Shown: piece by piece, positions 1 through 64,000 of the stretch
How positions within the stretch are numbered: position 1 is the stretch's first letter
Layout of the letters: each line of letters begins with the position of its first letter
NCBI GenBank assembly: GCA_963575745.1
Contig: CAUYUJ010000029.1
Span: 1-64,000, forward strand
Source: Prorocentrum cordatum
Taxonomy: Eukaryota
DNA: 64,000 bases
Direction: 5' to 3'
Notes under the pieces: model-generated
Seen by the model: the letters and a program-made list of their open reading frames with translations, nothing else
Databases searched by the model: none
What the model was told of the DNA's origin: nothing
Made by a program: the position numbers and the translations under genes

Positions 1-335
1 CCTCCTCCTCCTCCTCCTCCTCCTCCTCCTCCCCTCATTCGTGTCCTTCTCCTCCTCCTCCTCCTCCTCGTGGTCGTCCTCCTTCTTGTTCATATTCTTC
101 TTCTTCTTCTTCTTCTTCTTTTTCTTCTTCTGCTCTTCCTACTGCTGCTGCTGCTGCTGCGGTTCCTCCTCCTCCTTTTCCTCCTCTCTCCTCTCCTTTT
201 TGTTTCTCCTCATCTCCCTCCCCCTCCGCTCACCCATCGCCACCTCCTCATCACCCCCTCTCCCTCACACTTCGCGTCCGTCCTCGTCCTCGTCGTCGTC
301 CTCGTCGCCACCGCCGCCGCCGCCGCCGTCGTCGC

Positions 336-379
<44 letters not shown>

Positions 380-383
380 GCGT

Positions 384-416
<33 letters not shown>

Positions 417-474
417 CGTCGTTGGCACCTATCGACCCAAGGCTGGGCGTCGGGCGCCGCTTCCAGCGGGGGGC

Positions 475-522
475 CTTGTCCTTGTCAGCGATGGTCCAGA
501 TCGACTCCTCCTTGGGTTTGGC
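475..522 (-). CDS. Probable kinesin exon (AKPKEESIWTIADKDK)
   Basis: AG|G acceptor, GC donor, phase 0 matching the previous exon, GC3-rich codons; no conserved motif, so the 3' boundary could extend to about 429. Confidence 0.6.
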
Positions 523-3500
523 CTCGTCGGGGGGGAGGCCTCCTCCCCCTCCCCCTCCATACACAATATAAATCCTACCGTCCTCTTCCCTCTGGTGACG
601 TCATGAAGATGTCCGGCCCCCATCCGCGTACTGCCTTTTACGCACAAGGTTCCCGGGACATGTGTTTCGCTTGGGTTATTTTTCAAAATGTTACTCCCGC
701 TGAGGCGCTGGCCTCATTTTCGCGCTTCCACTCATTCCGAATCGTGCTCCCGCTGGAACGCTGGCCTCATTTCCGCGCTTCCGCTCGTTCCGAATCGTGC
801 TCCCGCTGGAACGCTGGCCTCATTTCCATGCAATGCTACAACATCCGACTGTGCGAATAGAGAGGAGATCTTCGCCATGGTAAGGGATGGGAGGGATGGG
901 TGGGACGTCAAATATGACGCGAGCGCACCTAGCTTGCCTTCCTCCCCCTCTTCACTCTGCTGCTCACCCTTCTCCTCCCCTTCGCCGTCCACCTCCTCAT
1001 CCTCCTGCTCCTCCCTCTCCTCCTCCTCCTCTTCCTCGTCCTCCTTCTTTCTCCTCCTCTTCCTCCTTCTCCCCTTCGCCATCCTCCTCGTCGTCTTCCT
1101 CATCCACGTCCTCCTCGTCGTCCTCCTGCTCCTCTTCCTTCTTCTCCTCCTACTCTTCCACCTCCTCCTCCTTCTCCTCTCGCTCTCTCCTTGCTGTGAG
1201 GAGGGGGGAATATTATGCTGCTGCTGCTGCTGATGCTGCTGATAATGATGCTGATGACGAGGAGGAGGAAGAGGAGGAGGAGGAGGAGGGGGGGGGAGGC
1301 GGGATGATGCCGATGAGGATGATGAGGAGCACATGGAGGAGTATGGTAAATGCATCTTTTGTCATCGACGGCCAGATGCCCACAATTAATGATGACATGG
1401 AAGAAGACCATGTCGAGCACCAATATCACGAGAACGGCAACTAAGCACGACAAAACCCAACTATGAAGAATGATACAGCGTGCAATGCCGTATTTGCAGC
1501 AACAATCTCTCATATCATGCACCACGCAGTGGCCGCCCTCGATAGGAAGCCACATGCAACTCCAGGAAACCATCAATCACATAACATACCATGAACCCCC
1601 ACCCGAGGAGTATGAGGACAGGAGCGGAAGAAAAGGATGACAAGGCGGAGGGGGATGAGGGGTAGTAAGGAGAGGTCGCGACTTCCTGGAGACATGCAGG
1701 AGTTCTGGGACGTGCAGGCTAGCTTATTCGGAAGCTTTGAAGAAGACGCCCAAACATCAATCTGTGTGTTTTCACGCTGGCTAGCCTTTAGGCTCGCTCT
1801 TGGAATGATGAGTGTAGCTTGTAGAGAGAAGGTCCTCGGCTCCCGCTTCCGCCAGCCACTCTGCGCTAGCAAGACCTTGGCTACGCCAGTGGCTTGCTGC
1901 GGCGACGCCTGTGGCATCCCATTGGTATGCCTATTGCTACGCCTGTGGCTACGACGATGGCTTCCGCCACGCGTGCGGATTCCGATGGCACACGCCTGCG
2001 GCTATGCCCAAGACCACGCCTCTGGCACCATGCGGAGAGCATATCCCATGTGCTCCTGTGTGGGCCTGCGTGCTACCGTGGAGCCCAAACTGCAGAGTAT
2101 CATCAGATCAGCCAAGCCATTTCAGACCCCCCCCCCCGTGGGAGAACCCTCCAAAACATCGTCCCCAGACCCCCCCCCCCGAGATGAGACCCCCCTCCCT
2201 TTTATTACGAAATCTGGAGTAAACAGAGTACAGGAGGAGGAGGAGGAGGAGGAGGAGGAGGAGGGGAGGAGGAGGAGGAGGAGGAGGAGGAGGAGGAGGA
2301 GGAGGAGGAGGAGGAGGAGGAGGAGGAGGAGCAGGGGGAGGAGAGAGGAGGAGGAGGAGGAGGAGGAGGAGGAGGAGGAGGAGGAGGAGGAGGAGGAGGA
2401 GGAGGAGGAGAGTACAGCAGACCCGACGTGCAGCAAGAGGAGGCGCTTACTCCAGGTGTCCAGGTCGAACGAGCCAGTGGGCCCTGCCCCGGTCCCCCCC
2501 CCTCCCCCCCACACTACCAGAAGAACCGGCAGTGGTAACACCTGAAGGGGCCCCACAGACACACAAAGAAATATACACACAGATGAAACGATTCTCCATA
2601 TTTTCTCATATTTTCTGGGTTTCCGTCTTCCCATATTTTTTCTTGGGAGTCGACGCTTCATTGCGTCTGAGTGCTTTCTCCCCTCCTGAGTAACACCTGA
2701 TCTCGTGACAGGAACGCGTCCCCACCCAGCGAACGGAGCGCACTCGCGCGCGGTCCCGCGTCCGACGACTTGGCGAAGGAAAAAAATGCGGGCCGTCAAG
2801 GGTCGGGGGCGGAACTTCCGAACGTGTCTGCGCGGCGAGGCGGCGAGACCACCATTCGCCTTGTCTCCTGCGAACGAATTTCCGATGAGAGCGGCGGCGG
2901 CGAATCATGCGCCTCGCCGGAACAACGCTGTAAAGGACAAGTGCGATTCGTCGGGGGTATCGTAGAGCATGCAGAGCATGGGTAGAAAAAGGATAAGCAG
3001 AGTGGGACGTGGATTGGAGCACGTGAAAGGTGGGCACCGTACACGGTGGGCACGTTGGACACGGCGGGATCACCCCGCACGAGAAGGACTGAGTCGGGCA
3101 CGCTGGATTGGCTGGGCAAGGCGATTGTGTGGGACAGCGCGAGAGGTAAGCGATTGCTCCTTGGGCGACTACCTCAAGAGCGCGGGCGAACACATCCGTG
3201 ATACAACAACTGCGGGCAATGGTGCTTTAACATCGTTGTGGGCGATCCCGCAGCAAACTAGAAACATGACTGTCTGTGAACATAATATGTTTACGACGTT
3301 TCGTTTTGTACGTACAGTGATGACATTTTTTATCTATGTGGGCGCCGAGCGGGCTCGGCGGTTTCATGCATAAATTCTCCATTCAGCGCGCGGCGAGCCC
3401 CGCCGCGCGGCGTGCGCGGGCGGCCGCCGACCCCGCGGCTCACTCGCGCCCGCGGGCCGCCGCAGCAACTGCGAAGCCGCGGGCGCAGAGGGCGCCCTCG

Positions 3501-6500
3501 AGCCCAGGTCGGACCTGCCGCGGCTCTTCGGCCTCCGCCCGCGGGGCCGCCGCGACCAGGCGCCGCGGCGCCGCGGCGCACGGCGGCGCTGCCGCCTGGC
3601 CCCCATCGCCAGCCGCAGGTGGCGGGGGCGGGGCGGCCGCAGGCTGCCGCTGCGATGGCACGGGCGCCGCCGCGAGCGCCTGCTCCTCCGCCCCGTGGCC
3701 CAGCCTGGCCTGGGGCGCCGTCGCCCAGCACAGGCGCGTGCTCTCCATCGGCGGGGCCAGCGGCGCGAACGGATCCTTGGACGCAGGCAGGGTGCCCCGT
3801 GCGAAGTCCGTCCGCGCCTGGGCTCGGGAGCCCCTCAGGGACGTGGGCTGCCCAGCCGCCGCGCTGGCCCCACGCGGCATGGCCAGGCCGCGATGCGCGC
3901 ACCTGGGGAGGCGGCGGTACCCCCAGCACGCTGAGCATACCAGGGGGGGCTCGGAGCCGTTGCCCTCGACGCGCGACCCCCGTATGAGGTGGCCGTAGAC
4001 CCTCAATCCCGCTGGACGGGCCACATCCGCCGCCACCTCAGGGGCAGGGCCGCTGCAAGCCGCCGCTGCCGCCGCCCGCCGCGGGCTGGGCTCGGGCGCC
4101 GAGGCCTGGCGGCGCCTCGACTGCTCCTGCACCCTGCGCTGGGGGGCTCGGCGCAGCACCTCCGCGGGCCTATCGGCCGAGGCGGGGCGGCGCCTCGCGG
4201 GCGACGGCCGCGAGCAGGAAGCGGCCGCTGCCGCCACTGCTGCCAGGGCCGCCGCCGTGGCGAGGAGGGGGCCGCCGTCAGCCGCCGCGGCCTGCGCCTC
4301 GCCGTCGCCAACGTCAGCCTCCGCGACTGGCATCTGCAAGTTGCCAGCCGCTGACACGACAGGCCCGCGCACCTCCGCGTCGTGCAACTTCCCGAACTCG
4401 CCGCGCCCCTGGGACTGCGACTTCGGTGGGCTGAATCCACCTGTCCCAGGGGCGGGCTCCGCCGCGGCGGCGTGCAGGAAGTCGACCTCGCCGTCGAACT
4501 CTGCCACCAACTCGGCAGCTCGCAGCAAGTCGGCGGGGCTGCGACCTTGCCTCCAGCCCCCCCAGGCAGGGCACCTGTGGTGGCGGCGGGCCAGGGTCCC
4601 GCTCTCCTCGCCGCGGAGCTGGCACAGAGTCGCAGGCCTGGCGTCGTACTCCTGGACCGCTGCCTCCTTCCTGTCCTTCTCCTTGGCCTTCTCCGCAACG
4701 AGGGCGGAGGAGTACCGCAGGGCGAAGCAGCAGCCGCACTCGTCCTGCTGGTAGTCGCCGTCGCCGTGGAGGCCCCTGTGTGACGCCAACGCTCTTTCGA
4801 TCGCCCGCAGGAAGGCCTGCCCTTGCACAGTGGGCACCTGGGTCACCTCTTTCAGCGAGACGAGCTTCTTGCCTTCGAACGCGGTGCTGCCCGCCTGCTC
4901 GAAGTTGCGCCCCAAGCTCCTGGCCACCTGCACCAGGTGCTTCATGTAGCCTACGTGCCCCACAGGGGGAGAGCAGCCCGCAGCAGCCGCTCCGAGCTGT
5001 CTGGCGATCCTCCCGAGGCGGAGGCGGCAACTGGTGAGGGGGCTGAGCTTCCTGACCGCCTTCCTGCGCTGCTGGTCCGCCAGCTTCTTCTTGACAGAGC
5101 GGGGTCCTTTGGCCCTGCCCTGGTACCACTCACCCTCGGAGATGCCGAACTGGTCGGTCAGGTGGAGCTCCGCGGTCTCGACGGACTCCTTGAGCCTCCT
5201 GAACGGGAGCTCGAGGTAGGCGCTGACCTCCGTGACCGCGAGATCACCGAAGGCCACCCTTCGGGCCAGGATGCGGGCACTGTGCTGGTGCCCGTCGTGG
5301 TCGGTCGCCGCCACGCCCCAGGTCGTTGACTCCAGCACTCCGACGCCCTCCGAGCCCGCCTGCGCCGCCTGCCCCGTGCTGTGGACGCTGCCGAAAGCGG
5401 CGCTGAAGCTGTTGCTCCTGGCCCAGCAGCAGGCGTTGGCCGCCTTCTGGCTATAAGCGCATCGCCTCTCCTGCGCCAGGATGACGTCGTCTCCTCCTCC
5501 TTCCTGGATCCGCTCCATCTCCACCTTCTTCTCTGACGAGGTCGAGACGTTCAGCGTGACGAAGCTAGTTGGCTTCGGCCCCGTAGGCCTGATTTGCTTG
5601 GCCAGCTGGAGGGGCTTGGCCTGCGGTCGCCCAGGCTGAGGCTGGGCCGCAGGCTGCTCGGTTGCCGCGGCGGCCGCGGGGCCGCCAGGCGGGCGGCTGC
5701 TCGCCGCCTCGGGGCTCCGAACCTCAGGGGGTCTCACTCCCTCTCCCGTAGCCTCGTAAACTTGAATTGGGTACCCACTATGGCATGTGGGCCCCTGGCT
5801 AGGCTGAGGACTGCCAGTCCTTCGGTCGGGCCCAGCCAAGCCAGCCGCAGCGCTTGGCTCTGTCCTGCTGCTGAGCGCCTCGAACTTGGTGTCGTGGCGC
5901 ACGACGCCGAAGCGCCGTTCCTGGCGCAGCAGCGGCACAATGAAGGGAAGTTCGACCCAGGCGTCGGTCGCCACGTTGGCCGCCTTGTAGGCGGGCAGGC
6001 CGCCACCCGGCGCCGCCGCAGCCTCTGAGCGGCTGGGCGCCGCCGCCTCTGTCCCCTCAGCCCCAACAGGGGCGGGCGGCGCCGCGCTGTCGGGGCCGCC
6101 GCCTGGCAGCAGGGTGCTACGCGCGGGCCAGGCCGCTGCCAGCAGCAGCGCCAGCAGGAGGTGGAGGGGCCGCCGCAGCGGCCTTCTGGTCGGCAGCGCG
6201 CTGGCGGGCCGCCTCGTCTGCCGCTCGGCTCTCCATCGCTGCCGCTGGGGGAGTCCCAGCCCCAGGCGCAGCGTCTGCAGCGGGGGCGGCGGGGGCAGCA
6301 GGGGCGGCCGCCTGCCCGGCAGGCTGCGGCGGGGCGCCCGCGCCCTGCACGGGGGTGCCAGGGGCCACGGCTGCTGCAGGCCCCTCCTCGGTGCGCTTCC
6401 GCTTCTTGGCCACCTCCTCCGCGATCTGGCGCTTGATGCGCTGCTGGTGCTCCTGGCAGTTGCGCTCGAACGTAGCCTGCGCGCCCTGCATGATCTGGAG

Positions 6501-9500
6501 CCCCTCATCGCAGAGGCGCCTGAGGGCGGCCTGCGCCTCCTCCTCCAGCTCGGCGAAGTTGTCAAACGACTCCGCGTCAAAGTTGAAGGTGGGCAGCCTC
6601 GCGCCGTCGGGCTGGGCTCCCACGACGCCCGCCGCTTGGGCACGCTGGCGCAGGAGGGCGTTCTCCTCCCCCTTGGCCTCCGCGAGGCTGCCCGCAGCCT
6701 CGTCACGCCAGCCGCGGCATTCAGCGAGGTGGTCCTCCGCCGCCGCGAGCGCGTCCGCCGCCTCATCCAGCTGGCGCTGGAGGTTGATCCGCTTCGCCGT
6801 GGCCGACTCCAGACGTTGCTCGAGCGGCTTCGGCACTGGGGCGACCGCGGGCGCGACAAAGCTCCGCGCTTCGCGGACCGCCTCCTGCAGCCTGGCTGCG
6901 ATGGCTGGGTCCCCACAGGCGAGGAGCGCGTCGAGCTCGCTCTCGGGCAGGGCCGACCAGGGGGCCCTCGGGAAGGCGCCTCCGCCATGGCAGCCCGCGC
7001 CACCCCCGCCGCCGCCACGGGAGGCTGCACCGCCGCCACCACGGTAGGCTGCACCGCGGCCCTTGCCGCACTTGCCGCCCTTGGCTCCATTCTTCGGTGG
7101 GCCTCCGCCGCCGCCGCCGCGATGTGCGAGTTGGGGTCCGCCGCCGCCACCGTCCGCCCAGACCCCAACGCGGGGCGAAGGCTTCGAGGGCGCCAGCTCC
7201 AGCCCGATCCCGCACAGCCAGCACTTCGCTCTCGAGCGGAAGTTCCAGCGGTACCGGCAGCCCGTGCACACGACGAAGCCAGGCACGGCCTTAGGCCCCA
7301 TCGCTGGTACGGTCGGGCGCGCTGCTCAGCTGCGGGCAAGCAGCAGGCAGGAGACGGCGGGGGCGGACCCGCCGACTCAGAAGAAGACTTGACCCGCAGG
7401 TCCTGGAAGGTGCTGCTGTGGCAGCTGACACACTTAGGAAAGGAAGGTGGCCTCAAAGCGGAACCTCCCTCGCGCTCAGAAGTCGCCCCGAAAGACTCGC
7501 GGTCGTCGGGACGGTTCATGGCCTTGAGCCAAAATGGCTACGGAACACAGTGATGGCATTGGATAAGGAACCCTTCGATAAGGAATCCAGGGTCTGGATT
7601 CCAGTGGAACTCCAATCGAAGCTTTGCCATGGATGTCACCGCCGCCCTCATCAGATAAGGAGTCCTCCAGGGTCTAAAGCCTCCTGGGCACAATCCTTTA
7701 CCAACGCCCCCACCGAAATTTGAATGAATGGGAGTGAACTTGACATGGCGTAGCAATATGAAACACACCTACTATGATCCGATAGCGAGTTGAGAACGGA
7801 CCGGCCGACACGTGTGCTGTAAGCAGAGAGCTCCATAATAACAGTGCGTATTACTCTGGGTAGGTCGGAAGCTGGGCGAAAGCTGGCAAATCCGTGGCAG
7901 CTAAAACGGCCTTGCCGGAAAAACAAAACACACATTCCCATAATAAAACTCAACGCGCTGAATAGTAAACGGGCTTCTTCCCGGAAGAAAAGCAAATTCC
8001 CAGAGCTCCGTTTTAGCAGCCACGGGTTTGCCAGCCTTCGCATGGCTTCTGAGTAGGAGTGGGGTGGCGCACCACAGAGCAGGAGGAGGAGGAGGAGGAG
8101 GAGCAGGAGGAGGAGGAGGAGGAGGAGGAGGAGGAGGAGGAGAGGGGGAGGAGAAGAGGGGAGGAGGAGGAGGAGAAGGAGGAGGAGGAGGAGGAGGAGG
8201 AGGAGGCTGCGGTAGCTCGTGACTCGTGACGAACCTACGTATGAAAAAACACGAGGTACAACATATCAGCGTGCGAGAGGAGAGGGGGCCCAGCCTGTGG
8301 CCCTCCTCCTCCTCCTCCTCCTCCTCCTCCTCCTCCCCCTCCTCCTCCTCCTCCTCCTCCTCCTCCTCCTCCTCCCTCCTCCTCCTCCTCCTCCCCCTCC
8401 TCCCCCTCCTCCTCCTCCTCCTCCTCCTCCTCCTCCTCGTCCTCCTCCTCCTCCTCCTAGTGCACGGGCACTTCCCCTTTACAGACGCTCGCCAAGGATG
8501 ACCACGGCCACAACCATGGCGTAGCGGAACTTGCACCAGGCGAGCATTTTATCATAGCGTGTCAGAAGTGCGGAGCCTATGCTGTTTCGAGCCCTCGCAA
8601 CTTGCGCAATGAGTGTCCTGCGCGAGTCACCGCAAGACAGATTCGGGCAGCACGCGTGTTGCCTAGGAGCAGATCTGCAAGGGCAAGCATCCCTGGAAGG
8701 CAAGGATGCAACTATGCCCTCCATTGCCTTTATCGAGCAGAGACCGACCGTCCCGGCATTTCTATAGTCCTACCACGAAATGTTCTTAGAACCCAACCAC
8801 TGTCTTATAACAACAACAAAGTTCTTAGAACATAAACCCGACGTGCTAAAACAAAACAGACTCTGCCAGAAATGTTCTAAGAACATTTTGTGGATACCAC
8901 AAAAGGTTCTTAGAACATTGTTTGGTAGGGCGATAGGCGAGCCGCGGCGTGGACAGCGAGTCCTGTTCAAGTGAACAAGATCCGCTGTCGGGCATTGTAC
9001 TCACTCTTTCCGTGCAACTCGTTCGTGCAGACTCTCCCCGTCCTCCCCGTCACGCGCCCTCCTCGCACGTGGCCCGCGGACAGGTGCACGCTCGCCGCAG
9101 CACCTGGAACCTCACCGCGGAGGCGAGGGCTCGAGCCACGCCCTCCTCCCCTCCCCCCCGTTGCCCCTGCCCTGATCCGAAAGGGTCCGCGAGGGGGCGC
9201 TGCGCGCGCATGGCCGGCCGGCCCGCGCGGGCCCTCGGGCTCGTCGGCTGCGCTGGCGCGGGGAGCAGGTCGACCAGCTGGCTGCAGTACAGCTCCTTCG
9301 GGCAGGGGGGGCCGGCGGCGGCGAAGACGACGACCGACGACGGGGAGGAAGGGGGAAGGGCGGCGGAGGTTAGGGAGGTTAGGGAGGAGGAGGAGGAGGA
9401 GGAGGAGGAGGAGGAGAAGGAGGAGGAGGAGGAGTTGCTTTTTCCACGCAACAGTGGTAATGAAGGATCAACAATCGAAGACATCCACCAGAGACCACGG

Positions 9501-12500
9501 TCGCCAGTCGCAGAAAGTATGTCCTGCGAGCGTGGCCGAACTCGGGGCGGAAAGTCGGGCGGTTGTTCGCCTGAACGAGAGGAGGAAAAGAGGATGAGGA
9601 AGGAACGGGAAGAGGACGAGGCAAGAGCAAGGGCAACGTCGCCGCCAACATTTTGACCGTCCCATGCGCCGACTGCTTTAAAAGCCGGCCCCTGCCAGAC
9701 GTAAACAAGTGGCACGTGTGCCATGGCTCTTGCACAACAAGGAAGGGGGAGGAGGAGGAGGAGGTGGAGGAGGAGGAGGGCGGAAGAGGGGGCAAGACAT
9801 CGCCCCTCGGGGCCCAGCAACGGGGCCCAAATCCCAGATGGGGGGACGGGGGGAGGTGGCGTGCGTCGCGACGGGGCTCCCGCTGGGGCGCTGGGGCGGG
9901 GGAGCTCGGGGCAGAGAGCCACGGCGCGGGGGTCCCACTCTGGCGCTGGGGACGCGGGGAGGGGGTGTGTGTGCGACGCGGAATAAAGTGGTCGGAGCTC
10001 TAGACACCCTGTGCAAGAGGATAAAACACTGGCTATAGAAGGGGGCGCAGCAGGAAGGAGGAGGAGCAGAGAGGCACACGACCCCAATCAGTGCAGCCAG
10101 TGGGAGAGTGCAGTGCCGAAGAATCAAGAGGAGAGAGAGAGAGAGAGAGGGGACGAACAACAACGCACAGCAAAACTGGCCGCGACCTGTTCACAGCACG
10201 AGGCTCCACAAGCCGGAAGACCAACTACAGTACAGGGCGCAGTAATGCGAGGGGTGCAGTGCGGCACCTACCCCAGTCCTCGCCATCGCTCGGACGTCCA
10301 TTTCCCGTGCATTTTTCGGTTTCGTGCGTGTTTCTTTTTGCTCGATGGTCCAGGATGGCCCTCGATGGTCCTCGCCGAGAAAAAATGCACACGTCCGAGC
10401 GATGCCAAGAGTCACTCAGGTCCTTGGTGTGGTCACGCAGCGCACGGCCCCATGGCCCCGCAGACGTGCACGCCCGGAGCAGCACCTGGCATGTGCGGGC
10501 TGGCACGCGGCAGCCAGAAGCAACGAAAACTAGGAACACTCAGGGGATAGGGCCCTGGCGTTGGTTCCCTAGTGGTTGGTCGCGCAGCCAGGTCATGCGG
10601 GCGCCCTGACTGACAGGCAATCGGGCGATGACCACGTTACTTTATTTGCCCTTCCTCCTCTTCTTCCCCCCTCCGCCTCCGTCCTCGTCCCTCTCCTCTT
10701 CCCCTTCCCCCTGAATGTGGTGACGTTAACCCGGCCGGCCAATTCAGTTCTGCTCGCCAGTGCTTTTTTGAGGTTTCGTGCCAATTACGTGCCCGAATGC
10801 TTCGTGCAGTTCTTTAGCCTGAATGAGTTTCGGTGGCGCCTACCCTCCTTCGTCCCTCTTGTCCTCCCTCCTCTCGGCCTTCCTTCTTCTGTGCCTCCTC
10901 CTCGTATGTGCCACCTTAGCTCTGCCTTGAGTTCGTGTTTGTTGTCTGATTTCGACCCGTCCACTCCAGCCATGCGTCCTGGAGAGGGAGCCACGGGGGA
11001 TGGCGATTGTTTGACATCGGCGGGGACACAGTGATCCCACGCCGCCCATCGGTCGCCGCTGATCCGTCGAGCAGGATTCAGGACCAGTTGATGCTTCACC
11101 ACCACCACCACCACCTCCTAATCCTCCTCCTCCTCCTCCTTCTCCTCCATTCCTTTCCTGATGCGCGTCTGCGGGGTCCATGGCCCCGCAGACGCGCATG
11201 CACCAGGGGGCGACAGAGAGAAAGAGAGAGGGAGGAGGGCAGAAGACAGGAGGGCTGCAGACAAGCGCGCTGCCGCTCAGCCCTCCGCGATCAACCACAT
11301 CGCCATTCGATTCGGAAGGGGAGCACAAACAGGACGGGCAGAGAAGGCGGAACCCCGGCCAACCCCGGCGGGGCTAGCTTGCGTTCCGCCTCCGGGAGGC
11401 AAGAGTCGGACATTGGCAGAACTGGGTTTAATGGAACCCGGTTTAGTGATTTGTACCGGGGGCGCCCCCCCGTCCCATTTCCACTAACCGGAACTGCCGT
11501 CACCCCAAAAACACCAGCTCAGCTACGGCAAACCTGGTTCAGTGAATCTGGCCAATTGAGGGGCCCCAGGGCCCTACCACTAACCCGGTCCACTTACCCG
11601 GGGTCCTGGCTATACCCGAAGGAGAGGGAGGAAAGAGACAAGGAGGAGGAGGAGGAGGAGGAGGAGGAGGAGGAGGGGGAGGAGGAGGAGGAGGAGGAGG
11701 AGGAGGAGGAGGAGGAGGAGGAGGAGGAGGAGGAGGAGGAGGTGGGAGGCAGGAGAGGCAGGAAAGAGACAAGGGGGAAAACACAACATCCCTACGGATC
11801 TGCTGGCAGGCAGGCTCTGCAGCGGCGGCGTCGGAGACTGAAGCGAAACGACCCTCACATCACGAAGCCGATGACTCGCCATCGCTCGGACGGCCATTTC
11901 CTGTGCATTTTTCGGTTTCGTGCGTGTTTTTCTTGCTCGATGGCCCAGGATGGTCCTCGATGGTCCTCGCCGAGGAAAAAATGCACACGTCCGAGCGATG
12001 CCAAGAGGAACGAGGCGGAGCTTGGGACAGGAGCCGGAGGCGGAGCCGAGGAACGAGTCGGAGCCAAACTAGGAGTCGGGAAGGGAGTGAGCAGGAGCAG
12101 GAGAAGGAGGGAGGAGGAGGAGGAGGAAGAGGAGGAGGAGGAGGAGGAGGAGGAGGGGGAGGAGGAGGAGGAGGAGGAGGAGGAGGAGGAGGAGGAGGAG
12201 GAGGCAGAGGAGGAGGAGGAGGGGGAGGAGGAGGAAGAGGAGGAGGAGGAGGAGGCAGTGGTCGTGGCCGCGGTCGGAGTCGGCGCCCGACGCGGCGGCG
12301 GAAGGGGCGATCGGAGCTGGAGGAGGGGCGGAGGGAGGAGGAGCGACTGGCTTCTGGAGGTCTGCGGAGGTTTTCGGGAGTGCCAGGCGAACTCCAGGGG
12401 AGAAGTGCGAGTTCTTCGGAGGTGAGTTTTCCGTTGTATCTGACGCGTACAGGTGCGTGTCGGAGGCCTGTAATATCATAGGGCGCAGTTTCGGGGGGAG

Positions 12501-15500
12501 GCGGAAGTGGAGAGGCAGACATATGATGATGATTTGCACGCGGTCCAGGACCAGCGATCGCGAATCTGGTGTTCGGTCAGGGAAGATGGAAGAATGACCG
12601 AGCACCTCCTCCAGTATCGTTGTCTGTGATTACCGCGTCGGCACATTCTAGCGGACATGTTTTCCCATCTGTGGCAGCAACAGAAGACCCCGTAAACGCA
12701 ACCCAGGGGCGTACAGCTCCCCTCACCCTTGCAAACAACCGAACGTCTACTGTACACTACGGTGCCAATCCTCTAAACAATCATTCTGATACAACACGCT
12801 GCTGAAAACACCGTCAACGTACGGCGGTCGAGCGATCATAAGGGGGCGACATGCGGATTGAGAGGAAGACCAACAATGAGGAACGGAAACAAGGAACAAT
12901 ACCGAACATCATAATGAAGCCGTGCACCCGCGCGTGCGCATACCTGTCCAATTGGACGTAACCCGCACGAAAGACCCTTGCGAGCAGATGCCCGTTTCAA
13001 AGCAATAATAGCGCGCTGCGCCTTCATCCTTATCACGCGCGCCATTAGGTACAATCGAAACATGGCCACAACAACGCGGGTCAAGAACATGATTACCTTC
13101 GATGAATGACCAATGCCCCATGGAGATGCCTAACATGAATCACATTCCAGGGTGGAGTGCCAAAACACGAACAACATGACGGTATCCCTCCACCGCTGGG
13201 ATTGTTTTTAACCCTCATGCCAACTGTTCGCTCGAATGCCAATGCTGATGGTAACGGCCCAATCCCGAAATCGACCTGCATCCGCGAACGCCGGCGTAAG
13301 AGTCAGCCGGGCAATCCTATACATACTATGTACAGCCTGCCGAGCAACAAGGCTAGTATGCTGCGCTCAACACATCATGAATGTCTCGGCTCCCGCACGC
13401 TTTTTTTATGTTGTGAATGTATGGTTCTGTTGTCACTTGTGGGCTCAACAACAACAGCCCATGTAATGCCAAAGATGCGTTCGCGAGCCGACCGTCATCC
13501 ATTATGACATCAACTTGTTGAGCCACTCCTGCAACCTCCTTCCGCGCGAGTCGGGGCTGGGTGGTGGGCATGGGTGGGGGCAGCCTACTCTGCGCGCACG
13601 TCTGCTCCACTGAGAGGGCCTCGAACTCCTGCAGAAGGCCGCCCCCGGCGTGCCCCCCGGCAGTTGCGCCTGCCGCCGAGCTCGCCGACGTGCACGAGGG
13701 AGAGGGGACTAGTTGGGCGTCGCGCTCTCCTTCAAGCGAGCCGCGTTCTTCGTAGCTTCTTCCCGAGTGTTGTGACCTCGAGCTGCTCCGAGCTCAGGGC
13801 GCGCGACCCGAACACGACTCCTGGCATCTCGCGGCCCTGCTGAGAGAGACGTGCCATCTGGTTGAGGACGCATGCGCTGTTTTAGGTGTGTGCTGACACG
13901 GACGTTTATCCTTTCTTACATTCTGATTACTTATCAGATTGTCGTCCGCGTGTCTGGTTCGGCGCGCTTCTTGTCCTCTCCGTTGCGTCCGTCGGACCCT
14001 TTGTCACCAATGGGAGTGTTTAAGTTGGAGGGCATCGCTGAGCCTCGGTAGGTGCAGAGAAACGTGCGTCAATATTTGGGCCTCCAGCTTTGTAATGAAG
14101 GAGAAAGCTGCGTAACACAGACGACCTGTTCACGCCCCCCAGCAACATGCCCAGTACGCGCATGCGTACTTGACATGTCGCTGAACACTGTTTCCATGTG
14201 TAAGGCTGATGAGGCAATCTAGGCATGTGTTCGCACATCTGCATCTAGTTTTGCTCCCACGCGTCAGACGTCGTGCAATTTGTCGTGCAACCAATTTAGC
14301 AGAACCCTGGAACTGCACTGTACATGGTTGGCCGCAATCCTTTGCGCGACGAGAGTACGTCTTCGGTTCATCCTGTGGGGATTCGTGTCGGGCGGGCGCG
14401 GGGCGATACTGCACTGCTTCGTTCAATGATGCAGCAGCACGAATGATATTAGCATCCTGCCGTACGAGGGCTTCGCTTGCACCATTTGGAGGTGGACAGA
14501 CCTCCTACCCTGAAACGTCGATTCAGGAATTTACCGTTTTCGGTTCACGAGAGGGCGTCGCGGCCGTCATTTTTGCGGGTCCAGGTCTGTCGGTTTCGGT
14601 CCCAGGTCGTTTTCACTAAATGGAGGTTTACTACAGGGAGGTTCGTCCACCGCCGAACCATGATCATGCTTAAACGAGTCGCACAACGATCGGTCATGCC
14701 ATACTTAGCCCAAACGTCTTCGGTGCAATTTGTTCTTGTGCGCAAGCTTCGTGCACAATGAAACTGCTTTGCCCATGGGTTTGCCGATGCTGCGAGCTAC
14801 CCAGCAACATTCAAGGTCGTGACTCTATGATTGAATGATTGTGCGCTCCAATGGTTTACAGGTAACAGCAGTTTTGCCATCCTTTGTGGCTGACTCTCCT
14901 GTCGGCAATAAGTAGGCATCAATGACGCATCACCTCTGTATTGATCATACATGCTGCTTGGCCACCCTTGTACAATGTTGCACATTTTCTCCATACATAA
15001 TGCTCTGAATGGAGCGCACCGTATGCGAATCTACCCGGCCCATGCCAGCTGGTGAACAACGAAAACCTCGAGTCCTGAGTAGACGAGCGAGGGGGAGGAG
15101 GAGCAGGAGCAGGAGGATTACGTGAAGGAGGAGGAGGAGGAGGAGGAGGAGGAGGGGGAGGAGGAGGAGGAGGAGGAGGAGGAGGAGGAGGAGGAGGAGG
15201 AGGAAGGGGGTGCAACGGCTTCTCGCAAGCGCGTCTCCTCTCTCGCATATCCCCCTCCTCCTGTACCCTCCGCCTTCCTCATCCGTTCCTCCCACTGCGG
15301 CCCATAGGACGTAGCCGGACCTGGAACCTCGATCTCTCCGTTCTTTCCCCCTCCTCCTCCTCTTTCCCCCCCCCCCCCCTCCCGTTCCCCCTCCTTTTGA
15401 CGCGTTCTTCCCCCACCCCCCCCCATGATGTCCTCCTCCTTCGTTCCCATCCCCTGCTGCTGCTTCTCCTCCTCTCTGCCTCCCCATTGTCCTCATCCTC

Positions 15501-18500
15501 ATCCTCCACCCCATCTCTTGCGCATCTTACGATGGCCACACGTGCTCGACATGTGTTCTGCGCAGCAAGGTTTCAGCGATACCTCGAGGCGTGGGCAAGA
15601 CCGGGGCCACACAACTAGCTCCACGCCCCTCTCCTCCGTGAAGCACGGCCTTCGACATCTGGCGCGTCTGCGAGCTACGCACACGACCTTCGGATCGAAC
15701 CACGATTGGACAGGGTGCTGCACCATCAGAGCGCGTTGGACGAAGCTTACCGGCGGCTCGCCGTTCTCTGCCTTCTTGCGCCGCCTCTCTCTCGTTCGCC
15801 TCCCCCGCGAAACCTGATAGTCACCGACCGCGAATCTGACGAGCAAGTGAAATATCGACGACGTGCGCGTGCGCAGCGAGAGCACAGACTGCCGCACGAT
15901 GCGCAGACGGAGCCATCGACAAGCGCGGCCGGAACGGCGCGGGCGCTCGGGGAAATCGCAGAGGGCCCCGGCCAAGGCATGCCGAAGTGCCGCTGCGGTC
16001 CTGGTCCTGCTGCAGTGCTGCTGCCGTGGGCCGTTGCATCCGCCAGCGTGAGCCCAGGGAGCCCTTTTAGATTTCATCCCCAAGCCCGCTCGCGTCGTGA
16101 AAACAGTCACGACGGACGTGCTTGGGGTCAGTCAGCCCTCTGGTTGCCCCGACTCGCCTCCCGCCTCTGCCCCGCCGCCGACGAAGCATTTTTTTAGTGG
16201 GCCACTTCCTGCCTCTGGTGATGGGCCTGTTTTCCACCACCGCCACCACCAGAAGTTGGAGGGGGAAGGAGGTGGAGGATGAGGAGGAGGAGGAGGATGA
16301 GGAGGATGAGGATGATGATGATGATGAGGAGGAGGAGGAGGAGGAAGACGAAGGAGGAGGAGGAGGAGGAGGAGGAGGAAGAGGAGGAGGAGGAGGAGGA
16401 GGAGGAGGAGGAGGAGGAGGAGGAGGAGGAGAGGAGGAAAAGGAGGAGGAGGAGGAGGAGGAGGAGGAGGAGGAGGAGGAGGAGGAAGACGAAGGAGAGG
16501 AGGTCCCCCCCACCCCTCCAGCTTGTGGTGGCGATGGCGGAAGACAGGCCCATCCCCTGGGGGCCCTCCGCGGGCCCCGAGGGACACCGCCCGACGCGGT
16601 GGCGGAGAGCCCCAGGCAGGCCCCGACCTTTGTGGAAGGGGCCCCAGGGCACACAAATATATACTCCAGATTTCGTAACAAAAGGGAGGGGGTCTGGACC
16701 CTCCAAGACAAGCCATTTCAGACCTCCCCCGCGGGAGGACCCTCCAAAACATCGTCCCCAGACCCCCCAGGCCCTCCAAGATAGCTGGAAGAGACCCCCC
16801 CCCCGAAATGAGACCCCCTCCCTTTTATTACGAAATCTGGAATACACACAAAGAAAAATAATCCCCATATTCTCCCATATCTTCTGGGTGTCTGTCTTCC
16901 CCCCCCCCACTTCCCCTATTTTCCCCTATTTTCTGGGGAATCGAGGATTTTAGTTGTGTCTGTGTGTTTTTTTCCCTCTCCTGATTTGTGGAGGTCGACG
17001 CTGCGGACAGATCTCGGGGGCGTCCAAGCGGGGGGGGGTGCAAATCGTGACCGGCGGCACGTGCGCGGCCCAGCGGGGGAGGCCAGGAGCGTCATGAAAT
17101 GAGAAGGGGCGCCGCCGTGAAATCTGGGGAAATATCATGGCCCCCGCCATGATGCCCCCCCCCCCCCAGTCATCAACCCCCTCTTTGGCCGCCCCCGAAG
17201 ACCACGACGCCGCAGGTCCGGGCGGGCCCCCCCCTGGGGAGCGGCGGGCGCTGCCGCGGAGCCGCGCCTCGCGGGGGCGACGAAGGTTGCACAGCGCGCG
17301 GGCGCGTGGGGCAGGACACCGCTCGAGAGGGGCCACGAGGTGCCACCTCAGAGCGCCCCCCGCGCTGCGGCGATGGCGCTCGCGGATGGCGAGGGGCTGC
17401 CCAGATGCCATGCTCGGGCCGCGCGAGGAGGAGGGGCAACGCCGGCGACGTGCTTGCCCCTCGGCGACCCGTGAGCGAGCCCACGCGGCGCGACCGACAG
17501 CGGCAGCGTCGCGATGCGGCAAGCACATGTGTCGGCAGAAGGCTTTGCAGCGGCAGCGTCTCCATCACCGCTGTCTTGAGCTCGTACTTCCAGTGCTCGG
17601 CGTTCGCCGCCATCTTGCCGAACAGCTCGTTGATCGTCCGAGGGACGATGCCTGTCTCTCTCTCTCTCTCTTCCCCTCCTCACAGGTCCCCACTCACCCT
17701 CGCTCTCTCTCTCTCTCTCGCCATCTTTTGTTACACTTCTTTTTGGGTGGGGTCTCTCTCTCTCTTGCACTGTTTATCCTCTCCCTCTCTCGCGCTCTCC
17801 CGTGGGGGCGCCAGGCTGCGGGGCTGTTGCTGGATCTTGCCCTCTCTCTCTCTCTCTTTTCCGACCTCCCGTCTCTCCAAATCCTGCCACCCTTCGACTG
17901 CCCACCAGGCGGGGTCGCGGCGCCACCGAGGCCAGGCGTGCCTCGGCACCCTGGCCGCCCTGTGCTGCCCGAAAGTTCCCACGGGGACGCCGCCAATCTG
18001 CCAGGCCCAAGATGCCTCTAAGCTGTCCCAGTAGGAGCCCAAATCCGCCGACCCAGTCGGCGTGTATGAGACGCTGTCGTCGTCTTCATCTTCGTCGTCT
18101 TGTCGTCATCTTCGCCAGTCCCAAGGACAACTAGAAACGAAAAGAGGAAGGAACCGTCGTAAAAGAAACGACGTAATCAAGTCGATTCCCTCCGCCTCTC
18201 CCCTCCCTGACGGGAGCGGGGTAGGGGGTGGTCAAGACACCCTCCTAGATAGCAAGCCGTCTAGCTCACTCCCACCCGCACTCCCAACACAGAAGTAACA
18301 CACGAGCCTCAACATGTTCAGCGGTCGTCTTTCGATGGACAGCTGCTGGGAACCAAAACCGAGCACATTTGCGCGACGCTGGGGCGAGGTGCGCCATGCG
18401 TGCCAGGCGCGCCACGCGCACCAGGCACCCGTGGAGCCCGAGCGTGCCAGGCACGCCTGGTGCGCCACTTTCGGGGCGCGTGCAGTGTGCGTCAGGTGTG

Positions 18501-21166
18501 CCTGCACGCGTGGCAGCACACATCGGGAAACATGTCGGCCCCCATCATTGTGTCTGGCGGGTCTGCGCACAACAGGCCATACTCCACCACTTGGCAGCGA
18601 TCGCGGGGTGACCGCGCACGATCCAGCTTTAGCCGCGAGGTGCATTTTGTATGTTTTTTTTGTCAGGGATGGTAGCCCTGATGTGTTGACACCCCCGCCG
18701 TCCCTGACAAATAGGTCGGGGGGTACAGGGGGGGTGGAGGAGGAGAAGAGGAGGAGGAGGAGGAAGAGGAGGAGGAGGAGGAGGAGGAGGAATCCACGTA
18801 GCCTGAGGGGAACACGTCATGCAACCACTATACTACCTATTGCCTGCGTGAGACTATGTGTGGAATCATATGGCTCCCTCTCGTCCTGACTCTGGTGCTC
18901 ACAAGTTCGTATAGCACCAAAGCGTGCGAGGGACAACACTCGGTGCCGCTCATCCTGGCTCAAGCCATTCGTGCTGCGAGCGTGTGATACTGAGCGGGTC
19001 ATGCGAGAAGGGGTCGGGGGGGCAACGCCAGCACGCCCCTGAGGCTGGCATGCGAGAGGGCCGAATGCCCAGCCTGTGTGGTAACGCTATAGGTGCCGAA
19101 GAGAGGTGGGCGACACGCCAATTCGGCACGGAGCTGATGAACGATATGGCAACTCAACGCGGTGAGCTCGCGGGCCCGCGGCTGTAGGATCTCAGCTGCA
19201 TTATAGTCGGCAACCGATCTGAGGCCAAGAGGAGGAGGAGGACGAGGAGGTGGAGGAGGAGGAGGGGGAGGAGGAGGAGGAGGAGGAGGAGGAGGAGGAG
19301 GAGGAGGAGGAGGAGGCGGAGGTGAGTCACTAGCAGACCTGAGCGAGTGGGGACAGCGGGAGGGCGGACTGCGACGCCAGCCCTCCTGCGAGACTGGCAC
19401 CGCCGAGCGGTGCAGAAGGAGCCCAAGGAGCAGCCGTCGGGGTGACAGCCACATTGGCTCCGGGCACGAGCGTGCGACCGAGGGAGGAACACCCGAACTC
19501 TGGAGTAGAATCTCGACCAAGATCCTCCTCCTCCTCCTCCTCCTCCTCCTCCTCCGCTGACACGAATGAGCAACCAGCTCTCTGGGCGTGAAGCTCTCAG
19601 GTAACATGTGGATCTCCAGCTTGCAAGCCCCAATCAACAGACGCGAGCGAACACCAGGATCTGGCGAGCCGCTGCAACATGTCCACCCACTTTTGGTGGT
19701 GACTCCCAGAGCCGAGGACAAAAAGGACAGGTTGAGCTGCATCTCGGATGCGATCTGACTCCTGCGACCTTCGACGTGTGGACACTCCTGGGGGAGATGT
19801 CGGGTACTCGGGAACGGACAGCTGCACCGGCACTCATCATTACGCAATCTGGTGTGCGACTGGCAGAGCTCCGCCACGAAAAATGGAGAAGAGCAGTTGG
19901 TCTTTAAAAGACAACGAACACATACAATTCTTGTAAATAACGGAACTCGTGAGATCAACATCGACATCATGAACTCCTTCGGCATCATTCCGTGTCTGGT
20001 GAACGGCCTGGAGACACCGAACCCGCGCTACGGCACGCACAACATGAGCTCCACCAGGAACCGCGAGTACTCGAGGGTCCTTTTCATCTGCTGGGACTCG
20101 AAGCTTGATGCCACGCTCGGGGCGATGAGCTCCAGGCCGTTTTTCTCAAAGAGGGCGCTGAAGGCCCTGCTCACTCGCTCGGTATCAGATTGGTCGAGAG
20201 GGCCGTCTTTCTGCCCTGCAAGCATAAGTGTGGAGCTGCACTCTCTGTGCCGACCACACCACCTCCAAGCGCACCACCACGTCGTTGTCGTACGCACGAT
20301 AGCTCAAAAGATGGCCGCGGGGGCCCAGCGCAGTCTTGAAAAATCCGAACGGAGGATTTTTCCACGTTTTCGGCTTCTTGGGGCCCTTACAGGGCCTCGG
20401 GACCGTCAGACAACGACTCGGGATGAAAAGCCCGTCCCAGGCACTGGGTCGAGGCCTCTGGTGGCGAGCGAGGGGGGGGGAAGTGAGAAGGAGAAGGCCT
20501 TCTCAGAAGGCGGTGGGACTTCTCAGACGCCCTCGCGCGTTCTGAGCGTCGAATCGGAATGTGCCCCGGATCGGGCTGCATCGGCACGGGGCTGGGATCG
20601 GATCGCATCGGCCGAACCATAATGCACAGCAACACCATGCACAAACCAGGCCGCATCGGGTCGCTGGAGCACCGGGATGCTGATCAGGCTCACAACTGGC
20701 CGCAAGGCTGGAGAGGGCCAGGATGCCAGGGGTCTTCGAGCGGAAGCGAGCCCTTGCCATGCCAGACCTCACCGCTCCTCCCTCTTCCCCTCCCGGCGGC
20801 GAGCGAGGGGGGAAAGTGAGAAGAAGAAGGCCTTCTCAGCAGGCTCGGCAGTCCCACGGCCTGCTGAACAACTTTTCTACGCCTTCCCCTAGGACGCCAG
20901 AACTCTTTCAGACGGTAGAGGGAAACAATTACTCAACACCCCCCCTCCCCCCCAAACTCAATGTTGGCACGCGCGGGGGAGACTGCGGTCGAAGTGCATC
21001 TCATCAGACCCACCGCCAACCTTGAACATTGGGGGGAGGGGGCGGCGTTGACGGATGCATGTGGCATGCGTTCGCTAATCTGTTCCGAGGCCTGGAAGGC
21101 GCGGGGGCTGCTGAGGGGACCCCCCGCCCTCTGACAGGGCCTCCTCCTCCCGACTTCCTCCCTCCG

Positions 21167-21197
<31 letters not shown>

Positions 21198-24100
21198 TCC
21201 TCCCCCTCCTCCTCCTCCTCCTCCTCCTCCTCTTCCTCCTCCTCCTCCTCCTCCTCCTCCTCCTCCTCCTCCCCCTCCCCCTCCTCCTCGCCGCCGAACG
21301 CCGGGGCCGGGGGCCGCGGCGGAGAGAGGGTGGGCGGCAGAGGGGCGGAGCGCAGGGACGCGCCGCGGGGGAGGCGCGGTCGCCTTCCAGGTCCGCGGAG
21401 CCCGGCACGCCGATCATGGTGTGCGTCTTGCCTCGGCAAGACGCCGCGCGCGCGTTTTTTGTTTTTTTTTGGGGGGGGCGGGTGCGTCTCGGCCGCCCCG
21501 CCCGCATCGGGCGACAAGGGGGGGGGGGTAGCAGAGGTCGGCGGCTGCACCAGGGGCGGGTCTAGAAGAAGAAGAAGAAGAACACTAATAATCATACTCA
21601 TATATAAGAAGAAGAAGAATACTAAGAATAAGAAGAATAAGAAGAAGAAGAAGAAGAAGAATAATAAGAAGAAGAATCATAAGAAGAAGAAGGATACTAA
21701 TAATAATACTAATAATAATACTACTAATAATAATATTAATAATAATAATAATAATAATAATAATGATACTACTAAGAAGAAGAAGAGGAATACGAATAAT
21801 AATAATAATAATAAGAAGAACAATAATAATACTAATAAGAATAATAAGAAGAATAACTGGCATTCACTGAAACTTTCGGCGCTCCGCGCGGAATTCTTGG
21901 ACCCGCGCTGGGCCCCCCCCCGCCTGGCGCGCGCAGCCGCCGTGGGCGCCGCCAGGTCCCAGCGCAGATCCAAGAAATCCGCACGGAGCGCCAAATGCTT
22001 CTGCTCATGGCGGCTTCTCTTCTTCGATGACAGCCCGGGAGGGAGGTGAGGTTTTTGAAATCACACCAGTTTTTAAATACAAAACCAAGTTTTCTTAATT
22101 CAAAAACGAGCTTTTTGAATCCAAAAACCAGCATCACATGCCCCCTGGCGCTCCGACCGCCCCTGTCTTCGGCGAGGCTCCTCGGCTAAGGCGTGCCATA
22201 TATGCCCGCCCATGGCGCCTCCGCCGAGCCGGGGGGAACGGGGCTCGAGGGCGACGATGGGGGCGAATAGTCCTGGGGAGAGCAACGCATGTATCCAGGG
22301 GCGCCGATGATCCAGGCCTTCGGCGAGGCCCCTCGGCAAACACGTGTACTTCCCGCCCCCCAAACTATTCGCCCTTCTCGTCGCCTCCGAGGGGTTCGCG
22401 ACTCGGCTTGCGCAGCCTGCTCGCCCTCGCGGCGCCCGCGCGCGTGCGCCCCAGACGCCTGCGTGCCGAGGAGTGCGTCCAGCGGCGGGGCGCCGAGACC
22501 AGCTGCTCGCACGCAGCAGAGCTCGTTCCCCCCCTCCCCCTCTCCCAGTCTCCCGACGCCCCGACTTTTTCATGGTGTCGACTCCCAGGAGGTCCATTGC
22601 TGAGGTCGCCGGCCCGTCGGCGTTAGGCGATTCGGCTCTTGCGCGGCCCGCTCGGACCTCACTCGACGCTGGCGCCCTCGCCTGCGGTGGGGACAGAAAA
22701 AATCCCAAAGGTCCAAGCCCCTGCAGACGGGGCATTAGTGCACGGGGTGGTAGCCAGGGGGCCTCTTCAAGCGAGCACGGGGCGGCAGGGCATTTACCTC
22801 GCACTAGTACGTGGTACATCGGGGCGGGGGTGGTGGTGGGCGATCCGTATCAAAAAACACCGCACGGGCCACTCGCGCGCGTCGGCCGCGCGCGCATGTC
22901 GAACTCTTTCAAAAAACTTTCATCGCCGACGCGAGGACATCGTCATCGTTATCGGCGGGTGTAATCAACATCGGCGCCGTCAGTGGCCTTGCCGTCGTTA
23001 TCGCCACCATCGTCACCATCATCGCTATTATCATAATCGTGTCTATCGTTGCCTGCATTGCCATGATACCGCCGCGCCCGCCCAAGTCACCGACTCGCAC
23101 TGAAGTGCCCGCTGGGTAGTGCCCAACGGTCAGGGCCGCCGCGGCCACGTCGGTCGCGCCGCACTAGCTGGCCGCTGCGCGCGCGAACATGCCCGGGCTA
23201 GCGCGGCCGTAGAGATGCGCTGGCCAACGCCAAACACTCATCGTAATCGCAGCCACATGGGTTTTGCAAACCAAATTGCGGGTGGGCGGGTCGGATCTTT
23301 GCAACAGCGTGGGATCCCACCAGCCCTTTAGGGCGTAGGTGCTTTAGGGTGTTTTGTCTTCTATCTGCCCCTCTTCCCCTTCGGGAAGGGGCGAGCAACG
23401 TTTCCTTCTTAGTATGCACCCCTCCCCTACCCGGCCAGCGGCCAACCTGAAACCATGCCGACTCCAGGCGGGCTCGCCCCCCGCCATCCCTATCAAAAAA
23501 ACAATGCGCACCGCACTGTGCCTCCACATTGGGAGCATGCGCGGCCAATCCGATGCGGCCCAGTCGAAAAACAATGCAAAACACACTTTTGGGCAAAGTC
23601 TTCAGTCATGTTCGTGAGGCCCGCGAGCACTTTTGTATTGTTTTTGACAAGGACGGCGGGGGTGTCAGCATATTCCTTGCTGTGCGCAGGGCTACCATCC
23701 CTGACAAAAAGACCATGCAACACGCACCTCGCGGCAAAATCTGGATCATGCGCGGCCATCCCGCGATCACTGTCAAGTGGTTTTTGTGAGGGGCGGCGGG
23801 GGTGGTGGCGCGTGGCCTGCTGTGCGAAGACCCACCAGACACAATGATGGGCATTGGTTTTCGACAAGGATGGCGGGGGCCGACATGTTTCCCGATGTGT
23901 GCTGTCACGTGCGCAGGCGCACCTGACGCACCCTGCACGTGCCCCGAACGTGGCGTACCTGGCGCGGCTGGGGTGTGCGGCACACCGGGTGCACTCGGAG
24001 CACGTGGCGTATCTGGCGCACCAGCCGTGCCTGGCACGCTCGGGCCCCAGGGGTGCCTGGCGCGCGAGGCGCCCCTGGCACGCGTGGCGCATCTCGTCCA

Positions 24101-26395
24101 AGCGTCGCGCACCTGGGGTCGGCTTTGGTTCCCAGTCCCTGTCAATCCAAGGACGACCGCTGAACATGCTCAGGCTCGGGTGTAACACATGTGTTCGGAG
24201 TTATCGTGGGAGTGAGCTAGACGGCTTGCGGGCGGGTGGGTAGCTTGACCCCTCCCCCTACCCCCTCCCGTGGACCTGGACGGGGGGCCCCACGAGGGGT
24301 TGGAGCGTCCAAGATGGCCAAAGATGGCTCCAAGGCACCTCGGAGAGCCCAAGATGAGCTCCAAGACGGCTCAAGATATCCCAAGATGCCTCAGGATGGC
24401 CCCCAAGATGCAAGAGCGCTCCAAGAGCACCCCAAGAGGCGACTTTTTGGGCTCCTGAGGGGCGGCGCTGATTCAAGCTCCCCTCTTGTTTGAGCGATGT
24501 CCTCCAAGATGGCCCCAAGAGCGCTCCCAAGGCCCCCAAGAGGAACTTACGAGGGCTCCAAGAGGCTCGCAAGAGACCCCCAGGGACCCGTCCTCTGCGT
24601 GCTGCCCACTTCCCTGATCGAGGCAACTCCTCTGGTCTTCGTCTCTGGATGGGCTGGTGGGGTTCCGTGAAGCGTGCAGAACTTGCCAACTCGTTCGTAA
24701 AAATCAACTGCGCCACATCGATTGCGTGCGCCACATCTATGGCTGGACATACACTACTTGGGGTCCACGCTGGCTAACATAGCACTCGTAAACGCCGAAC
24801 TTGCTGATCCACATCGCAGCACTAAGAGCAACAATAAGCATAATGCGACGACGAAGGCGAGTAATAGCAATCATTCGAATCATGCGACCACTGTACGTTA
24901 GGAAAGTAACACAGCGACTGCTGATCATAAGAAGGGGCAGCGGCATGACCGCACACTTTCCCGATTCCGGGCGGACTTCTTTGAAGGGGAACTGGGACAC
25001 ACACACACACATAAATGAACACAAACAACCAGATCCCCATACTTTCCTATATTTTCTGGGTTCTGGCCTTCCCCCCCCTCTCCCATATTTCCCCATCTCT
25101 TCTGGGCAATCGACGATTCACTGTGTCTGTGTGTTTCTTTCCCTCCTGGTTCTCGGGTCGGCGCTGGGACGCCCCCGGCGGCGCGTGCCGGCGCCGCCCC
25201 CGGCGCGCGGCCAGGCGAGGGGGGCCCGGCAGAGCTCGTGCCGCTCTTCTCTGAAGGGGCCGGCGGGGCAGGCGCCCGCGCGGCAGCCACGGCGGGCCCG
25301 GCTCGGAGCGGGCAAAGGGGTGCGCTCGGCCTGCGTGCGGGGAGGCGCAGGGACTCTGCCTCGGGGGGGTCGGGGGGGCCTGCCGGGGCCGTCGGGAAGA
25401 TGACGACGACCCAGTCTGAAGCTCGACGCGAGCTCCCGGCAGAGCTCGTGCCGCAAATAAATACACACAAATAAAAAGATTCCCTATATTTTCCAATCTT
25501 TTCTGGGTGTTTGTCTTCTCCCCCAATTCCCATATTTTCCAATATTTTCTGGGGCATCGAGGATTCATTGTGTCTGTGTGTTTTTTCCCCTCCCGATTCT
25601 TCGTGGACGGAAGTCTCTTGGAGTCTCCGCGGCGGGTCCCGGCGAACTTCCCAGAGACAGGCGAGCAGAACTACGATGCCGGAAGGCCCCACGCACTTGG
25701 CACATTGATTCGCGCGGGTCGGCATCCGCGAGCCCGAAAGAGTAACGATGGCAGTGGTCAGCCCAGAGGATACCAAGCCAACGATGTGGCGGTAGCAGGG
25801 GGTTAACAGCTCCTTGCCAACACTTGGTATCTTACGAACCAAATCGAAGAATTTGACGATGACAGTGGTCAGCCCGTAGGGTACCGAGCCAACGAGGTAG
25901 CTGAAAAAGGGGATCAACAGCTTCTTGCCGAAGAAATGTAAGAAGAAGCCGAAGATAATGATGATCCTCTGCTTTGACAATCATGTGTGGTGAAACCGAC
26001 TCTGCGTGTATAGCCTTGACAAGGCTGTCCAGTGATGTCGAAGCCGTGAAGTGACAACTTCTTGCCACAAGAAAGTCGGAAGATGATGCTGATGACGAAG
26101 ATGATGATCATGCTACTCATAAAGATGATGCTGCTGCTGATGACGATGTCGATGACGGTGATGATGATGACGACGGCGATGCTGATGATGTTGATGATGA
26201 TGGTGACGGTGATGGTGATGCTGATGCTGCTGATGATGACGATGAGGATGATGATGCTGCTGATGATGATGCTGCTGATGATTGATGCTGATGATGATGA
26301 TGAGGATGATGAGGATGAGGAGGATGAGGATGAGGAGGATGAGGAGGATGAGGAGGATGAGCAGGATGACGATAATGAGGATGATGAGGATGATG

Positions 26396-26484
<89 letters not shown>

Positions 26485-29400
26485 AATGCGCATGCGGCCT
26501 CTTCCAGAATTCTGTGTGCTAACATGAAAGATTCAGCGTGATGGTGGTGATGGCCCCGGTCTAAGCCCACGGCCCCTCCTCCGCAGACTCCTCCGCCCCC
26601 GCCGCCTCCGCCGCCCCTGGGCAGCAGCCGCGCCGCCGCCTCTCCTGCTCCGCCCTCTGCTCTTCCTTCGCCGCCCGCGACAGCGCACCAGCGGCAGGAA
26701 CTTTCCCCCCCCTCCCTCCCCCCTTCCCCCCCCTGCCCCCCCCCTTCCCCCCTTCCCCCCTTTCCCCCCCCCCCCTCCCCCCTTCTTGCCACGCCCGGAG
26801 GCGTGGCACACGACACACACACAGGGAAAAAGCTCCGTGCTCCACCCCCCCCGGCCCTGCCCGCGCCCCGCGCGCTCCCATACCGAGCGGGCGGCCCCCG
26901 CCGGTCTGGCCGTACGCGAACACGGTCACGTTGTAGCCGTCCAGCACCGACTGCACCAGCTCCTCCCGCGCCGGCCGGGGCGTCCGCCCGGCGGCGGCGG
27001 CGGCGGGGGCACGGTGATCGGGTCGGGCGAAAGGGGGGGATAGCAAAGGGGGGGTTTGAGAATCAGCTCACGTAGCTGATTTTCCCGGCGCCTCCCGGCG
27101 CCGGGCGCCGGGAGGCGCCCATGTATCGAGGAATGGGCCCAGCGGCGGGGCCGAAACCAGCTGCGTGCAGCAAATTTCGTAACCCCCCCTTTCCCAATCC
27201 CCCCCTTTCGCCCGACCCGAGGTGAGGGCGTTGGATGAGGGACCAAGGGGTAAGGAACCCAGGGTCTCGAATAGCCAGCGGAGCTTCGATCGTGGACTGG
27301 CCACGGATATCGCCGCCGCCCTTCTCGGACAAGGACTCCTCTCCGGGGCCCGAAGCCTCCTGGGCACGTTCCTTAACCAACGCCCCCATCGTAGAGGAGC
27401 GTATGCGGCGTGAGCGTAAATTCTCGGAGGTCCGCGCGGATTTCTTGGATCGGCGCCGAGCCCCCCTCCCGGGCGCGCGGAGCGCGCCAGGGGCGGCGCC
27501 GGAGGCGCCGCCAGGGGGGCCCCGGCGCGGAGCCGAGAAACCCGCGCGGAGCGCCAAAAGTTTCATGCTTCTGCGAATGCCATTTTTTTCTTCTTCGAAC
27601 GGACGACGCCGATCGCCGACGACGACGCCGACGACGCCGGCGCCAACAGCGTCGAGATCGTGCTCATGCGGCTCTCTGAACGGGGGGGGCCCTCCCGCGG
27701 AGCTTCGCCCTCGACCTCGGAGGGTCGATGGGGGGACGCGAGGAAACGTCTTACCAGAGGAGTAAAAACCGGAGGAGGAGGAGGAGGAGGAGGAGGAGGA
27801 GGAGGAGGAGGAGGAAGAGTGAGGAGGAATAGAAACAGGAGGAGGAGGAGGAGGAGGAGGAGGAGGAGGAGGAGGAGGAGGAGGAATAAAAACAGGAGTA
27901 GGAGGAGGAGGAGGAGGAGGAGGAGGAGGAGGAGGAGGAGGAGGAATAACCAAACGCATAAACGTAAACTTTTGACGGTCCGCGCAGATTTTTTGGATCT
28001 GAGCTGTAGCCCCCTCTCCACCAGTGGCGGCGTCGGAGGCGCCGCCGGGGAAGAGGAGGAGGAGGAGGAAAAGGAGGAGGAGGAGGAGGAGGAGGAGGAG
28101 GAGGAGGAGGAGGAGGGAGGAGGGAGGAGGAGGGAGGAGTCAGGAGGGAGCAGGAAGAAACAACTCATAAACATAAGCTTTCGACGGTCCGCGGGGATTT
28201 CTTGGATCTGAGCTGGGGCTCCCTCTGCCAGTGGCGGCGTCGGAGGCGCCGACGGGGAAGGAGGAGGAGGAGAAGGAGGAGGAAGAGGAGGAGGAGGAGG
28301 AGTGAGGAGGGAGGAAGAAACAACTCATAAACATAAGCTTTTGACGGTCCGCGCGGATTTCTTGGATCTGAGCTGGGGCCCCTCCGCCAATGGCGGCGTC
28401 GGAGGCGCCGCCGGGGAAGCCTTCAGAGGCCTTCATGCTGTGCCTCTGGAGGCCTCCGGGGGGGCTTCCGGCAGTCAGGATTTGGGGCGGGAGCAGAGCT
28501 TGCCGGGCCACGCTCCTTCTGCCGCCGCTGTCGCCACTCCTCCCGCTCCTCGCTCCCGCCCCCTACTGCCGACGTGCACTGGATGCAGATTTTACTCTTA
28601 CTGTACAACGGCCATGATCACGTAGGGCCAATCGCAACGTGACGCCACGGGCGGAATTGAAGCTGGAGAGTCGGTGGGCAACCCTAATGCAAGGCCGTTC
28701 GCGCCCTTGCACTGGATGCAGATTTCGCTTGCGAGCACAGCGTGAACCGCTAGCGTCCACCCAACAACATGCGGCACGCTGGCGTCCACCCAACACTGCT
28801 GCGACTGTGCACCGAATGCCTGGTCCAATCCCATGGTGCTCTTGCGCCTTCCCTCGTCACGAGCATCTGTCTGCCCTCCTCCTCCTCCTCCGCCCTCCCC
28901 TCGTCCTCCACCCCCCCCCTCTCCCGCTCTCACCCCTCTCCTCCTCGCCGTCTTCCTGCGGCTCCCCATCCTCGTCCTCCTCCCTCTCGTTCCCCTTGCC
29001 TCCCTTCTCCTCCTGCTCCTGCCTCTCCTCCTCCTCGTCTGGCTTGGGCTGTGTCTGGAGGCTCACCCCGCCCCCCACCCCCCCCCTTTGCTCCCTCCAC
29101 TGGGGCCCGCGCGGACAGGATCGGGGCCTGCTCCCCAATTCGTCCTCTCCATTCTCATCCCACGCCTCCACCTCCCTGTTCCCTCTTCCTCATCCTTGTC
29201 CTCCTTGTCCTCCTCTTCCTCCTCCTCCTCCCTCCTCTAACCTCCTCTGACCTCCTCGTCCCTCCGCCTGGTGCCTGGTGCCTGAAGGCGCAAGAGTCGT
29301 ACAGACGCCGCCCTCCGCTCCGCCTCCTCCTCCTCCTCCTCCTCCTCCGCCGCCTCCTCCTCCTCCTCCTCCTCCTCCTCCTCTTCCTACTCCTCCTCCC

Positions 29401-29496
29401 CCTCCTCCTCCTCCTCCTCCTCCTCCTCCTCCTCCACGTGCGTCGCTGATTCCCTCGTCCTCCCCATTTTCGCCCTCGTCCTCGGCCCCTGTCCTG

Positions 29497-29549
<53 letters not shown>

Positions 29550-32500
29550 CGCCGTCATCGTCCTCATCTGGCCTCTTGCCCCTCGTCGTCCTCCCCCTGC
29601 CTCCTGCCGCGTCCTCGTCCCCAGCATCCTCGTGCTTTCCTCCTCCTCCGTTTCAGCTGTTCCCTTGCCGTCGCTCGGACGTCCACTCCCCCGTGCATTT
29701 GTTCGGCTTCGTGCGTGTTTCCATGCGAAAGGTGCTCCAAGATGCTCCTCGGGAGCTCTCGCCGAGAGAGAATGCACACGTCCGAGCGATGCCAAGCTCT
29801 CGCCCCCGCTCCCGCGCCTGCCCGTGCTGCTGCTGCTGCTTCTGGTGTAGCCCCGGGCCTGTCCGCTCCCCTGCCCTTCGTCTGCGTCTCGGCCTCCCTG
29901 CCGTCCCAGTCCTCCTCCCCCTCTTCCTTCTCGTCCTCCTCCCTCGTTCTCCGTCTCCTCCTCCTCCTCCTTCTCGCTCTCCTCCCTCCTTCTTCTCGTT
30001 TTCCTCCCTCCTCCCCCTCATCCTCTTTCTCGTTCTCCCCCTCCTCCTTCTCGTTCTACGTCTCCTCCTTCTCTGTGTACTCGTCTCTCTCCTTCTTCTT
30101 CTTCTTCTTCTTCTTCTTCTTTTTCTTTGCCTCCGTCGCTTCCTTTGCGCCAACTTCTCACAATGTCGATGTGCGATGGCAACATCAACAGGACGAGTGG
30201 GTTCTGTGCACCGGGACTGCCTGAATGCTCTCTTCCCCCCGCCGAGAAGCCCGGCATAATTTCGGATGGGTGTGTCTTCTGCGTTTCCTGCCCCGCCGAC
30301 CGCCTCCTGTATGCGTTTGCCCAGCTCTTCCTTGACCCCTTCTCGCGGAACTCCTCTTTCCCACATTCTCCATTCTGCTCCTCTCCCCTCCCCCCACCCC
30401 CCTGCCACGGCAAGGCGACGGCACGGCGGAAACACCTCGGGACCACGGCGAGCCGCGCAAAGTCTTGGTGCATCGGGCGCCGCGGCCGCTCCGGAGTGCT
30501 CGGAGAGCGCTCCAGAACGTGGCTGGAGCGACTCCATCCTTGTCCCAAGCTGGCCTGGACCTTGGCGCCTCTGGATAGAAGAAGAACAGCGCCATCAGCA
30601 TAAACTTTTGGCGCTCTGCGCGGCTCTCTTGGATCTGCGCTGGACCCCCCTCCCTGGCGCGCGGAGCGCGCCAGGGGCGGCGCCGGAGGTGCCTCCGGGG
30701 GGGGCCCAGCGCGGATCCAAGAAATCCGCGCGGAGCGCCAAAAGTTTATACTTCCTCTTCGACTGGAGACCCCCCCGAGCATCCGACGCCGTGATTCTGC
30801 TCGCAGGAAGCGGCCCCCCTGGAGGTCTGGACCCCTTCCCGGGATCCGGTTCTTCAGTCTGAGTGGTCCTTCGACGGCCCCGGGGCGCGGCGGGGGCTAA
30901 ACCCTAAACCCTAAACCCTAAACCCTAAACCCTAAACCCTAAACCCTAAACCCTAAACCCTAAACCCTAAACCTGCCCCAGAGCCTCCGTCTTGCCGCTT
31001 CCACGGCGCGCGGAGGCCCTGGGTCCCTTCGGGGCCTCCCAGATGGGGTCGGAGCAGGCGGGGTCGGAGGCTCGCGCCGCATCGCCGCTGCGTCCACGAG
31101 GCCTGGGCGATGCATCGGCGACGCGTCGGCGCCGCATCGGCGAGGCGTCGGCGTGGAGGGAGCCGAGAGCCCCCCCTTGCGCCGCGTCGTGGATGCAGCG
31201 GCGGCGCGGCGCGGTCCTCCGAGCCCATCCACACAGAAACCCCCCTCTGGAGGAAGAGGAGGAGGAGGAGGAGGAGGAGGAGGAGGAGGAGGAGGAGGAG
31301 GAGGAGGAGGAGGACGAGGAGGAGGCGGCGGAGGCGGAGGAGGAGGAGGAGGAGGAGGAGGAGGAGGAGGAGGAGGAGGAGGTGTCCTTGCAGTCGGCGA
31401 AGACGTCCTCCTGCGTCCCGGGCATGAACACGGCGTCGTAGGCGTGCTTCGACACGTCCGGGGCCTCCTTTGCCGCCTCCGGCGGGGAAGCGTGGCGCGC
31501 GCACGCTTCGGAGGCGCTGCAACGCGCGTGGGGCAGGGGCCCGCACGGCCAGCACGGCCACTCCGAAGCAGGCCTGCCTGGGCGGCACCTAAGCTGGCCC
31601 GATGCGCAGCACGCAACACGTGGCGCATCGACACGGAGATCAACGCGCAGACCGAAGACGCGAGTCTGACGCGATGCGTTCGCCAACACGTTGGCCAATA
31701 CGCGGAATCAACACGCATCGTATCGACATGGACGTTTTAAGCAAGGTACGTGTTGCGTATCAAAACGGGCGTATCGAGGCAGCTAAGCTCCCAAGCAGAC
31801 GTAGCTCGGCACCGTCCGACCTATCCTCATCCCCAGTTTGCCAGCCCTCAGCCTCAGCGCCATCAGCAGAGCCCCCACGAGGCGGGGATGGATGTCGCGA
31901 GGCCCGACGGAAATGGCATCTGTCCCCACCTGGGGGGATGGGATGTCGGGAAGCCAGGCCAAGGCTCTCCCGCTGGGCACAGGGACAAGTCTGGCGGCGC
32001 TGACCAGCCCAACCCACTGGCGACTCGGGCCAACAATTGCGCCATATTCTATTCGTTACTCTTGGGGAAGCGTGTTCCACTGTTCGCGAAGTAACCACTC
32101 GCAAATGGCGTGGGCCCACCGCCAGGGATTTACGATCTATTCCATAGGGGAAGCCATATGACGGATTCCGGAAACCCTTAATCCAAAAATGTTGTCGTCG
32201 TCTCTTCTTGAGCAGGGACCGACCGTCCCGGCATTCCTATAGTCCTACCACGAAATCTTCTTAGAACCCAAATCTGTTCTAAGAACAAAAGCAATGTTCT
32301 TAGAACATAAGCCCGGTGTGTTCAACCAAGACAGGCTCCGCCAGAAATGTTCTAAGAACATTTCCTGGAAACCACAAAAGGTTCTTAGAACATTGTTTGG
32401 TAGCGCTATAGGCGAGCCAGGACGCTTCGCCACTGCTTGATCTTGGGAGGTCGACTTCTGCTGCCGTTGGCTGCCGCCGGCGGAGCCGCCGCCGTTTCAC

Positions 32501-35500
32501 TCCCGCCGCCTTCCGCCGACCCTCCGTGGCCCTCCGCCGAGGAAGACATGACAACTCCCGCGATCCTCGAAGGCAAGACCCCTTTTTGTCGGGGATGGAC
32601 AGACCTCCCTTTAGTAAAACGTGGTTTAGTGAAAACGACCTCGGGCCCAAACCTGGCGGGCGCGAGCCTGGAAAATAACGGCCGCGGCGCCCTCTCGAGA
32701 ACCGCAAACGGACAATTCACTAATCGACGTGTCAGGGTTGGAGGTCTGTCCACCCCCGATTCTGGAACGCCCCACGTTTTTTTGCGGACGTTTGCGAGGA
32801 GACACCTTCGCGAGTCGTGGGACGAGCTCGATGAGACTCCTGGTGTTTGGTCGGGCATGTCCCCCTACAGGCGGACGAAAGCTCAGAAATATTCAAAACA
32901 TGTTCAAAAGTACTCAAAAATGCTAGAAAAATCGTCCCCATACTATTTTTGGACTACTTTCAAACATTCCCCCTCTAGAGGGACAGGCCCGACTTAATCC
33001 TGGTGTCTGGAGGCCGCCTCTTTGGGCCACGGGGGGCGGTCGAACAGCTGCACCAGAGGAGAGACCAATCCGGGGCTGACACAAGACGAAGCCAGGACGA
33101 GGATAAACTCGTGTGAAGACTAATCGAGAATCTCTGAGAATCGGCGGGTTTGAAAGATGTATCGGGCGCCGCGGCCTTCTCAGAGCGTTCTGGAATGCTC
33201 TGAGAGCGTTCCGGATCGCTCGGGAACGGATTTGTCCTCGCCCTAGCCCCGTCTGGCACTGGATGGAAAAGACACCACCTCGCCATCTCTCGGACGTCCA
33301 TTCCCTGTGCACTTTTCGTTTTCGCTCGTGCTCTTCGCGCCAGATGATCCAGGATGCTCCTCACGGGTCCTCGCCGAAAACAACATGCACATGTCCGAGC
33401 GACGCAAAGACACTGGACGACACGCCGAAAAACGGCGCTGGATGACGACAGCGTGGGGAGCTCCACGGAGAGGCGACTCCACAACACCGCGTCGGAGAGG
33501 AGGACGACCCTGGAGGATTACAATGCCCACAGCACCAGGAGGAAACTCACGATGAGGAGGAGGAGGAGGAGGAGAAGGAGGAGGAGGAGGAGGAGGAGGA
33601 GGAGGAGGAGGAGGAGGAGAGGGAGGGGAGGAGGAGGGGGAGGAGGAAGAGGATTTTTTACATCAACGCTCAGAGCCTCAGGCCAATGAGGAAAGTGATG
33701 AAGGAGTAGCCGAAATCGAAGAAGACGTGATCGTCCCAGGAAAGCGGTAGCTCCCAGCATCTGTTGGAGTACAATGCAAAAGGCGAACATGTCATAGAAG
33801 ATCCAATAACTGAAACCACAACCCAGTAACGCCGTAGATCACGTCGGACTGCTGAGCCCATACAGAAGTGCCGATAAGGGCCGCTCCAGGAAACAAAGCT
33901 CCGCACGAGAAAAAAAAACAGTGCCACACGACGCCACACGCCGTAGATCTCGTCGGACAGCTGAGCCCCTCCAGAACGCACCAAGTAGGCCGTACCAGGA
34001 ATCAAAGCACCGCACGTGAAAAAAAAACAATGCCATATGACGCCACGAGCCGTAACCCCAGAAGCTGGATATCCTGAAATGGGCAATCACGGACAACAAG
34101 CACTCCAAGAAGAAAACAACGACGCCGAAGATGAAGAAGGCGGACCGAACAAGAACCCCTCGCCTGGGTCAGGTGGAAGACCCACAGGACACCACACACG
34201 TGACTGCCGAGCACGCACATCCTCGACGTCGGCATCGCCCTTCATGTCCGTCGTGGAGCCCAGCCACTCGCTGGCGATGGCCGCACGGGCCCGCCACCAG
34301 CCTGGGCCGCGGGGAGCGGCACCCACGTGATGGCCAACGGCCACGTCTGGAAACCCTCCCCTGGCGGACATGGGAGATGGCATAGCTGAAGCTGATGCCA
34401 TCTGGAGCGCGCCTGGATACCCTCCCCTGGCGGAACTGGGAGATGGCCGAGCTGAAGCTGATGCCATCTGGAGCCCGTCGCTAACGCCCTGCACCTCCTT
34501 GCCCGAGCAGACCGAGGAGAAGACGGCGTCAGCAGAGGTGTAGCCAGCATCCGCTGCAAAGAGCTGAGCTGCCAGGGAGAGCGCCACCTGGAAACCGTCC
34601 CCGAACGCGACGCCCAGCTCCACGTCGGGCGGCGTCCACGACCCTGGAGCAAGCCAGCTCCCGATCGGCTCAAGCTGCTTGCCGAAGTTGCAGCACGACC
34701 CGAACCCGAGCCCCTGCAGCAGGGACTCGTCTTGGACACCGTCCATGGCCACGACGCCGTCGCCGAACTTCGCGTGGGAGGAGTCGCTGATATCCAGGCC
34801 CGACCGCTCCGCTGTCCACCACTCGAGCCTGGGCCCTGCCGCCGCGGCAGGGAGCTCGGCGGAGGAGGCCGAGGCGAAGCCGCCCTCGGGGGCTTCAGCC
34901 GCGTGCCACGCTGCGTTGCGCCGCAAACGCGCGGCGCCCGGGATCCGCCGGCGGGCTGACAGGCAGCGCAGCGCGGGCCGCGCCGCTGCCTCCCGGTCGC
35001 GCCAGGAGCCGGGCTCGCCGGAGCCGAAAGCAAGGCGTAAGGCGGCCTCGCAGGCACGCTGCGCCCGAGCTCGGGCCAGGCGGCGAGCAGCCGAGGGACC
35101 GAGGCGTGCAGCGTCGGCTTGTCGCATCGAACTTGGCCGCCACATCGAGGGGCAGCCCACCGTCGCCATTGCTCGAGCCCGCCCTCGCGCGCCCGAGCCA
35201 GGCTTGAGCCAAAATGGCTACGGAAGGGGAGGAGGAGGAGGAGGAGGAGGAGGAGGAGGAGGAGGAGGAGGAGGAGGAGGAGGAGGAGGAGGAGGTCTGG
35301 GGATGCGGCTCTCCAGCCGCTGCAGCCGGCAGACCTCGGCAGAGCCGGCGCGCCTCGCACGGCGCGAGGCCGCCTCCCGTGGGGGCCTGCGGAGGCCCCG
35401 CGGGGCCGAGGCGGGGGCCGAGGCGGAGGCACGGCGGGCTCGCGGGCTCGGTGCTGCGCTGGCACGACGGCGGGATCTGCTGCAGGCTTCGGAAGCCGGG

Positions 35501-38026
35501 CAAGGGCTGCTACAGTCAAGGCGTTGACCTTACTAAGGTACCCTAGATAAGGAACGGGGCGCCTTTTCTCCACAAGTGAGGCTTCGATGTCCCATCGACA
35601 TTTTCAAGAGAACCTTAGGCAAGGTGTGGAACAATTAAGGCACACCGAGCCCCTCCCCGACGAAAGAAGTTCCTTCTTCGACGCCCCGACTGTAAGTCCG
35701 TGGCTGCCAAAATCGACCTCCGGGAAGTTGTCTCCGTCCTCCCGGGAAGAAGCCCGTTGACTCTTTCGCGTGCCGCGCCTCGTTCCAGGAAGCTGTTTTT
35801 TTCATTCGGGAGGGCCGCTTTAGCAGCCAAGGTTCTAGCAGCCCTCGCCGGCTTTCGAAAGCTTCCGGCATGAACAGAAACTTTTGGCGTTCCGCGCGGA
35901 TTTCTCGGATCCGCGCTGGACCCCACTCCCTGGCGCGCGGAGCGCGCCAGGGGCGGCTGCGGAGGCGCCGCCGGGGGGGCCCAGCGCGGATCCAAGACAT
36001 CCGCGCGGAGCCCCAACAGTTCATGTTTATGCTGTTCTTCTTCGGAAAGAAGAATCTCCGGCGATCCTTGGCAGGAGAACTCCTCGGGTGATGCATCAGT
36101 CAGACGGGTCCCGGGGTAGGAAAGGGGAACACGCGCCCCCCAGCCGAGCAGTAGCTGTGACCCCCCCCCCTGGCAGGGCGATGGTCAGACCTTTACAATA
36201 GGAGCTCGACCACAAGAAACCTTCCACGAGAAACCTTTTGTCTTTTGGTGTGGGAGCGTTTTTGGTGTGGGAGCGTCACGCTTTCCATAGCAAAACCATC
36301 GAAACCCAAGAAACCCAGAGCACCCTGGAAGCAAGCAGGTTGTTCCTTGGCATGGGCTCCCAATGTATCCGACAATGCTTGGCAAAAAAACTCCTCGGGG
36401 CCCCAGTGCTGATAGCATCAGTCAAACGGGTTCTGGGGCAGGGAAGGGGAACACGCGCCCCCCAGCCGAGCAGTAGCTGTGACCCCCCCCCTGGCAGGGC
36501 GATGGTCAGACCTTTACAATAGGAGCTCGACCACAAGAAACCTTCCACGAGAAACCCTTTGTCTTTTGGTGTGGGAGTGTTTATGGTGTAGGCAGTGCCT
36601 CTTCCGCATCATCCGGTGGCACAACGTTGCGCATCGCCTTCGTGGTGTTCTTCTTCTCCTTGGGCCTCCTCCGTATCATCCTGTGGCACAACGTTGCTCA
36701 TCGCCTTAGTGGTGTTCTTCTCCCTCCTGGGCGTCGACCTGGTCAATGGCACGTCCTTCCCCGCTGTATTTGAGGCTGGTGTTCGCGACGCGCCGCTGAC
36801 GGCTACACCATCTCCACCACCTTCCGGGTCTTTGCCCCCGGCACCGTCCACGGCGTACCTTCTCGTGTGCAAGCTCTTCGGCACCGCCTGCACCCCGGGC
36901 TCCACCTGCTCCGGCCGCCTGAGGCCCCGCCTTCCTGCGCCCTGTCTCCCTAATTAAAGCTGCGCGTAGCCCGCCTAGCTTTTAGCGGAAGAGGTTCGCT
37001 CTCGCCCCGCCGACCAAAAAAAATGTTTATGGTGTGGGAACGCCACGCTTTCCATAGCAAAACCATCGAAACCCAAGAAACCCAGGGCACCCTAGAGGCA
37101 AGCAGGGTGCTTCTTGGCATGGGTCTCCATTGCACCTGTTTCGCTAGTCCCGATAGGAGGGGGCCAAGGTGGTGGGCCTGCTTTACACCACCACCACCAC
37201 GAGTTGAAGGGGGAGGAGGAGGAGGAGGACGAGGAAGAGGAGGGCGAGGAGGAGGAGGACCAGTGTAAACCCACGAGTGACGAACGATGTTAGAATAAAC
37301 CCTCCCCCCAAGCTCCCTCTTCATCGGCCCCTGCAACTGTTCATTTCCAAAGAAAGACCTGCCTCGTTGGAAGACAACCGTTTGAACATCCTGAAGCATG
37401 CCGAACTATTGTTCTCGGGATTCCAACGTCACGGATCGACTTGACTGTTGCGTCTTGACGATCCTGAATCGTGCCAGATTGCCAATCCTGGGGCTTCAAC
37501 ACCGCGAACCATTGTAAATGTTGCGCCCCTCATAATCGTAAGCCCTTCCAAAGCATCATTTCTGGTACGTCAAGTATGGGAATCAGTGAAACTCTTGTTC
37601 TTTATTTTAGAAGACTGTGCTCGACGCTAAGGCGAGAACCACATTTTGAAAACGAACCGCCCTCAATCCGTGAAACTTTTGCAAATGTTGAACACGAATG
37701 TGCGCGGCGCTAAAACGAGAACCACATTTTGAAAACCACACACCCTCCATCCGTGAAGCTGTTGCCGTTTTTATAATGAATGTGCGCGGCGCTAAGGCGA
37801 GAGCCACATCTTGAAAACCATCCGCCTTCCATCTGTGAAACTGTTGCCAATTTCTTACAACGAATGTGCGTGGTGCTAAGGCGAGAGCCACATGTTGAAA
37901 CCATCCGCCCTCCATCTGCGAAACTGCTGCCAATGTTTAGGCTTCAGCGTCATAAGTGGTGAGGAAGTCTCAAGCGAAACGCCCGGCCCGCCCTAACGAC
38001 TGGCCTCGGGGTGCGACATGGAGGAG

Positions 38027-38060
<34 letters not shown>

Positions 38061-41000
38061 AGAAGGAATGGAGGAGGACCCTGGAGGCAAGCAGGGCGTT
38101 TCTTGGCATGGGCTTCCACTGCATGCGTCTTCCGACGGCCACCCCCATCCCCGCCTCCTCGGCGGAGAAACGAGAGAAGACCCTGCCGATTTCCAACCAG
38201 CAGACGACCCGGCAGGCTTCTCCGCCCCGGGCTCCGTGGTGCGACCTCTCTCACGCGTACATGTCGGGGCCCAGGGACACCCACCCACCCACCCACCCAC
38301 GCACACACAGCACACAGCACACAGCACACAGCACACAGCACACAACACACAACACACAACACACAGCACACGACACACTACACTCACCACACGACACACG
38401 GCACACAACCCACAACACACAGCACACAGAACACAGCACACAGCACACAACACACAGCACACAGCACACAACAGACAACAGACAACACACAACACACAGC
38501 ACACAACACACAACACACTACATACGACACACAACACACAGCACACAACACGCAGCACACGACACACAAGACACCACACGCACAACACACAACATACAAT
38601 ACACAGCACACAGCGTACAGCGTACGGCACGCAGCACACAGCACACAACACACAACACACAGCACACAACACACAACACACAACACCACAACACACAACA
38701 CCACACACTCACCCACCCATACACCCACACACCCACACCCACACACAAAAGTACACACACATCCCAGGATTCCCCATACTTTTCCATCTCTTAGGGGTTC
38801 TCGTCTCCCCCCCAACTTCCCGCATTTCCCCATATCGTCGGTCGGGGGGATCGACGACCAGTCGTGTCGGTGTGTCTTTCCCCCTCCCGAGCACAGGACG
38901 CGCCTCGCCCGCGCCACGGCCTGCGTCCCCCCGTGCGGGGGGCGCGCTGGCAGCCAGAGGCGCACGGACTGCCAGGAGGACCCTGAGGCCCTGCGGCTCC
39001 TCGTCGCCGCCCCCGTCGTCGCGGGCAACGGACGGGGGCCCTGGGACACACAAAAACAGACAGACACACATCCCAGGATGTCCCCGTATTTTCTCCAATT
39101 CTTTTCTGGAGTTCCATCTTCCCCCCCACTTCCCATATTTTCCCATCTCTTCCCGGGGATCAGCGGTTCATTGCGTCTGTGTTTTTTCCCCTCCTGATCT
39201 TGAGGGATGGGAAAACGACCCTATCCTGGGTTACAAGTGCGTGGTCTGTAAACTTCCTGGGAACCCCCCAGAGCTCAGAGCCGCGAGGGCGCGGCACATT
39301 ACGCAGGGTTTACCCTGTCAGCCCACAGGAGTTTCAGCGCACAGCGCCTCGTAAACCAGGGTGGGGGCGTTTTACATGCCCTTGATGATCAACATCCTCG
39401 TCGACACCGTCATCGCATCACCGCCGTCGGACGGAGCCGGCACCAAGAAAAAGCCCAACGGTGAGGCGCAGGCGGAGACCACGCCGCCGCTCTGACGGTC
39501 TTTGCCTCCCTCTCTTTTCTCGGCTTCCTCCTCCCTGCGCGTGCCGGTGCTGCTCCTCCTCTTCCGCCTGCTCCTGGCAATACGACTGGAGAGCGGGTGG
39601 CGCAGACGGCGGCGGCGAATGTGCGCACGCGGCGGCGATGGCCAGGACAGGGCCCGCTGTGCTTGCCGGCGGTTGAAAGTGTAGCAGGGTCCCCCTGCTG
39701 CCAACTCCCTTGTCGGGAGGGGAGGGGTAAGGGAGGAGGGGAGGGAGCAGGAGGAAAGGGATGACGATGATGATGCTGCTGATGATGATGCTGATGATGC
39801 TGCTGATGATGATGATGCTGCTGATGATGATGCCAATGCGTACGATGATGATAATCATGATAGTAGTGATGCTGATGACGCTGATGATGGGGTGATGATG
39901 CTGACACTGATGTTGCTTATACTGATGCTGATGTTGATGCGGATGATGCTGCTGCTGAGGATTATGATGATGAACGTGATGATGATGCTGCTGATAATGA
40001 TGATGCTGATTATGATGACGAGCATGAAAGTGATGGTGATGGTGATGATGATTGTGATGATTCTGATGCTGATGCTTATGCTGCTGCTAATGATGATGAA
40101 GGTGATGATGATGCTGATGATGATGATGATGATGCTGATAAAGATTATGGCGATACTGCTGACATTGAAGATGAGTGGCAAATCATGAATGATGATGGTG
40201 ATGGTGATGATGATGATGAGGAGGAGGAGGAGGAAGAGGAGGAGGAGGACCAGTGGAAAGCCAAGAGTCATCAACGATATTGGAATTAACCATCCCTCCT
40301 AGCTCCCTCTCCATCGGCTCCTACAACGGCCCAGTTCCATTGAGAGAACTGCCTCGCTTGAAGATAACCGTTCGAAGATCCTGAAGCGTACCAACACATT
40401 GTTCTCGGGATTTCAATGTTTTTGGACTTCAGCACAGCGAATCAACATAACTGTTGCGCCCGCATAATCATGAACCCTTCCAAAACACCATTTCTGGTAC
40501 GTTGAACGTGGGAAGCCGTGACATTCTTGCAAATTTTACAGAAGCGAATGTGCGCCGCGCTAAGGCGAGAACCACATTTCAAAAACCACCCGCCCTCAAT
40601 CCGTGAGACTCTTGCAATTTCTTTGAAAACGAATGTGCGCGGCGCTGAGGCGAGAACCACATTTTGAAATCCACCCGCCCTCAATCCGTGAAACCCTTGC
40701 GAAGTTTTGACACGCATGTGTGCGGCGCTAAGGCGAGAACCACATTTTGAAAACCACCCGCCTTCAACCCGTGAAACTCTTGCAATTCTTTAAAAACGAA
40801 TGTGCGCGGCGCTAAGGCGAGAACCACATTTTGAAAACCACCCGCCCTTAATCCGTGAAGCACTTGCAAATGTTGATAACGAATGTGCGCGGCGCTAAGG
40901 CGAGAGCCACATTTTGAAAACGACCCGCCCTCCATCTGTGAAACTGTTGTCACTGTTTAAGCTGCAGAATCATAAAGTGTGAGGAAGGCTCAGGCGAAAC

Positions 41001-44000
41001 GCCCGGCCCGCCCTAAAAACTGGCCTCGAGGTGCGACAGGGAAGAGTTATCTATAAGGAAAAGGAATGGAGGAGGAGGAGGAGGAGGAGGAGGAGGAGGA
41101 GGAGGAGGGGGAGGAGGAGGAGGAGGAGGAGGAGGAGGAGGAGGAGGAGCAGGAGGAGCAGGACGAGGAGGAGCAGGGGGAGGAGGAGATGGAGACGGAG
41201 GAAGAGGCGGGAGCAGCGGATGGAGGCGAAGGGCGAGCGGCAGAACAACCAAGACGGGGAGGACGAGGACGAGGAGTGGAGGACGAGGAGGAGGCGTGGG
41301 GCCGGCCGTGGGCTCGCTTGTGGCGACCGCGGTCCTCGTGATCGCCCTTCTTCTGCCCAGTGACCTCGACGGTGATGAGATCCAGCTGGCGCACGCACCT
41401 CGGAGTCCCGCCGGCACCCCCGGGGTTCAGCGCCGCATGGCATGGAGTCTGAGCACCCTGGGAACGCCCTCCTCCTCCTCCTCCTCCTCCTCTTCCGCCT
41501 CCTCCTCCTCCTCCTCTTCCTCCTCCTCCTCCTGCTCCGCCTGCTGCTCCTCCTCCGCCTCCTCCTCCTGCTGCTCCTCCTCCTCCTGCTCCTGCTCCTC
41601 CTCTTCCTCCTCCTCCTCCTCCTTCTTCTCCTCCTCTTTCTCTTCCTCGTCCTCCTTCCCCCCCATGGCATGGCATGGATTCCGAGCGCATGGATTCGCA
41701 GCGTCAGTCAGCATCGAGTCGGGGAATCGGATCGGATCGGAAGGAGCATCGGATCGGGCCGCGCCGGCTCAGAATCGAGGTCGAATCGGACCGGCCGCAT
41801 CAAGAGGCACAACATCGCCATGCGAGCATCGGGCCGCATCGGGTCGTCGGCACATCGGCATCGGGCCAGATCGGGCTGGCTCCACTCGACATCGAATCGG
41901 GCCGCATCGTATCGGGGAGGGGCCCTGCCATCCTCGTCTCCCAGACCGCGTGGTTTCGACTCGGAGCCAGCTCGGGCTTTCCCTGCCGGAGCTCGCAAAT
42001 CTTGATGGGCCTGTTTCCCACCACCACCACCACCATATGTTGAAGTGGGGGGGGTCCTCCTCCTCCTCCTCCTCCTCCTCCTCCTCCTCCTCCTCCTTCC
42101 CTCTCCAACTTATGGCGGTGGTGGTGGTGGAAAACGGGCCCAGCAAATCTGACCCGTGGAACCCTCGGAGCTCGGGGCGTGCCGCCTCCAGGGACCTCGC
42201 CTCTCGGAGGTGCTCCCTCCGCTCCGGATGTCCGAGGAGCTCGGCGGTGCTTCCCGCTGGTGCATGGCGCGTCGTGGTCGTGGATTTGGACGCCCGAAAT
42301 GGGTACGGAAAAGATGGGTACAATGCCCAGCAACAAATGCTGTCCCAAACCAGCAACGGTCGCTGTTGGGCAGGCGGCCTTCTGTCTCGAACTGTCACAG
42401 GCCGCGGCGGCGCGGACAGCGAGCTCTGTTCAAAATGAACAGGAACTGCTGTTCGGCGTTGTACCCATTCTTTCTGTGCCCATTTCGTTCGTGCCGAGTG
42501 GAGGTGGGAGCCGTGTTTTGTGAAAACCATGGGGGCCCGCTGATACTTTCGATGGAGGTTCGGGTCGCCTGCGTGTTCTGTCCGACTCGAGAAAGTCCCG
42601 CATCGCTGTATGCCGACTGTGCCAAACATTCCTGCCTCTGCGATGTGCCGTCTGCGGGTGAAACGCCCGCAATAATTCTCACGTCGCACGTAGCTTGACA
42701 TTTTGGCACCACCGCGCTTTCTGAGCAGCGGCGTGAGATGACGTCGAGACCTGAATAACCTGCACGAATCAGAACCGACCGGCGCCAATTCTGACAACCT
42801 GGGTCCATGAACTTCCCCTCGCACTGTCGTTTCTCAATTCAACTCTGAAGCCGGGTGTGCGAATTTCAGGGCAACGAGCTCGCATCCATTAATTAAAAGT
42901 TCCGCGACAGGATTCCCAAAGGTTTCCTATGTCGCCGTCGCGGGGACCCCAACCCCCACGCGTTGAAATTTCGTGAGTTTTGTGACGACCGTGACAGACC
43001 AGACGAATCGCCCCACACTGCCGTCCTTCTAATGGACGACGGCGACGACGACGACGACGACTGTGGCACGTCAGTTATAAGCCTGAGAAGGGAAAACTTC
43101 GGCTAGGATGTAAGCGATCCCATAACAAATTCTAAAATCACATTTCTCGTTTTGAGGCTCCCGTACACGACGACCCCTTGGCGCGGGTGATTGTGAACGT
43201 TTTCTGATTCGGCGTTTCGACACTAGGCGGAAGGGGGGGGAGGGGGGGGGTTCTGGCTCCAGACCTCTGCTTAATGCGATTGTTTGCAGCATTGCGTTCT
43301 ATGGGGGAGACCCCACTGGCTTGAAACAGGAGCCAAAAACAGCCAAAAACTACTCAGGGGGTGGGGGGGGTGCGAGGGAGGGTGCGAGGGCCCGCGCCGA
43401 TCGGCAAAACAAGGAATAAGAAAACGATAACAAAAAATGTTTCGCGCCCCGCGGAGTCTATTCATCAGCCCCGGGGAGACCATCATTTAATAATCACACG
43501 CTGACACTAGGAATACCTCAGGCTCGGCAAAGAACAAAGAGCACAGAGCTCTCACCCGCCACGGCAGTGAAACCCTATGCGTGGATCCATGTGGCCGACT
43601 CCGGAAACCTTAGGGACATATTGATGTCTCACCTTCTCGGAGTAGGAGGAGGGCGCGATTCCTCATTGCATCGCCGCGCCGCGAGACTGCTGGCTTGAAC
43701 ACCGGAAGAGACGCGCAACCTGATGCCTCAATTTTACCCGCGGGTCGGAAGCAGTATATCGAAACATGACGTCGAAAGGCGCAAGAAAGATTGGGCTTCC
43801 GCCCGCCCCCTGAAGAGGAAAGAAGAAAGGAAACCACTCGATCATTTGAGGAGAAACACAACTATGCGACGACCGAAGTGCACTTCTTTTTGGGGGGGGC
43901 GTTGGCAGAACTGGGTTTAGTGACCTGGTTTAGTGATGCGTACCGGGGGACGCCCCCCCCCGCCCCGTTCCACTGACCGGAACTGCTGCCACCCGAAAAA

Positions 44001-47000
44001 GTACCAGCTACGGCAGACCTGGCTCAGTGATTCTGGCCAATTCAGGGGCTCCGGGGCCCTACCACTGACCTTATATCGGGCGTGTCCCCCTACAGGGGGA
44101 TTTTCGACGAACAAATAAAAATCCCCCAAAAATATTCCAAAAAGGCAAAACAATACTCAAAAATACCCCCCAGACCATTTTTGGAGTATTTTTTGACTGT
44201 TGTTGGGGTATTTTTGAATTTTCGTAGAAAATCCCCCTGTAGGGGGACAGGCCCGACATAACCCTACCACCAACCGGGTCCCCTCACCTGCGGTCCTGAA
44301 GATGCCCGGTTTTTGCAACGCTGCTCCCGTGGCCTGGGAAGCTTCGCGGGGGCGACAGAACAGCCGCCCCAAACTGCGCTGCGCGACCCGAAGTCGGCCG
44401 CTTCCCGACAGGGAGGGCAGGCACGAGGAGGAGGAGGAGGAGGAGGAGGAGGAGGAGGAGGAGGGGGAGGAGGAGGAGGAGGAGGAGGAGAAGGAGGAGG
44501 AGGAGGAGGAGGAGGAGGCGGAGGAGGAGGAGGAGGCGGAGGAGCAGGGGGAGGAGGAGGAGGAGGAGGAGGCGGAGGCGGAGGAGGGCAGCTGTTCACT
44601 TCCGCCGCCCTTCCGCCGTCGGTGCCGCCGCCGGCTCTCCCTCCGCCCGCCCCCGCCGGCGGCGACGGCGCGCCGCGGGCGAGGGAGGCCCTCCCCGGAA
44701 GCGCGCCGCGCGCGCGCGCGGAGGCGCGGCGGCCAGCCCTGGGCCCGCGCGGCCCGAGGGGCCGGCGGCCGCGGGCCCGAGGCGCGGGCCCCTTGCTGCC
44801 CTCGCCCTTCTCCTTCTCGCTCAGGGGCCGGACGCGGCAGTAGACGCGGATGGAGCCCTTCAGGTCCTCGACCAGGTTGTGGATCCTCGCGCGCGCGCGC
44901 GCTGCGCAGCCTCGGAGGGCCGGCCGGGTGATCCGCTCGTCTTGCCGTCTCGCGCCTGGGCGGGGCAGCGCGCGGCCATGCGGGACTGGAGCTCCTGGGA
45001 GCCTCGCAGCCCAAGGGTAGGAGGCAGGCGGGAAGCGGAAACAACGGGGAACTGACGAGAGAACAACCGCGAGAAAGGAATTCTCACCTAGAGAGCAGAC
45101 GCTCCGCCTTCACAATAAGAACCCCTGACGAGCGAAACCTTTTAGTAAACGCGCCCACGGAGGGAATCGAACAGGGCGGGGCTGTTTAGTAAAAGCCCAG
45201 GGCTGTCCAGCAAACGCCAATCACCGGGGTCGGGGTGTTTTTTCTCCCTTGATTACCAGCGTGGGCTCCAAACAATGGAGTGCGGATCTGCCGCTTGGGG
45301 GCCCGATGTCCCACGACCTCCGGGGGCGATGGGTGTGGGCACCTCTGGGCCCCGCGGGGCTCCAACATGACATTATCCCAAGACGAAGCCACGACGAGGA
45401 AACAATTGGACGAAGATAAATCGAAAATCTCTGAAACCTGGCGGTTTTGGAGGATGCCTCTGGCGCCGCGGGGTTCTCGGAGTGTCCCGGAACGCTCTGA
45501 GAGCGTTCCGGAACGCTCTGGAACGGATTCATCCTCGTCCCAGCCCCGTCCGATGTCCACCACCTCCCGAGGTCCAGAAGGATCGCTCTCCCAGGCGGTG
45601 GGTCCCCGAAGGTCCGGACGCCTTCCCAGGCACTGGCTTTGCATTCCGAACTTTTCCCTGACAGTCCCAGGGTCCTGCGAGGGCCACCGGCGGGCGAAAC
45701 TTGTCAGAACCTTGTCGTCGAGTTTTTTCTTTCCTCCGCGGCGCGAGGAGGTCTGGGCAGGTTGCGAACCCCTGGGGGGGGGGGCGGGTGGCGAGGCGGC
45801 CCTGGGGAGAAAGATCCTGTCAGGGAGGAGGAGGAGGAGGAGGAGGAGGAGGAGGAGGAGGAGGAGAGGAGGGAGGAGGAGGGAGGAGAGGATGAGGAGG
45901 AGGAGGAGGAGGAGGAGGAGGAGGAGGAGGAGGAGGAGGAGGAGGAGGAAGAGGAGAAGGAGGAGGAGGAGGAAGAGGAGGAGGAGGAGGAGGACGACGC
46001 ACAGCCTGGCGCAACAGAGGTGACTGAAGCGCCAGACACCAGAAGAACACGTAGAAATTTGCGTCCACGGCGAACTCCTCGTGACGGCAGGTGCAACGCT
46101 CTGGTGAGACCCCCTGCCGTTTCCCCCCTGCCACCACCTCCCGCCAGCAACCCCAGCGGCACGAGCGTGACGACCGCGACCGCGAACGGAGGGCCAGGGG
46201 CCGCTCCATCGTTTTCCTCCAAGAGAAGGACCTTCGCGCTGGCCTCGCAGACTGACTCATGGCCACAACCACGCCCAACGCGGGGCCGCAGGAGAACCGA
46301 GCACGCATGCCCACGGACAGTGAAGTGGGCGGGCCCCTATCTTGTCCTTGCCCTTGCCTGGCCTCGACGGGCGCGGCGGCGGACCATCTGCCCAGGCGAC
46401 GTCGTCGAGCGAAGCGACCTCGTCGTCGATCACCATGCCGCAGCCATCCACCTCCGCCTTGCGAAGCTGCGCTCCGCCGTCGCCGCGAGCATCAAGAGCT
46501 CCGAGGGGGTCCGCCGCGCGGATCGCGCCGCCGCGCCCACGAGGCCGGCGTCGGCGGCCAGGCGCCGCCATGCCGCCTGCAGGCGCCGGCGCGGCCGCCG
46601 CCACCGGAACATTGAGCGCTGCGACGACTGCACGCAGCAGCCCTCCGGCGGCGCGAGGCAGCCGCGCCCCCTCGGGAAACGACCCCCGGCCAAGCCGCAG
46701 GCGGCGTGCCTGGCCAGGAGCGCCCCGCATGCAGCCTCCGCGGTGCAGCGCCACCCGTCCATCGCCCCTGGCATCGGTGCGCCGCGGTGGAGCCTGTGAG
46801 GAGAACTTGCCGAACTGGGCTGAGGAGGAAGAGGAGGCGGAGGAGGAGGAGGAGGAGGAGGAGAAGGAGGAGGAGGAGGGGGAGGAGGAGGAGGAGGAGG
46901 AGGAGAACTTGCCGAACTGGCTGAGGAGGAAGAGGAGGCGGAGGAGGAGGAGGAGAGGAGGGGAGGAGGAGGGGGGAGGAGGAGGAGAGGAGGAGGAGGA

Positions 47001-47245
47001 GGAGGGAGAGGGGGAGGAGGGGGAGGAGGAGAATGAGGAAGAAAAGGAGCAGGACGATGAAATGGTGATGTGTTCCCGGCGTGCTTCTCTATGTTGCGAC
47101 GCAAGGGAGGCCTGGGGGAAGCCGCTCGGGCGACCGCGGGCGGGCAAGCGCCGGCGGGCAGCGGCCAACGAGGCCGGGAGTCCCAGGGTCCTCTTCCGCA
47201 CCTGGTCGTGCTCCACGAGGTCGACGATGGTCCAGCCGAACTCGC
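475..47245 (-). CDS. Kinesin-14 family (C-terminal motor, KIFC/KCBP-like) gene, multi-exon, partial; continues beyond the window start
   Basis: Manually spliced exons give ...EFGWTIVDLVEHDQVRKR|IHNLVEDLKGSIRVYCRVRPLSEKEKGEGSKG|CVRQLDLITVE|(AAKE)APDVSKHAYDAVFMPGTQEDVFADCK|ELVQSVLDGYNVTVFAYGQTGGG|KTHTMIGVPGSADLEG|IVPRTINELFGKMAANAEHWKYELKTAVM|ELYCSQLVDLLPAPAQPTSPR|AKPKEESIWTIADKDK. This has the kinesin-14 neck (HNxxEDLKGxIRVYCRVRP), P-loop GQTGxGKT, GIVPR and ELY motifs in the right order with compatible phases. Confidence 0.93.
694..828 (+). repeat. About 53-bp tandem repeat x2.5
   Basis: CTCCCGCTGGAACGCTGGCCTCATTTCCGCGCTTCC... repeated. Confidence 0.85.
2547..2690 (+). repeat. Dispersed repeat family B (about 150 bp, no TIR); also at 16638-16985, 24986-25148, 25455-25595, 38268-38890 and 39035-39197
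   Basis: Shared GGGCCC..GACACACA...CCCATATTT...TCGA..ATT..TG(T/C)GTCTGTGTG.TTT..CCCTCC(T/C)GA layout, all in the same orientation. Confidence 0.8.
3440..7519 (-). CDS. Deleted LINE ORF2 frame (1359 aa): APE endonuclease N-half joined to C-terminal Zn-knuckle remnants
   Basis: APE motifs FVTLNV, DVILAQE, SEGVGVL and VSAYL (about 5210-5570); degenerate knuckle CQLRGEESGTLARRHHRCPAW (about 4570-4625); GH..LVCSACWGY tail motif; no YADD. Confidence 0.65.
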   Translation of the reverse strand: MNRPDDRESFGATSEREGGSALRPPSFPKCVSCHSSTFQDLRVKSSSESAGPPPPSPACCLPAAEQRARPYQRWGLRPCLASSCARAAGTAGTSARERSAGCAGSGWSWRPRSLRPALGSGRTVAAADPNSHIAAAAAEAHRRMEPRAASAARAAVQPTVVAAVQPPVAAAGVARAAMAEAPSRGPPGRPCPRASSTRSSPVGTQPSQPGCRRRSAKRGALSRPRSPQCRSRSSNVWSRPRRSGSTSSASWMRRRTRSRRRRTTSLNAAAGVTRLRAASRRPRGRRTPSCASVPKRRASWEPSPTARGCPPSTLTRSRLTTSPSWRRRRRPPSGASAMRGSRSCRARRLRSSATARSTSSASSARSRRRWPRSGSAPRRGLQQPWPLAPPCRARAPRRSLPGRRPPLLPPPPPLQTLRLGLGLPQRQRWRAERQTRRPASALPTRRPLRRPLHLLLALLLAAAWPARSTLLPGGGPDSAAPPAPVGAEGTEAAAPSRSEAAAAPGGGLPAYKAANVATDAWVELPFIVPLLRQERRFGVVRHDTKFEALSSRTEPSAAAGLAGPDRRTGSPQPSQGPTCHSGYPIQVYEATGEGVRPPEVRSPEAASSRPPGGPAAAAATEQPAAQPQPGRPQAKPLQLAKQIRPTGPKPTSFVTLNVSTSSEKKVEMERIQEGGGDDVILAQERRCAYSQKAANACCWARSNSFSAAFGSVHSTGQAAQAGSEGVGVLESTTWGVAATDHDGHQHSARILARRVAFGDLAVTEVSAYLELPFRRLKESVETAELHLTDQFGISEGEWYQGRAKGPRSVKKKLADQQRRKAVRKLSPLTSCRLRLGRIARQLGAAAAGCSPPVGHVGYMKHLVQVARSLGRNFEQAGSTAFEGKKLVSLKEVTQVPTVQGQAFLRAIERALASHRGLHGDGDYQQDECGCCFALRYSSALVAEKAKEKDRKEAAVQEYDARPATLCQLRGEESGTLARRHHRCPAWGGWRQGRSPADLLRAAELVAEFDGEVDFLHAAAAEPAPGTGGFSPPKSQSQGRGEFGKLHDAEVRGPVVSAAGNLQMPVAEADVGDGEAQAAAADGGPLLATAAALAAVAAAAASCSRPSPARRRPASADRPAEVLRRAPQRRVQEQSRRRQASAPEPSPRRAAAAAACSGPAPEVAADVARPAGLRVYGHLIRGSRVEGNGSEPPLVCSACWGYRRLPRCAHRGLAMPRGASAAAGQPTSLRGSRAQARTDFARGTLPASKDPFAPLAPPMESTRLCWATAPQARLGHGAEEQALAAAPVPSQRQPAAAPPPPPAAGDGGQAAAPPCAAAPRRLVAAAPRAEAEEPRQVRPGLEGALCARGFAVAAAARGRE
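6117..7301 (-). CDS. LINE ORF1-like protein (394 aa): N-terminal C4 zinc finger, Gly-rich region, coiled coil
   Basis: CTGCRYRWNFRSRAKCWLCG (RanBP2-like spacing), GGKCGKGRG segment, heptad-rich E/A/Q/R stretch; GC3-rich. Confidence 0.75.
   Translation of the reverse strand: MGPKAVPGFVVCTGCRYRWNFRSRAKCWLCGIGLELAPSKPSPRVGVWADGGGGGPQLAHRGGGGGGPPKNGAKGGKCGKGRGAAYRGGGGAASRGGGGGGAGCHGGGAFPRAPWSALPESELDALLACGDPAIAARLQEAVREARSFVAPAVAPVPKPLEQRLESATAKRINLQRQLDEAADALAAAEDHLAECRGWRDEAAGSLAEAKGEENALLRQRAQAAGVVGAQPDGARLPTFNFDAESFDNFAELEEEAQAALRRLCDEGLQIMQGAQATFERNCQEHQQRIKRQIAEEVAKKRKRTEEGPAAAVAPGTPVQGAGAPPQPAGQAAAPAAPAAPAADAAPGAGTPPAAAMESRAADEAARQRAADQKAAAAAPPPPAGAAAGSGLARA
7523..7544 (-). other. Dinoflagellate spliced leader copy (TCCGTAGCCATTTTGGCTCAAG)
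   Basis: 22/22 match to DCCGTAGCCATTTTGGCTCAAG. Confidence 0.97.
7876..8041. mobile_element. MITE with 34-bp TIR
   Basis: GCGAAAGCTGGCAAATCCGTGGCAGCTAAAACGG ... CCGTTTTAGCAGCCACGGGTTTGCCAGCCTTCGC. Confidence 0.75.
8460..8725 (+). pseudogene. LINE ORF2 3'-terminal fragment
   Basis: Translates as HGHNHGVAELAPGEHFIIACQKCGAYAVSSPRNLRNECP and, after a frameshift, ICKGKHP; the same type of GH..CxxCxxY tail motif as element 1. Confidence 0.55.
8737..8950. mobile_element. MITE-like family C with internal GTTCT(T/A)AGAAC palindromes; second copy at 32212-32425
   Basis: Two similar copies; subterminal inverted repeat CTATAGTCCTACCA / TGGTAGGGCGATAG. Confidence 0.75.
9233..9295 (-). CDS. Kinesin exon (ELYCSQLVDLLPAPAQPTSPR)
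   Basis: Kinesin ELYNxxxxDLL motif; AG|G acceptor, GC donor. Confidence 0.88.
10281..10406. mobile_element. MITE family D (about 125 bp); also at 11877-12002, 29667-29793, 33281-33405 and 50926-51056
   Basis: TIR CATCGCTCGGACGT...ACGTCCGAGCGATG in five copies. Confidence 0.85.
11415..11585 (+). repeat. Dispersed repeat family E; second copy at 43903-44070
   Basis: GGCAGAACTGGGTTTA...GGGCCCTACCACT shared. Confidence 0.75.
12600..15050 (-). pseudogene. Highly degenerate LINE (APE/RT) remnant
   Basis: Lower-GC block with broken motifs VTTLNV (about 14815), GLRPIG (about 12960) and PLGC (about 12705) in LINE order; interrupted by a MITE at 14489-14651. Confidence 0.4.
16662..16844. mobile_element. 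MITE family A (about 180 bp, about 33-bp TIR, TA ends); also at 50494-50677, partial at 2110-2221
   Basis: TACTCCAGATTTCGTAA(C/T)AAAAGGGAGG...CCTCCCTTTTATTACGAAATCTGGA(G/A)TA. Confidence 0.85.
17563..17651 (-). CDS. Kinesin exon (GIVPRTINELFGKMAANAEHWKYELKTAVM)
   Basis: GIVPR..ELF motif; CAG|G acceptor, GA donor. Confidence 0.92.
18180..18720. repeat. About 550-bp dispersed repeat; inverted copy at about 23600-24270
   Basis: Reverse-complement similarity along its length (e.g. AACATGTTCAGCGGTCGTC / GACGACCGCTGAACATG). Confidence 0.8.
21384..21431 (-). CDS. Kinesin exon (GKTHTMIGVPGSADLE), second half of the P-loop
   Basis: GKTHTM motif; phase 1 at both ends; GC donor. Confidence 0.92.
21565..21857 (+). 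repeat. (AAG/AAT)n AT-rich microsatellite
   Basis: Direct reading. Confidence 0.9.
26080..26487 (+). repeat. (GAT)n degenerate microsatellite; similar tracts at 39760-40220 and 61840-62070
   Basis: Direct reading. Confidence 0.9.
26896..26962 (-). CDS. Kinesin exon (ELVQSVLDGYNVTVFAYGQTGG)
   Basis: Classic LVQSxLDGYNVxxFAYGQTG motif; GC donor. Confidence 0.95.
27020..27218. mobile_element. MITE with G/C-run TIRs
   Basis: GGGTCGGGCGAAAGGGGGG...CCCCCCTTTCGCCCGACCC. Confidence 0.72.
30597..30748. mobile_element. Foldback MITE family H; also at 21870-21997, 27413-27567 and 35868-36025, with half copies at 27955-28418
   Basis: TIR AAACTTTTGGCGCTC(C/T)GCGCGG..TCTTGGATC...GATCCAAGAAATCCGCGCGGAGCGCCAAAAGTTT. 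Confidence 0.82.
30897..30973 (-). repeat. Interstitial telomeric repeat (TTTAGGG) x about 11
   Basis: Perfect (CCCTAAA)n on the + strand. Confidence 0.95.
31387..31476 (-). CDS. Kinesin exon (APDVSKHAYDAVFMPGTQEDVFADCK)
   Basis: FDxVF..TQxxVF motif; GA donor; acceptor ambiguous (31476, 31467 or 31464). Confidence 0.9.
32591..32757. mobile_element. MITE family F (about 165 bp); also at 49796-49963, 51586-51750 and, inverted, 14489-14651
   Basis: TIR GGATGGACAGACCTCC...GGAGGTCTGTCCACC. Confidence 0.82.
33000..33270 (+). repeat. Dispersed repeat; second copy at about 45290-45560
   Basis: Shared GACGAAGCCA.GACGAGGA and GAGAGCGTTCCGGA..GCTC.GGAACGGATT segments. Confidence 0.6.
34087..35169 (-). 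CDS. Hypothetical protein (360 aa) in the SL retrocopy
   Basis: AUG 33 nt downstream of the SL; intronless; contains a duplicated LQMASASAxPSPxSARGG unit; no recognisable domain. Confidence 0.5.
   Translation of the reverse strand: MATVGCPSMWRPSSMRQADAARLGPSAARRLARARAQRACEAALRLAFGSGEPGSWRDREAAARPALRCLSARRRIPGAARLRRNAAWHAAEAPEGGFASASSAELPAAAAGPRLEWWTAERSGLDISDSSHAKFGDGVVAMDGVQDESLLQGLGFGSCCNFGKQLEPIGSWLAPGSWTPPDVELGVAFGDGFQVALSLAAQLFAADAGYTSADAVFSSVCSGKEVQGVSDGLQMASASARPSPSSARGGYPGALQMASASAMPSPMSARGGFPDVAVGHHVGAAPRGPGWWRARAAIASEWLGSTTDMKGDADVEDVRARQSRVWCPVGLPPDPGEGFLFGPPSSSSASLFSSWSACCP
35203..35224 (-). other. Dinoflagellate spliced leader copy
   Basis: 22/22 match. Confidence 0.97.
36105..36590 (+). 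repeat. Local duplication (period about 318 bp) with related fragments at 37025-37130 and 38080-38125
   Basis: GGGAACACGCGCCCCCCAGCCGAGCAGTAGCTGTGA...TCTTTTGGTGTGGGAG repeated. Confidence 0.8.
37255..38020 (+). repeat. About 780-bp element containing an 88-89-bp tandem repeat (4 units); second copy at 40245-41050 (5 units)
   Basis: Unit GAATGTGCGCGGCGCTAAGGCGAGAACCACATTTTGAAAACCACCCGCCCTCAATCCGTGAAACT...; flanks shared between the two copies. Confidence 0.88.
38300..38760 (+). repeat. (CACAGCA/CACAACA)n degenerate satellite expanded inside a family B repeat
   Basis: Direct reading. Confidence 0.9.
41365..41398 (-). CDS. Kinesin exon (CVRQLDLITVE)
   Basis: AG|G acceptor in phase 2 matching the previous exon; fits the beta-strand region after RVRP; donor position uncertain. 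Confidence 0.75.
44077..44256. mobile_element. MITE family G; also at 32851-32992
   Basis: TIR TCGGGCGTGTCCCCCTACAGGGGGATTTT...AAAATCCCCCTGTAGGGGGACAGGCCCGA. Confidence 0.82.
44790..44885 (-). CDS. Kinesin-14 neck/motor-start exon (IHNLVEDLKGSIRVYCRVRPLSEKEKGEGSK)
   Basis: Diagnostic kinesin-14 neck sequence; AG|G acceptor, GC donor. Confidence 0.95.
47191..47245 (-). CDS. Kinesin exon upstream of the neck (REFGWTIVDLVEHDQVRKR)
   Basis: A GA donor in phase 2 gives QVRKR-IHNL, matching the RKRxHN neck consensus; 5' boundary obscured by an adjacent microsatellite. Confidence 0.8.
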
Positions 47246-47599
47246 GCGAGGCTCCTCCTCCTCCTCCTCCTCCTCCTCCTCGTCCTTCTACTCCCGCTAT
47301 TCCTCCTCCCCCTTCCTCCTCCCCCTCCTCCTCCTCCTCGTCCTCCTCCTCCTCCTCCTCCTCGTCCTCGTCCTCCTCCTCCTCCTCCTCCTCCTCCCCC
47401 TCCTCCTCCTCCTCCTCCCCCTCCTCCTCCTCTCCCTCCTCCTCCTCCTCCTCCTCCTCCTCCCCCTCCTCCTCCTCCTCCTCCTCCTCCTCCTCCTCCT
47501 CCTCCTCCTCCTCCTCCTCATCCTCCTCTTTGCAGTGCAACGCATGAACTTCCAGAAACTTGTGCAGATGCGTGAAGCAATACGCAAGCGTCGCCCGCT

Positions 47600-48750
47600 C
47601 GCGTTCATCGTCGTCTGACCAGTTTGGCTGGCGCTTCAGGATGCGTAGGAGTGTCCATGTTCGAGGGCATCTGGTACCTAGCTTTTGTGCCCCGCGCCTC
47701 TAACGCATGCAAGCTGTCGTCCAGCACGCGCTCTGGCAATTCGCGCAAGAACGCATCCCGACACGACACAACGCGCATCCTGCTCCAGACCCTGATCTCG
47801 CCCAAGCGCTTTACAAGCCGTGCTCTGCTGACACATTCTTTGCCGCAGACAGGGCCTACACTGATGTCTCCGACGTGTGCCTGGAGTTTCTGCTTCACTT
47901 TGTGGACTGTGCCCTGATGACAGGCCATTCTCTGCGCGTTGTACAAACACTTGGGGCACTTCGGGCATTGTAGAGACTTGCGGTTTCCACGAGTGCTGCA
48001 CAATCGATGTTGTGTGCGATCGTCTGTGTGGTCCTGGTACACTTTGACCGAAGCCTTCCAATCCGCTGGGTAGCTTGCGGCCATATTCCACCATGCTTTC
48101 AGGTCTTCTCTTGGCGCAAATTCATTGGCTGTCTTTTCCTGAATTGCCTTTTGAAACACCTCCGGATCACGCGTAACCGCGTTGACCCATGGGAGTCCGC
48201 GTCCCAACTACGTGTTTGCCTAGAGGATGGCCACCAAAGCTGCCGGTCATGCCTCGCCAATCGAGCCAAACATGTATGCCACTTCTCCCGCAACAAGCAA
48301 TCAAAAGAGACGACATCAAAAACTGTCCTGACTTGCTCGTGGCTGTTTTTCGCTCTCTGGTACCTCTGATCTCCATGCGTCGCCTGGCTCGCATGTACAT
48401 GCAGTTCAACATGATGCGGGGTTTCCCTTTCACCTCTGACAACACATGCGTGTCGTAACTCAGCTGCGATGGCACCATAGACGAGGCGACCTGGACACGT
48501 CTCTGGCGGCCGAAAAGCTTCTCCCCAGTAGTATCTGTGATCGCGGAACGTACGCATGCAAGCTTTGCGTCGGGAACGAGGTTCCAGCCGGCGGGGATAA
48601 TGCCACCGAGGTGCTTGCACGTTTGCGCACAGCAAGCCTGAAGCGGGTTATGTGGGGGTTATGCTTTCCTCTTCCTTGCACGGAGCTCGGCCGATAGTCG
48701 CTTAGTCACCACCAAATCTCTGCCTGCTGCAATACTTGCGCACGCGCAGA
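47600..48750 (-). pseudogene. Degenerate LINE 3' part with C2H2-like zinc fingers
   Basis: CPKCPKCLYNAQRMACHQGTVH and GPVCGKECVSRARLVKRL, preceded by a post-RT-like segment (FDCLLREKWHTCLARLARH); frameshifted. Confidence 0.55.
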
Positions 48751-50493
48751 GCGTGCCGAACAGACCAGAGGCATGTGAAATCCATGTTGTGCTTTGCTCT
48801 TCCTCCTCCTCCTCCTCCTCCTCCTCCTCCTCCTCTATGAAAAGAAGCGGGCCTAGAGGTTTTTCATCGACTTTGGCCTCCCCGCGCCCTCCACGGGCCC
48901 CGGGGCTGTCAACAAAACAACTCGGGAGAAGTTCCGAGATCCAGGACCCGTTTACCTCAGGACCCGTCTCCTGTATGTCAAGCCTCCCCCTCGAGTTGCC
49001 CTTCAAGTGCAGGGCTCAGGCATTCTTGCAGAAGGACGCCGCACCGAGCAGGTCGTTCGAGTTGCCACGCTCGCCGCATGCTCGTTGGCCCTCCTGCCCC
49101 CCTCCCTCCTGCTCCTCCTGCTCCTCCTCCTCCCTCGTCTCTCCTCCCTGTCCTCCGTCTGTTACTGCTCTCTCTCCCTCTCCCTTCTCCCTCCTCCTGG
49201 CGTTCCCTTCCTGCTCCCTCCTCTTCCTCCTCCTCCTCCTCCTCCTTCTGCTGTCCTCCTCTTTCTTCTCGTCCTCCCCCTCCTCCTTCACACGCTGCCG
49301 CGCGCGCGGGCCGGGGGGGGGGGAAAGGGGGGCAGCGAGTACGAGGAAAAGCAGGTTGAGCGTGAAGAGGCGGAAGGGGAAGACGAGGACGAGGAGGGGA
49401 AGGAGGAGGAGGAGGAGGTGGAGGAGGAGGTGAAGGGGGGAGGGGCAGCATAAGTAGAATGGGGCGTGGCCACAGGACAAAGCCCTCCTCACACCGATTA
49501 CGGCAACCCCATCGGTTTTCCGCCCTGTATCGGCCTTGCCGATGCCCCCATGGAGTTGGCCTCCGCACGTGTTCTTCATAAGCGTGCTGCGGCTGAGGGC
49601 GAACCTGGTCGCCCACACAAGCGTGACATGACTGACCTTGCCCAATGAAGCGTGCAGACTTATAATACTTTTACGGCAAGTTCACCCACGAAGCAAGGCT
49701 CTTTGCCAATTACCAGTCGAGCAACGATGTGTTATACCATGATTTCGATTCGTAGCTACGTACGGTTAGCAGTCTGACGACGATAATCAATATTCGGGGA
49801 TGGACAGACCCCCCTTTAGTAAAACGTGGTTTAGTGAAAACGACCTGAGGCCCAAACCTGGCGGGCGCAAGCCTGAAAAATAACGGCCACGGCGCCCTCT
49901 CGAGAACCGAAAACGGACAATTCACTAATCGACGTGTCACTGTTGGGGGTTCTGTCCACGCCCGAAATATGGGGGCATCTCCTCCGCGGACCTAGGTGTC
50001 CCTGAAGTCTCCGGGCCAACCGGAGACATACATCACATCCTAGCGGGGCGCCGGCCAGCGCCCTAGCTTCTTGTTCGGACACTTCCAGCAACCCTGAGCC
50101 CCAACTGGTCTGCAACTCTTGCTGGCGTGAAGAGACGAATGTTGCCAGCCTGGAACATATCCCTGTCCCTATGCTGGGCACCTCCTCATCACGATGCCAA
50201 GCTTAGGGGTTCCCTTATTTTTTGAGGGCGAATCCCTAAGATTGTCATCGCCTTTTGGCGTGTCAATCTTAGGGATAGGGATACGTTCGAGGCTGGTAAG
50301 AATGCTGACGGAAACGGGTTCTGCACACCCGCACGGGAGCCTTCCCCCGTGACCACCCCTGCATCCCGAGCACGGCCCGACGTAGGACAGCATGACCTCC
50401 TTCAAGCATGCGAGACCCTCCGCCTGCCAAAGTGCAGAACATGCGAGCCCCAGGATGCACAAGAGCATCCAACAAACACGAAAAACATCAGGG

Positions 50494-50677
50494 TACTCCA
50501 GATTTCGTAATAAAAGGGAGGAGGTCTGGACCCTCCAAGACAAGCCATTTCAGACCTCCCCCGTGGGAGAACCCTCCAAAACATCGTCCCCAGACGCCCC
50601 AGGTCCTCCAAGATAGCCTGGAAGAGACCCCCCCCCCGAAAGGAGACCCCCCTCCCTTTACTACGATATCTGGAGTA
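50494..50677. mobile_element. MITE family A copy
   Basis: Same TIRs and interior as 16662-16844. Confidence 0.85.
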
Positions 50678-52545
50678 CCCTCCCCGAACCGACCTCGATC
50701 TGCTATACCTCTGTCCGGCCGCAGTCCGTTGATGGCCTCGGGGCCCGCGGACAGGGCGAGACCCGTCGGGGCCCGTTTCCCTCAGGAGCCGCTTGCTTCC
50801 TGGCGATCCCACCTTCCACACACCTCCCCCGCTTCATCCTCCATCCCCATCCTCCCTCTCCTCCTCCTCCTCCTCCTCCTCCTCCTCCCTCCTCCTCTCC
50901 TCCTCCTCCCTCCTCCTCCTCTCTGGGCATCGCTCGGACGTCCATTCCCTGTGTTTTGTTCGGCTCCGTGCGTGGTTATTCTTTCGCCAACGGATCGAAG
51001 CATGCTCCTCGAGAGGTCCTCGCCGAGGGAAAAAGTGCACACGTCCGAGCGATGCCCAGAGATCTTGGCAGGCCAGACCCGCTCCCCTCGCCGCCCCTCC
51101 GCCCACCCGCGACCCCGCGGCGCCGCCCCTCGCTCCGAGTGCCCGCCTGCCCCGAGGGTGCGCGGGCCCCCCTCCTGGAGCGCCCAGCCTGCTGTGCCGA
51201 CCGCGGCCTCCCCTGCCAGGAGGAGGAGGAGGAGGAGGAGGAGGAGGAGGAGGAGGAGGAGGAGGAGGAGGAGGAGGAGGAGGAGGGGGAGGAAGATCAA
51301 CCGGCGTCGGGCCGGGAAGCCGGCTTCGGCGGCGGCTGCGGCTGCCCCAATCATCGGCTACACGCAAGAGTGACCCTGGGTAAGAATGACCTTTGGTGCG
51401 CGGCTTGTTGGGGGGCGCGGGGGGACCAAACCTGAGCGCGCAAGCCGCTGCTACCGCTTCGTTTTCAGCCATCCGAGGGCCCATCTGTGCCCGCACCCAA
51501 GGTCACTCCGGCGAAAGGTCACTCTTACGTCTAGTCGAAATCACTGCAAGATCAACCGGCGTCGGGCTGGGAAGCCGGATTCGGCGGTGGGCAAGCCTCC
51601 CTTTAGCAAACCTCCCCTCAACGAAAACGGCCCAGGACCGAAACACACGGACATGGACCCGCAAAAAGGACGGCCGCGAGGCCCCCTCGCGAACCGAAAA
51701 AATCGCAATCCGCTAATCGGCGTGTCAGGGTAGGAGGCCTGCCCACCCCCGACGGACAGAACCGCCACGTTCGTCGGATCGGGCTGCGTCGGCACGGAGT
51801 CGAAGTCGAGTCGGATCGGCTAGCATCGGGCTGGCCAGGATCCCTGTCGGAGCGGATCGCATCGAGGCAGACCCTGCGTTGCCCCTCCCCGGCCATTTCA
51901 CGGCTGGCATGCAACCTGCACTCCTGAGCCCTGCGCTGCTCTTGCGACCCCGCCACGGCCTCGCGGGCCTGGACGGGCCACCACCCGTCCTTGCCGAGGC
52001 AAGGGGGGGTGGGCCTTCTGGACGTGGGCCATGGCCTTCGCCAGCCTCTCCTTCGGGCTGGCAGCAAGTGGGGCAGCGGAGGAGGAGGAGGAGGAGGAGG
52101 AGGAGGAGGAGGAGGAGGAGAAGGAGGAGGAGAGGAGGAGGAGGAGGAGGAGGAGGAGGGGAGAAAGGAGGGGGGAGGAGGATAAGCAGGAGGAGGAGGA
52201 GGCGGAGGAGGAGGAGGTGAAGGAGGAGGAGGAGGAAGATCAGCAGGAGGAGGAGGTGGAGGTGGAGGAGTAGGAGGAGGGGAGGAGGAGGATGAGGACG
52301 AGGAGGAAGGACGAGGAGGATGAACGCCCGTCAAGAAGGGCAAGCTAGAACAGGACGAAACTGATGACGATGATGATGATGCTGATGATGATGATGATGA
52401 GGAGGAGGAGGAGGAGGAGGAGGAGGAGGAGGAGGAGGAGGAGGAGGAGGAGGAGTCGAGCGTGCGGAGGGGGAAGGCTCCAGGCTCCCGACGGCCGCGC
52501 CCCGCGCGGCGCCAGCAGCCCCCGCGCACGCGCTTACCTGCTCAC

Positions 52546-52745
52546 AGGCAGCGCGCCAGGAGGAGGATGCCGAACATCTCCTCGGATGTGATCTGGATGC
52601 TGATCGCGATCAGCGGCGGCTCCACGGAGCCGAAGTGGATGAAGTACGTCGGCATCTCCCACACGATGCCGATCAGGTGCAGGTGGATGTCCGTGTCCAG
52701 GGGCCGCCCCCACCCGACGGTGGCGATGGTGCTGACGCAGCACGG
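52546..52745 (-). CDS. Probable host exon of unknown domain (CVSTIATVGWGRPLDTDIHLHLIGIVWEMPTYFIHFGSVEPPLIAISIQITSEEMFGILLLARC), possibly an upstream exon of the kinesin gene
   Basis: Almost all codons end in G/C in this frame; followed by a GTGAG donor and a GC-rich intron-like flank; directly abuts the LINE 3' end. Confidence 0.55.
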
Positions 52746-52749
52746 GCGG

Positions 52750-53590
52750 CGGCTTCTTCATGGTCTTCGTGGCCCTCAGTGCCGCCCTAGCGGCCGTCAG
52801 GGTGGCCTCCGCCGAAACGTGGGTCTCCTGCCTGAGCATGTGGTACGTGAGGCAGGCAACCGCGATGGACTCGGCGCACTCGTTGGACTGGTCTATGAGC
52901 CCGAGCTTCGCGAACTCGGTGGAGAGAGGGGGCGCGCCGCAAGCACGCCCCACAGCAAGCGCCAGTGGCGCGCAAACGAGGTAGTGGCACATCTTGTCTT
53001 GGCCGCTTGCGCAGCCGAAGATGCACAGGCGCCTACCACACGGGTAGGCGATGCGGTAGGACGTGAGCCACGAGAAGGACAGCGTCCTCATCCACGCTGT
53101 CGCCCACGATGGGGGCAGCCTTTTCATGGCGGTCTGGATGTCATGCATGATGGTGGGGTTGTGGATGAAGAGCTCGCTAGCGTGTGGGAGCTCTTTCACG
53201 ATGCGGTCCTGCAGGAAGGGCCCGATGCCGTCGGCCCCGCGGGTGGTCAGGGCCGAGGCGTAGGCATGCTTCTGCGCGAGGCCAGGCTGCTCGTTGGCGA
53301 CCGCCGCCCGCGCGGCCTCGATCGCTGGTGCCACCAGCTGGTGGGGGTAGTACACGTGGTCAGAGGTGGCTGTCGCGATCTGGTGCATCGTCTCCACAAA
53401 GGCCTGCGACTGCCACCACGGCGGAGAGAGATGGAGGGCACCCCGCGCGGCACCCTCGAGGGTCTGCTGGAGGCCGTAGGAGTTCAAACCTGCGTGAAGT
53501 CTCTCACGGATCTCGGCGAACTTCTTGAACGTCGAGGTCACCGCGCGGACGATTGTCGCTAGCAATCTGAGCTGGAGGGACCTCGGCGCG
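52750..53590 (-). CDS. Frameshifted C-terminal part of LINE ORF2 with CCHC zinc knuckle
   Basis: CIFGCASGQDKMCHYLVC; removing one base from the G7/C4 run at 53591-53601 joins it to the RT frame. Confidence 0.8.
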
Positions 53591-56500
53591 GGGACCCCCC
53601 CAGTCCTTCAGTAAGGGCCAGTCCGTCAACCTGAATGCGCCGTTCGGGAAGCGCAGGATGGAGGTGTTGATCCAGCTCTCATGCTTGAAGTGTTCGTGCG
53701 GGAGCAAGGCGTATTGGGCAAGGTAGCCGAGGACGGGGGGCGCGCGCCCGTTGTACAGGGAGACTGCCCCAACGGCTGGCGCATCACTTGCACTGTGCGC
53801 CTTTACTCGGGAGCGGTACTTGTTGAAGGCCTTCGCGTAAATCAGCTGGTCCGTGGCACCGGGGCCCAGCAAGAGGCCGAGGTAGGTGAGGTGGTCGCAT
53901 ATTTTGAAGTACTTGAACTTCGGGACGATGTTGAGCAACGTATTCTTGAGCTTGAGGATGAGGTCGGCGTTGACCTGGCCTGCCAAGGGGATGATGTGGC
54001 ACTTCGGCGCCTTCAACTCCAGACCAGCCAGAATTTCCATGCAGAGCATGACGTCGGCGAGGTAGACCAGGTAGGCGGCGGCCCGAAGGACGAGCCCGAG
54101 GTCATCAGCGCATGCGCGGCAGAGTCCACGGCCTTGGGCTTCGAGGACGGTCTCGAGGTTGAGGAGGAAGCTTGCAGTGCCCATTGCGCACAGCGTGCCG
54201 CTCCAGCCGCATCCTTGGATGATGCCCGACCTGATATAGAAGAGCGGGACGTACTGGCCAGCGCACGGGGCCATCGCGAGGATGTTGTTGCACATGGAGT
54301 CAAAGAACATGAGGATCGCTTCGGGAGCGCCCATGGCCTTGAGCGCCAGACGGATGAACTGGTGGGCGAAGCTGGGGAAGGCCTGCGCGATGTCCAGCGA
54401 CACGAGCACTGGCAGCATGTCCTGGGCGTCTGGATCGGCCGAGGCAATGCGGCTCTCGGCGTCAAGCTCGAGGATGTTGTAACCGAAGTTACGCCGATGG
54501 ATGAACCCACGCTGTGAGGCTGGGACCACCTCGGCTGCCACCACTGCCGTCGCAGCATTCATCGTGCTGCTGATTATCTTGAGGGACGTGTTGCGCAATC
54601 CTAGGACACGGACTTTGGACGGGTCTCGATGGCAGCCGTGATGTTCCGAGTCCTCTGGTTCCACACCTTTGGGCAAGAAAGCTTGGACGGTCGCGTTCAC
54701 TTCGTCGGGGAGGATCCCGCCGTTGAGCATGTAGCACATGACATCCCAGAGAACCTCGGTGCACTTCTCGTGCGCGGACCAGGCGAGATACGGCAGTCCG
54801 TCGAGGCTTGGTGAAATGGAAGACGAGCGCCTGGCAAACTTCTTGAGCGTCTCGTAGTCTGGCGGCCTGTACTTGGAGAAATCGATGGTGGGCGAGAACT
54901 GGTTCAGGTAGACAGCGGCCTTGGTCACGTCGACGGTCTTGCCTGCGAAGACCGGCTGCCAGTGCTCCACAAGCTTCTTGAGCCGCTCGTTGGGGCCCGT
55001 CACGGTGCCCTCGCTGGTCTTGACTCCCGTCAGGATCAGGCGCTTGCTGAGTGGGTTCCAGAGCTGGAGCTTCCTTTGCAGGGCTTGGGTTTGTCCACGT
55101 GCTTGAGCGGGTCGAAGGCGCCCACGTTGAACTGCTTGGTCGATGGCTGCCTGACGCTGTTCAGCGTCTTGGCGGAAGAGGTTGCTTGCCCACTCCTCGA
55201 ACTTGGCATGATCGATGAGCCCGACACTGTCACCATTGATCTGGATGTGTTCTTGTGCGACTAGGTGCGAGCGAAGGAGGCGAGCAGCGAGTTGTCGGTC
55301 TTGGCGCCAAGCCGCGCGTGAGATCGACTTCGCTACCTGAAGGAGCACGCCGCCTCTGCTCGGATGCATTTCATGAAGACGGTCACGAGCTTCACGTGCA
55401 ATTTGTCTGAGAAGATCGGTGGTCTGAATCAGCTTGGTCGGCGGGGGCAGGTGGTCCATGGGGGGGGCGGCAAACACCTTGTCGGCAATCTCCCTGAAGA
55501 CGGGGGACTTGACGATGTACTGGGCGATCGGCTGGTTCGGCGAGGGTTTGGCATCGCGCATCGTGAAGGAGACGAAGAGGGCGGCATGGTCACTAACACG
55601 ACGGCGTGAGAGGTCTTCAGGTGTGGAGAAGGTGGCGGACGTGACAGCCAGCTGCAGCATCTGAGTGGGAGTGAACAAGCAGAAGCATCTGTCGATGGTG
55701 GTCTCGGCCTTCGTCTCGAAGCAGTAGTGCGTGGTGTCGGCGCTGTCGATCTCCACTAGGTGCTTCAGGGCGTTGTGCCACTTGCGGGCCGATGCTTTGG
55801 ACGTTTCAGTTGGGTTCGAGTTGCCCTTTGCCACAGGGTCCAGGAGCTTCAGCTTCCCTACGGCGGAGAAGTTGCAATCCCCAGTGACGAACAGGACAAC
55901 GCGGCTCGGGTCGGACCTCGCCCACTGAAGGTCGCTGTTGATGCGCGTGGTGATGTTCTGGATGGTGGCGTTGCTGAGGTCGTAGTTGTGGATATTGTAG
56001 AAGATCATCACTTGGTCGCCAGCACGGCAGACAGAGCGTAGAACACGGCCAGGGAAGACGGGGTCGCTCACAGCATTCATCCCAGCAGGGAACACAGTGG
56101 CAACCCCGCCACTGATAGTGCCATGATGTCCAGGAGCAAAGGAGGAGTGCATGTCTAGGGCGCTGTCGATCTTCCGCATGAAGGCAAGGAGCTGGCCGTG
56201 GTTCTGGTGGACCTCCTGGATGCCCAGGGCCATCTTGCTCAGCGGCATGGACTTGAGGTACGCGGACTTCTCCACGACGCGTCTGCCCTGGTAGCCCAGG
56301 AAAGCGCGAGCGTTCCATGTGCCGACGGCCAGGCAGGCCGTCGGCCCACAGGCCAGGCGGTTCTGGCTGCGCGCCAGCTCGTCAAAGCCAGAATTGCGGG
56401 GCGGCTTCAGGTGCAACAACAACGTTGGCGGCGTTCTTGAGGGTCGTGCGGTCGATGCCCAGCGCGGGGAGGCCGGTGTCCTGGAACGTGAGGATGGTCG

Positions 56501-57682
56501 GCTCGTCCCTGCCTGGGCGGACGCTGTACGCAATGACGGGGGCCCAGCCTGCAGTGATCCAGGCCTTGGTGCGGTCCACGCGCCAGACATGGTTCGGGAA
56601 CTCGCGTTCCATGGCCTGGCGGAGGCGCTTCCCCACGATCTCCGTCTTGATCTGCTTCGGCGACTTGTCGGGGCCCATCCGCAGCTCGACCGCCCCGTGG
56701 CCCGAGACAGCATCGGCGTAGATGCGCACCCAGGTGCCGTTGGTCGAGCGCATGCTGTCCAGGACTTTCTGCACACGGCGGCTGGCGGGGCCAGGGAGGC
56801 CCGTGAACTTGATGGTGAAGAATTTGGCGGTGTCGTTGCCAGTGACAGTGAAGTCAGTCTCGCGGATGTCGCAGCCCACCGCGAACTTGGTGAGAGACTC
56901 GGTGGCCTTGGCCAGGGTGACCAGGCCGTCCGCGTGGACCTTGATGATCGTGGCGTCGATTTCGCGATCGAAGTCGCGGCTGGTGAACTGCTGTTTGATC
57001 GGCTGCTTGTTGGCCGTGGCAAGCTCGTGTTGCAATACTTTGATCTGCTCCGCCATGAGCTCGATTGCTTTGTCGGTCTTCTCCTGTTTGGCCTCCACTT
57101 CGCCGACGCGAATTTTGAAGGCGTCGAGCTGTTGCTGGAAGTGCTTCCTCGTGGCGTCGATCTGCTGGCCGACGGCGAGGTGGACGTTCTTTTCGATCTT
57201 GGCGCCCAACCCGTCAATGCCGTCCTGGGCGGCCTTGAGCGCCGACGAGATGGGATTGGTGGCGGAGCTGACCACGGTGGTGACGGTCGAAATGATGGAC
57301 TCTTTGATTGCGGTCTCCATCGCGTCGATCTTCGACTGGAGGGACTGCACGTAGGCCATGGTGGCGTACGCGTCCAGATCAACTTCATCTCCCTGCGGTG
57401 GCGAACGGGAGCGGTCAGCCCTGCCGCCAGGATCGCCACCAGGCTCGCCAGGAGGAGGACGCTTCGAAATCCCTTTGCAGCGCAGTGGCATCGCGGCGGG
57501 CGAGCCTCCTTTCTCCGACATGGCGAGGAAGAGGTCTGGGACGCTCGCTCACACAAGAACGGGAAAGGCCTCCGTTTACCCGTGACGGCGGACGTCGGTG
57601 CGGGTGAAGTCTGCCAGGCCACAGGTGGCCTTGCCTGCCGCGGACTAGCGGTGTCCGCTTGTTCCCCTGATGGACTCACCAT
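53504..57682 (-). CDS. LINE ORF2: apurinic-like endonuclease + reverse transcriptase
   Basis: APE: GTWNARA, LGIQEVH, GDCNF, TIDRCF, SDH. RT: SPSLDG, FLPKG, SQRGF, LDIAQAF, GIIQGC, CADD (54101-54112), LTYLG. One-base frameshift near 53591-53601. Confidence 0.93.
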   Translation of the reverse strand: MVSPSGEQADTASPRQARPPVAWQTSPAPTSAVTGKRRPFPFLCERASQTSSSPCRRKEARPPRCHCAAKGFRSVLLLASLVAILAAGLTAPVRHRREMKLIWTRTPPWPTCSPSSRRSTRWRPQSKSPSFRPSPPWSAPPPIPSRRRSRPPRTALTGWAPRSKRTSTSPSASRSTPRGSTSSNSSTPSKFASAKWRPNRRRPTKQSSSWRSRSKYCNTSLPRPTSSRSNSSSPAATSIAKSTPRSSRSTRTAWSPWPRPPSLSPSSRWAATSARLTSLSLATTPPNSSPSSSRASLAPPAAVCRKSWTACARPTAPGCASTPMLSRATGRSSCGWAPTSRRSRSRRRSWGSASARPWNASSRTMSGAWTAPRPGSLQAGPPSLRTASAQAGTSRPSSRSRTPASPRWASTARPSRTPPTLLLHLKPPRNSGFDELARSQNRLACGPTACLAVGTWNARAFLGYQGRRVVEKSAYLKSMPLSKMALGIQEVHQNHGQLLAFMRKIDSALDMHSSFAPGHHGTISGGVATVFPAGMNAVSDPVFPGRVLRSVCRAGDQVMIFYNIHNYDLSNATIQNITTRINSDLQWARSDPSRVVLFVTGDCNFSAVGKLKLLDPVAKGNSNPTETSKASARKWHNALKHLVEIDSADTTHYCFETKAETTIDRCFCLFTPTQMLQLAVTSATFSTPEDLSRRRVSDHAALFVSFTMRDAKPSPNQPIAQYIVKSPVFREIADKVFAAPPMDHLPPPTKLIQTTDLLRQIAREARDRLHEMHPSRGGVLLQVAKSISRAAWRQDRQLAARLLRSHLVAQEHIQINGDSVGLIDHAKFEEWASNLFRQDAEQRQAAIDQAVQRGRLRPAQARGQTQALQRKLQLWNPLSKRLILTGVKTSEGTVTGPNERLKKLVEHWQPVFAGKTVDVTKAAVYLNQFSPTIDFSKYRPPDYETLKKFARRSSSISPSLDGLPYLAWSAHEKCTEVLWDVMCYMLNGGILPDEVNATVQAFLPKGVEPEDSEHHGCHRDPSKVRVLGLRNTSLKIISSTMNAATAVVAAEVVPASQRGFIHRRNFGYNILELDAESRIASADPDAQDMLPVLVSLDIAQAFPSFAHQFIRLALKAMGAPEAILMFFDSMCNNILAMAPCAGQYVPLFYIRSGIIQGCGWSGTLCAMGTASFLLNLETVLEAQGRGLCRACADDLGLVLRAAAYLVYLADVMLCMEILAGLELKAPKCHIIPLAGQVNADLILKLKNTLLNIVPKFKYFKICDHLTYLGLLLGPGATDQLIYAKAFNKYRSRVKAHSASDAPAVGAVSLYNGRAPPVLGYLAQYALLPHEHFKHESWINTSILRFPNGAFRLTDWPLLKDWGGPRAEVPPAQIASDNRPRGDLDVQEVRRDP
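56382..57521 (-). CDS. LINE ORF1 protein (379 aa), coiled coil plus a putative RNA-binding region
   Basis: GC3-rich ORF directly upstream of the APE domain; long heptad-like region (QQQLDAFKIRVGEVEAKQEKTDKAIELMAEQIKVLQHEL), as expected for L1-type ORF1p. Confidence 0.8.
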   Translation of the reverse strand: MSEKGGSPAAMPLRCKGISKRPPPGEPGGDPGGRADRSRSPPQGDEVDLDAYATMAYVQSLQSKIDAMETAIKESIISTVTTVVSSATNPISSALKAAQDGIDGLGAKIEKNVHLAVGQQIDATRKHFQQQLDAFKIRVGEVEAKQEKTDKAIELMAEQIKVLQHELATANKQPIKQQFTSRDFDREIDATIIKVHADGLVTLAKATESLTKFAVGCDIRETDFTVTGNDTAKFFTIKFTGLPGPASRRVQKVLDSMRSTNGTWVRIYADAVSGHGAVELRMGPDKSPKQIKTEIVGKRLRQAMEREFPNHVWRVDRTKAWITAGWAPVIAYSVRPGRDEPTILTFQDTGLPALGIDRTTLKNAANVVVAPEAAPQFWL

Positions 57683-57704
57683 CTTGGGCCAAAATGGCTA
57701 CGGA
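57683..57704 (-). other. Dinoflagellate spliced leader copy with 1 mismatch (TCCGTAGCCATTTTGGCCCAAG)
   Basis: 21/22 match, immediately followed by ATG. Confidence 0.95.
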
Positions 57705-58705
57705 GGAGGAGGAGGAGGAGGAGGAGGGATGGGGCGAAGGGAGGGAAAAGTCGAGGAGCAGGAGTCGAGGAGGAGTAGGAGGAAACGGTACTGTGTTTCA
57801 TCATGATCAGCAGGGGATCATTGACACCCCACTTGCTAATGCTGTCGGCGGGAGGATCTCTGGGCTGGGGTATCGGAGTCCACGCCTGGCGAATTGTCGC
57901 GGCTGCGGGGACCGATTTTCCCTGGCGAGGCGGTTGGGGGTGCCCCGGGGGGCTCGCGTGGGAGCTTTGCCGTATTACCCTGACGACTCCTTTCGATAAC
58001 TAGTTGCAAGCTCTATGGTCTCTGACTTTTTGGCACTGGCTCAAACTAGCGAGCGAGGAGCAGGAGCAGGAGGAGGACGATGCTGATGATGATGATGATG
58101 AGGAGGAGGAGGAGGAGGAGGAGGAGGAGGAGGAGGAGAAGGAGAGGAGGAGAAGGAGGAGGAGGTGTCGACGAGGAGGAGGAGGAGGAGGAGGAGGAGG
58201 AGGAGGAGGAGGAGGAGGAGGACTCGATAAGGAAGGAGGAGGAGGTGGAGGAGGAGGAAAAGGAGGAAGACGACGAGCACAGCGAAGCATCGGCGTTTAC
58301 TCCGAGGGCGGGGGCGGTGGACGCAGAGGAGACCACCGAGCACCGGGGCGGGGCGGGGCGGTTCTGCCTCTGGGGTCGGCGCGGGGCTCCTCTTACGCAA
58401 ATGTTCCAATTGATTCTTCTCCCCCTACTCCTCGTGCTCCTCCTCCTCCTCCTCCTCCTCCTCCTCCTCGTGCTCCTCCTCGTCCTCCTCCGCCTCTTCG
58501 TCCCCGTGCCAACGACCCCCCAGACTTCTTGGTTCTCGATGTGGTTGGGGACGCACGGGGCAGCCTTTAAGGATCCCTGCTGGGGTCCGACGAGCACCCC
58601 GACCACGAGGGCCAGGGAGTGGGGGTCGGGGCGACAAAGGCTTAATTCGGCCAGCGCATGCACGAAAGGAGCCTGCCATGGCTCGAGGCTGGGCCCGGGG
58701 ATCCA

Positions 58706-59825
58706 GATTTTTCTTCCGATGATCGGGATCAGAGTTTGGGTTATGGAGGCAAAGAGCTACGGACTCACGAAGTTCGCATGTAACACAACCGGTCGTTTCG
58801 ACAGGAGCGACCAGGTCACGCGTAGTTGAGCAGCTCACTGCAGCAACCACCACGCAGGTGGCCAGTCTGTGTACCATGCTCACTGCTTGCCGCTGCTTAG
58901 CCTACGGGTCGGGGACTACGGACCACTGCACAGCAAGTTCGCGGTAGCCCCTGGCCCGCTGATTCGCCCGGATCAGCTTCCCATTCAGTATGCTGCCACC
59001 TCGCGCACATTGCCTAAAGGGTCGGGGACTAAGGACCACTGCGTAGCAAGTTCACAGTAGCCCCCGACCCGCTGATTCGACTGGATCAGCCTGCCAGCTG
59101 CCGCGCGCGCAGCCATCGTCATGCACATCGCTATATCCGTCTGCGGCTGCTGCAGCTCACGAGTCAATGCGCGAGTATGTGAAGCACGATCGGGCATAGC
59201 AGAGCCTAAAACCACGGATAGGCCGGTACACCGAGAATGGGGATGTCAATCTTATGTTGTTCCCGGATTTTTCTTCCGATGATCGGGATCAGAGTTTGGG
59301 TTATGGAGGCAAAGAGCTACGGACTCACGAAGTTCGCATGTAACACAGCCGGTCGTTTCGACAGGAGCGACCAGGTCACCCGTAGTTGAGCAGCTCACGG
59401 CAGCAACCACCACGCAGGTGGCCAGTCTGTGTACCATGCTCACTGCTTGCCGCTGCTTAGCCTACGGGTCGGGGACTACGGACCACTGCACAGCAAGTTC
59501 GCGGTAGCCCCTGGCCCGCTGATTCGCCCGGATCAGCTTCCCATTCAGTATGCTGCCACCTCACGCACATTGCCTAAAGGGTCGGGGACTAAGGACCACT
59601 GCATAGCAAGTTCACAGTAGCCCCCGACCCGCTGATTCGACTGGATCAGCCTGCCAGCTGCCGCGCGCGCAGCCATCGTCATGCACATCGCTATATCCGC
59701 CTGCCGCTGTTGCAGCTCTCGAGTCAGTGCGCGAGTATGTGAAGCACGATCGGGCATAGCAGAGCCTAAAACCACGGATAGGCCGGTACACCGAAAATGG
59801 GGATGTCAATCTTATGTTGTTCCCG
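58706..59825 (+). repeat. Near-identical 560-bp tandem duplication
   Basis: 58706-59265 versus 59266-59825. Confidence 0.92.
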
Positions 59826-59834
59826 TTTGCCCGC

Positions 59835-60407
59835 CATGCACGACAACACAAATGTCACGGAGTCGGTGCGCGGGCGATTTCCCGCCACTGCTTAGGAGAA
59901 CACTCTCCTGAGCTCCCTGAGCGTGTCGTTCTTCTGACCCGGCACTGGAGTGCGAGCGTGAGGTGAGGAATAAATCCCGTCTCAAATGCAACCGCTTGCT
60001 GTTGAGGTTGCGGTTGCTTGTAGGTCAGAGCCCATCGAAAGCCGACGGGCTGGCATCCCCCAAAAACGGGGGAACTGGCTGTCGCGGACCGCTGGCGGTC
60101 CCTAGTCGAAGCACGGGGTGTAAAGATAATTGCGCTTCCTGCCCGTTTTCGGGCTCCGGGGCAAGGCCTTGCTAGGCCGTGTCTAACGCCATTCAGCCAT
60201 GCACGACAACACAAGTGTCACGGAGTCGGTGCGCGGGCGATTTCCCGCCACTGCTTAGGAGAAAACTCTCCTGAGCTCCCTGAGCGTGTCGTTCTTCTGA
60301 CCCGGCACTGGAGTGCGAGCGTGAGGTGAGGAATAAATCCCGTCTCAAATGCAACCGCTTGCTGTTGAGGTTGCGGTTGCTTGCTAGGCCGTGTCTAACG
60401 CCATTCA
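59835..60407 (+). repeat. About 185-bp direct duplication (59835-60020 and 60198-60383)
   Basis: Direct reading. Confidence 0.9.
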
Positions 60408-60699
60408 TTGTACGTTTTATCTGTGCTGTGGCATTTTCTGGGGTGGGCACTTGGTGCGGTCAGTAAGCCTCGGCTCGGTCCCTCGACGTTGGAGTTTCCG
60501 CTTCGCTGAATAACCGCTCGAACATCCTCCTCCGCAGCTCGTTCCCTCTGTGAGGGAAGCCTCTATGTCGGAAGCCCTCTGCCTTGGATTTCCTAAACAA
60601 TGCTCGCAAGACGCTAACTCTACCATGCTTCTGCTGCCACTCGTCCTGCTGCCCTGACCAAGCAGAGGAAAAATAGCCACACTTTGTTGTGGCATCCTG

Positions 60700-61400
60700 G
60701 GGCCATCGCCAAGCGGGGATGGCAACCCAGAAAGCCGGTTTCATGTCGCTTTCGCGGTCTTGCTAAAAACTACGGCCGTCCAGACCGTTACGCGGGCCAC
60801 TGGCATCAACATGCGACTGGAATGCTCACGGCATCCAACCTCGCAGGGGGAAGTCACCCTGATGGAGCGACGCCCCGTTTGTGCCGCTATCGCGCGGCAC
60901 AGGTGCTAGTATGTGCAGAGCAGCAACCATCTTCACAAGGGGGTCCCCCCCGAAGTGGCGCTCAGCACGCAAGCGTCGCAGGCTGCCTGCATGGGCTGGG
61001 GCCCCTGCCGCTTTGCCACACGCTGGGGCTACAGCTCCCAGCGTCTACCAGACCTGCCAGGGTCCCTGCGCTAAGTGCAAGAGCCCCTGAATTCAGCGGC
61101 GGGGAAGCAATCGGGCCCACCTTGGGATCCGCTTCCTCCCCGGAGGGGAACCGCTGGGCAGTGCGCGCCAGGAGTCAAATTGCGGACCACTACTGCGGCA
61201 AGTTCGCCCCCCCAATATGGGATGCCACCCCGTAGGAGCCCCGATTCGACAGGATCACTTTGGGGCATGGGGTGAGGAGGGGGTGGCGGCCAGCGAAATC
61301 GAGAAAGAGGTGGAACATCGACGGGTGTTCCTCACTAAGCACCTCAGTATCGTGGCTATCCGTCATCCCCCAGCTTTAGTCTGCGCGGCGGACACCCGCA
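60700..61400 (+). pseudogene. Possible degenerate C-terminus of a restriction-like-endonuclease non-LTR element
   Basis: STRPARV and DHFGAWGEEG resemble the RPAD and xxxGxWG motifs of RLE domains; heavily decayed. Confidence 0.25.
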
Positions 61401-61938
61401 TCGGCCAGACCCCGCCCCCCTAGGGGCTGAGGTGCGAGTGCACGACCCGCTGACTAAGGATACATCCGAGACAATCCTCCGCCTCTTCGTCCGCCTCCTC
61501 CTCCACGTCGTCCTCCTGAGCTGGGCGTCGTCCCGTCGTTGGGCACGCACGGCCGAGACGCAAGGAGGCGAACTTGCGGTCCCACGAGGCTTGATCCTGC
61601 TCCCGCTCCTGCCCCTCCAGCCCCTGCTCCTGCTGCTGCCCCTGCGCTCCTTCCGCGTCCTCTCTCGCCTCATGCCCGACTGTCATTCCTCCTTGTCCCC
61701 CTTGTCCTCGCCCTCCCTCCCGCACCCCTCACATCCTCCGAACTCTACGCCTCACCATCCTCCCTCTTCATGTATCCTCCCCGCCACCTGCACCTCCTGC
61801 TTCTCGTTCTCCTCCCGCTCTCCCGCCTCCCCTCATTACTATTATTATGGTTCTTAGTATTACCATTACTATCATTAATCTTATTATCCTCCTCCTCCTC
61901 GTCATCATCATCATCATCATCATTATCATCATCATCAT

Positions 61939-61970
<32 letters not shown>

Positions 61971-64000
61971 CCACCATCATCATCATCATTATCATCACCA
62001 TCATCACCATCATCATCATCATCATCTTCTTCTTCTTCATCATCATCAACAACATCATCATCCTCCTCATGCCTAAACCCCCCTCGGCTTTCTCCGACTC
62101 AGCCTCCTCCCTCTCCTCATCTCCGTCCCCCTTGCTGTTTCTCGTCCTCCGCCTCCTCCTCCGGCTCCTTCTCCTTCGCGCGTCCTCCTCCTGCCCCCTC
62201 CCACCGTCTCCTTCCCGTCTCACTACGCTTCCTCCCCCTCCTCCTCCTCATCTCCCTCCTCCCTGAACGGGACCGCACAGAGGAGTAGGTCCCATAGTGC
62301 GGGACGGGAACATTACCACAACCACTGCTTCTTGTTTGCGCCGCCTTCCAGCCGGCCGAAAAAGAAGCAGTGGTTGTGGTCATTTCCCTGGTGCCAAGCT
62401 CAACCAAAATGACCACAACCACTGCTTTGTTTCTGCGGGCTGGAAGACGGCAACAAAAGAAAAGCAGTGGCTGTGGTCGTTTCCACGCCCCGTACATAGG
62501 GCTCTCTCTCTCTCTGTCGTTCTCTCTCTCTCTCTCTTGTGATCTCGTAGCCTCGACCCACAGGCTCCGTAAAGTTGACGCTTCTGGTCTCCCGGCCTCC
62601 CGTCGCAAGGCGCCCTTACCCTGATAAGAAACGGACTCCGTTTTTGACGGGGCTGCTTCTTTCGACAACGTACGGTCGGCCCGTACCATGAGGATGCGCG
62701 ATAAGGATGCAAGGGCCTTGGACACCCCTTTCGAAGCTTCCCGAGCGAGGCGCGGCCAACGAAAGTGGGCAAGTATGGACCGGGGAGGCAAGGATGCAAA
62801 GGTACCCTTGGGAAGGCTTCCCATCCTTACCATGCGGGTTGACTGTATTCCTTCGACAACGGAATCTCACTGGCTCAACTCTTCGTTCACGTCGATCAAG
62901 CGGTCCGCAGAATCCGGTCCATCGGAGATCAGCCCCATCCAGGCTATCCAATCTAGCAAGCACCAGCCCGCCCGATCTCGCGCAGCAGCACAGCGATACC
63001 CAACTACGTGCACGCACGACACCCTGCAGTGTGCGAATGTAGCGCGTACAGGGTGAACGCGGGATCGAAGGTGCCATGGCCGAGTGCAAGCACAGCAATC
63101 CTTGACGGCGATCGCGACGTCCAAGTCCAATGACTCCTTACCTTTCCTTTCGAGCTGCTCCAGCAAGTTGGTGGCCTCGCTCATGGCGTCTATCAATTCC
63201 TTCTCCGCCTCTTGAGGCCCGAGGCAAACTTCATTCGAACGCACGACCGTCACACATTGCTAGAAACATCAACTCCGCGCAAACTCGCTGGGAAGCGCGC
63301 CTCATCCCACGATCCCGCCAGACTGATTGCATCTGCTGTGCTCCTCGAGTCCCCCCCCGCACTGCTTGCTCAAAGGCCTTTTTTTTCCACCGCACCCATT
63401 GGATGAAGGCTCCAACTCGAAATAAGCCACATCTAAAAACGCCAGCCGGGTTAACGTCACCCCAAACGGGCTCCGGTCATATTCCCCCCCGGAGGCGACA
63501 GAGATGCACCACTGGAATTCCTAAAACACTTCGGTCAGGAATCCAACTCCTATCGAGCACAACCCTGAGCGAGCTGCCTTGACACCTTGGGGCAACTCGG
63601 CGGTGCGATGCTGTCCGCCCAGAGCCGGCCGCGAGGAAGGGAGAGGCGGCCGTGGAGCCGAAGCCAACGGCGCGCAGCCGACTTCGCCCCCTCCTCTTTA
63701 GGCTCCCCCTCGTCCTCCTCGGGGGAAAGGAGGAGAGGAGGATGAGGGGGGGGGGGGCTGCGAGGATGAGGATGAGAAGGAGGAGGAGGAGGAGGAGGAG
63801 GAGGAGGAGGAGGAGGAGGGGCGGAGGAGGAGGAGGAGAGGAGGAGGAGGAAGGAAAATGAGGAGGAGGAGGAGGAGGAGGAGGAGGAGAGGAGGAGGAG
63901 GGAGGAGCGGGGGCGAAGCGGCGAGAAGAATGGGGGGAGGAGGAGGAGAAGGAGGAGGAGGTGGAGGAGGAGGAGGAGGAGGGGGGGGAGGAGGAGGATA

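What the first reader, a model, noticed from the sequence alone, without database searches (positions are those of the whole stretch)
3314..57704. Spliced-leader-capped LINE system: retrotransposons whose 5' end is the DinoSL, co-oriented with the host gene
Seen: three unrelated insertions (3326-7544, 33654-35224, about 52750-57704) each begin exactly with the 22-nt DinoSL, all on the same strand as the kinesin gene; the first two lie in its introns. Two carry LINE ORFs, and one has both a TSD and an A-tail. Established: DinoSL is trans-spliced onto nuclear mRNAs, SL relics mark dinoflagellate retrogenes, and typical LINEs rely on an internal promoter. Inference: these LINEs are promoterless. 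They would ride host read-through transcription, and the retroposed SL, which ends in AG, would act as a trans-splice acceptor that regenerates an exact capped full-length 5' end each cycle. The window would then show a near-autonomous element, a deleted derivative and a passenger RNA of one system.
Basis: partly seen in the sequence, partly recalled or inferred. Interest (0 to 1): 0.9.

Follow-up and report, generated by a model that had tools for sequence, protein, structure and literature searches.

The report
Spliced-leader-headed LINEs in a dinoflagellate
In the red-tide alga Prorocentrum cordatum, LINE-type jumping genes are copied back into the genome together with the short leader that the cell splices onto its messenger RNAs, which shows how these elements get their front end and points to a candidate for the machinery behind the alga's many gene retrocopies.

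Summary
Three DinoSL copies (two exact, one with one mismatch; none in 100 shuffles) lie on the minus strand. They head three mutually unrelated units co-oriented with a kinesin gene.

- **E3 (57704→~52460):** an L1-like LINE. ORF1 folds as coiled coil-RRM-CTD, and the top 10 PDB matches are all human L1 ORF1p. ORF2 has a non-LTR RT. One private frameshift. The endonuclease is unconfirmed.
- **E1 (7544→3326):** 12-bp TSD and A6 tail. It is a deletion derivative of a second family, with ORF1, half an EEP nuclease and no RT.
- **E2:** a processed retrocopy of unknown origin.

New evidence: contigs of two runs show other, diverged E3-family copies with a canonical SL at the same junction, and family depth falls to flank level upstream of the SL. 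Two environmental contigs picked only for a DinoSL encode E3-type ORF1 about 200 nt behind it.

So the SL is the standard 5' end of this LINE lineage. Re-trans-splicing at the retroposed SL and dependence on host read-through remain logical but untested, because no RNA run was available. I found no published statement of this.

The parts
7523..7544 (-). E1: 22-nt DinoSL (TCCGTAGCCATTTTGGCTCAAG), exact, at the 5' end of the element
7547..7558 (-). E1: 5' copy of the target-site duplication (TGCCATCACTGT). Two extra bases (GT, 7546-7545) lie between it and the SL.
3314..3325 (-). E1: 3' copy of the target-site duplication (TGTCATCACTGT), 11 of 12 identical to the 5' copy
3326..3331 (-). E1: A6 tail
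6117..7301 (-). E1 ORF1 (ATG at 7301). It has a C-x2-C-x10-C-x2-C motif, a Gly-rich stretch and a coiled coil, with GC3 of 0.8-0.9. It is 85-87% identical to parts of P0011 and P0012.
3440..6460 (-). E1 second ORF (frame +1 relative to ORF1, about 1000 codons, GC3 0.8-0.9). It is a mosaic of modules shared with 16 proteins of the 1.84-billion-protein library, and it has no RT.
5201..5659 (-). E1: N-terminal half of an EEP (APE-type) nuclease. It aligns with P0013 (Pfam Exo_endo_phos, E 1.4e-6) up to ...SAYLEL; the C-terminal half is deleted.
35203..35224 (-). E2: 22-nt DinoSL, exact
34087..35169 (-). E2: 360-codon ORF. Coding periodicity is seen only in about the first 190 codons. No Pfam family. 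There is a weak 36-aa match to both halves of P0016.
33654..33659 (-). E2: A6 tail, followed by imperfect (CCT)n
35225..35295 (-). (CCT)n microsatellite directly upstream of the E2 SL. Its counterpart at 33554-33653 lies directly downstream of the A6 tail.
57683..57704 (-). E3: 22-nt DinoSL with one change (C instead of T at 57687, giving CCCAAG)
57522..57682 (-). E3: 161-nt leader between the SL and the ORF1 ATG. In other family copies the first 13 nt differ at 6 of 13 positions, while the SL next to them is canonical.
56382..57521 (-). E3 ORF1 (379 aa): long helix 49-172, RRM fold 186-288 and a C-terminal alpha/beta domain, which is the L1 ORF1p-type architecture. Homologues lie in L037 and L059.
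53504..56500 (-). E3 ORF2. It is in the +1 frame, overlaps the end of ORF1 and has no ATG of its own before the conserved part.
55427..56296 (-). E3 ORF2 N-terminal domain, a putative APE-type endonuclease. The assignment rests only on motif order (TWN...IQEV...GDCNF...TIDR...SDH).
   Evidence: Read. Not supported.
53990..54622 (-). E3 reverse transcriptase domain (Pfam RVT_1, E 1e-7, 32.3 bits against a cut-off of 29.6). The best solved relatives are R2 retrotransposon proteins.
53592..53598 (-). E3: run of 7 G that shifts the ORF2 frame. 5 contigs of run X1 lack one base here, and P0001 reads through.
52800..53607 (-). E3 ORF2 C-terminal part after the frameshift, with a Cys/His-rich motif (CGRRLCIFGCASGQDKMCHYLVC)
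52456..52784 (-). E3 3' region. 52545-52784 has GC3 of 0.9 in a third frame and is shared with P0001 and P0002. There is no A-tail; the element ends against (CTC)n at about 52456-52463.
57705..57727 (-). (CCT)n directly upstream of the E3 SL. Its counterpart at 52399-52455 lies directly downstream of the E3 3' end.
44789..44884 (-). Kinesin exon piece (RIHNLVEDLKGSIRVYCRVRPL...); Pfam Microtub_bd, E 5.5e-7
26900..26965 (-). Kinesin exon piece (...VLDGYNVTVFAYGQTG); Pfam Kinesin, E 3.4e-8
21415..21432 (-). Kinesin exon piece (GKTHTM..., the continuation of the P-loop)

Best explanation
The three units are target-primed retrocopies of RNAs that had received the dinoflagellate spliced leader by trans-splicing. 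One of these RNAs is the mRNA of an L1-like LINE of Prorocentrum cordatum.

Shown:
- E3 is SL, then a 161-nt leader, then an L1-type ORF1 (coiled coil-RRM-CTD), then an ORF2 with a non-LTR RT.
- The SL sits at the same junction in other, diverged copies of the family.
- The family does not extend upstream of the SL.
- Distant ORF1 relatives in two other dinoflagellate sources are also SL-headed.
- E1, from a second, non-autonomous family, has the SL at its 5' end, separated from a 12-bp TSD by two extra bases (GT), plus an A-tail. Its template therefore began at or within two bases of the first SL base.
- E2 and E3 are both embedded in (CCT)n microsatellites.

Inferred:
- The 5' end of this LINE lineage is defined by trans-splicing and not by an internal promoter that starts at +1.
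- Trans-splicing discards everything upstream of the acceptor, so a new copy carries no upstream promoter of its own. It must be transcribed from outside, by read-through of the host transcription unit.
- To give the same relic-free 5' end again, it must be trans-spliced at the AG that ends the retroposed SL.
- The same machinery, acting in trans, would explain passenger retrocopies such as E2 at the same kind of target.
For: 1. SL: 3 matches against 0 in 100 shuffles, all on the minus strand. None has an SL-gene intron.

2. E3 is a LINE.
- RVT_1 scores E 1e-7, above Pfam's cut-off.
- A profile of 11 family members hits only R2 retrotransposon proteins among PDB RTs (E 8.6e-6).
- The ORF1 model has mean pLDDT 72. 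Its top 10 Foldseek matches among 350,542 chains are all human LINE-1 ORF1p (best E 1.2e-4).
- The RRM fold scores Z 7-8.6. 2ykp_C is the only listed row that spans three domains (180 residues aligned, Z 7.2).

3. It is a multi-copy family. All 10 of 10 protein hits are named P. cordatum, at 48-91% identity. 414 contigs of run X1 were laid, in identity classes 66/128/147/73.

4. The SL is a family feature. Loose ends at 57669 in 6 X1 contigs and 2 X2 contigs continue with 13 diverged nt and then a canonical ...CTCAAG SL, at the same distance as in E3.

5. Nothing is conserved upstream. Depth is 1.9 at 57826-58000, against about 40 over the body and 77 over 57438-57631.

6. Generality. Among loci chosen only for an exact SL, L037 (E 2e-15) and L059 (pairwise E 3e-13) encode E3-type ORF1 on the SL strand, about 200 nt behind the SL and without a relic SL. 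L059 against L037 is colinear at E 0.005. There were 0 hits in 776 kb of viral SL loci as a control.

7. TPRT marks. E1 has a TSD and an A6 tail. E2 and E3 are flanked on both sides by (CCT)n, which covers 4.2% of the window. The chance that 2 or more of 3 junctions abut it is about 0.005.

8. Logic from the literature. Heras et al. 2007 (PMC1874656, abstract and passages read) state that trans-splicing loses the sequence upstream of the acceptor, and that trypanosomatid LINEs avoid it and start at +1 from an internal promoter. Song et al. 2017 (PMC5585692, passages) name the AG in the SL as a potential acceptor.
Against: - No transcript evidence of any kind was obtained, as no run on record as RNA was listed. 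Re-trans-splicing, read-through and activity of SL-bearing copies are therefore untested.
- E3 itself is defective (frameshift) and E1 is deleted, so the copies in the window could all be dead ends.
- The kind of run X1 is only guessed ('DNA?'). It may be the sample the window was assembled from, and X2 holds a small share.
- Loose-end consensi are cut at 30 letters. They cannot show what lies upstream of the SL in the other copies, nor tell a full SL from a 15-nt relic preceded by AG.
- Contig depth is a poor measure of copy number, as the tool itself warns.
- E3's endonuclease is not confirmed by Pfam, PDB sequence search, hhalign (probability 0.1) or AF2 (pLDDT 38).
- L037 and L059 end before any ORF2, so they are LINEs only by ORF1 homology, and L037 has an in-frame stop.
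- 0 of 110 sense ORFs behind metagenomic SLs had an RT, though only about 4 non-viral loci reached 3 kb.
- Co-orientation is 3 of 3, which chance gives at 0.125-0.25.
- In retrogenes the usual acceptor is the internal AG, which leaves relics (PMC12014239 passages). Use of the terminal AG would be the less common choice.
Confidence: 0.7

Rival explanations
1. Master-copy model. The active source elements are not SL-headed. They sit behind a promoter and outron of their own or of a host gene, and their RNA is trans-spliced at a natural acceptor. Every SL-headed copy is then a dead-on-arrival product that never serves as a template.
For: E3 has a frameshift and E1 is deleted. No transcript evidence exists for SL-bearing copies. 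3 of 3 elements lack relic SLs, which is what single-cycle products look like. Only about 8 of 101 non-gene metagenomic SLs have a relic, so relic-free copies are the norm for ordinary retrocopies too.
Against: Depth falls to flank level upstream of the SL, and the best-supported loose end at the 5' end is the SL-bearing variant, so no abundant longer form is seen (only 13 of 93 loose ends were shown). Subfamilies at 48-91% protein identity and ORF1 relatives at about 24% identity in other dinoflagellates, all SL-headed, imply long serial propagation. That is hard to sustain if every progeny copy is sterile.
Confidence: 0.25
2. SL-as-promoter model (Song et al. 2017, 2018). The retroposed SL itself carries a promoter motif (TTTG or TTTT) that starts transcription of the new copy, so neither host read-through nor an acceptor role of the SL is needed.
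For: The model is proposed for dinoflagellate retrogenes on the basis of conservation of TTT(G) in relic SLs (PMC5585692 and PMC6050394, passages read). All three SLs here keep the TTTTGG core.
Against: A transcript started inside or just behind the SL would lack the first SL bases, yet all copies seen have the leader complete from its first base, with the TSD two bases upstream in E1. Such an RNA would still need trans-splicing with almost no outron.
Confidence: 0.1
3. DNA-level duplication. A single ancient SL-headed retrocopy of the LINE was multiplied by segmental or tandem duplication, so the shared SL junction says nothing about the RNA of the family.
For: The depth profile over E3 is flat, with no 3' excess, unlike the 5'-truncated L1 families of animals (depth is a poor measure). 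Dinoflagellate genomes are rich in duplicated DNA (PMC11453091 passages).
Against: Depth drops sharply at both element ends, whereas duplicated segments would carry flanks along. E1 and E2 are unrelated units with the same SL head, and E1 has a TSD. L037 and L059 have different flanks and very diverged ORF1.
Confidence: 0.08
4. Artefact. cDNA or transcript sequence was mis-assembled into the genomic contig.
For: SL-headed, intron-free, A-tailed sequence is what a cDNA looks like.
Against: All three are embedded in continuous flanking DNA with a TSD or matching microsatellite flanks. The SL-LINE junction recurs in contigs of two runs from two studies. L037 has 519 nt of genomic sequence upstream of its SL and L059 has 102 nt.
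Confidence: 0.02

Closest known systems
DinoSL-tagged retrogenes ('recycled processed cDNAs', Slamovits and Keeling 2008: not read, recalled and cited in passages of PMC6050394 and PMC12014239; Song et al. 2017, PMC5585692, passages read)
   Same: A genomic copy of the spliced leader at the 5' end marks reverse transcription of a trans-spliced mRNA. There is no SL intron. A-tail remnants are present in E1 and E2.
   Different: Here the retroposed RNA is the retrotransposon's own mRNA (E3) or that of a non-autonomous derivative (E1), so the SL is the heritable 5' terminus of a mobile-element lineage and not a one-off tag on a host gene. No relic SL is seen in any of them. The papers whose passages I read treat the retroposing machinery as unknown or favour LTR/copia elements.
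L1-type LINEs (human LINE-1)
   Same: ORF1 has a coiled coil, an RRM and a C-terminal domain. ORF2 has a non-LTR RT and a Cys/His-rich C-terminal motif. The motif order of an APE-type nuclease is present. E1 shows a TSD and an A-tail.
   Different: The 5' end is the host spliced leader instead of a 5' UTR with an internal promoter (the latter is recalled). E3 has no A-tail and sits in (CCT)n. The endonuclease is too diverged for Pfam, PDB or hhalign. ORF2 has no ATG of its own and overlaps ORF1 in the +1 frame. There is no sign of the usual excess of 3' ends (weak).
Trypanosomatid LINEs L1Tc/ingi with the Pr77 internal promoter (Heras et al. 2007, PMC1874656, abstract and passages read)
   Same: These are LINEs living in a genome where mRNAs are made by SL trans-splicing of long transcription units.
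   Different: This is the opposite solution. L1Tc and ingi transcripts start at +1, are unspliced and lack the SL, which keeps the promoter in the RNA. The P. cordatum family carries the SL and therefore cannot keep any upstream promoter.
   Same: A physical link between a non-LTR retrotransposon and the spliced-leader sequence.
   Different: Those elements insert into the SL RNA genes themselves. Here the complete 22-nt SL precedes the element, the flanks are unique DNA or a microsatellite, and no SL intron follows.
Microsatellite- or repeat-targeting LINEs (for example R1-clade elements of insects): recalled, not read
   Same: E2 and E3 are flanked on both sides by the same simple repeat. 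L037, L006 and L044 lie behind one 21-bp satellite, and L059 lies behind (GT)n.
   Different: Target specificity is only inferred from a few junctions. Among 71 metagenomic SL junctions, only 4 abut a 36-nt tandem repeat (against 1 of 328 control positions, p 0.004). E1 has an ordinary TSD.

Membership tests
Non-LTR retrotransposon (LINE) | Reverse transcriptase of the non-LTR type | tested here: met
   For E3, Pfam RVT_1 gives E 1e-7 and 32.3 bits, above the 29.6 cut-off. The family profile hits R2 retrotransposon proteins in PDB (E 8.6e-6). This is not met for E1: there is no RT in E1 or in the 8 relatives scanned.
Non-LTR retrotransposon (LINE) | Endonuclease (APE/EEP type) N-terminal to the RT | tested here: inconclusive
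   For E3 only the motif order TWN, IQEV, GDCNF, TIDR, SDH is present (the catalytic meaning is recalled). There is no Pfam match at E up to 10, no PDB match, hhalign against an EEP profile gives probability 0.1, and AF2 gives pLDDT 38. For E1 the N-terminal half aligns with P0013, which passes Pfam Exo_endo_phos.
Non-LTR retrotransposon (LINE) | Insertion marks of target-primed reverse transcription (TSD, 3' tail) | tested here: met
   E1 has a 12-bp TSD (11 of 12 identical) and an A6 tail. E2 has an A6 tail. For E3 there is no A-tail, and a TSD cannot be read because both flanks are (CCT)n.
Non-LTR retrotransposon (LINE) | Dispersed multi-copy family | tested here: met
   For E3, 10 proteins from separate P. 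cordatum contigs and 414 contigs of run X1 in four identity classes. For E1, 16 relatives in the representative library.
L1 group of LINEs | ORF1 protein with coiled coil, RRM and C-terminal domain | tested here: met
   The AF2 model has mean pLDDT 72 and a helix at 49-172. The Foldseek top 10 are all human L1 ORF1p (best E 1.2e-4, but TMq only 0.22 and rmsd about 17 A). VIA-align gives an RRM at Z 7-8.6 and 2ykp_C at Z 7.2 over 180 residues, tied with single RRMs by Z. No RT phylogeny was made, as no reference LINE set was at hand.
DinoSL-tagged processed retrocopy | Spliced leader encoded in genomic DNA at the 5' end, not part of an SL RNA gene | tested here: met
   The SL-gene intron pattern seen in 25 metagenomic loci is absent after all three SLs.
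DinoSL-tagged processed retrocopy | Intron-bearing parent gene elsewhere in the genome | not testable with these tools
   No whole genome is held.
SL-gene-specific LINEs (SLACS, CZAR, CRE, NeSL) | Insertion inside a spliced-leader RNA gene | tested here: not met
   Upstream flanks are unique DNA (E1) or (CCT)n (E2, E3). The SL is complete and is followed by element sequence, not by the GTA...Sm-site intron. Rfam finds no RNA gene in the window.
LINE with an internal promoter (L1, L1Tc Pr77 type) | Transcript starts at element base +1 and keeps the promoter | not testable with these tools
   No RNA run was available. The genomic copies begin with a trans-spliced leader, which argues against this feature but does not test it.

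The most novel reading that the evidence does not exclude
A lineage of L1-like LINEs in dinoflagellates has given up the internal promoter and uses the host's spliced-leader machinery to define and cap its 5' end. Each new copy carries the retroposed SL, and the SL's terminal AG lets host read-through transcripts be trans-spliced again at exactly the same base, so full-length RNA is regenerated in every cycle without relics. This lineage inserts into simple repeats. Acting in trans on any SL-capped mRNA, it would be the unidentified engine behind the mass formation of SL-tagged retrogenes in dinoflagellates.
Probability: 0.3. Interest if true: 0.85.

Novelty: new variant of a known kind. Interest (0 to 1): 0.62.

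Why it matters
**LINE biology.** A LINE must keep its promoter inside its RNA or lose it at each jump. In trypanosomatids, where mRNAs are likewise trans-spliced, LINEs solve this by avoiding trans-splicing (PMC1874656). An SL-headed LINE lineage is the opposite case. It raises a sharp, testable question: how does a promoterless copy get transcribed and recover its exact 5' end?

**Dinoflagellate genomes.** More than 20% of genes are reported as SL-tagged retrocopies, yet the papers whose passages I read call the mediating retroelement unknown, or favour LTR/copia elements. This window shows an L1-like element that carries the same tag. It also shows a passenger retrocopy in the same kind of target, and a TSD plus A-tail on a third unit. 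Together these make target-primed reverse transcription by this LINE lineage a concrete candidate.

**Practical use.** SL plus ORF1 gives a simple search key for full-length, recently active elements in the very large dinoflagellate genomes.

Tried and rejected
- **Plus-strand reading of the stated start coordinates:** no SL there, because the elements are on the minus strand.
- **Own genome:** not held.
- **Earlier scan notes:** nothing by place, sequence or words.
- **RNA evidence:** no RNA holder was listed. X3 laid nothing, and X4 laid only a simple repeat at 57749-57783.
- **E3 ORF1 in JGI metagenome contigs:** 146 pattern matches, none confirmed.
- **RT behind metagenomic SLs:** 0 of 110 ORFs. 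This is weak, since only about 4 non-viral loci reach 3 kb or more.
- **E1 stretch 660-1010 against proteins of 750-2389 aa:** none.
- **Kinesin piece against longer proteins:** none.
- **119 short minus-strand ORFs below 26.6 kb in Pfam:** no further kinesin exon. My first kinesin motif scan found nothing; relaxed patterns found only the P-loop pieces.
- **E3 endonuclease:**
  - no Pfam match at E up to 10;
  - PDB phmmer returned only a chance capsid hit at E 1.3;
  - hhalign against the E1-family EEP profile gave probability 0.1;
  - the AF2 model had pLDDT 38 and was not searched;
- **E1 against E3 relatedness:** none by blastn, tblastx, tblastn or hhalign.
- **Two protein comparisons made in the wrong frames:** these are void and were redone.
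- **The last 240 nt of E3 and the L037 and L059 ORFs in Pfam:** nothing meaningful.
- **Rfam on the window:** 0 matches.
- **E1- and E3-type proteins in 119 viral SL loci:** none.
- **A possible E3 TSD around CTCGACTCCT:** rejected, because the 5' copy is about 55 nt from the SL.
- **Literature:** four searches and passages of eleven papers gave no statement that a LINE is headed by the DinoSL. The library holds open-access papers only, and supplements were not read.

Full report
**Check of the observation.** Read on the plus strand, the stated start coordinates show no leader. A search for the DinoSL 21-mer on both strands, with up to 3 mismatches, gives exactly three matches, all on the minus strand:
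- 7543..7523, exact;
- 35223..35203, exact;
- 57703..57683, with one change (CCCAAG).

The expected count is 0.00, and none of 100 shuffles gave any match. The 15-nt 3' part finds the same three and no others, so there are no additional relic leaders. Each is preceded by T, giving a 22-nt TCCGTAG... leader. The elements therefore run from high to low coordinates.

None is an SL RNA gene. In 25 metagenomic SL genes the leader is followed by GTA... and an Sm-site motif. Here it is followed by GCCATG..., CCTGGC... and ATGGTG..., and Rfam finds no RNA gene in the window. The three units share nothing else by blastn or tblastx.

**Organism and host gene.** All 10 proteins found with E3's ORF2 are named Prorocentrum cordatum. 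Window G+C is 55-70%.

Kinesin motor pieces lie on the minus strand:
- a neck/beta1 piece near 44.8 kb (Pfam Microtub_bd, E 5.5e-7);
- the P-loop piece near 26.9 kb (Pfam Kinesin, E 3.4e-8);
- its continuation GKTHTM... at 21.4 kb.

E2 (35.2-33.7 kb) therefore lies between motor exons. The switch-I and switch-II motifs occur in no frame of the window. The motor probably continues beyond coordinate 1, which would make E1 intronic, but that is an inference. A search for a full-length kinesin model failed, and Pfam on 119 short ORFs found no further exon. Whether E3 is upstream of the gene or in a 5' intron is unknown.

**E3 (57704 to about 52460).** Third-position G+C periodicity marks four coding stretches:
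- ORF1, 57521-56382;
- ORF2 in the +1 frame, from about 56500 to 53504;
- a further frame, 53607-52800;
- a last piece, 52784-52545.

*RT.* The ORF2 frame holds Pfam RVT_1 (E 1e-7, above the curated cut-off). A profile of 11 family members hits, among all PDB chains, three R2 retrotransposon proteins (best E 8.6e-6) and otherwise only a chance match at E 0.16.

*Frameshift.* P0001 reads straight through the point where E3 changes frame. Five contigs of run X1 lack one base at 53595, inside a run of seven G. E3 thus has one private frameshift and is otherwise complete.

*ORF1.* It starts MSEKG..., as does the annotated protein P0003. With family members and two environmental homologues as the alignment, AlphaFold2 gives mean pLDDT 72, with a helix at 49-172 and then two alpha/beta domains. 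Foldseek's top ten of 350,542 chains are all human LINE-1 ORF1p (best E 1.2e-4, probability 1.00). The TM-scores are low (TMq 0.22, rmsd about 17 A) because the domains are placed differently. VIA-align shows residues 186-288 as an RRM (Z 7-8.6, rmsd 2.3-2.7 A over about 80 residues). 2ykp_C is the only listed row that covers coiled-coil end, RRM and C-terminal domain (180 residues, Z 7.2, tied by Z with single RRMs). E3 is therefore an L1-like LINE by its ORF1 architecture and RT.

*Endonuclease.* The N-terminal 290 residues of ORF2 show the motif order TWN, IQEV, GDCNF (GDFNF in the family), TIDR, SDH. From recall, this is the order of the catalytic motifs of APE-type nucleases. None of four tests supports the assignment: Pfam at E up to 10, PDB sequences, hhalign against an EEP profile (probability 0.1) and AF2 (pLDDT 38, unusable). 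The endonuclease is therefore putative.

*3' end.* E3 has no A-tail. Its shared sequence ends at about 52456-52470, against (CTC)n.

**E1 (7544-3326).** The leader is separated by two extra bases from a 12-bp target-site duplication (11 of 12 identical), and the element ends in A6.

Periodicity marks an ORF1 (7301-6117) and a second ORF of about 1000 codons in the +1 frame. ORF1 has a C-x2-C-x10-C-x2-C motif and a coiled coil. Pfam finds nothing in either ORF, even at E up to 10.

An exhaustive HMMER search of the second ORF against 1.84 billion representatives gives 16 hits. The informative ones are:
- P0013 passes Pfam Exo_endo_phos and aligns with E1 only up to ...SAYLEL. E1 therefore keeps just the N-terminal half of an EEP nuclease.
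- P0017 continues after the gap.
- P0011 and P0012 carry the same ORF1 at 85-87% identity, with other internal deletions.

None of the 8 relatives scanned has an RT. E1 is a non-autonomous deletion derivative of a second ORF1-plus-nuclease family. Its autonomous form was not found, and it has no detectable relation to E3. 'One system' is thus not supported in the sense of one family.

**E2 (35224-33654).** It consists of the leader, a 55-nt 5' UTR, a 360-codon ORF with periodicity only in its first half, a 3' part with two internal tandem duplications and an A6 tail. It has no Pfam family and only a 36-aa match to both halves of P0016 (E 4e-4 in a small database). I read it as a processed retrocopy of unknown origin.

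**Targets.** E2 and E3 are flanked on both sides by (CCT)n. Such tracts in the gene sense number 46 and cover 2694 nt (4.2%) of the window, against 1155 nt in the other sense. The chance that 2 or more of 3 5' junctions abut one is about 0.005. E1 has an ordinary TSD. The strand bias of the tracts could by itself produce co-orientation with the host gene.

**Is the leader a family feature?** No genome is held, so I used public runs. One run (X1, kind guessed as DNA) holds 36% of E3's sampled words and a metagenome (X2) holds 11%. No run is on record as RNA. Laid at 85% likeness:
- X1 gives 414 contigs in identity classes 66/128/147/73.
- Depth is about 25-65 over the body, 77 over 57438-57631 and 1.9 over 57826-58000. 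The family therefore stops at the leader and has no conserved upstream part.
- The depth profile shows no 3' excess. Contig depth is a poor measure of copy number, as the tool warns.
- The best-supported loose end near the 5' end is at 57669. Six X1 contigs and two X2 contigs leave E3 there and continue with 13 nt that differ from E3's at 6 of 13 positions, followed by a canonical ...GGCTCAAG leader.

Diverged copies thus have the leader at exactly the same distance. The consensi are cut at 30 letters, so what lies upstream of the leader in these copies is not visible. X1 may also be the window's own source.

**Other dinoflagellates.** A scan for E3's ORF1 in metagenome contigs found nothing. 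Because it found nothing, a second scan was allowed, and I used it for the exact leader. After removing duplicates there were:
- 25 SL genes;
- 26 loci with AT-rich upstream DNA;
- 9 loci with a microsatellite directly upstream;
- 66 others;
- 7 loci with too little upstream sequence.

No RT was found in 110 sense ORFs behind the leaders, but only about four non-viral loci reach 3 kb, and E3's RT lies about 3 kb from its leader.

A local tblastn with the window's proteins, however, hits two loci: L037 (E3 ORF1, E 2e-15, 24% over 270 residues, one in-frame stop) and L059 (P0005's ORF1 part, E 2e-10). Pairwise, E3 ORF1 against L059 gives E 3e-13, and L059 against L037 is colinear at E 0.005. In both loci the ORF is on the leader's strand, starts about 200 nt behind it, and no relic leader is present. 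The same queries find nothing in 776 kb of viral leader-bearing DNA.

Upstream of the leader, L059 has (GT)n and L037 has about 14 units of a 21-bp satellite. L006 and L044 have different leader-headed units behind 1.5 and 4 units of that same satellite. Over all 71 eligible junctions, 4 abut a 36-nt tandem repeat, against 1 of 328 control positions (p 0.004). The link to repeats is real but holds for a minority.

**How it most likely works.**
- *Shown:* the templates of E1, E2 and E3 were trans-spliced RNAs. For the E3 lineage the leader is the standard 5' terminus. The elements carry nothing conserved upstream of it.
- *From established knowledge:* trans-splicing discards the outron. This is why trypanosomatid LINEs keep an internal promoter and stay unspliced (PMC1874656, abstract and passages).
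- *Inferred:* an SL-headed copy has no promoter of its own upstream of its RNA start, so it must be transcribed from outside. A lineage that has diverged to 48-91% within one species, and to about 24% between sources, while keeping one relic-free leader must either re-use the AG that ends the retroposed leader or descend only from SL-less masters.

Song et al. name the AG in the SL as a possible acceptor and propose TTTG in the leader as a promoter motif (PMC5585692 and PMC6050394, passages). In retrogenes the internal AG is the usual acceptor and leaves 15-nt relics (PMC12014239, passages). About 8 of 101 non-gene metagenomic leaders show such a relic. None of this could be tested here without RNA data.

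**Comparison and novelty.** It works like an L1-type LINE that has swapped the internal-promoter 5' UTR for the host's leader. It is not a member of the SL-gene-specific LINEs, because the flanks are not SL genes.

Four literature searches and passages of eleven open-access papers contain no statement that a LINE is headed by the DinoSL. Those on retrogenes call the mediator of retroposition unknown or favour LTR/copia elements. Subscription papers and supplements were not seen. I rate it a new variant of a known kind.

**Side observation.** The AT-rich class of metagenome loci and 119 stretches of the viral collection, mostly giant-virus MAG contigs, carry exact DinoSL copies. Details are under Noticed in passing.

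**Verdict.** The LINE identity of E3 is confirmed, while E1 is a derivative of another family. The leader as a family-wide 5' end is supported by independent data. The promoterless, self-regenerating cycle is a coherent inference that awaits transcript and census data.

Noticed in passing
Loci L127-L206 and further (viral collection); also L002, L003, L017, L018, L043, L047, L061-L063, L065 and L074 (metagenome contigs): Giant-virus contigs encode the exact DinoSL many times. There are 134 unique copies. 127 are preceded by A. Upstream DNA is 12% G+C with a recurrent TGAAA/TTGATAAAT... motif about 45 nt upstream. None looks like an SL RNA gene. 115 are followed by a same-strand ORF, at a median of 49 nt. 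Downstream ORFs include NCLDV capsid, pol X, RecQ and DUF4116. This looks like templated mimicry of the host leader at viral gene starts. A literature search listing (16 papers) showed nothing on it.
   Followed up: partly
L006:100-165, L037 (minus strand) 1336-1620, L044:100-222, L059 (minus strand) 1427-1520: Leader-headed units in environmental dinoflagellate DNA often abut tandem repeats. Three different units lie behind the same 21-bp satellite, and one lies behind (GT)n. Overall 4 of 71 junctions do so, against 1 of 328 control positions (p 0.004). The cause could be repeat-targeted insertion or element 3' tails; it is not resolved.
   Followed up: partly
Whole window, for example 2232-2410, 11641-12255, 16326-16486, 44425-44572, 58154-58258: (CCT)n/(AGG)n microsatellites are very abundant and strand-biased. 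There are 46 tracts (2694 nt) with CCT in the gene sense, against 31 tracts (1155 nt) in the other sense. They create long Pro-, Leu-, Ser- or Glu-rich pseudo-ORFs.
   Followed up: partly
window 52545-52784 (-): The last 240 nt of E3 have very strong coding periodicity (GC3 0.9) in a third frame (...LDTDIHLHLIGIVWEMPTYFIHFGSVEPPLIAISIQITSEE...), and P0001 and P0002 share this stretch. It has no Pfam family. It could be a third small ORF or a captured exon.
   Followed up: partly
window 56382-56500 (-): E3 ORF2 has no ATG before its conserved part and overlaps the end of ORF1 in the +1 frame. The annotated relatives bridge the two ORFs with predicted introns. Translation by frameshifting or reinitiation is possible.
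   Followed up: no
Proteins P0011 and P0012 (relatives of E1): Annotated P. cordatum proteins join unrelated N-terminal parts (in P0012 a DnaJ-like stretch, below Pfam's cut-off) to the E1-type ORF1, starting at ...PGFVVCTGC.... Either intronic copies are exonised or the gene models are chimeric.
   Followed up: no
window 33829-34054 and 34344-34477 (-): E2 holds two internal tandem duplications: about 118 bp twice at 82% identity, and 68 bp twice at 90% identity.
   Followed up: no
window 7545-7546 (-): Two extra bases (GT) lie between E1's target-site duplication and the first base of the leader. These could be untemplated or cap-derived additions at the 5' junction.
   Followed up: no
window 57674-57682 (-): In E3 the leader is followed by ATG|GTGAGT, which matches a 5' splice-site consensus. 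The other family copies do not have it, so it is probably chance.
   Followed up: no

What the first reader, a model, noticed from the sequence alone, without database searches (positions are those of the whole stretch)
56382..57704. Dual-coding 5' architecture: the SL-adjacent first AUG opens ORF2 through the whole of ORF1
Seen: ATG at 57682 directly follows the SL and is in frame with APE-RT, with no stop across the 379-codon ORF1. ORF1 starts at the next AUG, 161 nt later, with none in between. There is no in-frame Met between 57682 and a point inside the APE domain. In this overlap frame any ORF1 CTG/GTG/ATG followed by an A-starting codon would create TGA. At the nine Leu/Val sites I checked, ORF1 uses CTC/GTC (e.g. 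CTC AAG, GTC ACC, CTC ATG, GTC AGC) although CTG/GTG are used elsewhere. Inference: selection keeps the overlapping frame open, and ORF1:ORF2 stoichiometry is set by leaky scanning at a cap-proximal AUG. This differs from the reinitiation or frameshifting known for other LINEs.
Basis: partly seen in the sequence, partly recalled or inferred. Interest (0 to 1): 0.85.

Follow-up and report, generated by a model that had tools for sequence, protein, structure and literature searches.

The report
LINE whose ORF2 frame spans ORF1
A dinoflagellate jumping gene (a LINE) keeps the reading frame of its copying enzyme free of stop codons all the way through its first gene, back to a start codon that touches the spliced leader, and distant relatives do the same, which points to an unusual way of making two proteins from one message.

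Summary
The core observation holds. On the minus strand a 22-nt DinoSL relic (57704-57683) abuts an ATG (57682). That ATG opens a 1392-codon frame running stop-free through ORF1 (57521-56382, +1 frame) into the APE-RT. One sub-claim is wrong: in-frame Mets exist at codons 99, 324 and 365.

The open overlap is not chance. P(no stop) is 0.001 under synonymous shuffling and 0.00045 with codons drawn from the element's own ORF2 usage, and the ORF2 control behaves as expected. It also replicates. Both metagenome relatives recovered with DNA (L001, L002; ORF1 about 29-31% identical to ours) have ORF2 in the same +1 frame, stop-free over all available ORF1 codons (223 and 157; combined p about 1e-4). 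A third relative, P0147, decodes to the same layout.

Leaky scanning is not supported, because AUG1 has a strong context. A near-identical peptide, P0153, joins AUG1 in frame to ORF1 through absence of a 32-nt GT-AG segment. My best reading (about 0.35) is that this segment acts as a frame switch: retained gives ORF2, removed gives ORF1. I file it as a new variant of LINE organisation. Translation itself is untested.

The parts
57683..57704 (-). Relict dinoflagellate spliced leader (22 nt), the 5' end of the element
   Evidence: Sequence read. The 15-nt core pattern occurs 3 times in the window against 0 expected. One X1 contig that matches the element ends exactly at 57704 (table 8, record 8).
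57680..57682 (-). AUG1, directly after the SL; context cccaagATGg; in frame with ORF2 in the genomic sequence
   Evidence: A second 5' variant (6 X1 contigs and 1 X2 contig) keeps SL+ATG and the same spacing to 57669 (table 7).
57548..57579 (-). 32-nt GT...AG segment whose absence puts AUG1 in frame with ORF1; candidate frame-switching mini-intron
   Evidence: Removing exactly 32 nt gives 87 of 89 identity to P0153. Three equivalent placements exist, and this one starts GTAAAC and ends TGTGAG. At least 10 X1 DNA contigs cover 57556, and no skip or indel is listed there (tables 3-5).
56382..57521 (-). ORF1 (379 aa): disordered N-terminus, long helix, alpha/beta RNA-binding-like domain
   Evidence: Homologues P0003-P0006, L001 and L002. 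AF2 model. The Foldseek top 8 hits are human L1 ORF1p, E 1.2e-3 to 1.2e-2.
56382..57682 (-). Stop-free ORF2-frame read-through of the leader and all of ORF1 (433 codons). It is S/R/P/T/A-rich with pI 12.
   Evidence: No Pfam family.
56381..56387 (-). ORF1 stop context CTT TGA C, lying inside ORF2's conserved N-terminal S-G-F motif
   Evidence: The resemblance to the prfB +1 shift site is recalled, not tested.
56315..56351 (-). GC-rich hairpin (10-bp core stem) 30-66 nt after the ORF1 stop
   Evidence: z = -2.5; 4 of 200 shuffles fold as well.
53504..56381 (-). ORF2 proper as open in this copy: APE (about 56362-55580) and RT (about 54622-53990)
   Evidence: RVT_1. R2 RT hits in the PDB. BLASTP to the PF03372-bearing P0147, E 2e-40. 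Invariant APE catalytic columns.
52534..53600 (-). ORF2 C-terminal domain, displaced into another frame by a frame change near the G-run at about 53595
   Evidence: 52% identity over 276 aa to the C-terminus of P0005, E 7e-81. Five X1 contigs lack one letter at 53595 (table 4).
57705..57727 (-). (CTC)n tract abutting the SL; a similar tract lies beyond the 3' end (about 52399-52456)
   Evidence: The same (CCT)n+SL junction occurs at 35225-35290.

Best explanation
This is a multi-copy, L1-like LINE of a GC-rich dinoflagellate. Its transcripts carry the spliced leader, so each copy begins with an SL relic.

Its APE-RT gene has no usable start of its own. Instead the ORF2 frame is kept stop-free, by selection on ORF1's synonymous and dipeptide choices, through all 379 ORF1 codons up to an AUG that abuts the SL.

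ORF2p is therefore made as a long protein: a basic leader of about 430 aa whose sequence is essentially unconstrained, followed by APE-RT. It is made by ribosomes that start at AUG1 on RNA that retains a 32-nt GT-AG segment (57579-57548).

When that segment is removed, the same AUG1 falls into the ORF1 frame and yields an N-terminally extended ORF1p. So the ORF1:ORF2 ratio would be set by how often the segment is removed, perhaps supplemented by initiation at AUG2, rather than by leaky scanning.

Shown: the anatomy, the statistical excess, and its recurrence in distant relatives. Inferred: translation from AUG1, that the 32-nt removal happens at RNA level, and preferential copying of the segment-retaining RNA.
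For: Open frame beyond chance in the window:
- P(0 stops) is 0.001 (5 of 5000) under synonymous shuffling and 0 of 5000 under codon-order shuffling. It is 0.00045 with ORF2 codon usage.
- 24 of 24 NTN|A sites use C at position 3.
- ORF2's own +1 frame is as expected: 27 stops against 23.9.

Replication in relatives:
- Two loci were recovered with DNA, and both show it. In L001 ORF1 runs 3-671 and the ORF2 frame is open from 1 to 969. In L002 ORF1 runs 59-529 and the ORF2 frame is open from 3 to 1247. In both, ORF2 is ORF1's +1 frame, with 0 stops over 223 and 157 codons.
- P(0) is 0.00045 and 0.018 with ORF2 codon usage. My Fisher combination of these gives about 1e-4.
- The stricter within-ORF1 shuffle gives 0.004 and 0.19, which combine to about 0.006.
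- L001 and L002 share 43% ORF1 identity and align at nucleotide level only over 35 nt.
- The 312-aa N-terminal extension of P0147 decodes in the same frame relation to ORF1 residues about 116-378. z is 16 and 38, against -0.9 and -1.2 for the other frame. Positive controls on L001 and L002 gave z 6.7-14.8 in four of five comparisons and 1.4 in the fifth.

No own start: ours, P0147 and L002 have no Met near the APE start.

Only the absence of stops is constrained: +1-frame identity between L001 and L002, outside the last 12 codons, is 36 of 132 against a null of 30.3 (P=0.09).

AUG1:
- It is in frame with ORF2, with a strong context.
- It is kept, with the same spacing, in a second 5' variant (table 7).

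Frame switch:
- P0153 (89 aa) starts at AUG1 and runs into ORF1. It matches the window at 87 of 89 residues only if exactly 32 nt are absent, and one of the three equivalent placements is GT...AG with a pyrimidine-rich 3' part.
- No such skip is listed among the 552 X1 DNA contigs laid, at least 10 of which cover the segment.
Against: - No translation or RNA evidence was obtainable. No RNA run was listed.
- P0153 is one short sequence whose origin I cannot verify. It could be a gene-model intron or a DNA copy with a deletion.
- A 32-nt intron would be extremely short for a dinoflagellate. One GC-rich species has a mean intron length of 4.7 kb, and about 80% of its acceptors are AGG; here the acceptor is AG|C (PMC10666404, Table 2 passage).
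- No 5' ends are available for L001, L002 or P0147, so an upstream in-frame AUG is shown only for this family.
- 33 of 41 more distant ORF2 relatives start with a Met within 33 residues of the APE start, so the layout is not clade-wide. Gene-caller start choice may, however, hide open frames.
- The L002 result alone is weak (P=0.19 under the synonymous shuffle).
- The window copy is itself broken downstream.
Confidence: 0.35

Rival explanations
1. A single unspliced mRNA is used: AUG1 opens the long ORF2, and ribosomes that scan past it start ORF1 at AUG2, so leaky scanning sets the ratio.
For: The same anatomy and the same evidence of selection apply. There is no ATG in any frame between AUG1 and AUG2. 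AUG1 lies only 22 nt from the cap if the SL is the true 5' end.
Against: - AUG1 has A at -3 and G at +4, which would make ORF2p the major product, the reverse of what LINEs usually need (recalled).
- Another SL relic in the window has an ATG 3 nt after the SL that opens a long ORF, a hint that SL-proximal AUGs are used here.
- The absence of intervening ATGs is expected in about 1 in 6 such stretches (my own estimate from base composition).
- This version leaves P0153, where AUG1 is fused to ORF1, unexplained.
Confidence: 0.22
2. The open +1 frame is selected, but ribosomes enter it elsewhere. Possible routes are +1 frameshifting early in or throughout ORF1, at the ORF1 stop (CTT TGA C), or from internal in-frame AUGs on shorter trans-spliced RNAs. 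AUG1 being in the ORF2 frame would then be a coincidence, and AUG1 would really belong to ORF1.
For: - P0153 shows AUG1 reading into ORF1.
- AUG1 being in frame and the leader being open is only about 0.09 by chance (1/3 times 0.27).
- The ORF1 stop context CTT TGA C equals the classical prfB shift site (recalled), and a hairpin follows it (z=-2.5).
- In-frame Mets exist at codons 99, 324 and 365.
- No 5' ends are known for the relatives.
Against: - A shift at the stop, or starts at codons 324 or 365, would need only a short open stretch, not about 380 codons in three or four lineages.
- The stop context is not conserved: L001 and L002 have TCA TAA TGG, whose ATG is in the wrong frame.
- Six ORF1-frame ATGs precede the internal ORF2-frame Mets at codons 324 and 365, and two precede the one at codon 99.
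- Diffuse frameshifting has no precedent that I know of.
Confidence: 0.25
3. Chance or composition. GC-rich coding sequence simply lacks stops in this frame, and nothing is translated there.
For: - The window is 61% GC, and long alternative ORFs are common in it. The antisense 405-aa ORF at 56589-57806 is fully explained by codon usage: the shuffle mean is 0 stops.
- A second SL-headed unit (7544-3440) has a 1359-codon ORF over a 394-codon inner ORF, and shuffles there give P(0)=0.79.
- The finding was picked post hoc from a very large scan.
Against: - Calibrated shuffles give 0.00045-0.001 for the window.
- Independent relatives at 48-49% GC reproduce the layout, with combined p about 1e-4 to 6e-3, and P0147 adds to this.
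- The +2 frame has 6 stops inside ORF1, against 9.5 expected.
- ORF2's own +1 frame has 27 stops.
Confidence: 0.08

Closest known systems
L1-type LINEs (human or mouse L1)
   Same: - Two ORFs.
- ORF1p has a coiled coil followed by an RRM/CTD-like domain; the Foldseek top 8 hits are human L1 ORF1p.
- ORF2 carries APE and RT, with a Cys/His-rich C-terminal domain.
- ORF2 translation that does not depend on its own AUG is known for L1 (passage in PMC5009743).
   Different: In L1, ORF2 lies downstream of ORF1 after a short spacer and is reached by termination and reinitiation. Here ORF2's frame runs through the whole of ORF1 to a 5' AUG. L1-clade membership by RT phylogeny was not tested.
SART1 and other stop-start coupled LINEs (UAAUG)
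   Same: ORF1 and ORF2 abut or overlap with no intergenic spacer (passage in PMC3894237). L001 and L002 even contain TAATG at the ORF1 stop.
   Different: That ATG is not in the ORF2 frame, the window copy has no ATG there, and coupling would not need a 380-codon open frame.
+1 programmed frameshifting (prfB, antizyme, Ty1/Ty3 Gag-Pol)
   Same: ORF2 is in the +1 frame. The window's ORF1 ends CTT TGA C, which is identical to the prfB site as I recall it.
   Different: The site is not conserved in relatives. Frameshift systems keep only a short overlap open.
Overprinted genes of RNA viruses read by leaky scanning (e.g. paramyxovirus P/C, norovirus ORF4)
   Same: Two long frames lie on one mRNA. 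The second frame is compositionally odd and poorly conserved. These viral cases are recalled; I saw only search-listing abstracts of reviews on such genes.
   Different: Here the overprinted stretch is only a passage to a conserved enzyme rather than a protein with its own conserved sequence, and the upstream AUG is the strong one.
Retroelements that regulate ORFs by splicing (Ogre LTR elements, copia, spliced L1 RNAs); recalled, not checked in a paper
   Same: Partial removal of an intron decides which protein a retroelement RNA makes.
   Different: No LINE that I know of uses a mini-intron whose length is not a multiple of three to move one AUG between ORF1 and ORF2. The intron status is also unproven here.
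DinoSL-tagged retrogenes of dinoflagellates
   Same: An SL relic at the 5' end of a retrocopied unit (abstracts of PMC6050394 and PMC12014239). Two further relics lie in the window.
   Different: Those papers, as far as the listings and abstracts show, treat host retrogenes, not the architecture of the LINE itself.

Membership tests
LINE / non-LTR retrotransposon | Reverse transcriptase domain | tested here: met
   Pfam RVT_1, E 1e-7, aa 1021-1231. R2 RT chains in the PDB, E 2.4e-4.
LINE / non-LTR retrotransposon | APE-type endonuclease N-terminal to the RT | tested here: met
   Pfam itself gives no hit on our APE. BLASTP to P0147, which carries PF03372, gives E 2e-40. The catalytic E, N, D, N, D, D-H columns are invariant in 15 sequences.
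LINE / non-LTR retrotransposon | ORF1p of coiled-coil plus RRM/CTD type | tested here: inconclusive
   The AF2 model has mean pLDDT 58.5, with a helix at 49-172 and an alpha/beta domain at 192-370. The Foldseek top 8 hits are human L1 ORF1p, but only at E 1.2e-3 to 1.2e-2.
LINE / non-LTR retrotransposon | Multi-copy, with copies of graded divergence | tested here: met
   552 contigs of run X1 were laid: 58 at 99% or more, 193 at 95-99%, 193 at 90-95%, and 108 below 90%.
LINE / non-LTR retrotransposon | 3' tail and target-site duplication | tested here: inconclusive
   No poly(A) is present. (CTC)n tracts lie at both ends. No TSD could be defined.
DinoSL-tagged retrocopy | 22-nt spliced-leader relic at the 5' end | tested here: met
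   57704-57683. The core pattern occurs 3 times in the window against 0 expected. The consensus itself is recalled.
Dual-coding (overlapping) genes | Second frame open far beyond what shuffles allow | tested here: met
   P = 0.001, 0 of 5000, and 0.00045.
Dual-coding (overlapping) genes | Open second frame conserved in diverged relatives | tested here: met
   L001 and L002 (2 of 2 loci with DNA) and P0147. The 5' ends of the relatives are unknown.
Dual-coding (overlapping) genes | Purifying selection on the second frame's amino-acid sequence | tested here: inconclusive
   L001 against L002: 44 of 145 against a null of 35.4 (P=0.025). Without the last 12 codons, P=0.09.
Dual-coding (overlapping) genes | Second frame is translated | not testable with these tools
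   No RNA, ribosome-profiling or proteome data were reachable.
Leaky scanning | Weak context at the upstream AUG | tested here: not met
   cccaagATGg has A at -3 and G at +4. The rule is recalled and may differ in dinoflagellates.
Leaky scanning | No AUG between the two starts | tested here: met
Programmed +1 frameshift at the ORF1 stop | Conserved shifty site at the frame junction | tested here: not met
   The window has CTT TGA C; L001 and L002 have TCA TAA TGG.
Stop-start coupling (SART1 type) | ORF2-frame AUG overlapping or adjoining the ORF1 stop | tested here: not met
   There is none in the window. The ATG of TAATG in L001 and L002 is in the third frame.
Spliceosomal intron (the 32-nt segment) | GT...AG borders with a pyrimidine-rich 3' part | tested here: met
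   57579-57548, GTAAAC...TGTGAG. By my estimate, the chance of GT-AG in one of the 3 equivalent placements is about 1%.
Spliceosomal intron (the 32-nt segment) | Absent from RNA but present in DNA | tested here: inconclusive
   It is absent from P0153, whose RNA origin is recalled and unverified. It is present in at least 10 DNA contigs, and no skip is listed.
Spliceosomal intron (the 32-nt segment) | Length and acceptor typical of dinoflagellate introns | tested here: not met
   The segment is 32 nt with an AG|C acceptor. In one GC-rich species the mean intron length is in kilobases and about 80% of acceptors are AGG (PMC10666404 passage).

The most novel reading that the evidence does not exclude
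A clade of dinoflagellate LINEs has abandoned a separate ORF2 start. Both proteins are initiated at one spliced-leader-adjacent AUG, and a 32-nt mini-intron whose length is not a multiple of three acts as a frame switch. Spliced RNA makes ORF1p. The rarer intron-retaining RNA makes ORF2p after reading through about 430 codons of ORF1 in the +1 frame. Cis-preference then ensures that only intron-retaining RNA is copied back, which is why DNA copies keep the segment.
Probability: 0.3. Interest if true: 0.9.

Novelty: new variant of a known kind. Interest (0 to 1): 0.75.

Why it matters
How LINEs get a little ORF2p from a bicistronic RNA is a long-standing question. The known answers are reinitiation, stop-start coupling, IRES and 2A.

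A lineage in which ORF2's frame is held open across the whole of ORF1 would be a further, structurally different answer. It would also be a rare eukaryotic case of a long overlap, about 1.1-1.3 kb, maintained only as a stop-free passage.

The layout leaves a simple sequence signature: ORF2 in ORF1's +1 frame with zero stops. That signature can be used to annotate these elements, which gene finders currently mis-model as ORF1-ORF2 fusions with invented introns (P0003-P0006).

If the 32-nt switch is real, it links SL trans-splicing, cis-splicing and retrotransposon stoichiometry in organisms where retroposition has shaped huge genomes.

Tried and rejected
- No whole genome is held for the window, so no copy census or dN/dS analysis was possible.
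- There is no other copy or protein-level relative of the element inside the window.
- No RNA holder was listed among sequencing runs. The contigs laid were short, and only 40 of 532 differences were shown, so codon-position spectra could not be computed.
- The five differences shown inside the overlap (57556, 57468, 57311, 57192, 56391) do not create a stop in either frame (my reading).
- The first metagenome scan, with ORF1p alone, found no relative. Viral contigs and genome contigs gave none.
- Scans with the ORF2 alignment A2 could not run, because it has no conserved stretch.
- A protein search with the extension against proteins of 765-2436 aa gave no hit.
- Cluster look-up for P0153, P0003 and P0147 was unavailable.
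- This scan's earlier notes held nothing on this genome or sequence.
- Rfam gave no match in 52300-58100.
- Pfam gave nothing on the 432-aa extension, on our APE segment or on the C-terminal domain.
- I considered the second SL-headed unit (7544-3440) as an in-window replicate and rejected it. It has no homology to the LINE and no domain, and its overlap is within chance (P=0.79).
- The decoding test found no ORF1 under the N-terminal extensions of P0078, P0118, P0127 or P0057. P0104 is only suggestive (z=3.9).
- With the harsher score offset, the decoding test failed its own-sequence validation (z=0.7), although it passed with the unshifted scoring (z=6.4) and in four of five L001/L002 positive-control comparisons.
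- Leader RNA folding is not unusual (z=-1.35).
- Literature searches found no description of a LINE with ORF2 overlapping all of ORF1, or of dinoflagellate LINE architecture. Supplements were not read.
Full report
**What is there.** The window is 61% GC. On the minus strand, 57704-57683 is a complete 22-nt dinoflagellate spliced-leader relic, one mismatch from the consensus as I recall it. Its 15-nt core occurs three times in the window against none expected.

The next three bases, 57682-57680, are ATG. That ATG opens a 1392-codon ORF ending at 53504. The ORF carries an RT (Pfam RVT_1, E 1e-7; R2 RT chains in the PDB). It also carries an APE domain, recognisable by homology to PF03372-bearing relatives and by invariant catalytic columns. 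Pfam itself does not hit our APE.

ORF1 (57521-56382, 379 aa) lies wholly inside this ORF, and the long frame is ORF1's +1 frame. ORF1 is a real, conserved protein:
- It has homologues at 88%, about 55%, about 50% and 29-39% identity (P0003-P0006).
- A model shows a disordered N-terminus, a 120-residue helix and an alpha/beta domain.
- The best Foldseek matches to that model are the human L1 ORF1p trimer, at marginal E-values.

The family is multi-copy. 552 short contigs of one run lie on it, with identities from above 99% to below 90%.

This copy is not intact. The ORF2 C-terminal domain sits in another frame (52% identity to the C-terminus of P0005, E 7e-81). Five contigs lack one letter in a G-run at about 53595.

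**Checking the observation.** The ORF2 frame has 0 stops between 57682 and 56382. The third sense frame has 7 over that stretch, 6 of them within ORF1. There is no ATG between 57682 and 57521.

All 24 ORF1 codons with T at position 2 that precede an A-starting codon end in C. In the non-overlapping ORF2, 19 of 66 such codons end in G.

| Null model | Mean +1 stops | Frame open |
|---|---|---|
| Synonymous permutation | 4.6 | 5 of 5000 |
| Codon-order permutation | 7.7 | 0 of 5000 |
| Codons drawn from the element's own ORF2 usage | 6.7 | P=0.00045 |

The null is calibrated: ORF2's own +1 frame has 27 stops against 23.9 expected.

The 405-aa antisense ORF (56589-57806) is trivial, because ORF1 uses no TTA, CTA or TCA codons (shuffle mean 0).

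One sub-claim is false. In-frame Mets occur at codons 99, 324 and 365 of the long ORF.

**Relatives.** Because the finding was picked post hoc, independent replication matters most. A search with the long ORF found 2322 relatives. Of the 150 listed, 41 include the APE N-terminus, and 33 of those begin with a Met within 33 residues of the APE start, often M..SG[LV]F. So an own ORF2 start is common in the wider group. Gene callers that forbid overlaps could, however, produce this picture artificially.

Three relatives differ from that pattern.

*P0147.* This protein comes from an ENA metagenome assembly on a 2.5-kb contig. It has 312 residues before its APE. I back-translated this extension into degenerate codons and read it one base back. 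It then aligns to ORF1 residues about 116-378, with z=16 against ours and z=38 against the ORF1 of P0006. The other frame gives z about -1. The method recovers the known answer on L001 and L002 in four of five comparisons (z 6.7-14.8; 1.4 for L002 against the ORF1 of P0006).

*L001 and L002.* A scan of metagenome contigs with an ORF1 alignment returned two loci. Both show the same layout:
- ORF1 homology is E 4e-21 and APE homology is E 4e-6.
- ORF2 is ORF1's +1 frame.
- There are no stops over all the ORF1 codons the contigs contain, 223 and 157.
- These contigs are only 48-49% GC. They share 43% ORF1 identity with each other and are alignable at DNA level only over 35 nt at the ORF1 stop.

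| Locus | P(0), synonymous shuffle | P(0), codon-order shuffle | P(0), ORF2 codon usage |
|---|---|---|---|
| L001 | 0.004 | 0.0003 | 0.00045 |
| L002 | 0.19 | 0.047 | 0.018 |

My Fisher combination over the two loci, depending on the null, gives p of about 1e-4 to 6e-3. I conclude that the stop-free +1 frame is maintained by selection in at least this part of the clade.

**What is constrained.** Between L001 and L002 the +1-frame amino-acid identity barely exceeds what ORF1 conservation imposes. It is 36 of 132 against 30.3 outside the last 12 codons (P=0.09), and it is clearly higher only at the ORF1 stop. There ORF2's conserved N-terminal S-G-[LF] motif begins.

All four extensions are basic (pI 11.3-12.0) and almost free of Asp and Glu. 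I take this to be a by-product of the frame. So the overlap behaves as a passage that must stay open, not as a protein domain.

**How ribosomes get into the frame.** Ours, P0147 and L002 have no Met near the APE start. Stop-start coupling is excluded, because the ATG of TAATG in L001 and L002 is in the third frame.

A +1 shift at the stop is conceivable in the window. The context is CTT TGA C, prfB-like as I recall it, and a hairpin follows (z=-2.5). But the site is not conserved, and such a shift would not need 380 open codons.

In this family the frame reaches AUG1. A second 5' variant (6 X1 contigs and 1 X2 contig) keeps SL+ATG and the same spacing (table 7).

AUG1 has A at -3 and G at +4. 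Another SL relic in the window is followed after 3 nt by an ATG that opens a long ORF.

**P0153.** This was the unexpected result. It is the only database protein matching the extension (89 aa; source label a EukProt set, which I recall to be transcriptome-derived).

It equals the window at 87 of 89 residues if exactly 32 nt are absent. One of the three equivalent placements, 57579-57548, is GT...AG with a pyrimidine-rich 3' part.

Because 161-32=129 is a multiple of three, removal moves AUG1 from the ORF2 frame to the ORF1 frame. No such skip is listed among the DNA contigs, at least 10 of which cover the segment.

**Best reading and its weaknesses.** My best reading (about 0.35) is a frame-switching mini-intron:
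- RNA that retains the segment gives ORF2p from AUG1 through the open overlap.
- RNA that has lost it gives ORF1p.
- Preferential copying of the RNA that made ORF2p would keep the segment in the genomic copies.

Several things weaken this. Thirty-two nucleotides is far below usual dinoflagellate intron sizes, and the acceptor is AG|C rather than AGG (PMC10666404 passage). No 5' ends are known for the relatives.

The rivals are:
- leaky scanning on one RNA (0.22);
- entry into the frame elsewhere, with AUG1 belonging to ORF1 (0.25);
- chance (0.08).

**Known systems.** The passages I read describe reinitiation, UAAUG coupling, IRES and 2A for LINE ORF2 (PMC3894237 and PMC5009743). Five full-text searches found no LINE whose ORF2 frame spans ORF1 and no description of dinoflagellate LINE architecture. 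I therefore file it as a new variant of LINE organisation. Translation of the overlap remains to be shown.

Noticed in passing
window 56589-57806 (+): A 405-aa antisense ORF runs across ORF1. It is fully explained by ORF1 using no TTA, CTA or TCA codons: the shuffles give 0 expected stops.
   Followed up: yes
window 53575-53600 and 52534-53574 (-): The window copy's ORF2 changes frame near a G-run at about 53595. Five contigs of run X1 have one letter fewer there. The downstream frame carries the conserved Cys/His-rich C-terminal domain. This is either a dead copy or a homopolymer assembly error.
   Followed up: partly
window 7544-3440 (-): A second SL relic (7544-7523) is followed by GCC ATG, which opens a 1359-codon ORF. 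That ORF overlaps, again in the +1 relation, an inner 394-aa ORF (7301-6117) that to my eye has a zinc-finger-like Cys cluster and helical repeats. It has no LINE homology and no domain, and at 75% GC the overlap is within chance (P=0.79 synonymous, 0.06 codon-order).
   Followed up: partly
window 35203-35290 (-), 57705-57727 (-), 52399-52456 (-): (CCT/CTC)n tracts directly precede two of the three SL relics and also follow the element's 3' end. Contigs of another organism (X4) also join (CCT)n to the SL (table 7). This may reflect microsatellite targeting by the retrotransposition machinery, or a polypyrimidine tract for trans-splicing.
   Followed up: no
window 57671-57682 (-): AUG1 is followed by GTGAGT, a textbook 5' splice-donor-like hexamer. 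In the second 5' variant (6 X1 contigs and 1 X2 contig) the ten bases after the ATG (57679-57670) are replaced by ten different bases, which keeps the frame (table 7).
   Followed up: no
L001 642-676 / L002 500-534: A 35-nt block around the ORF1 stop is 91% identical between two elements that are otherwise unalignable at DNA level. This is where ORF1's C-terminus and ORF2's conserved N-terminal motif overlap. It could be double coding constraint or an RNA signal.
   Followed up: partly
window 56315-56351 (-): A GC-rich hairpin with a 10-bp core stem lies 30-66 nt after the ORF1 stop (z=-2.5). The stop itself sits in CTT TGA C.
   Followed up: partly
proteins P0003-P0006: Public gene models of this family fuse ORF1 and ORF2 into one protein by skipping sequence at the junction and inside ORF1. 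These appear to be annotation artefacts caused by the overlapping frames.
   Followed up: partly
L001 864-969: The ORF2 frame of L001 breaks inside the APE and continues in another frame (1-969, then 864-1859). This is a decayed copy or an assembly error.
   Followed up: no
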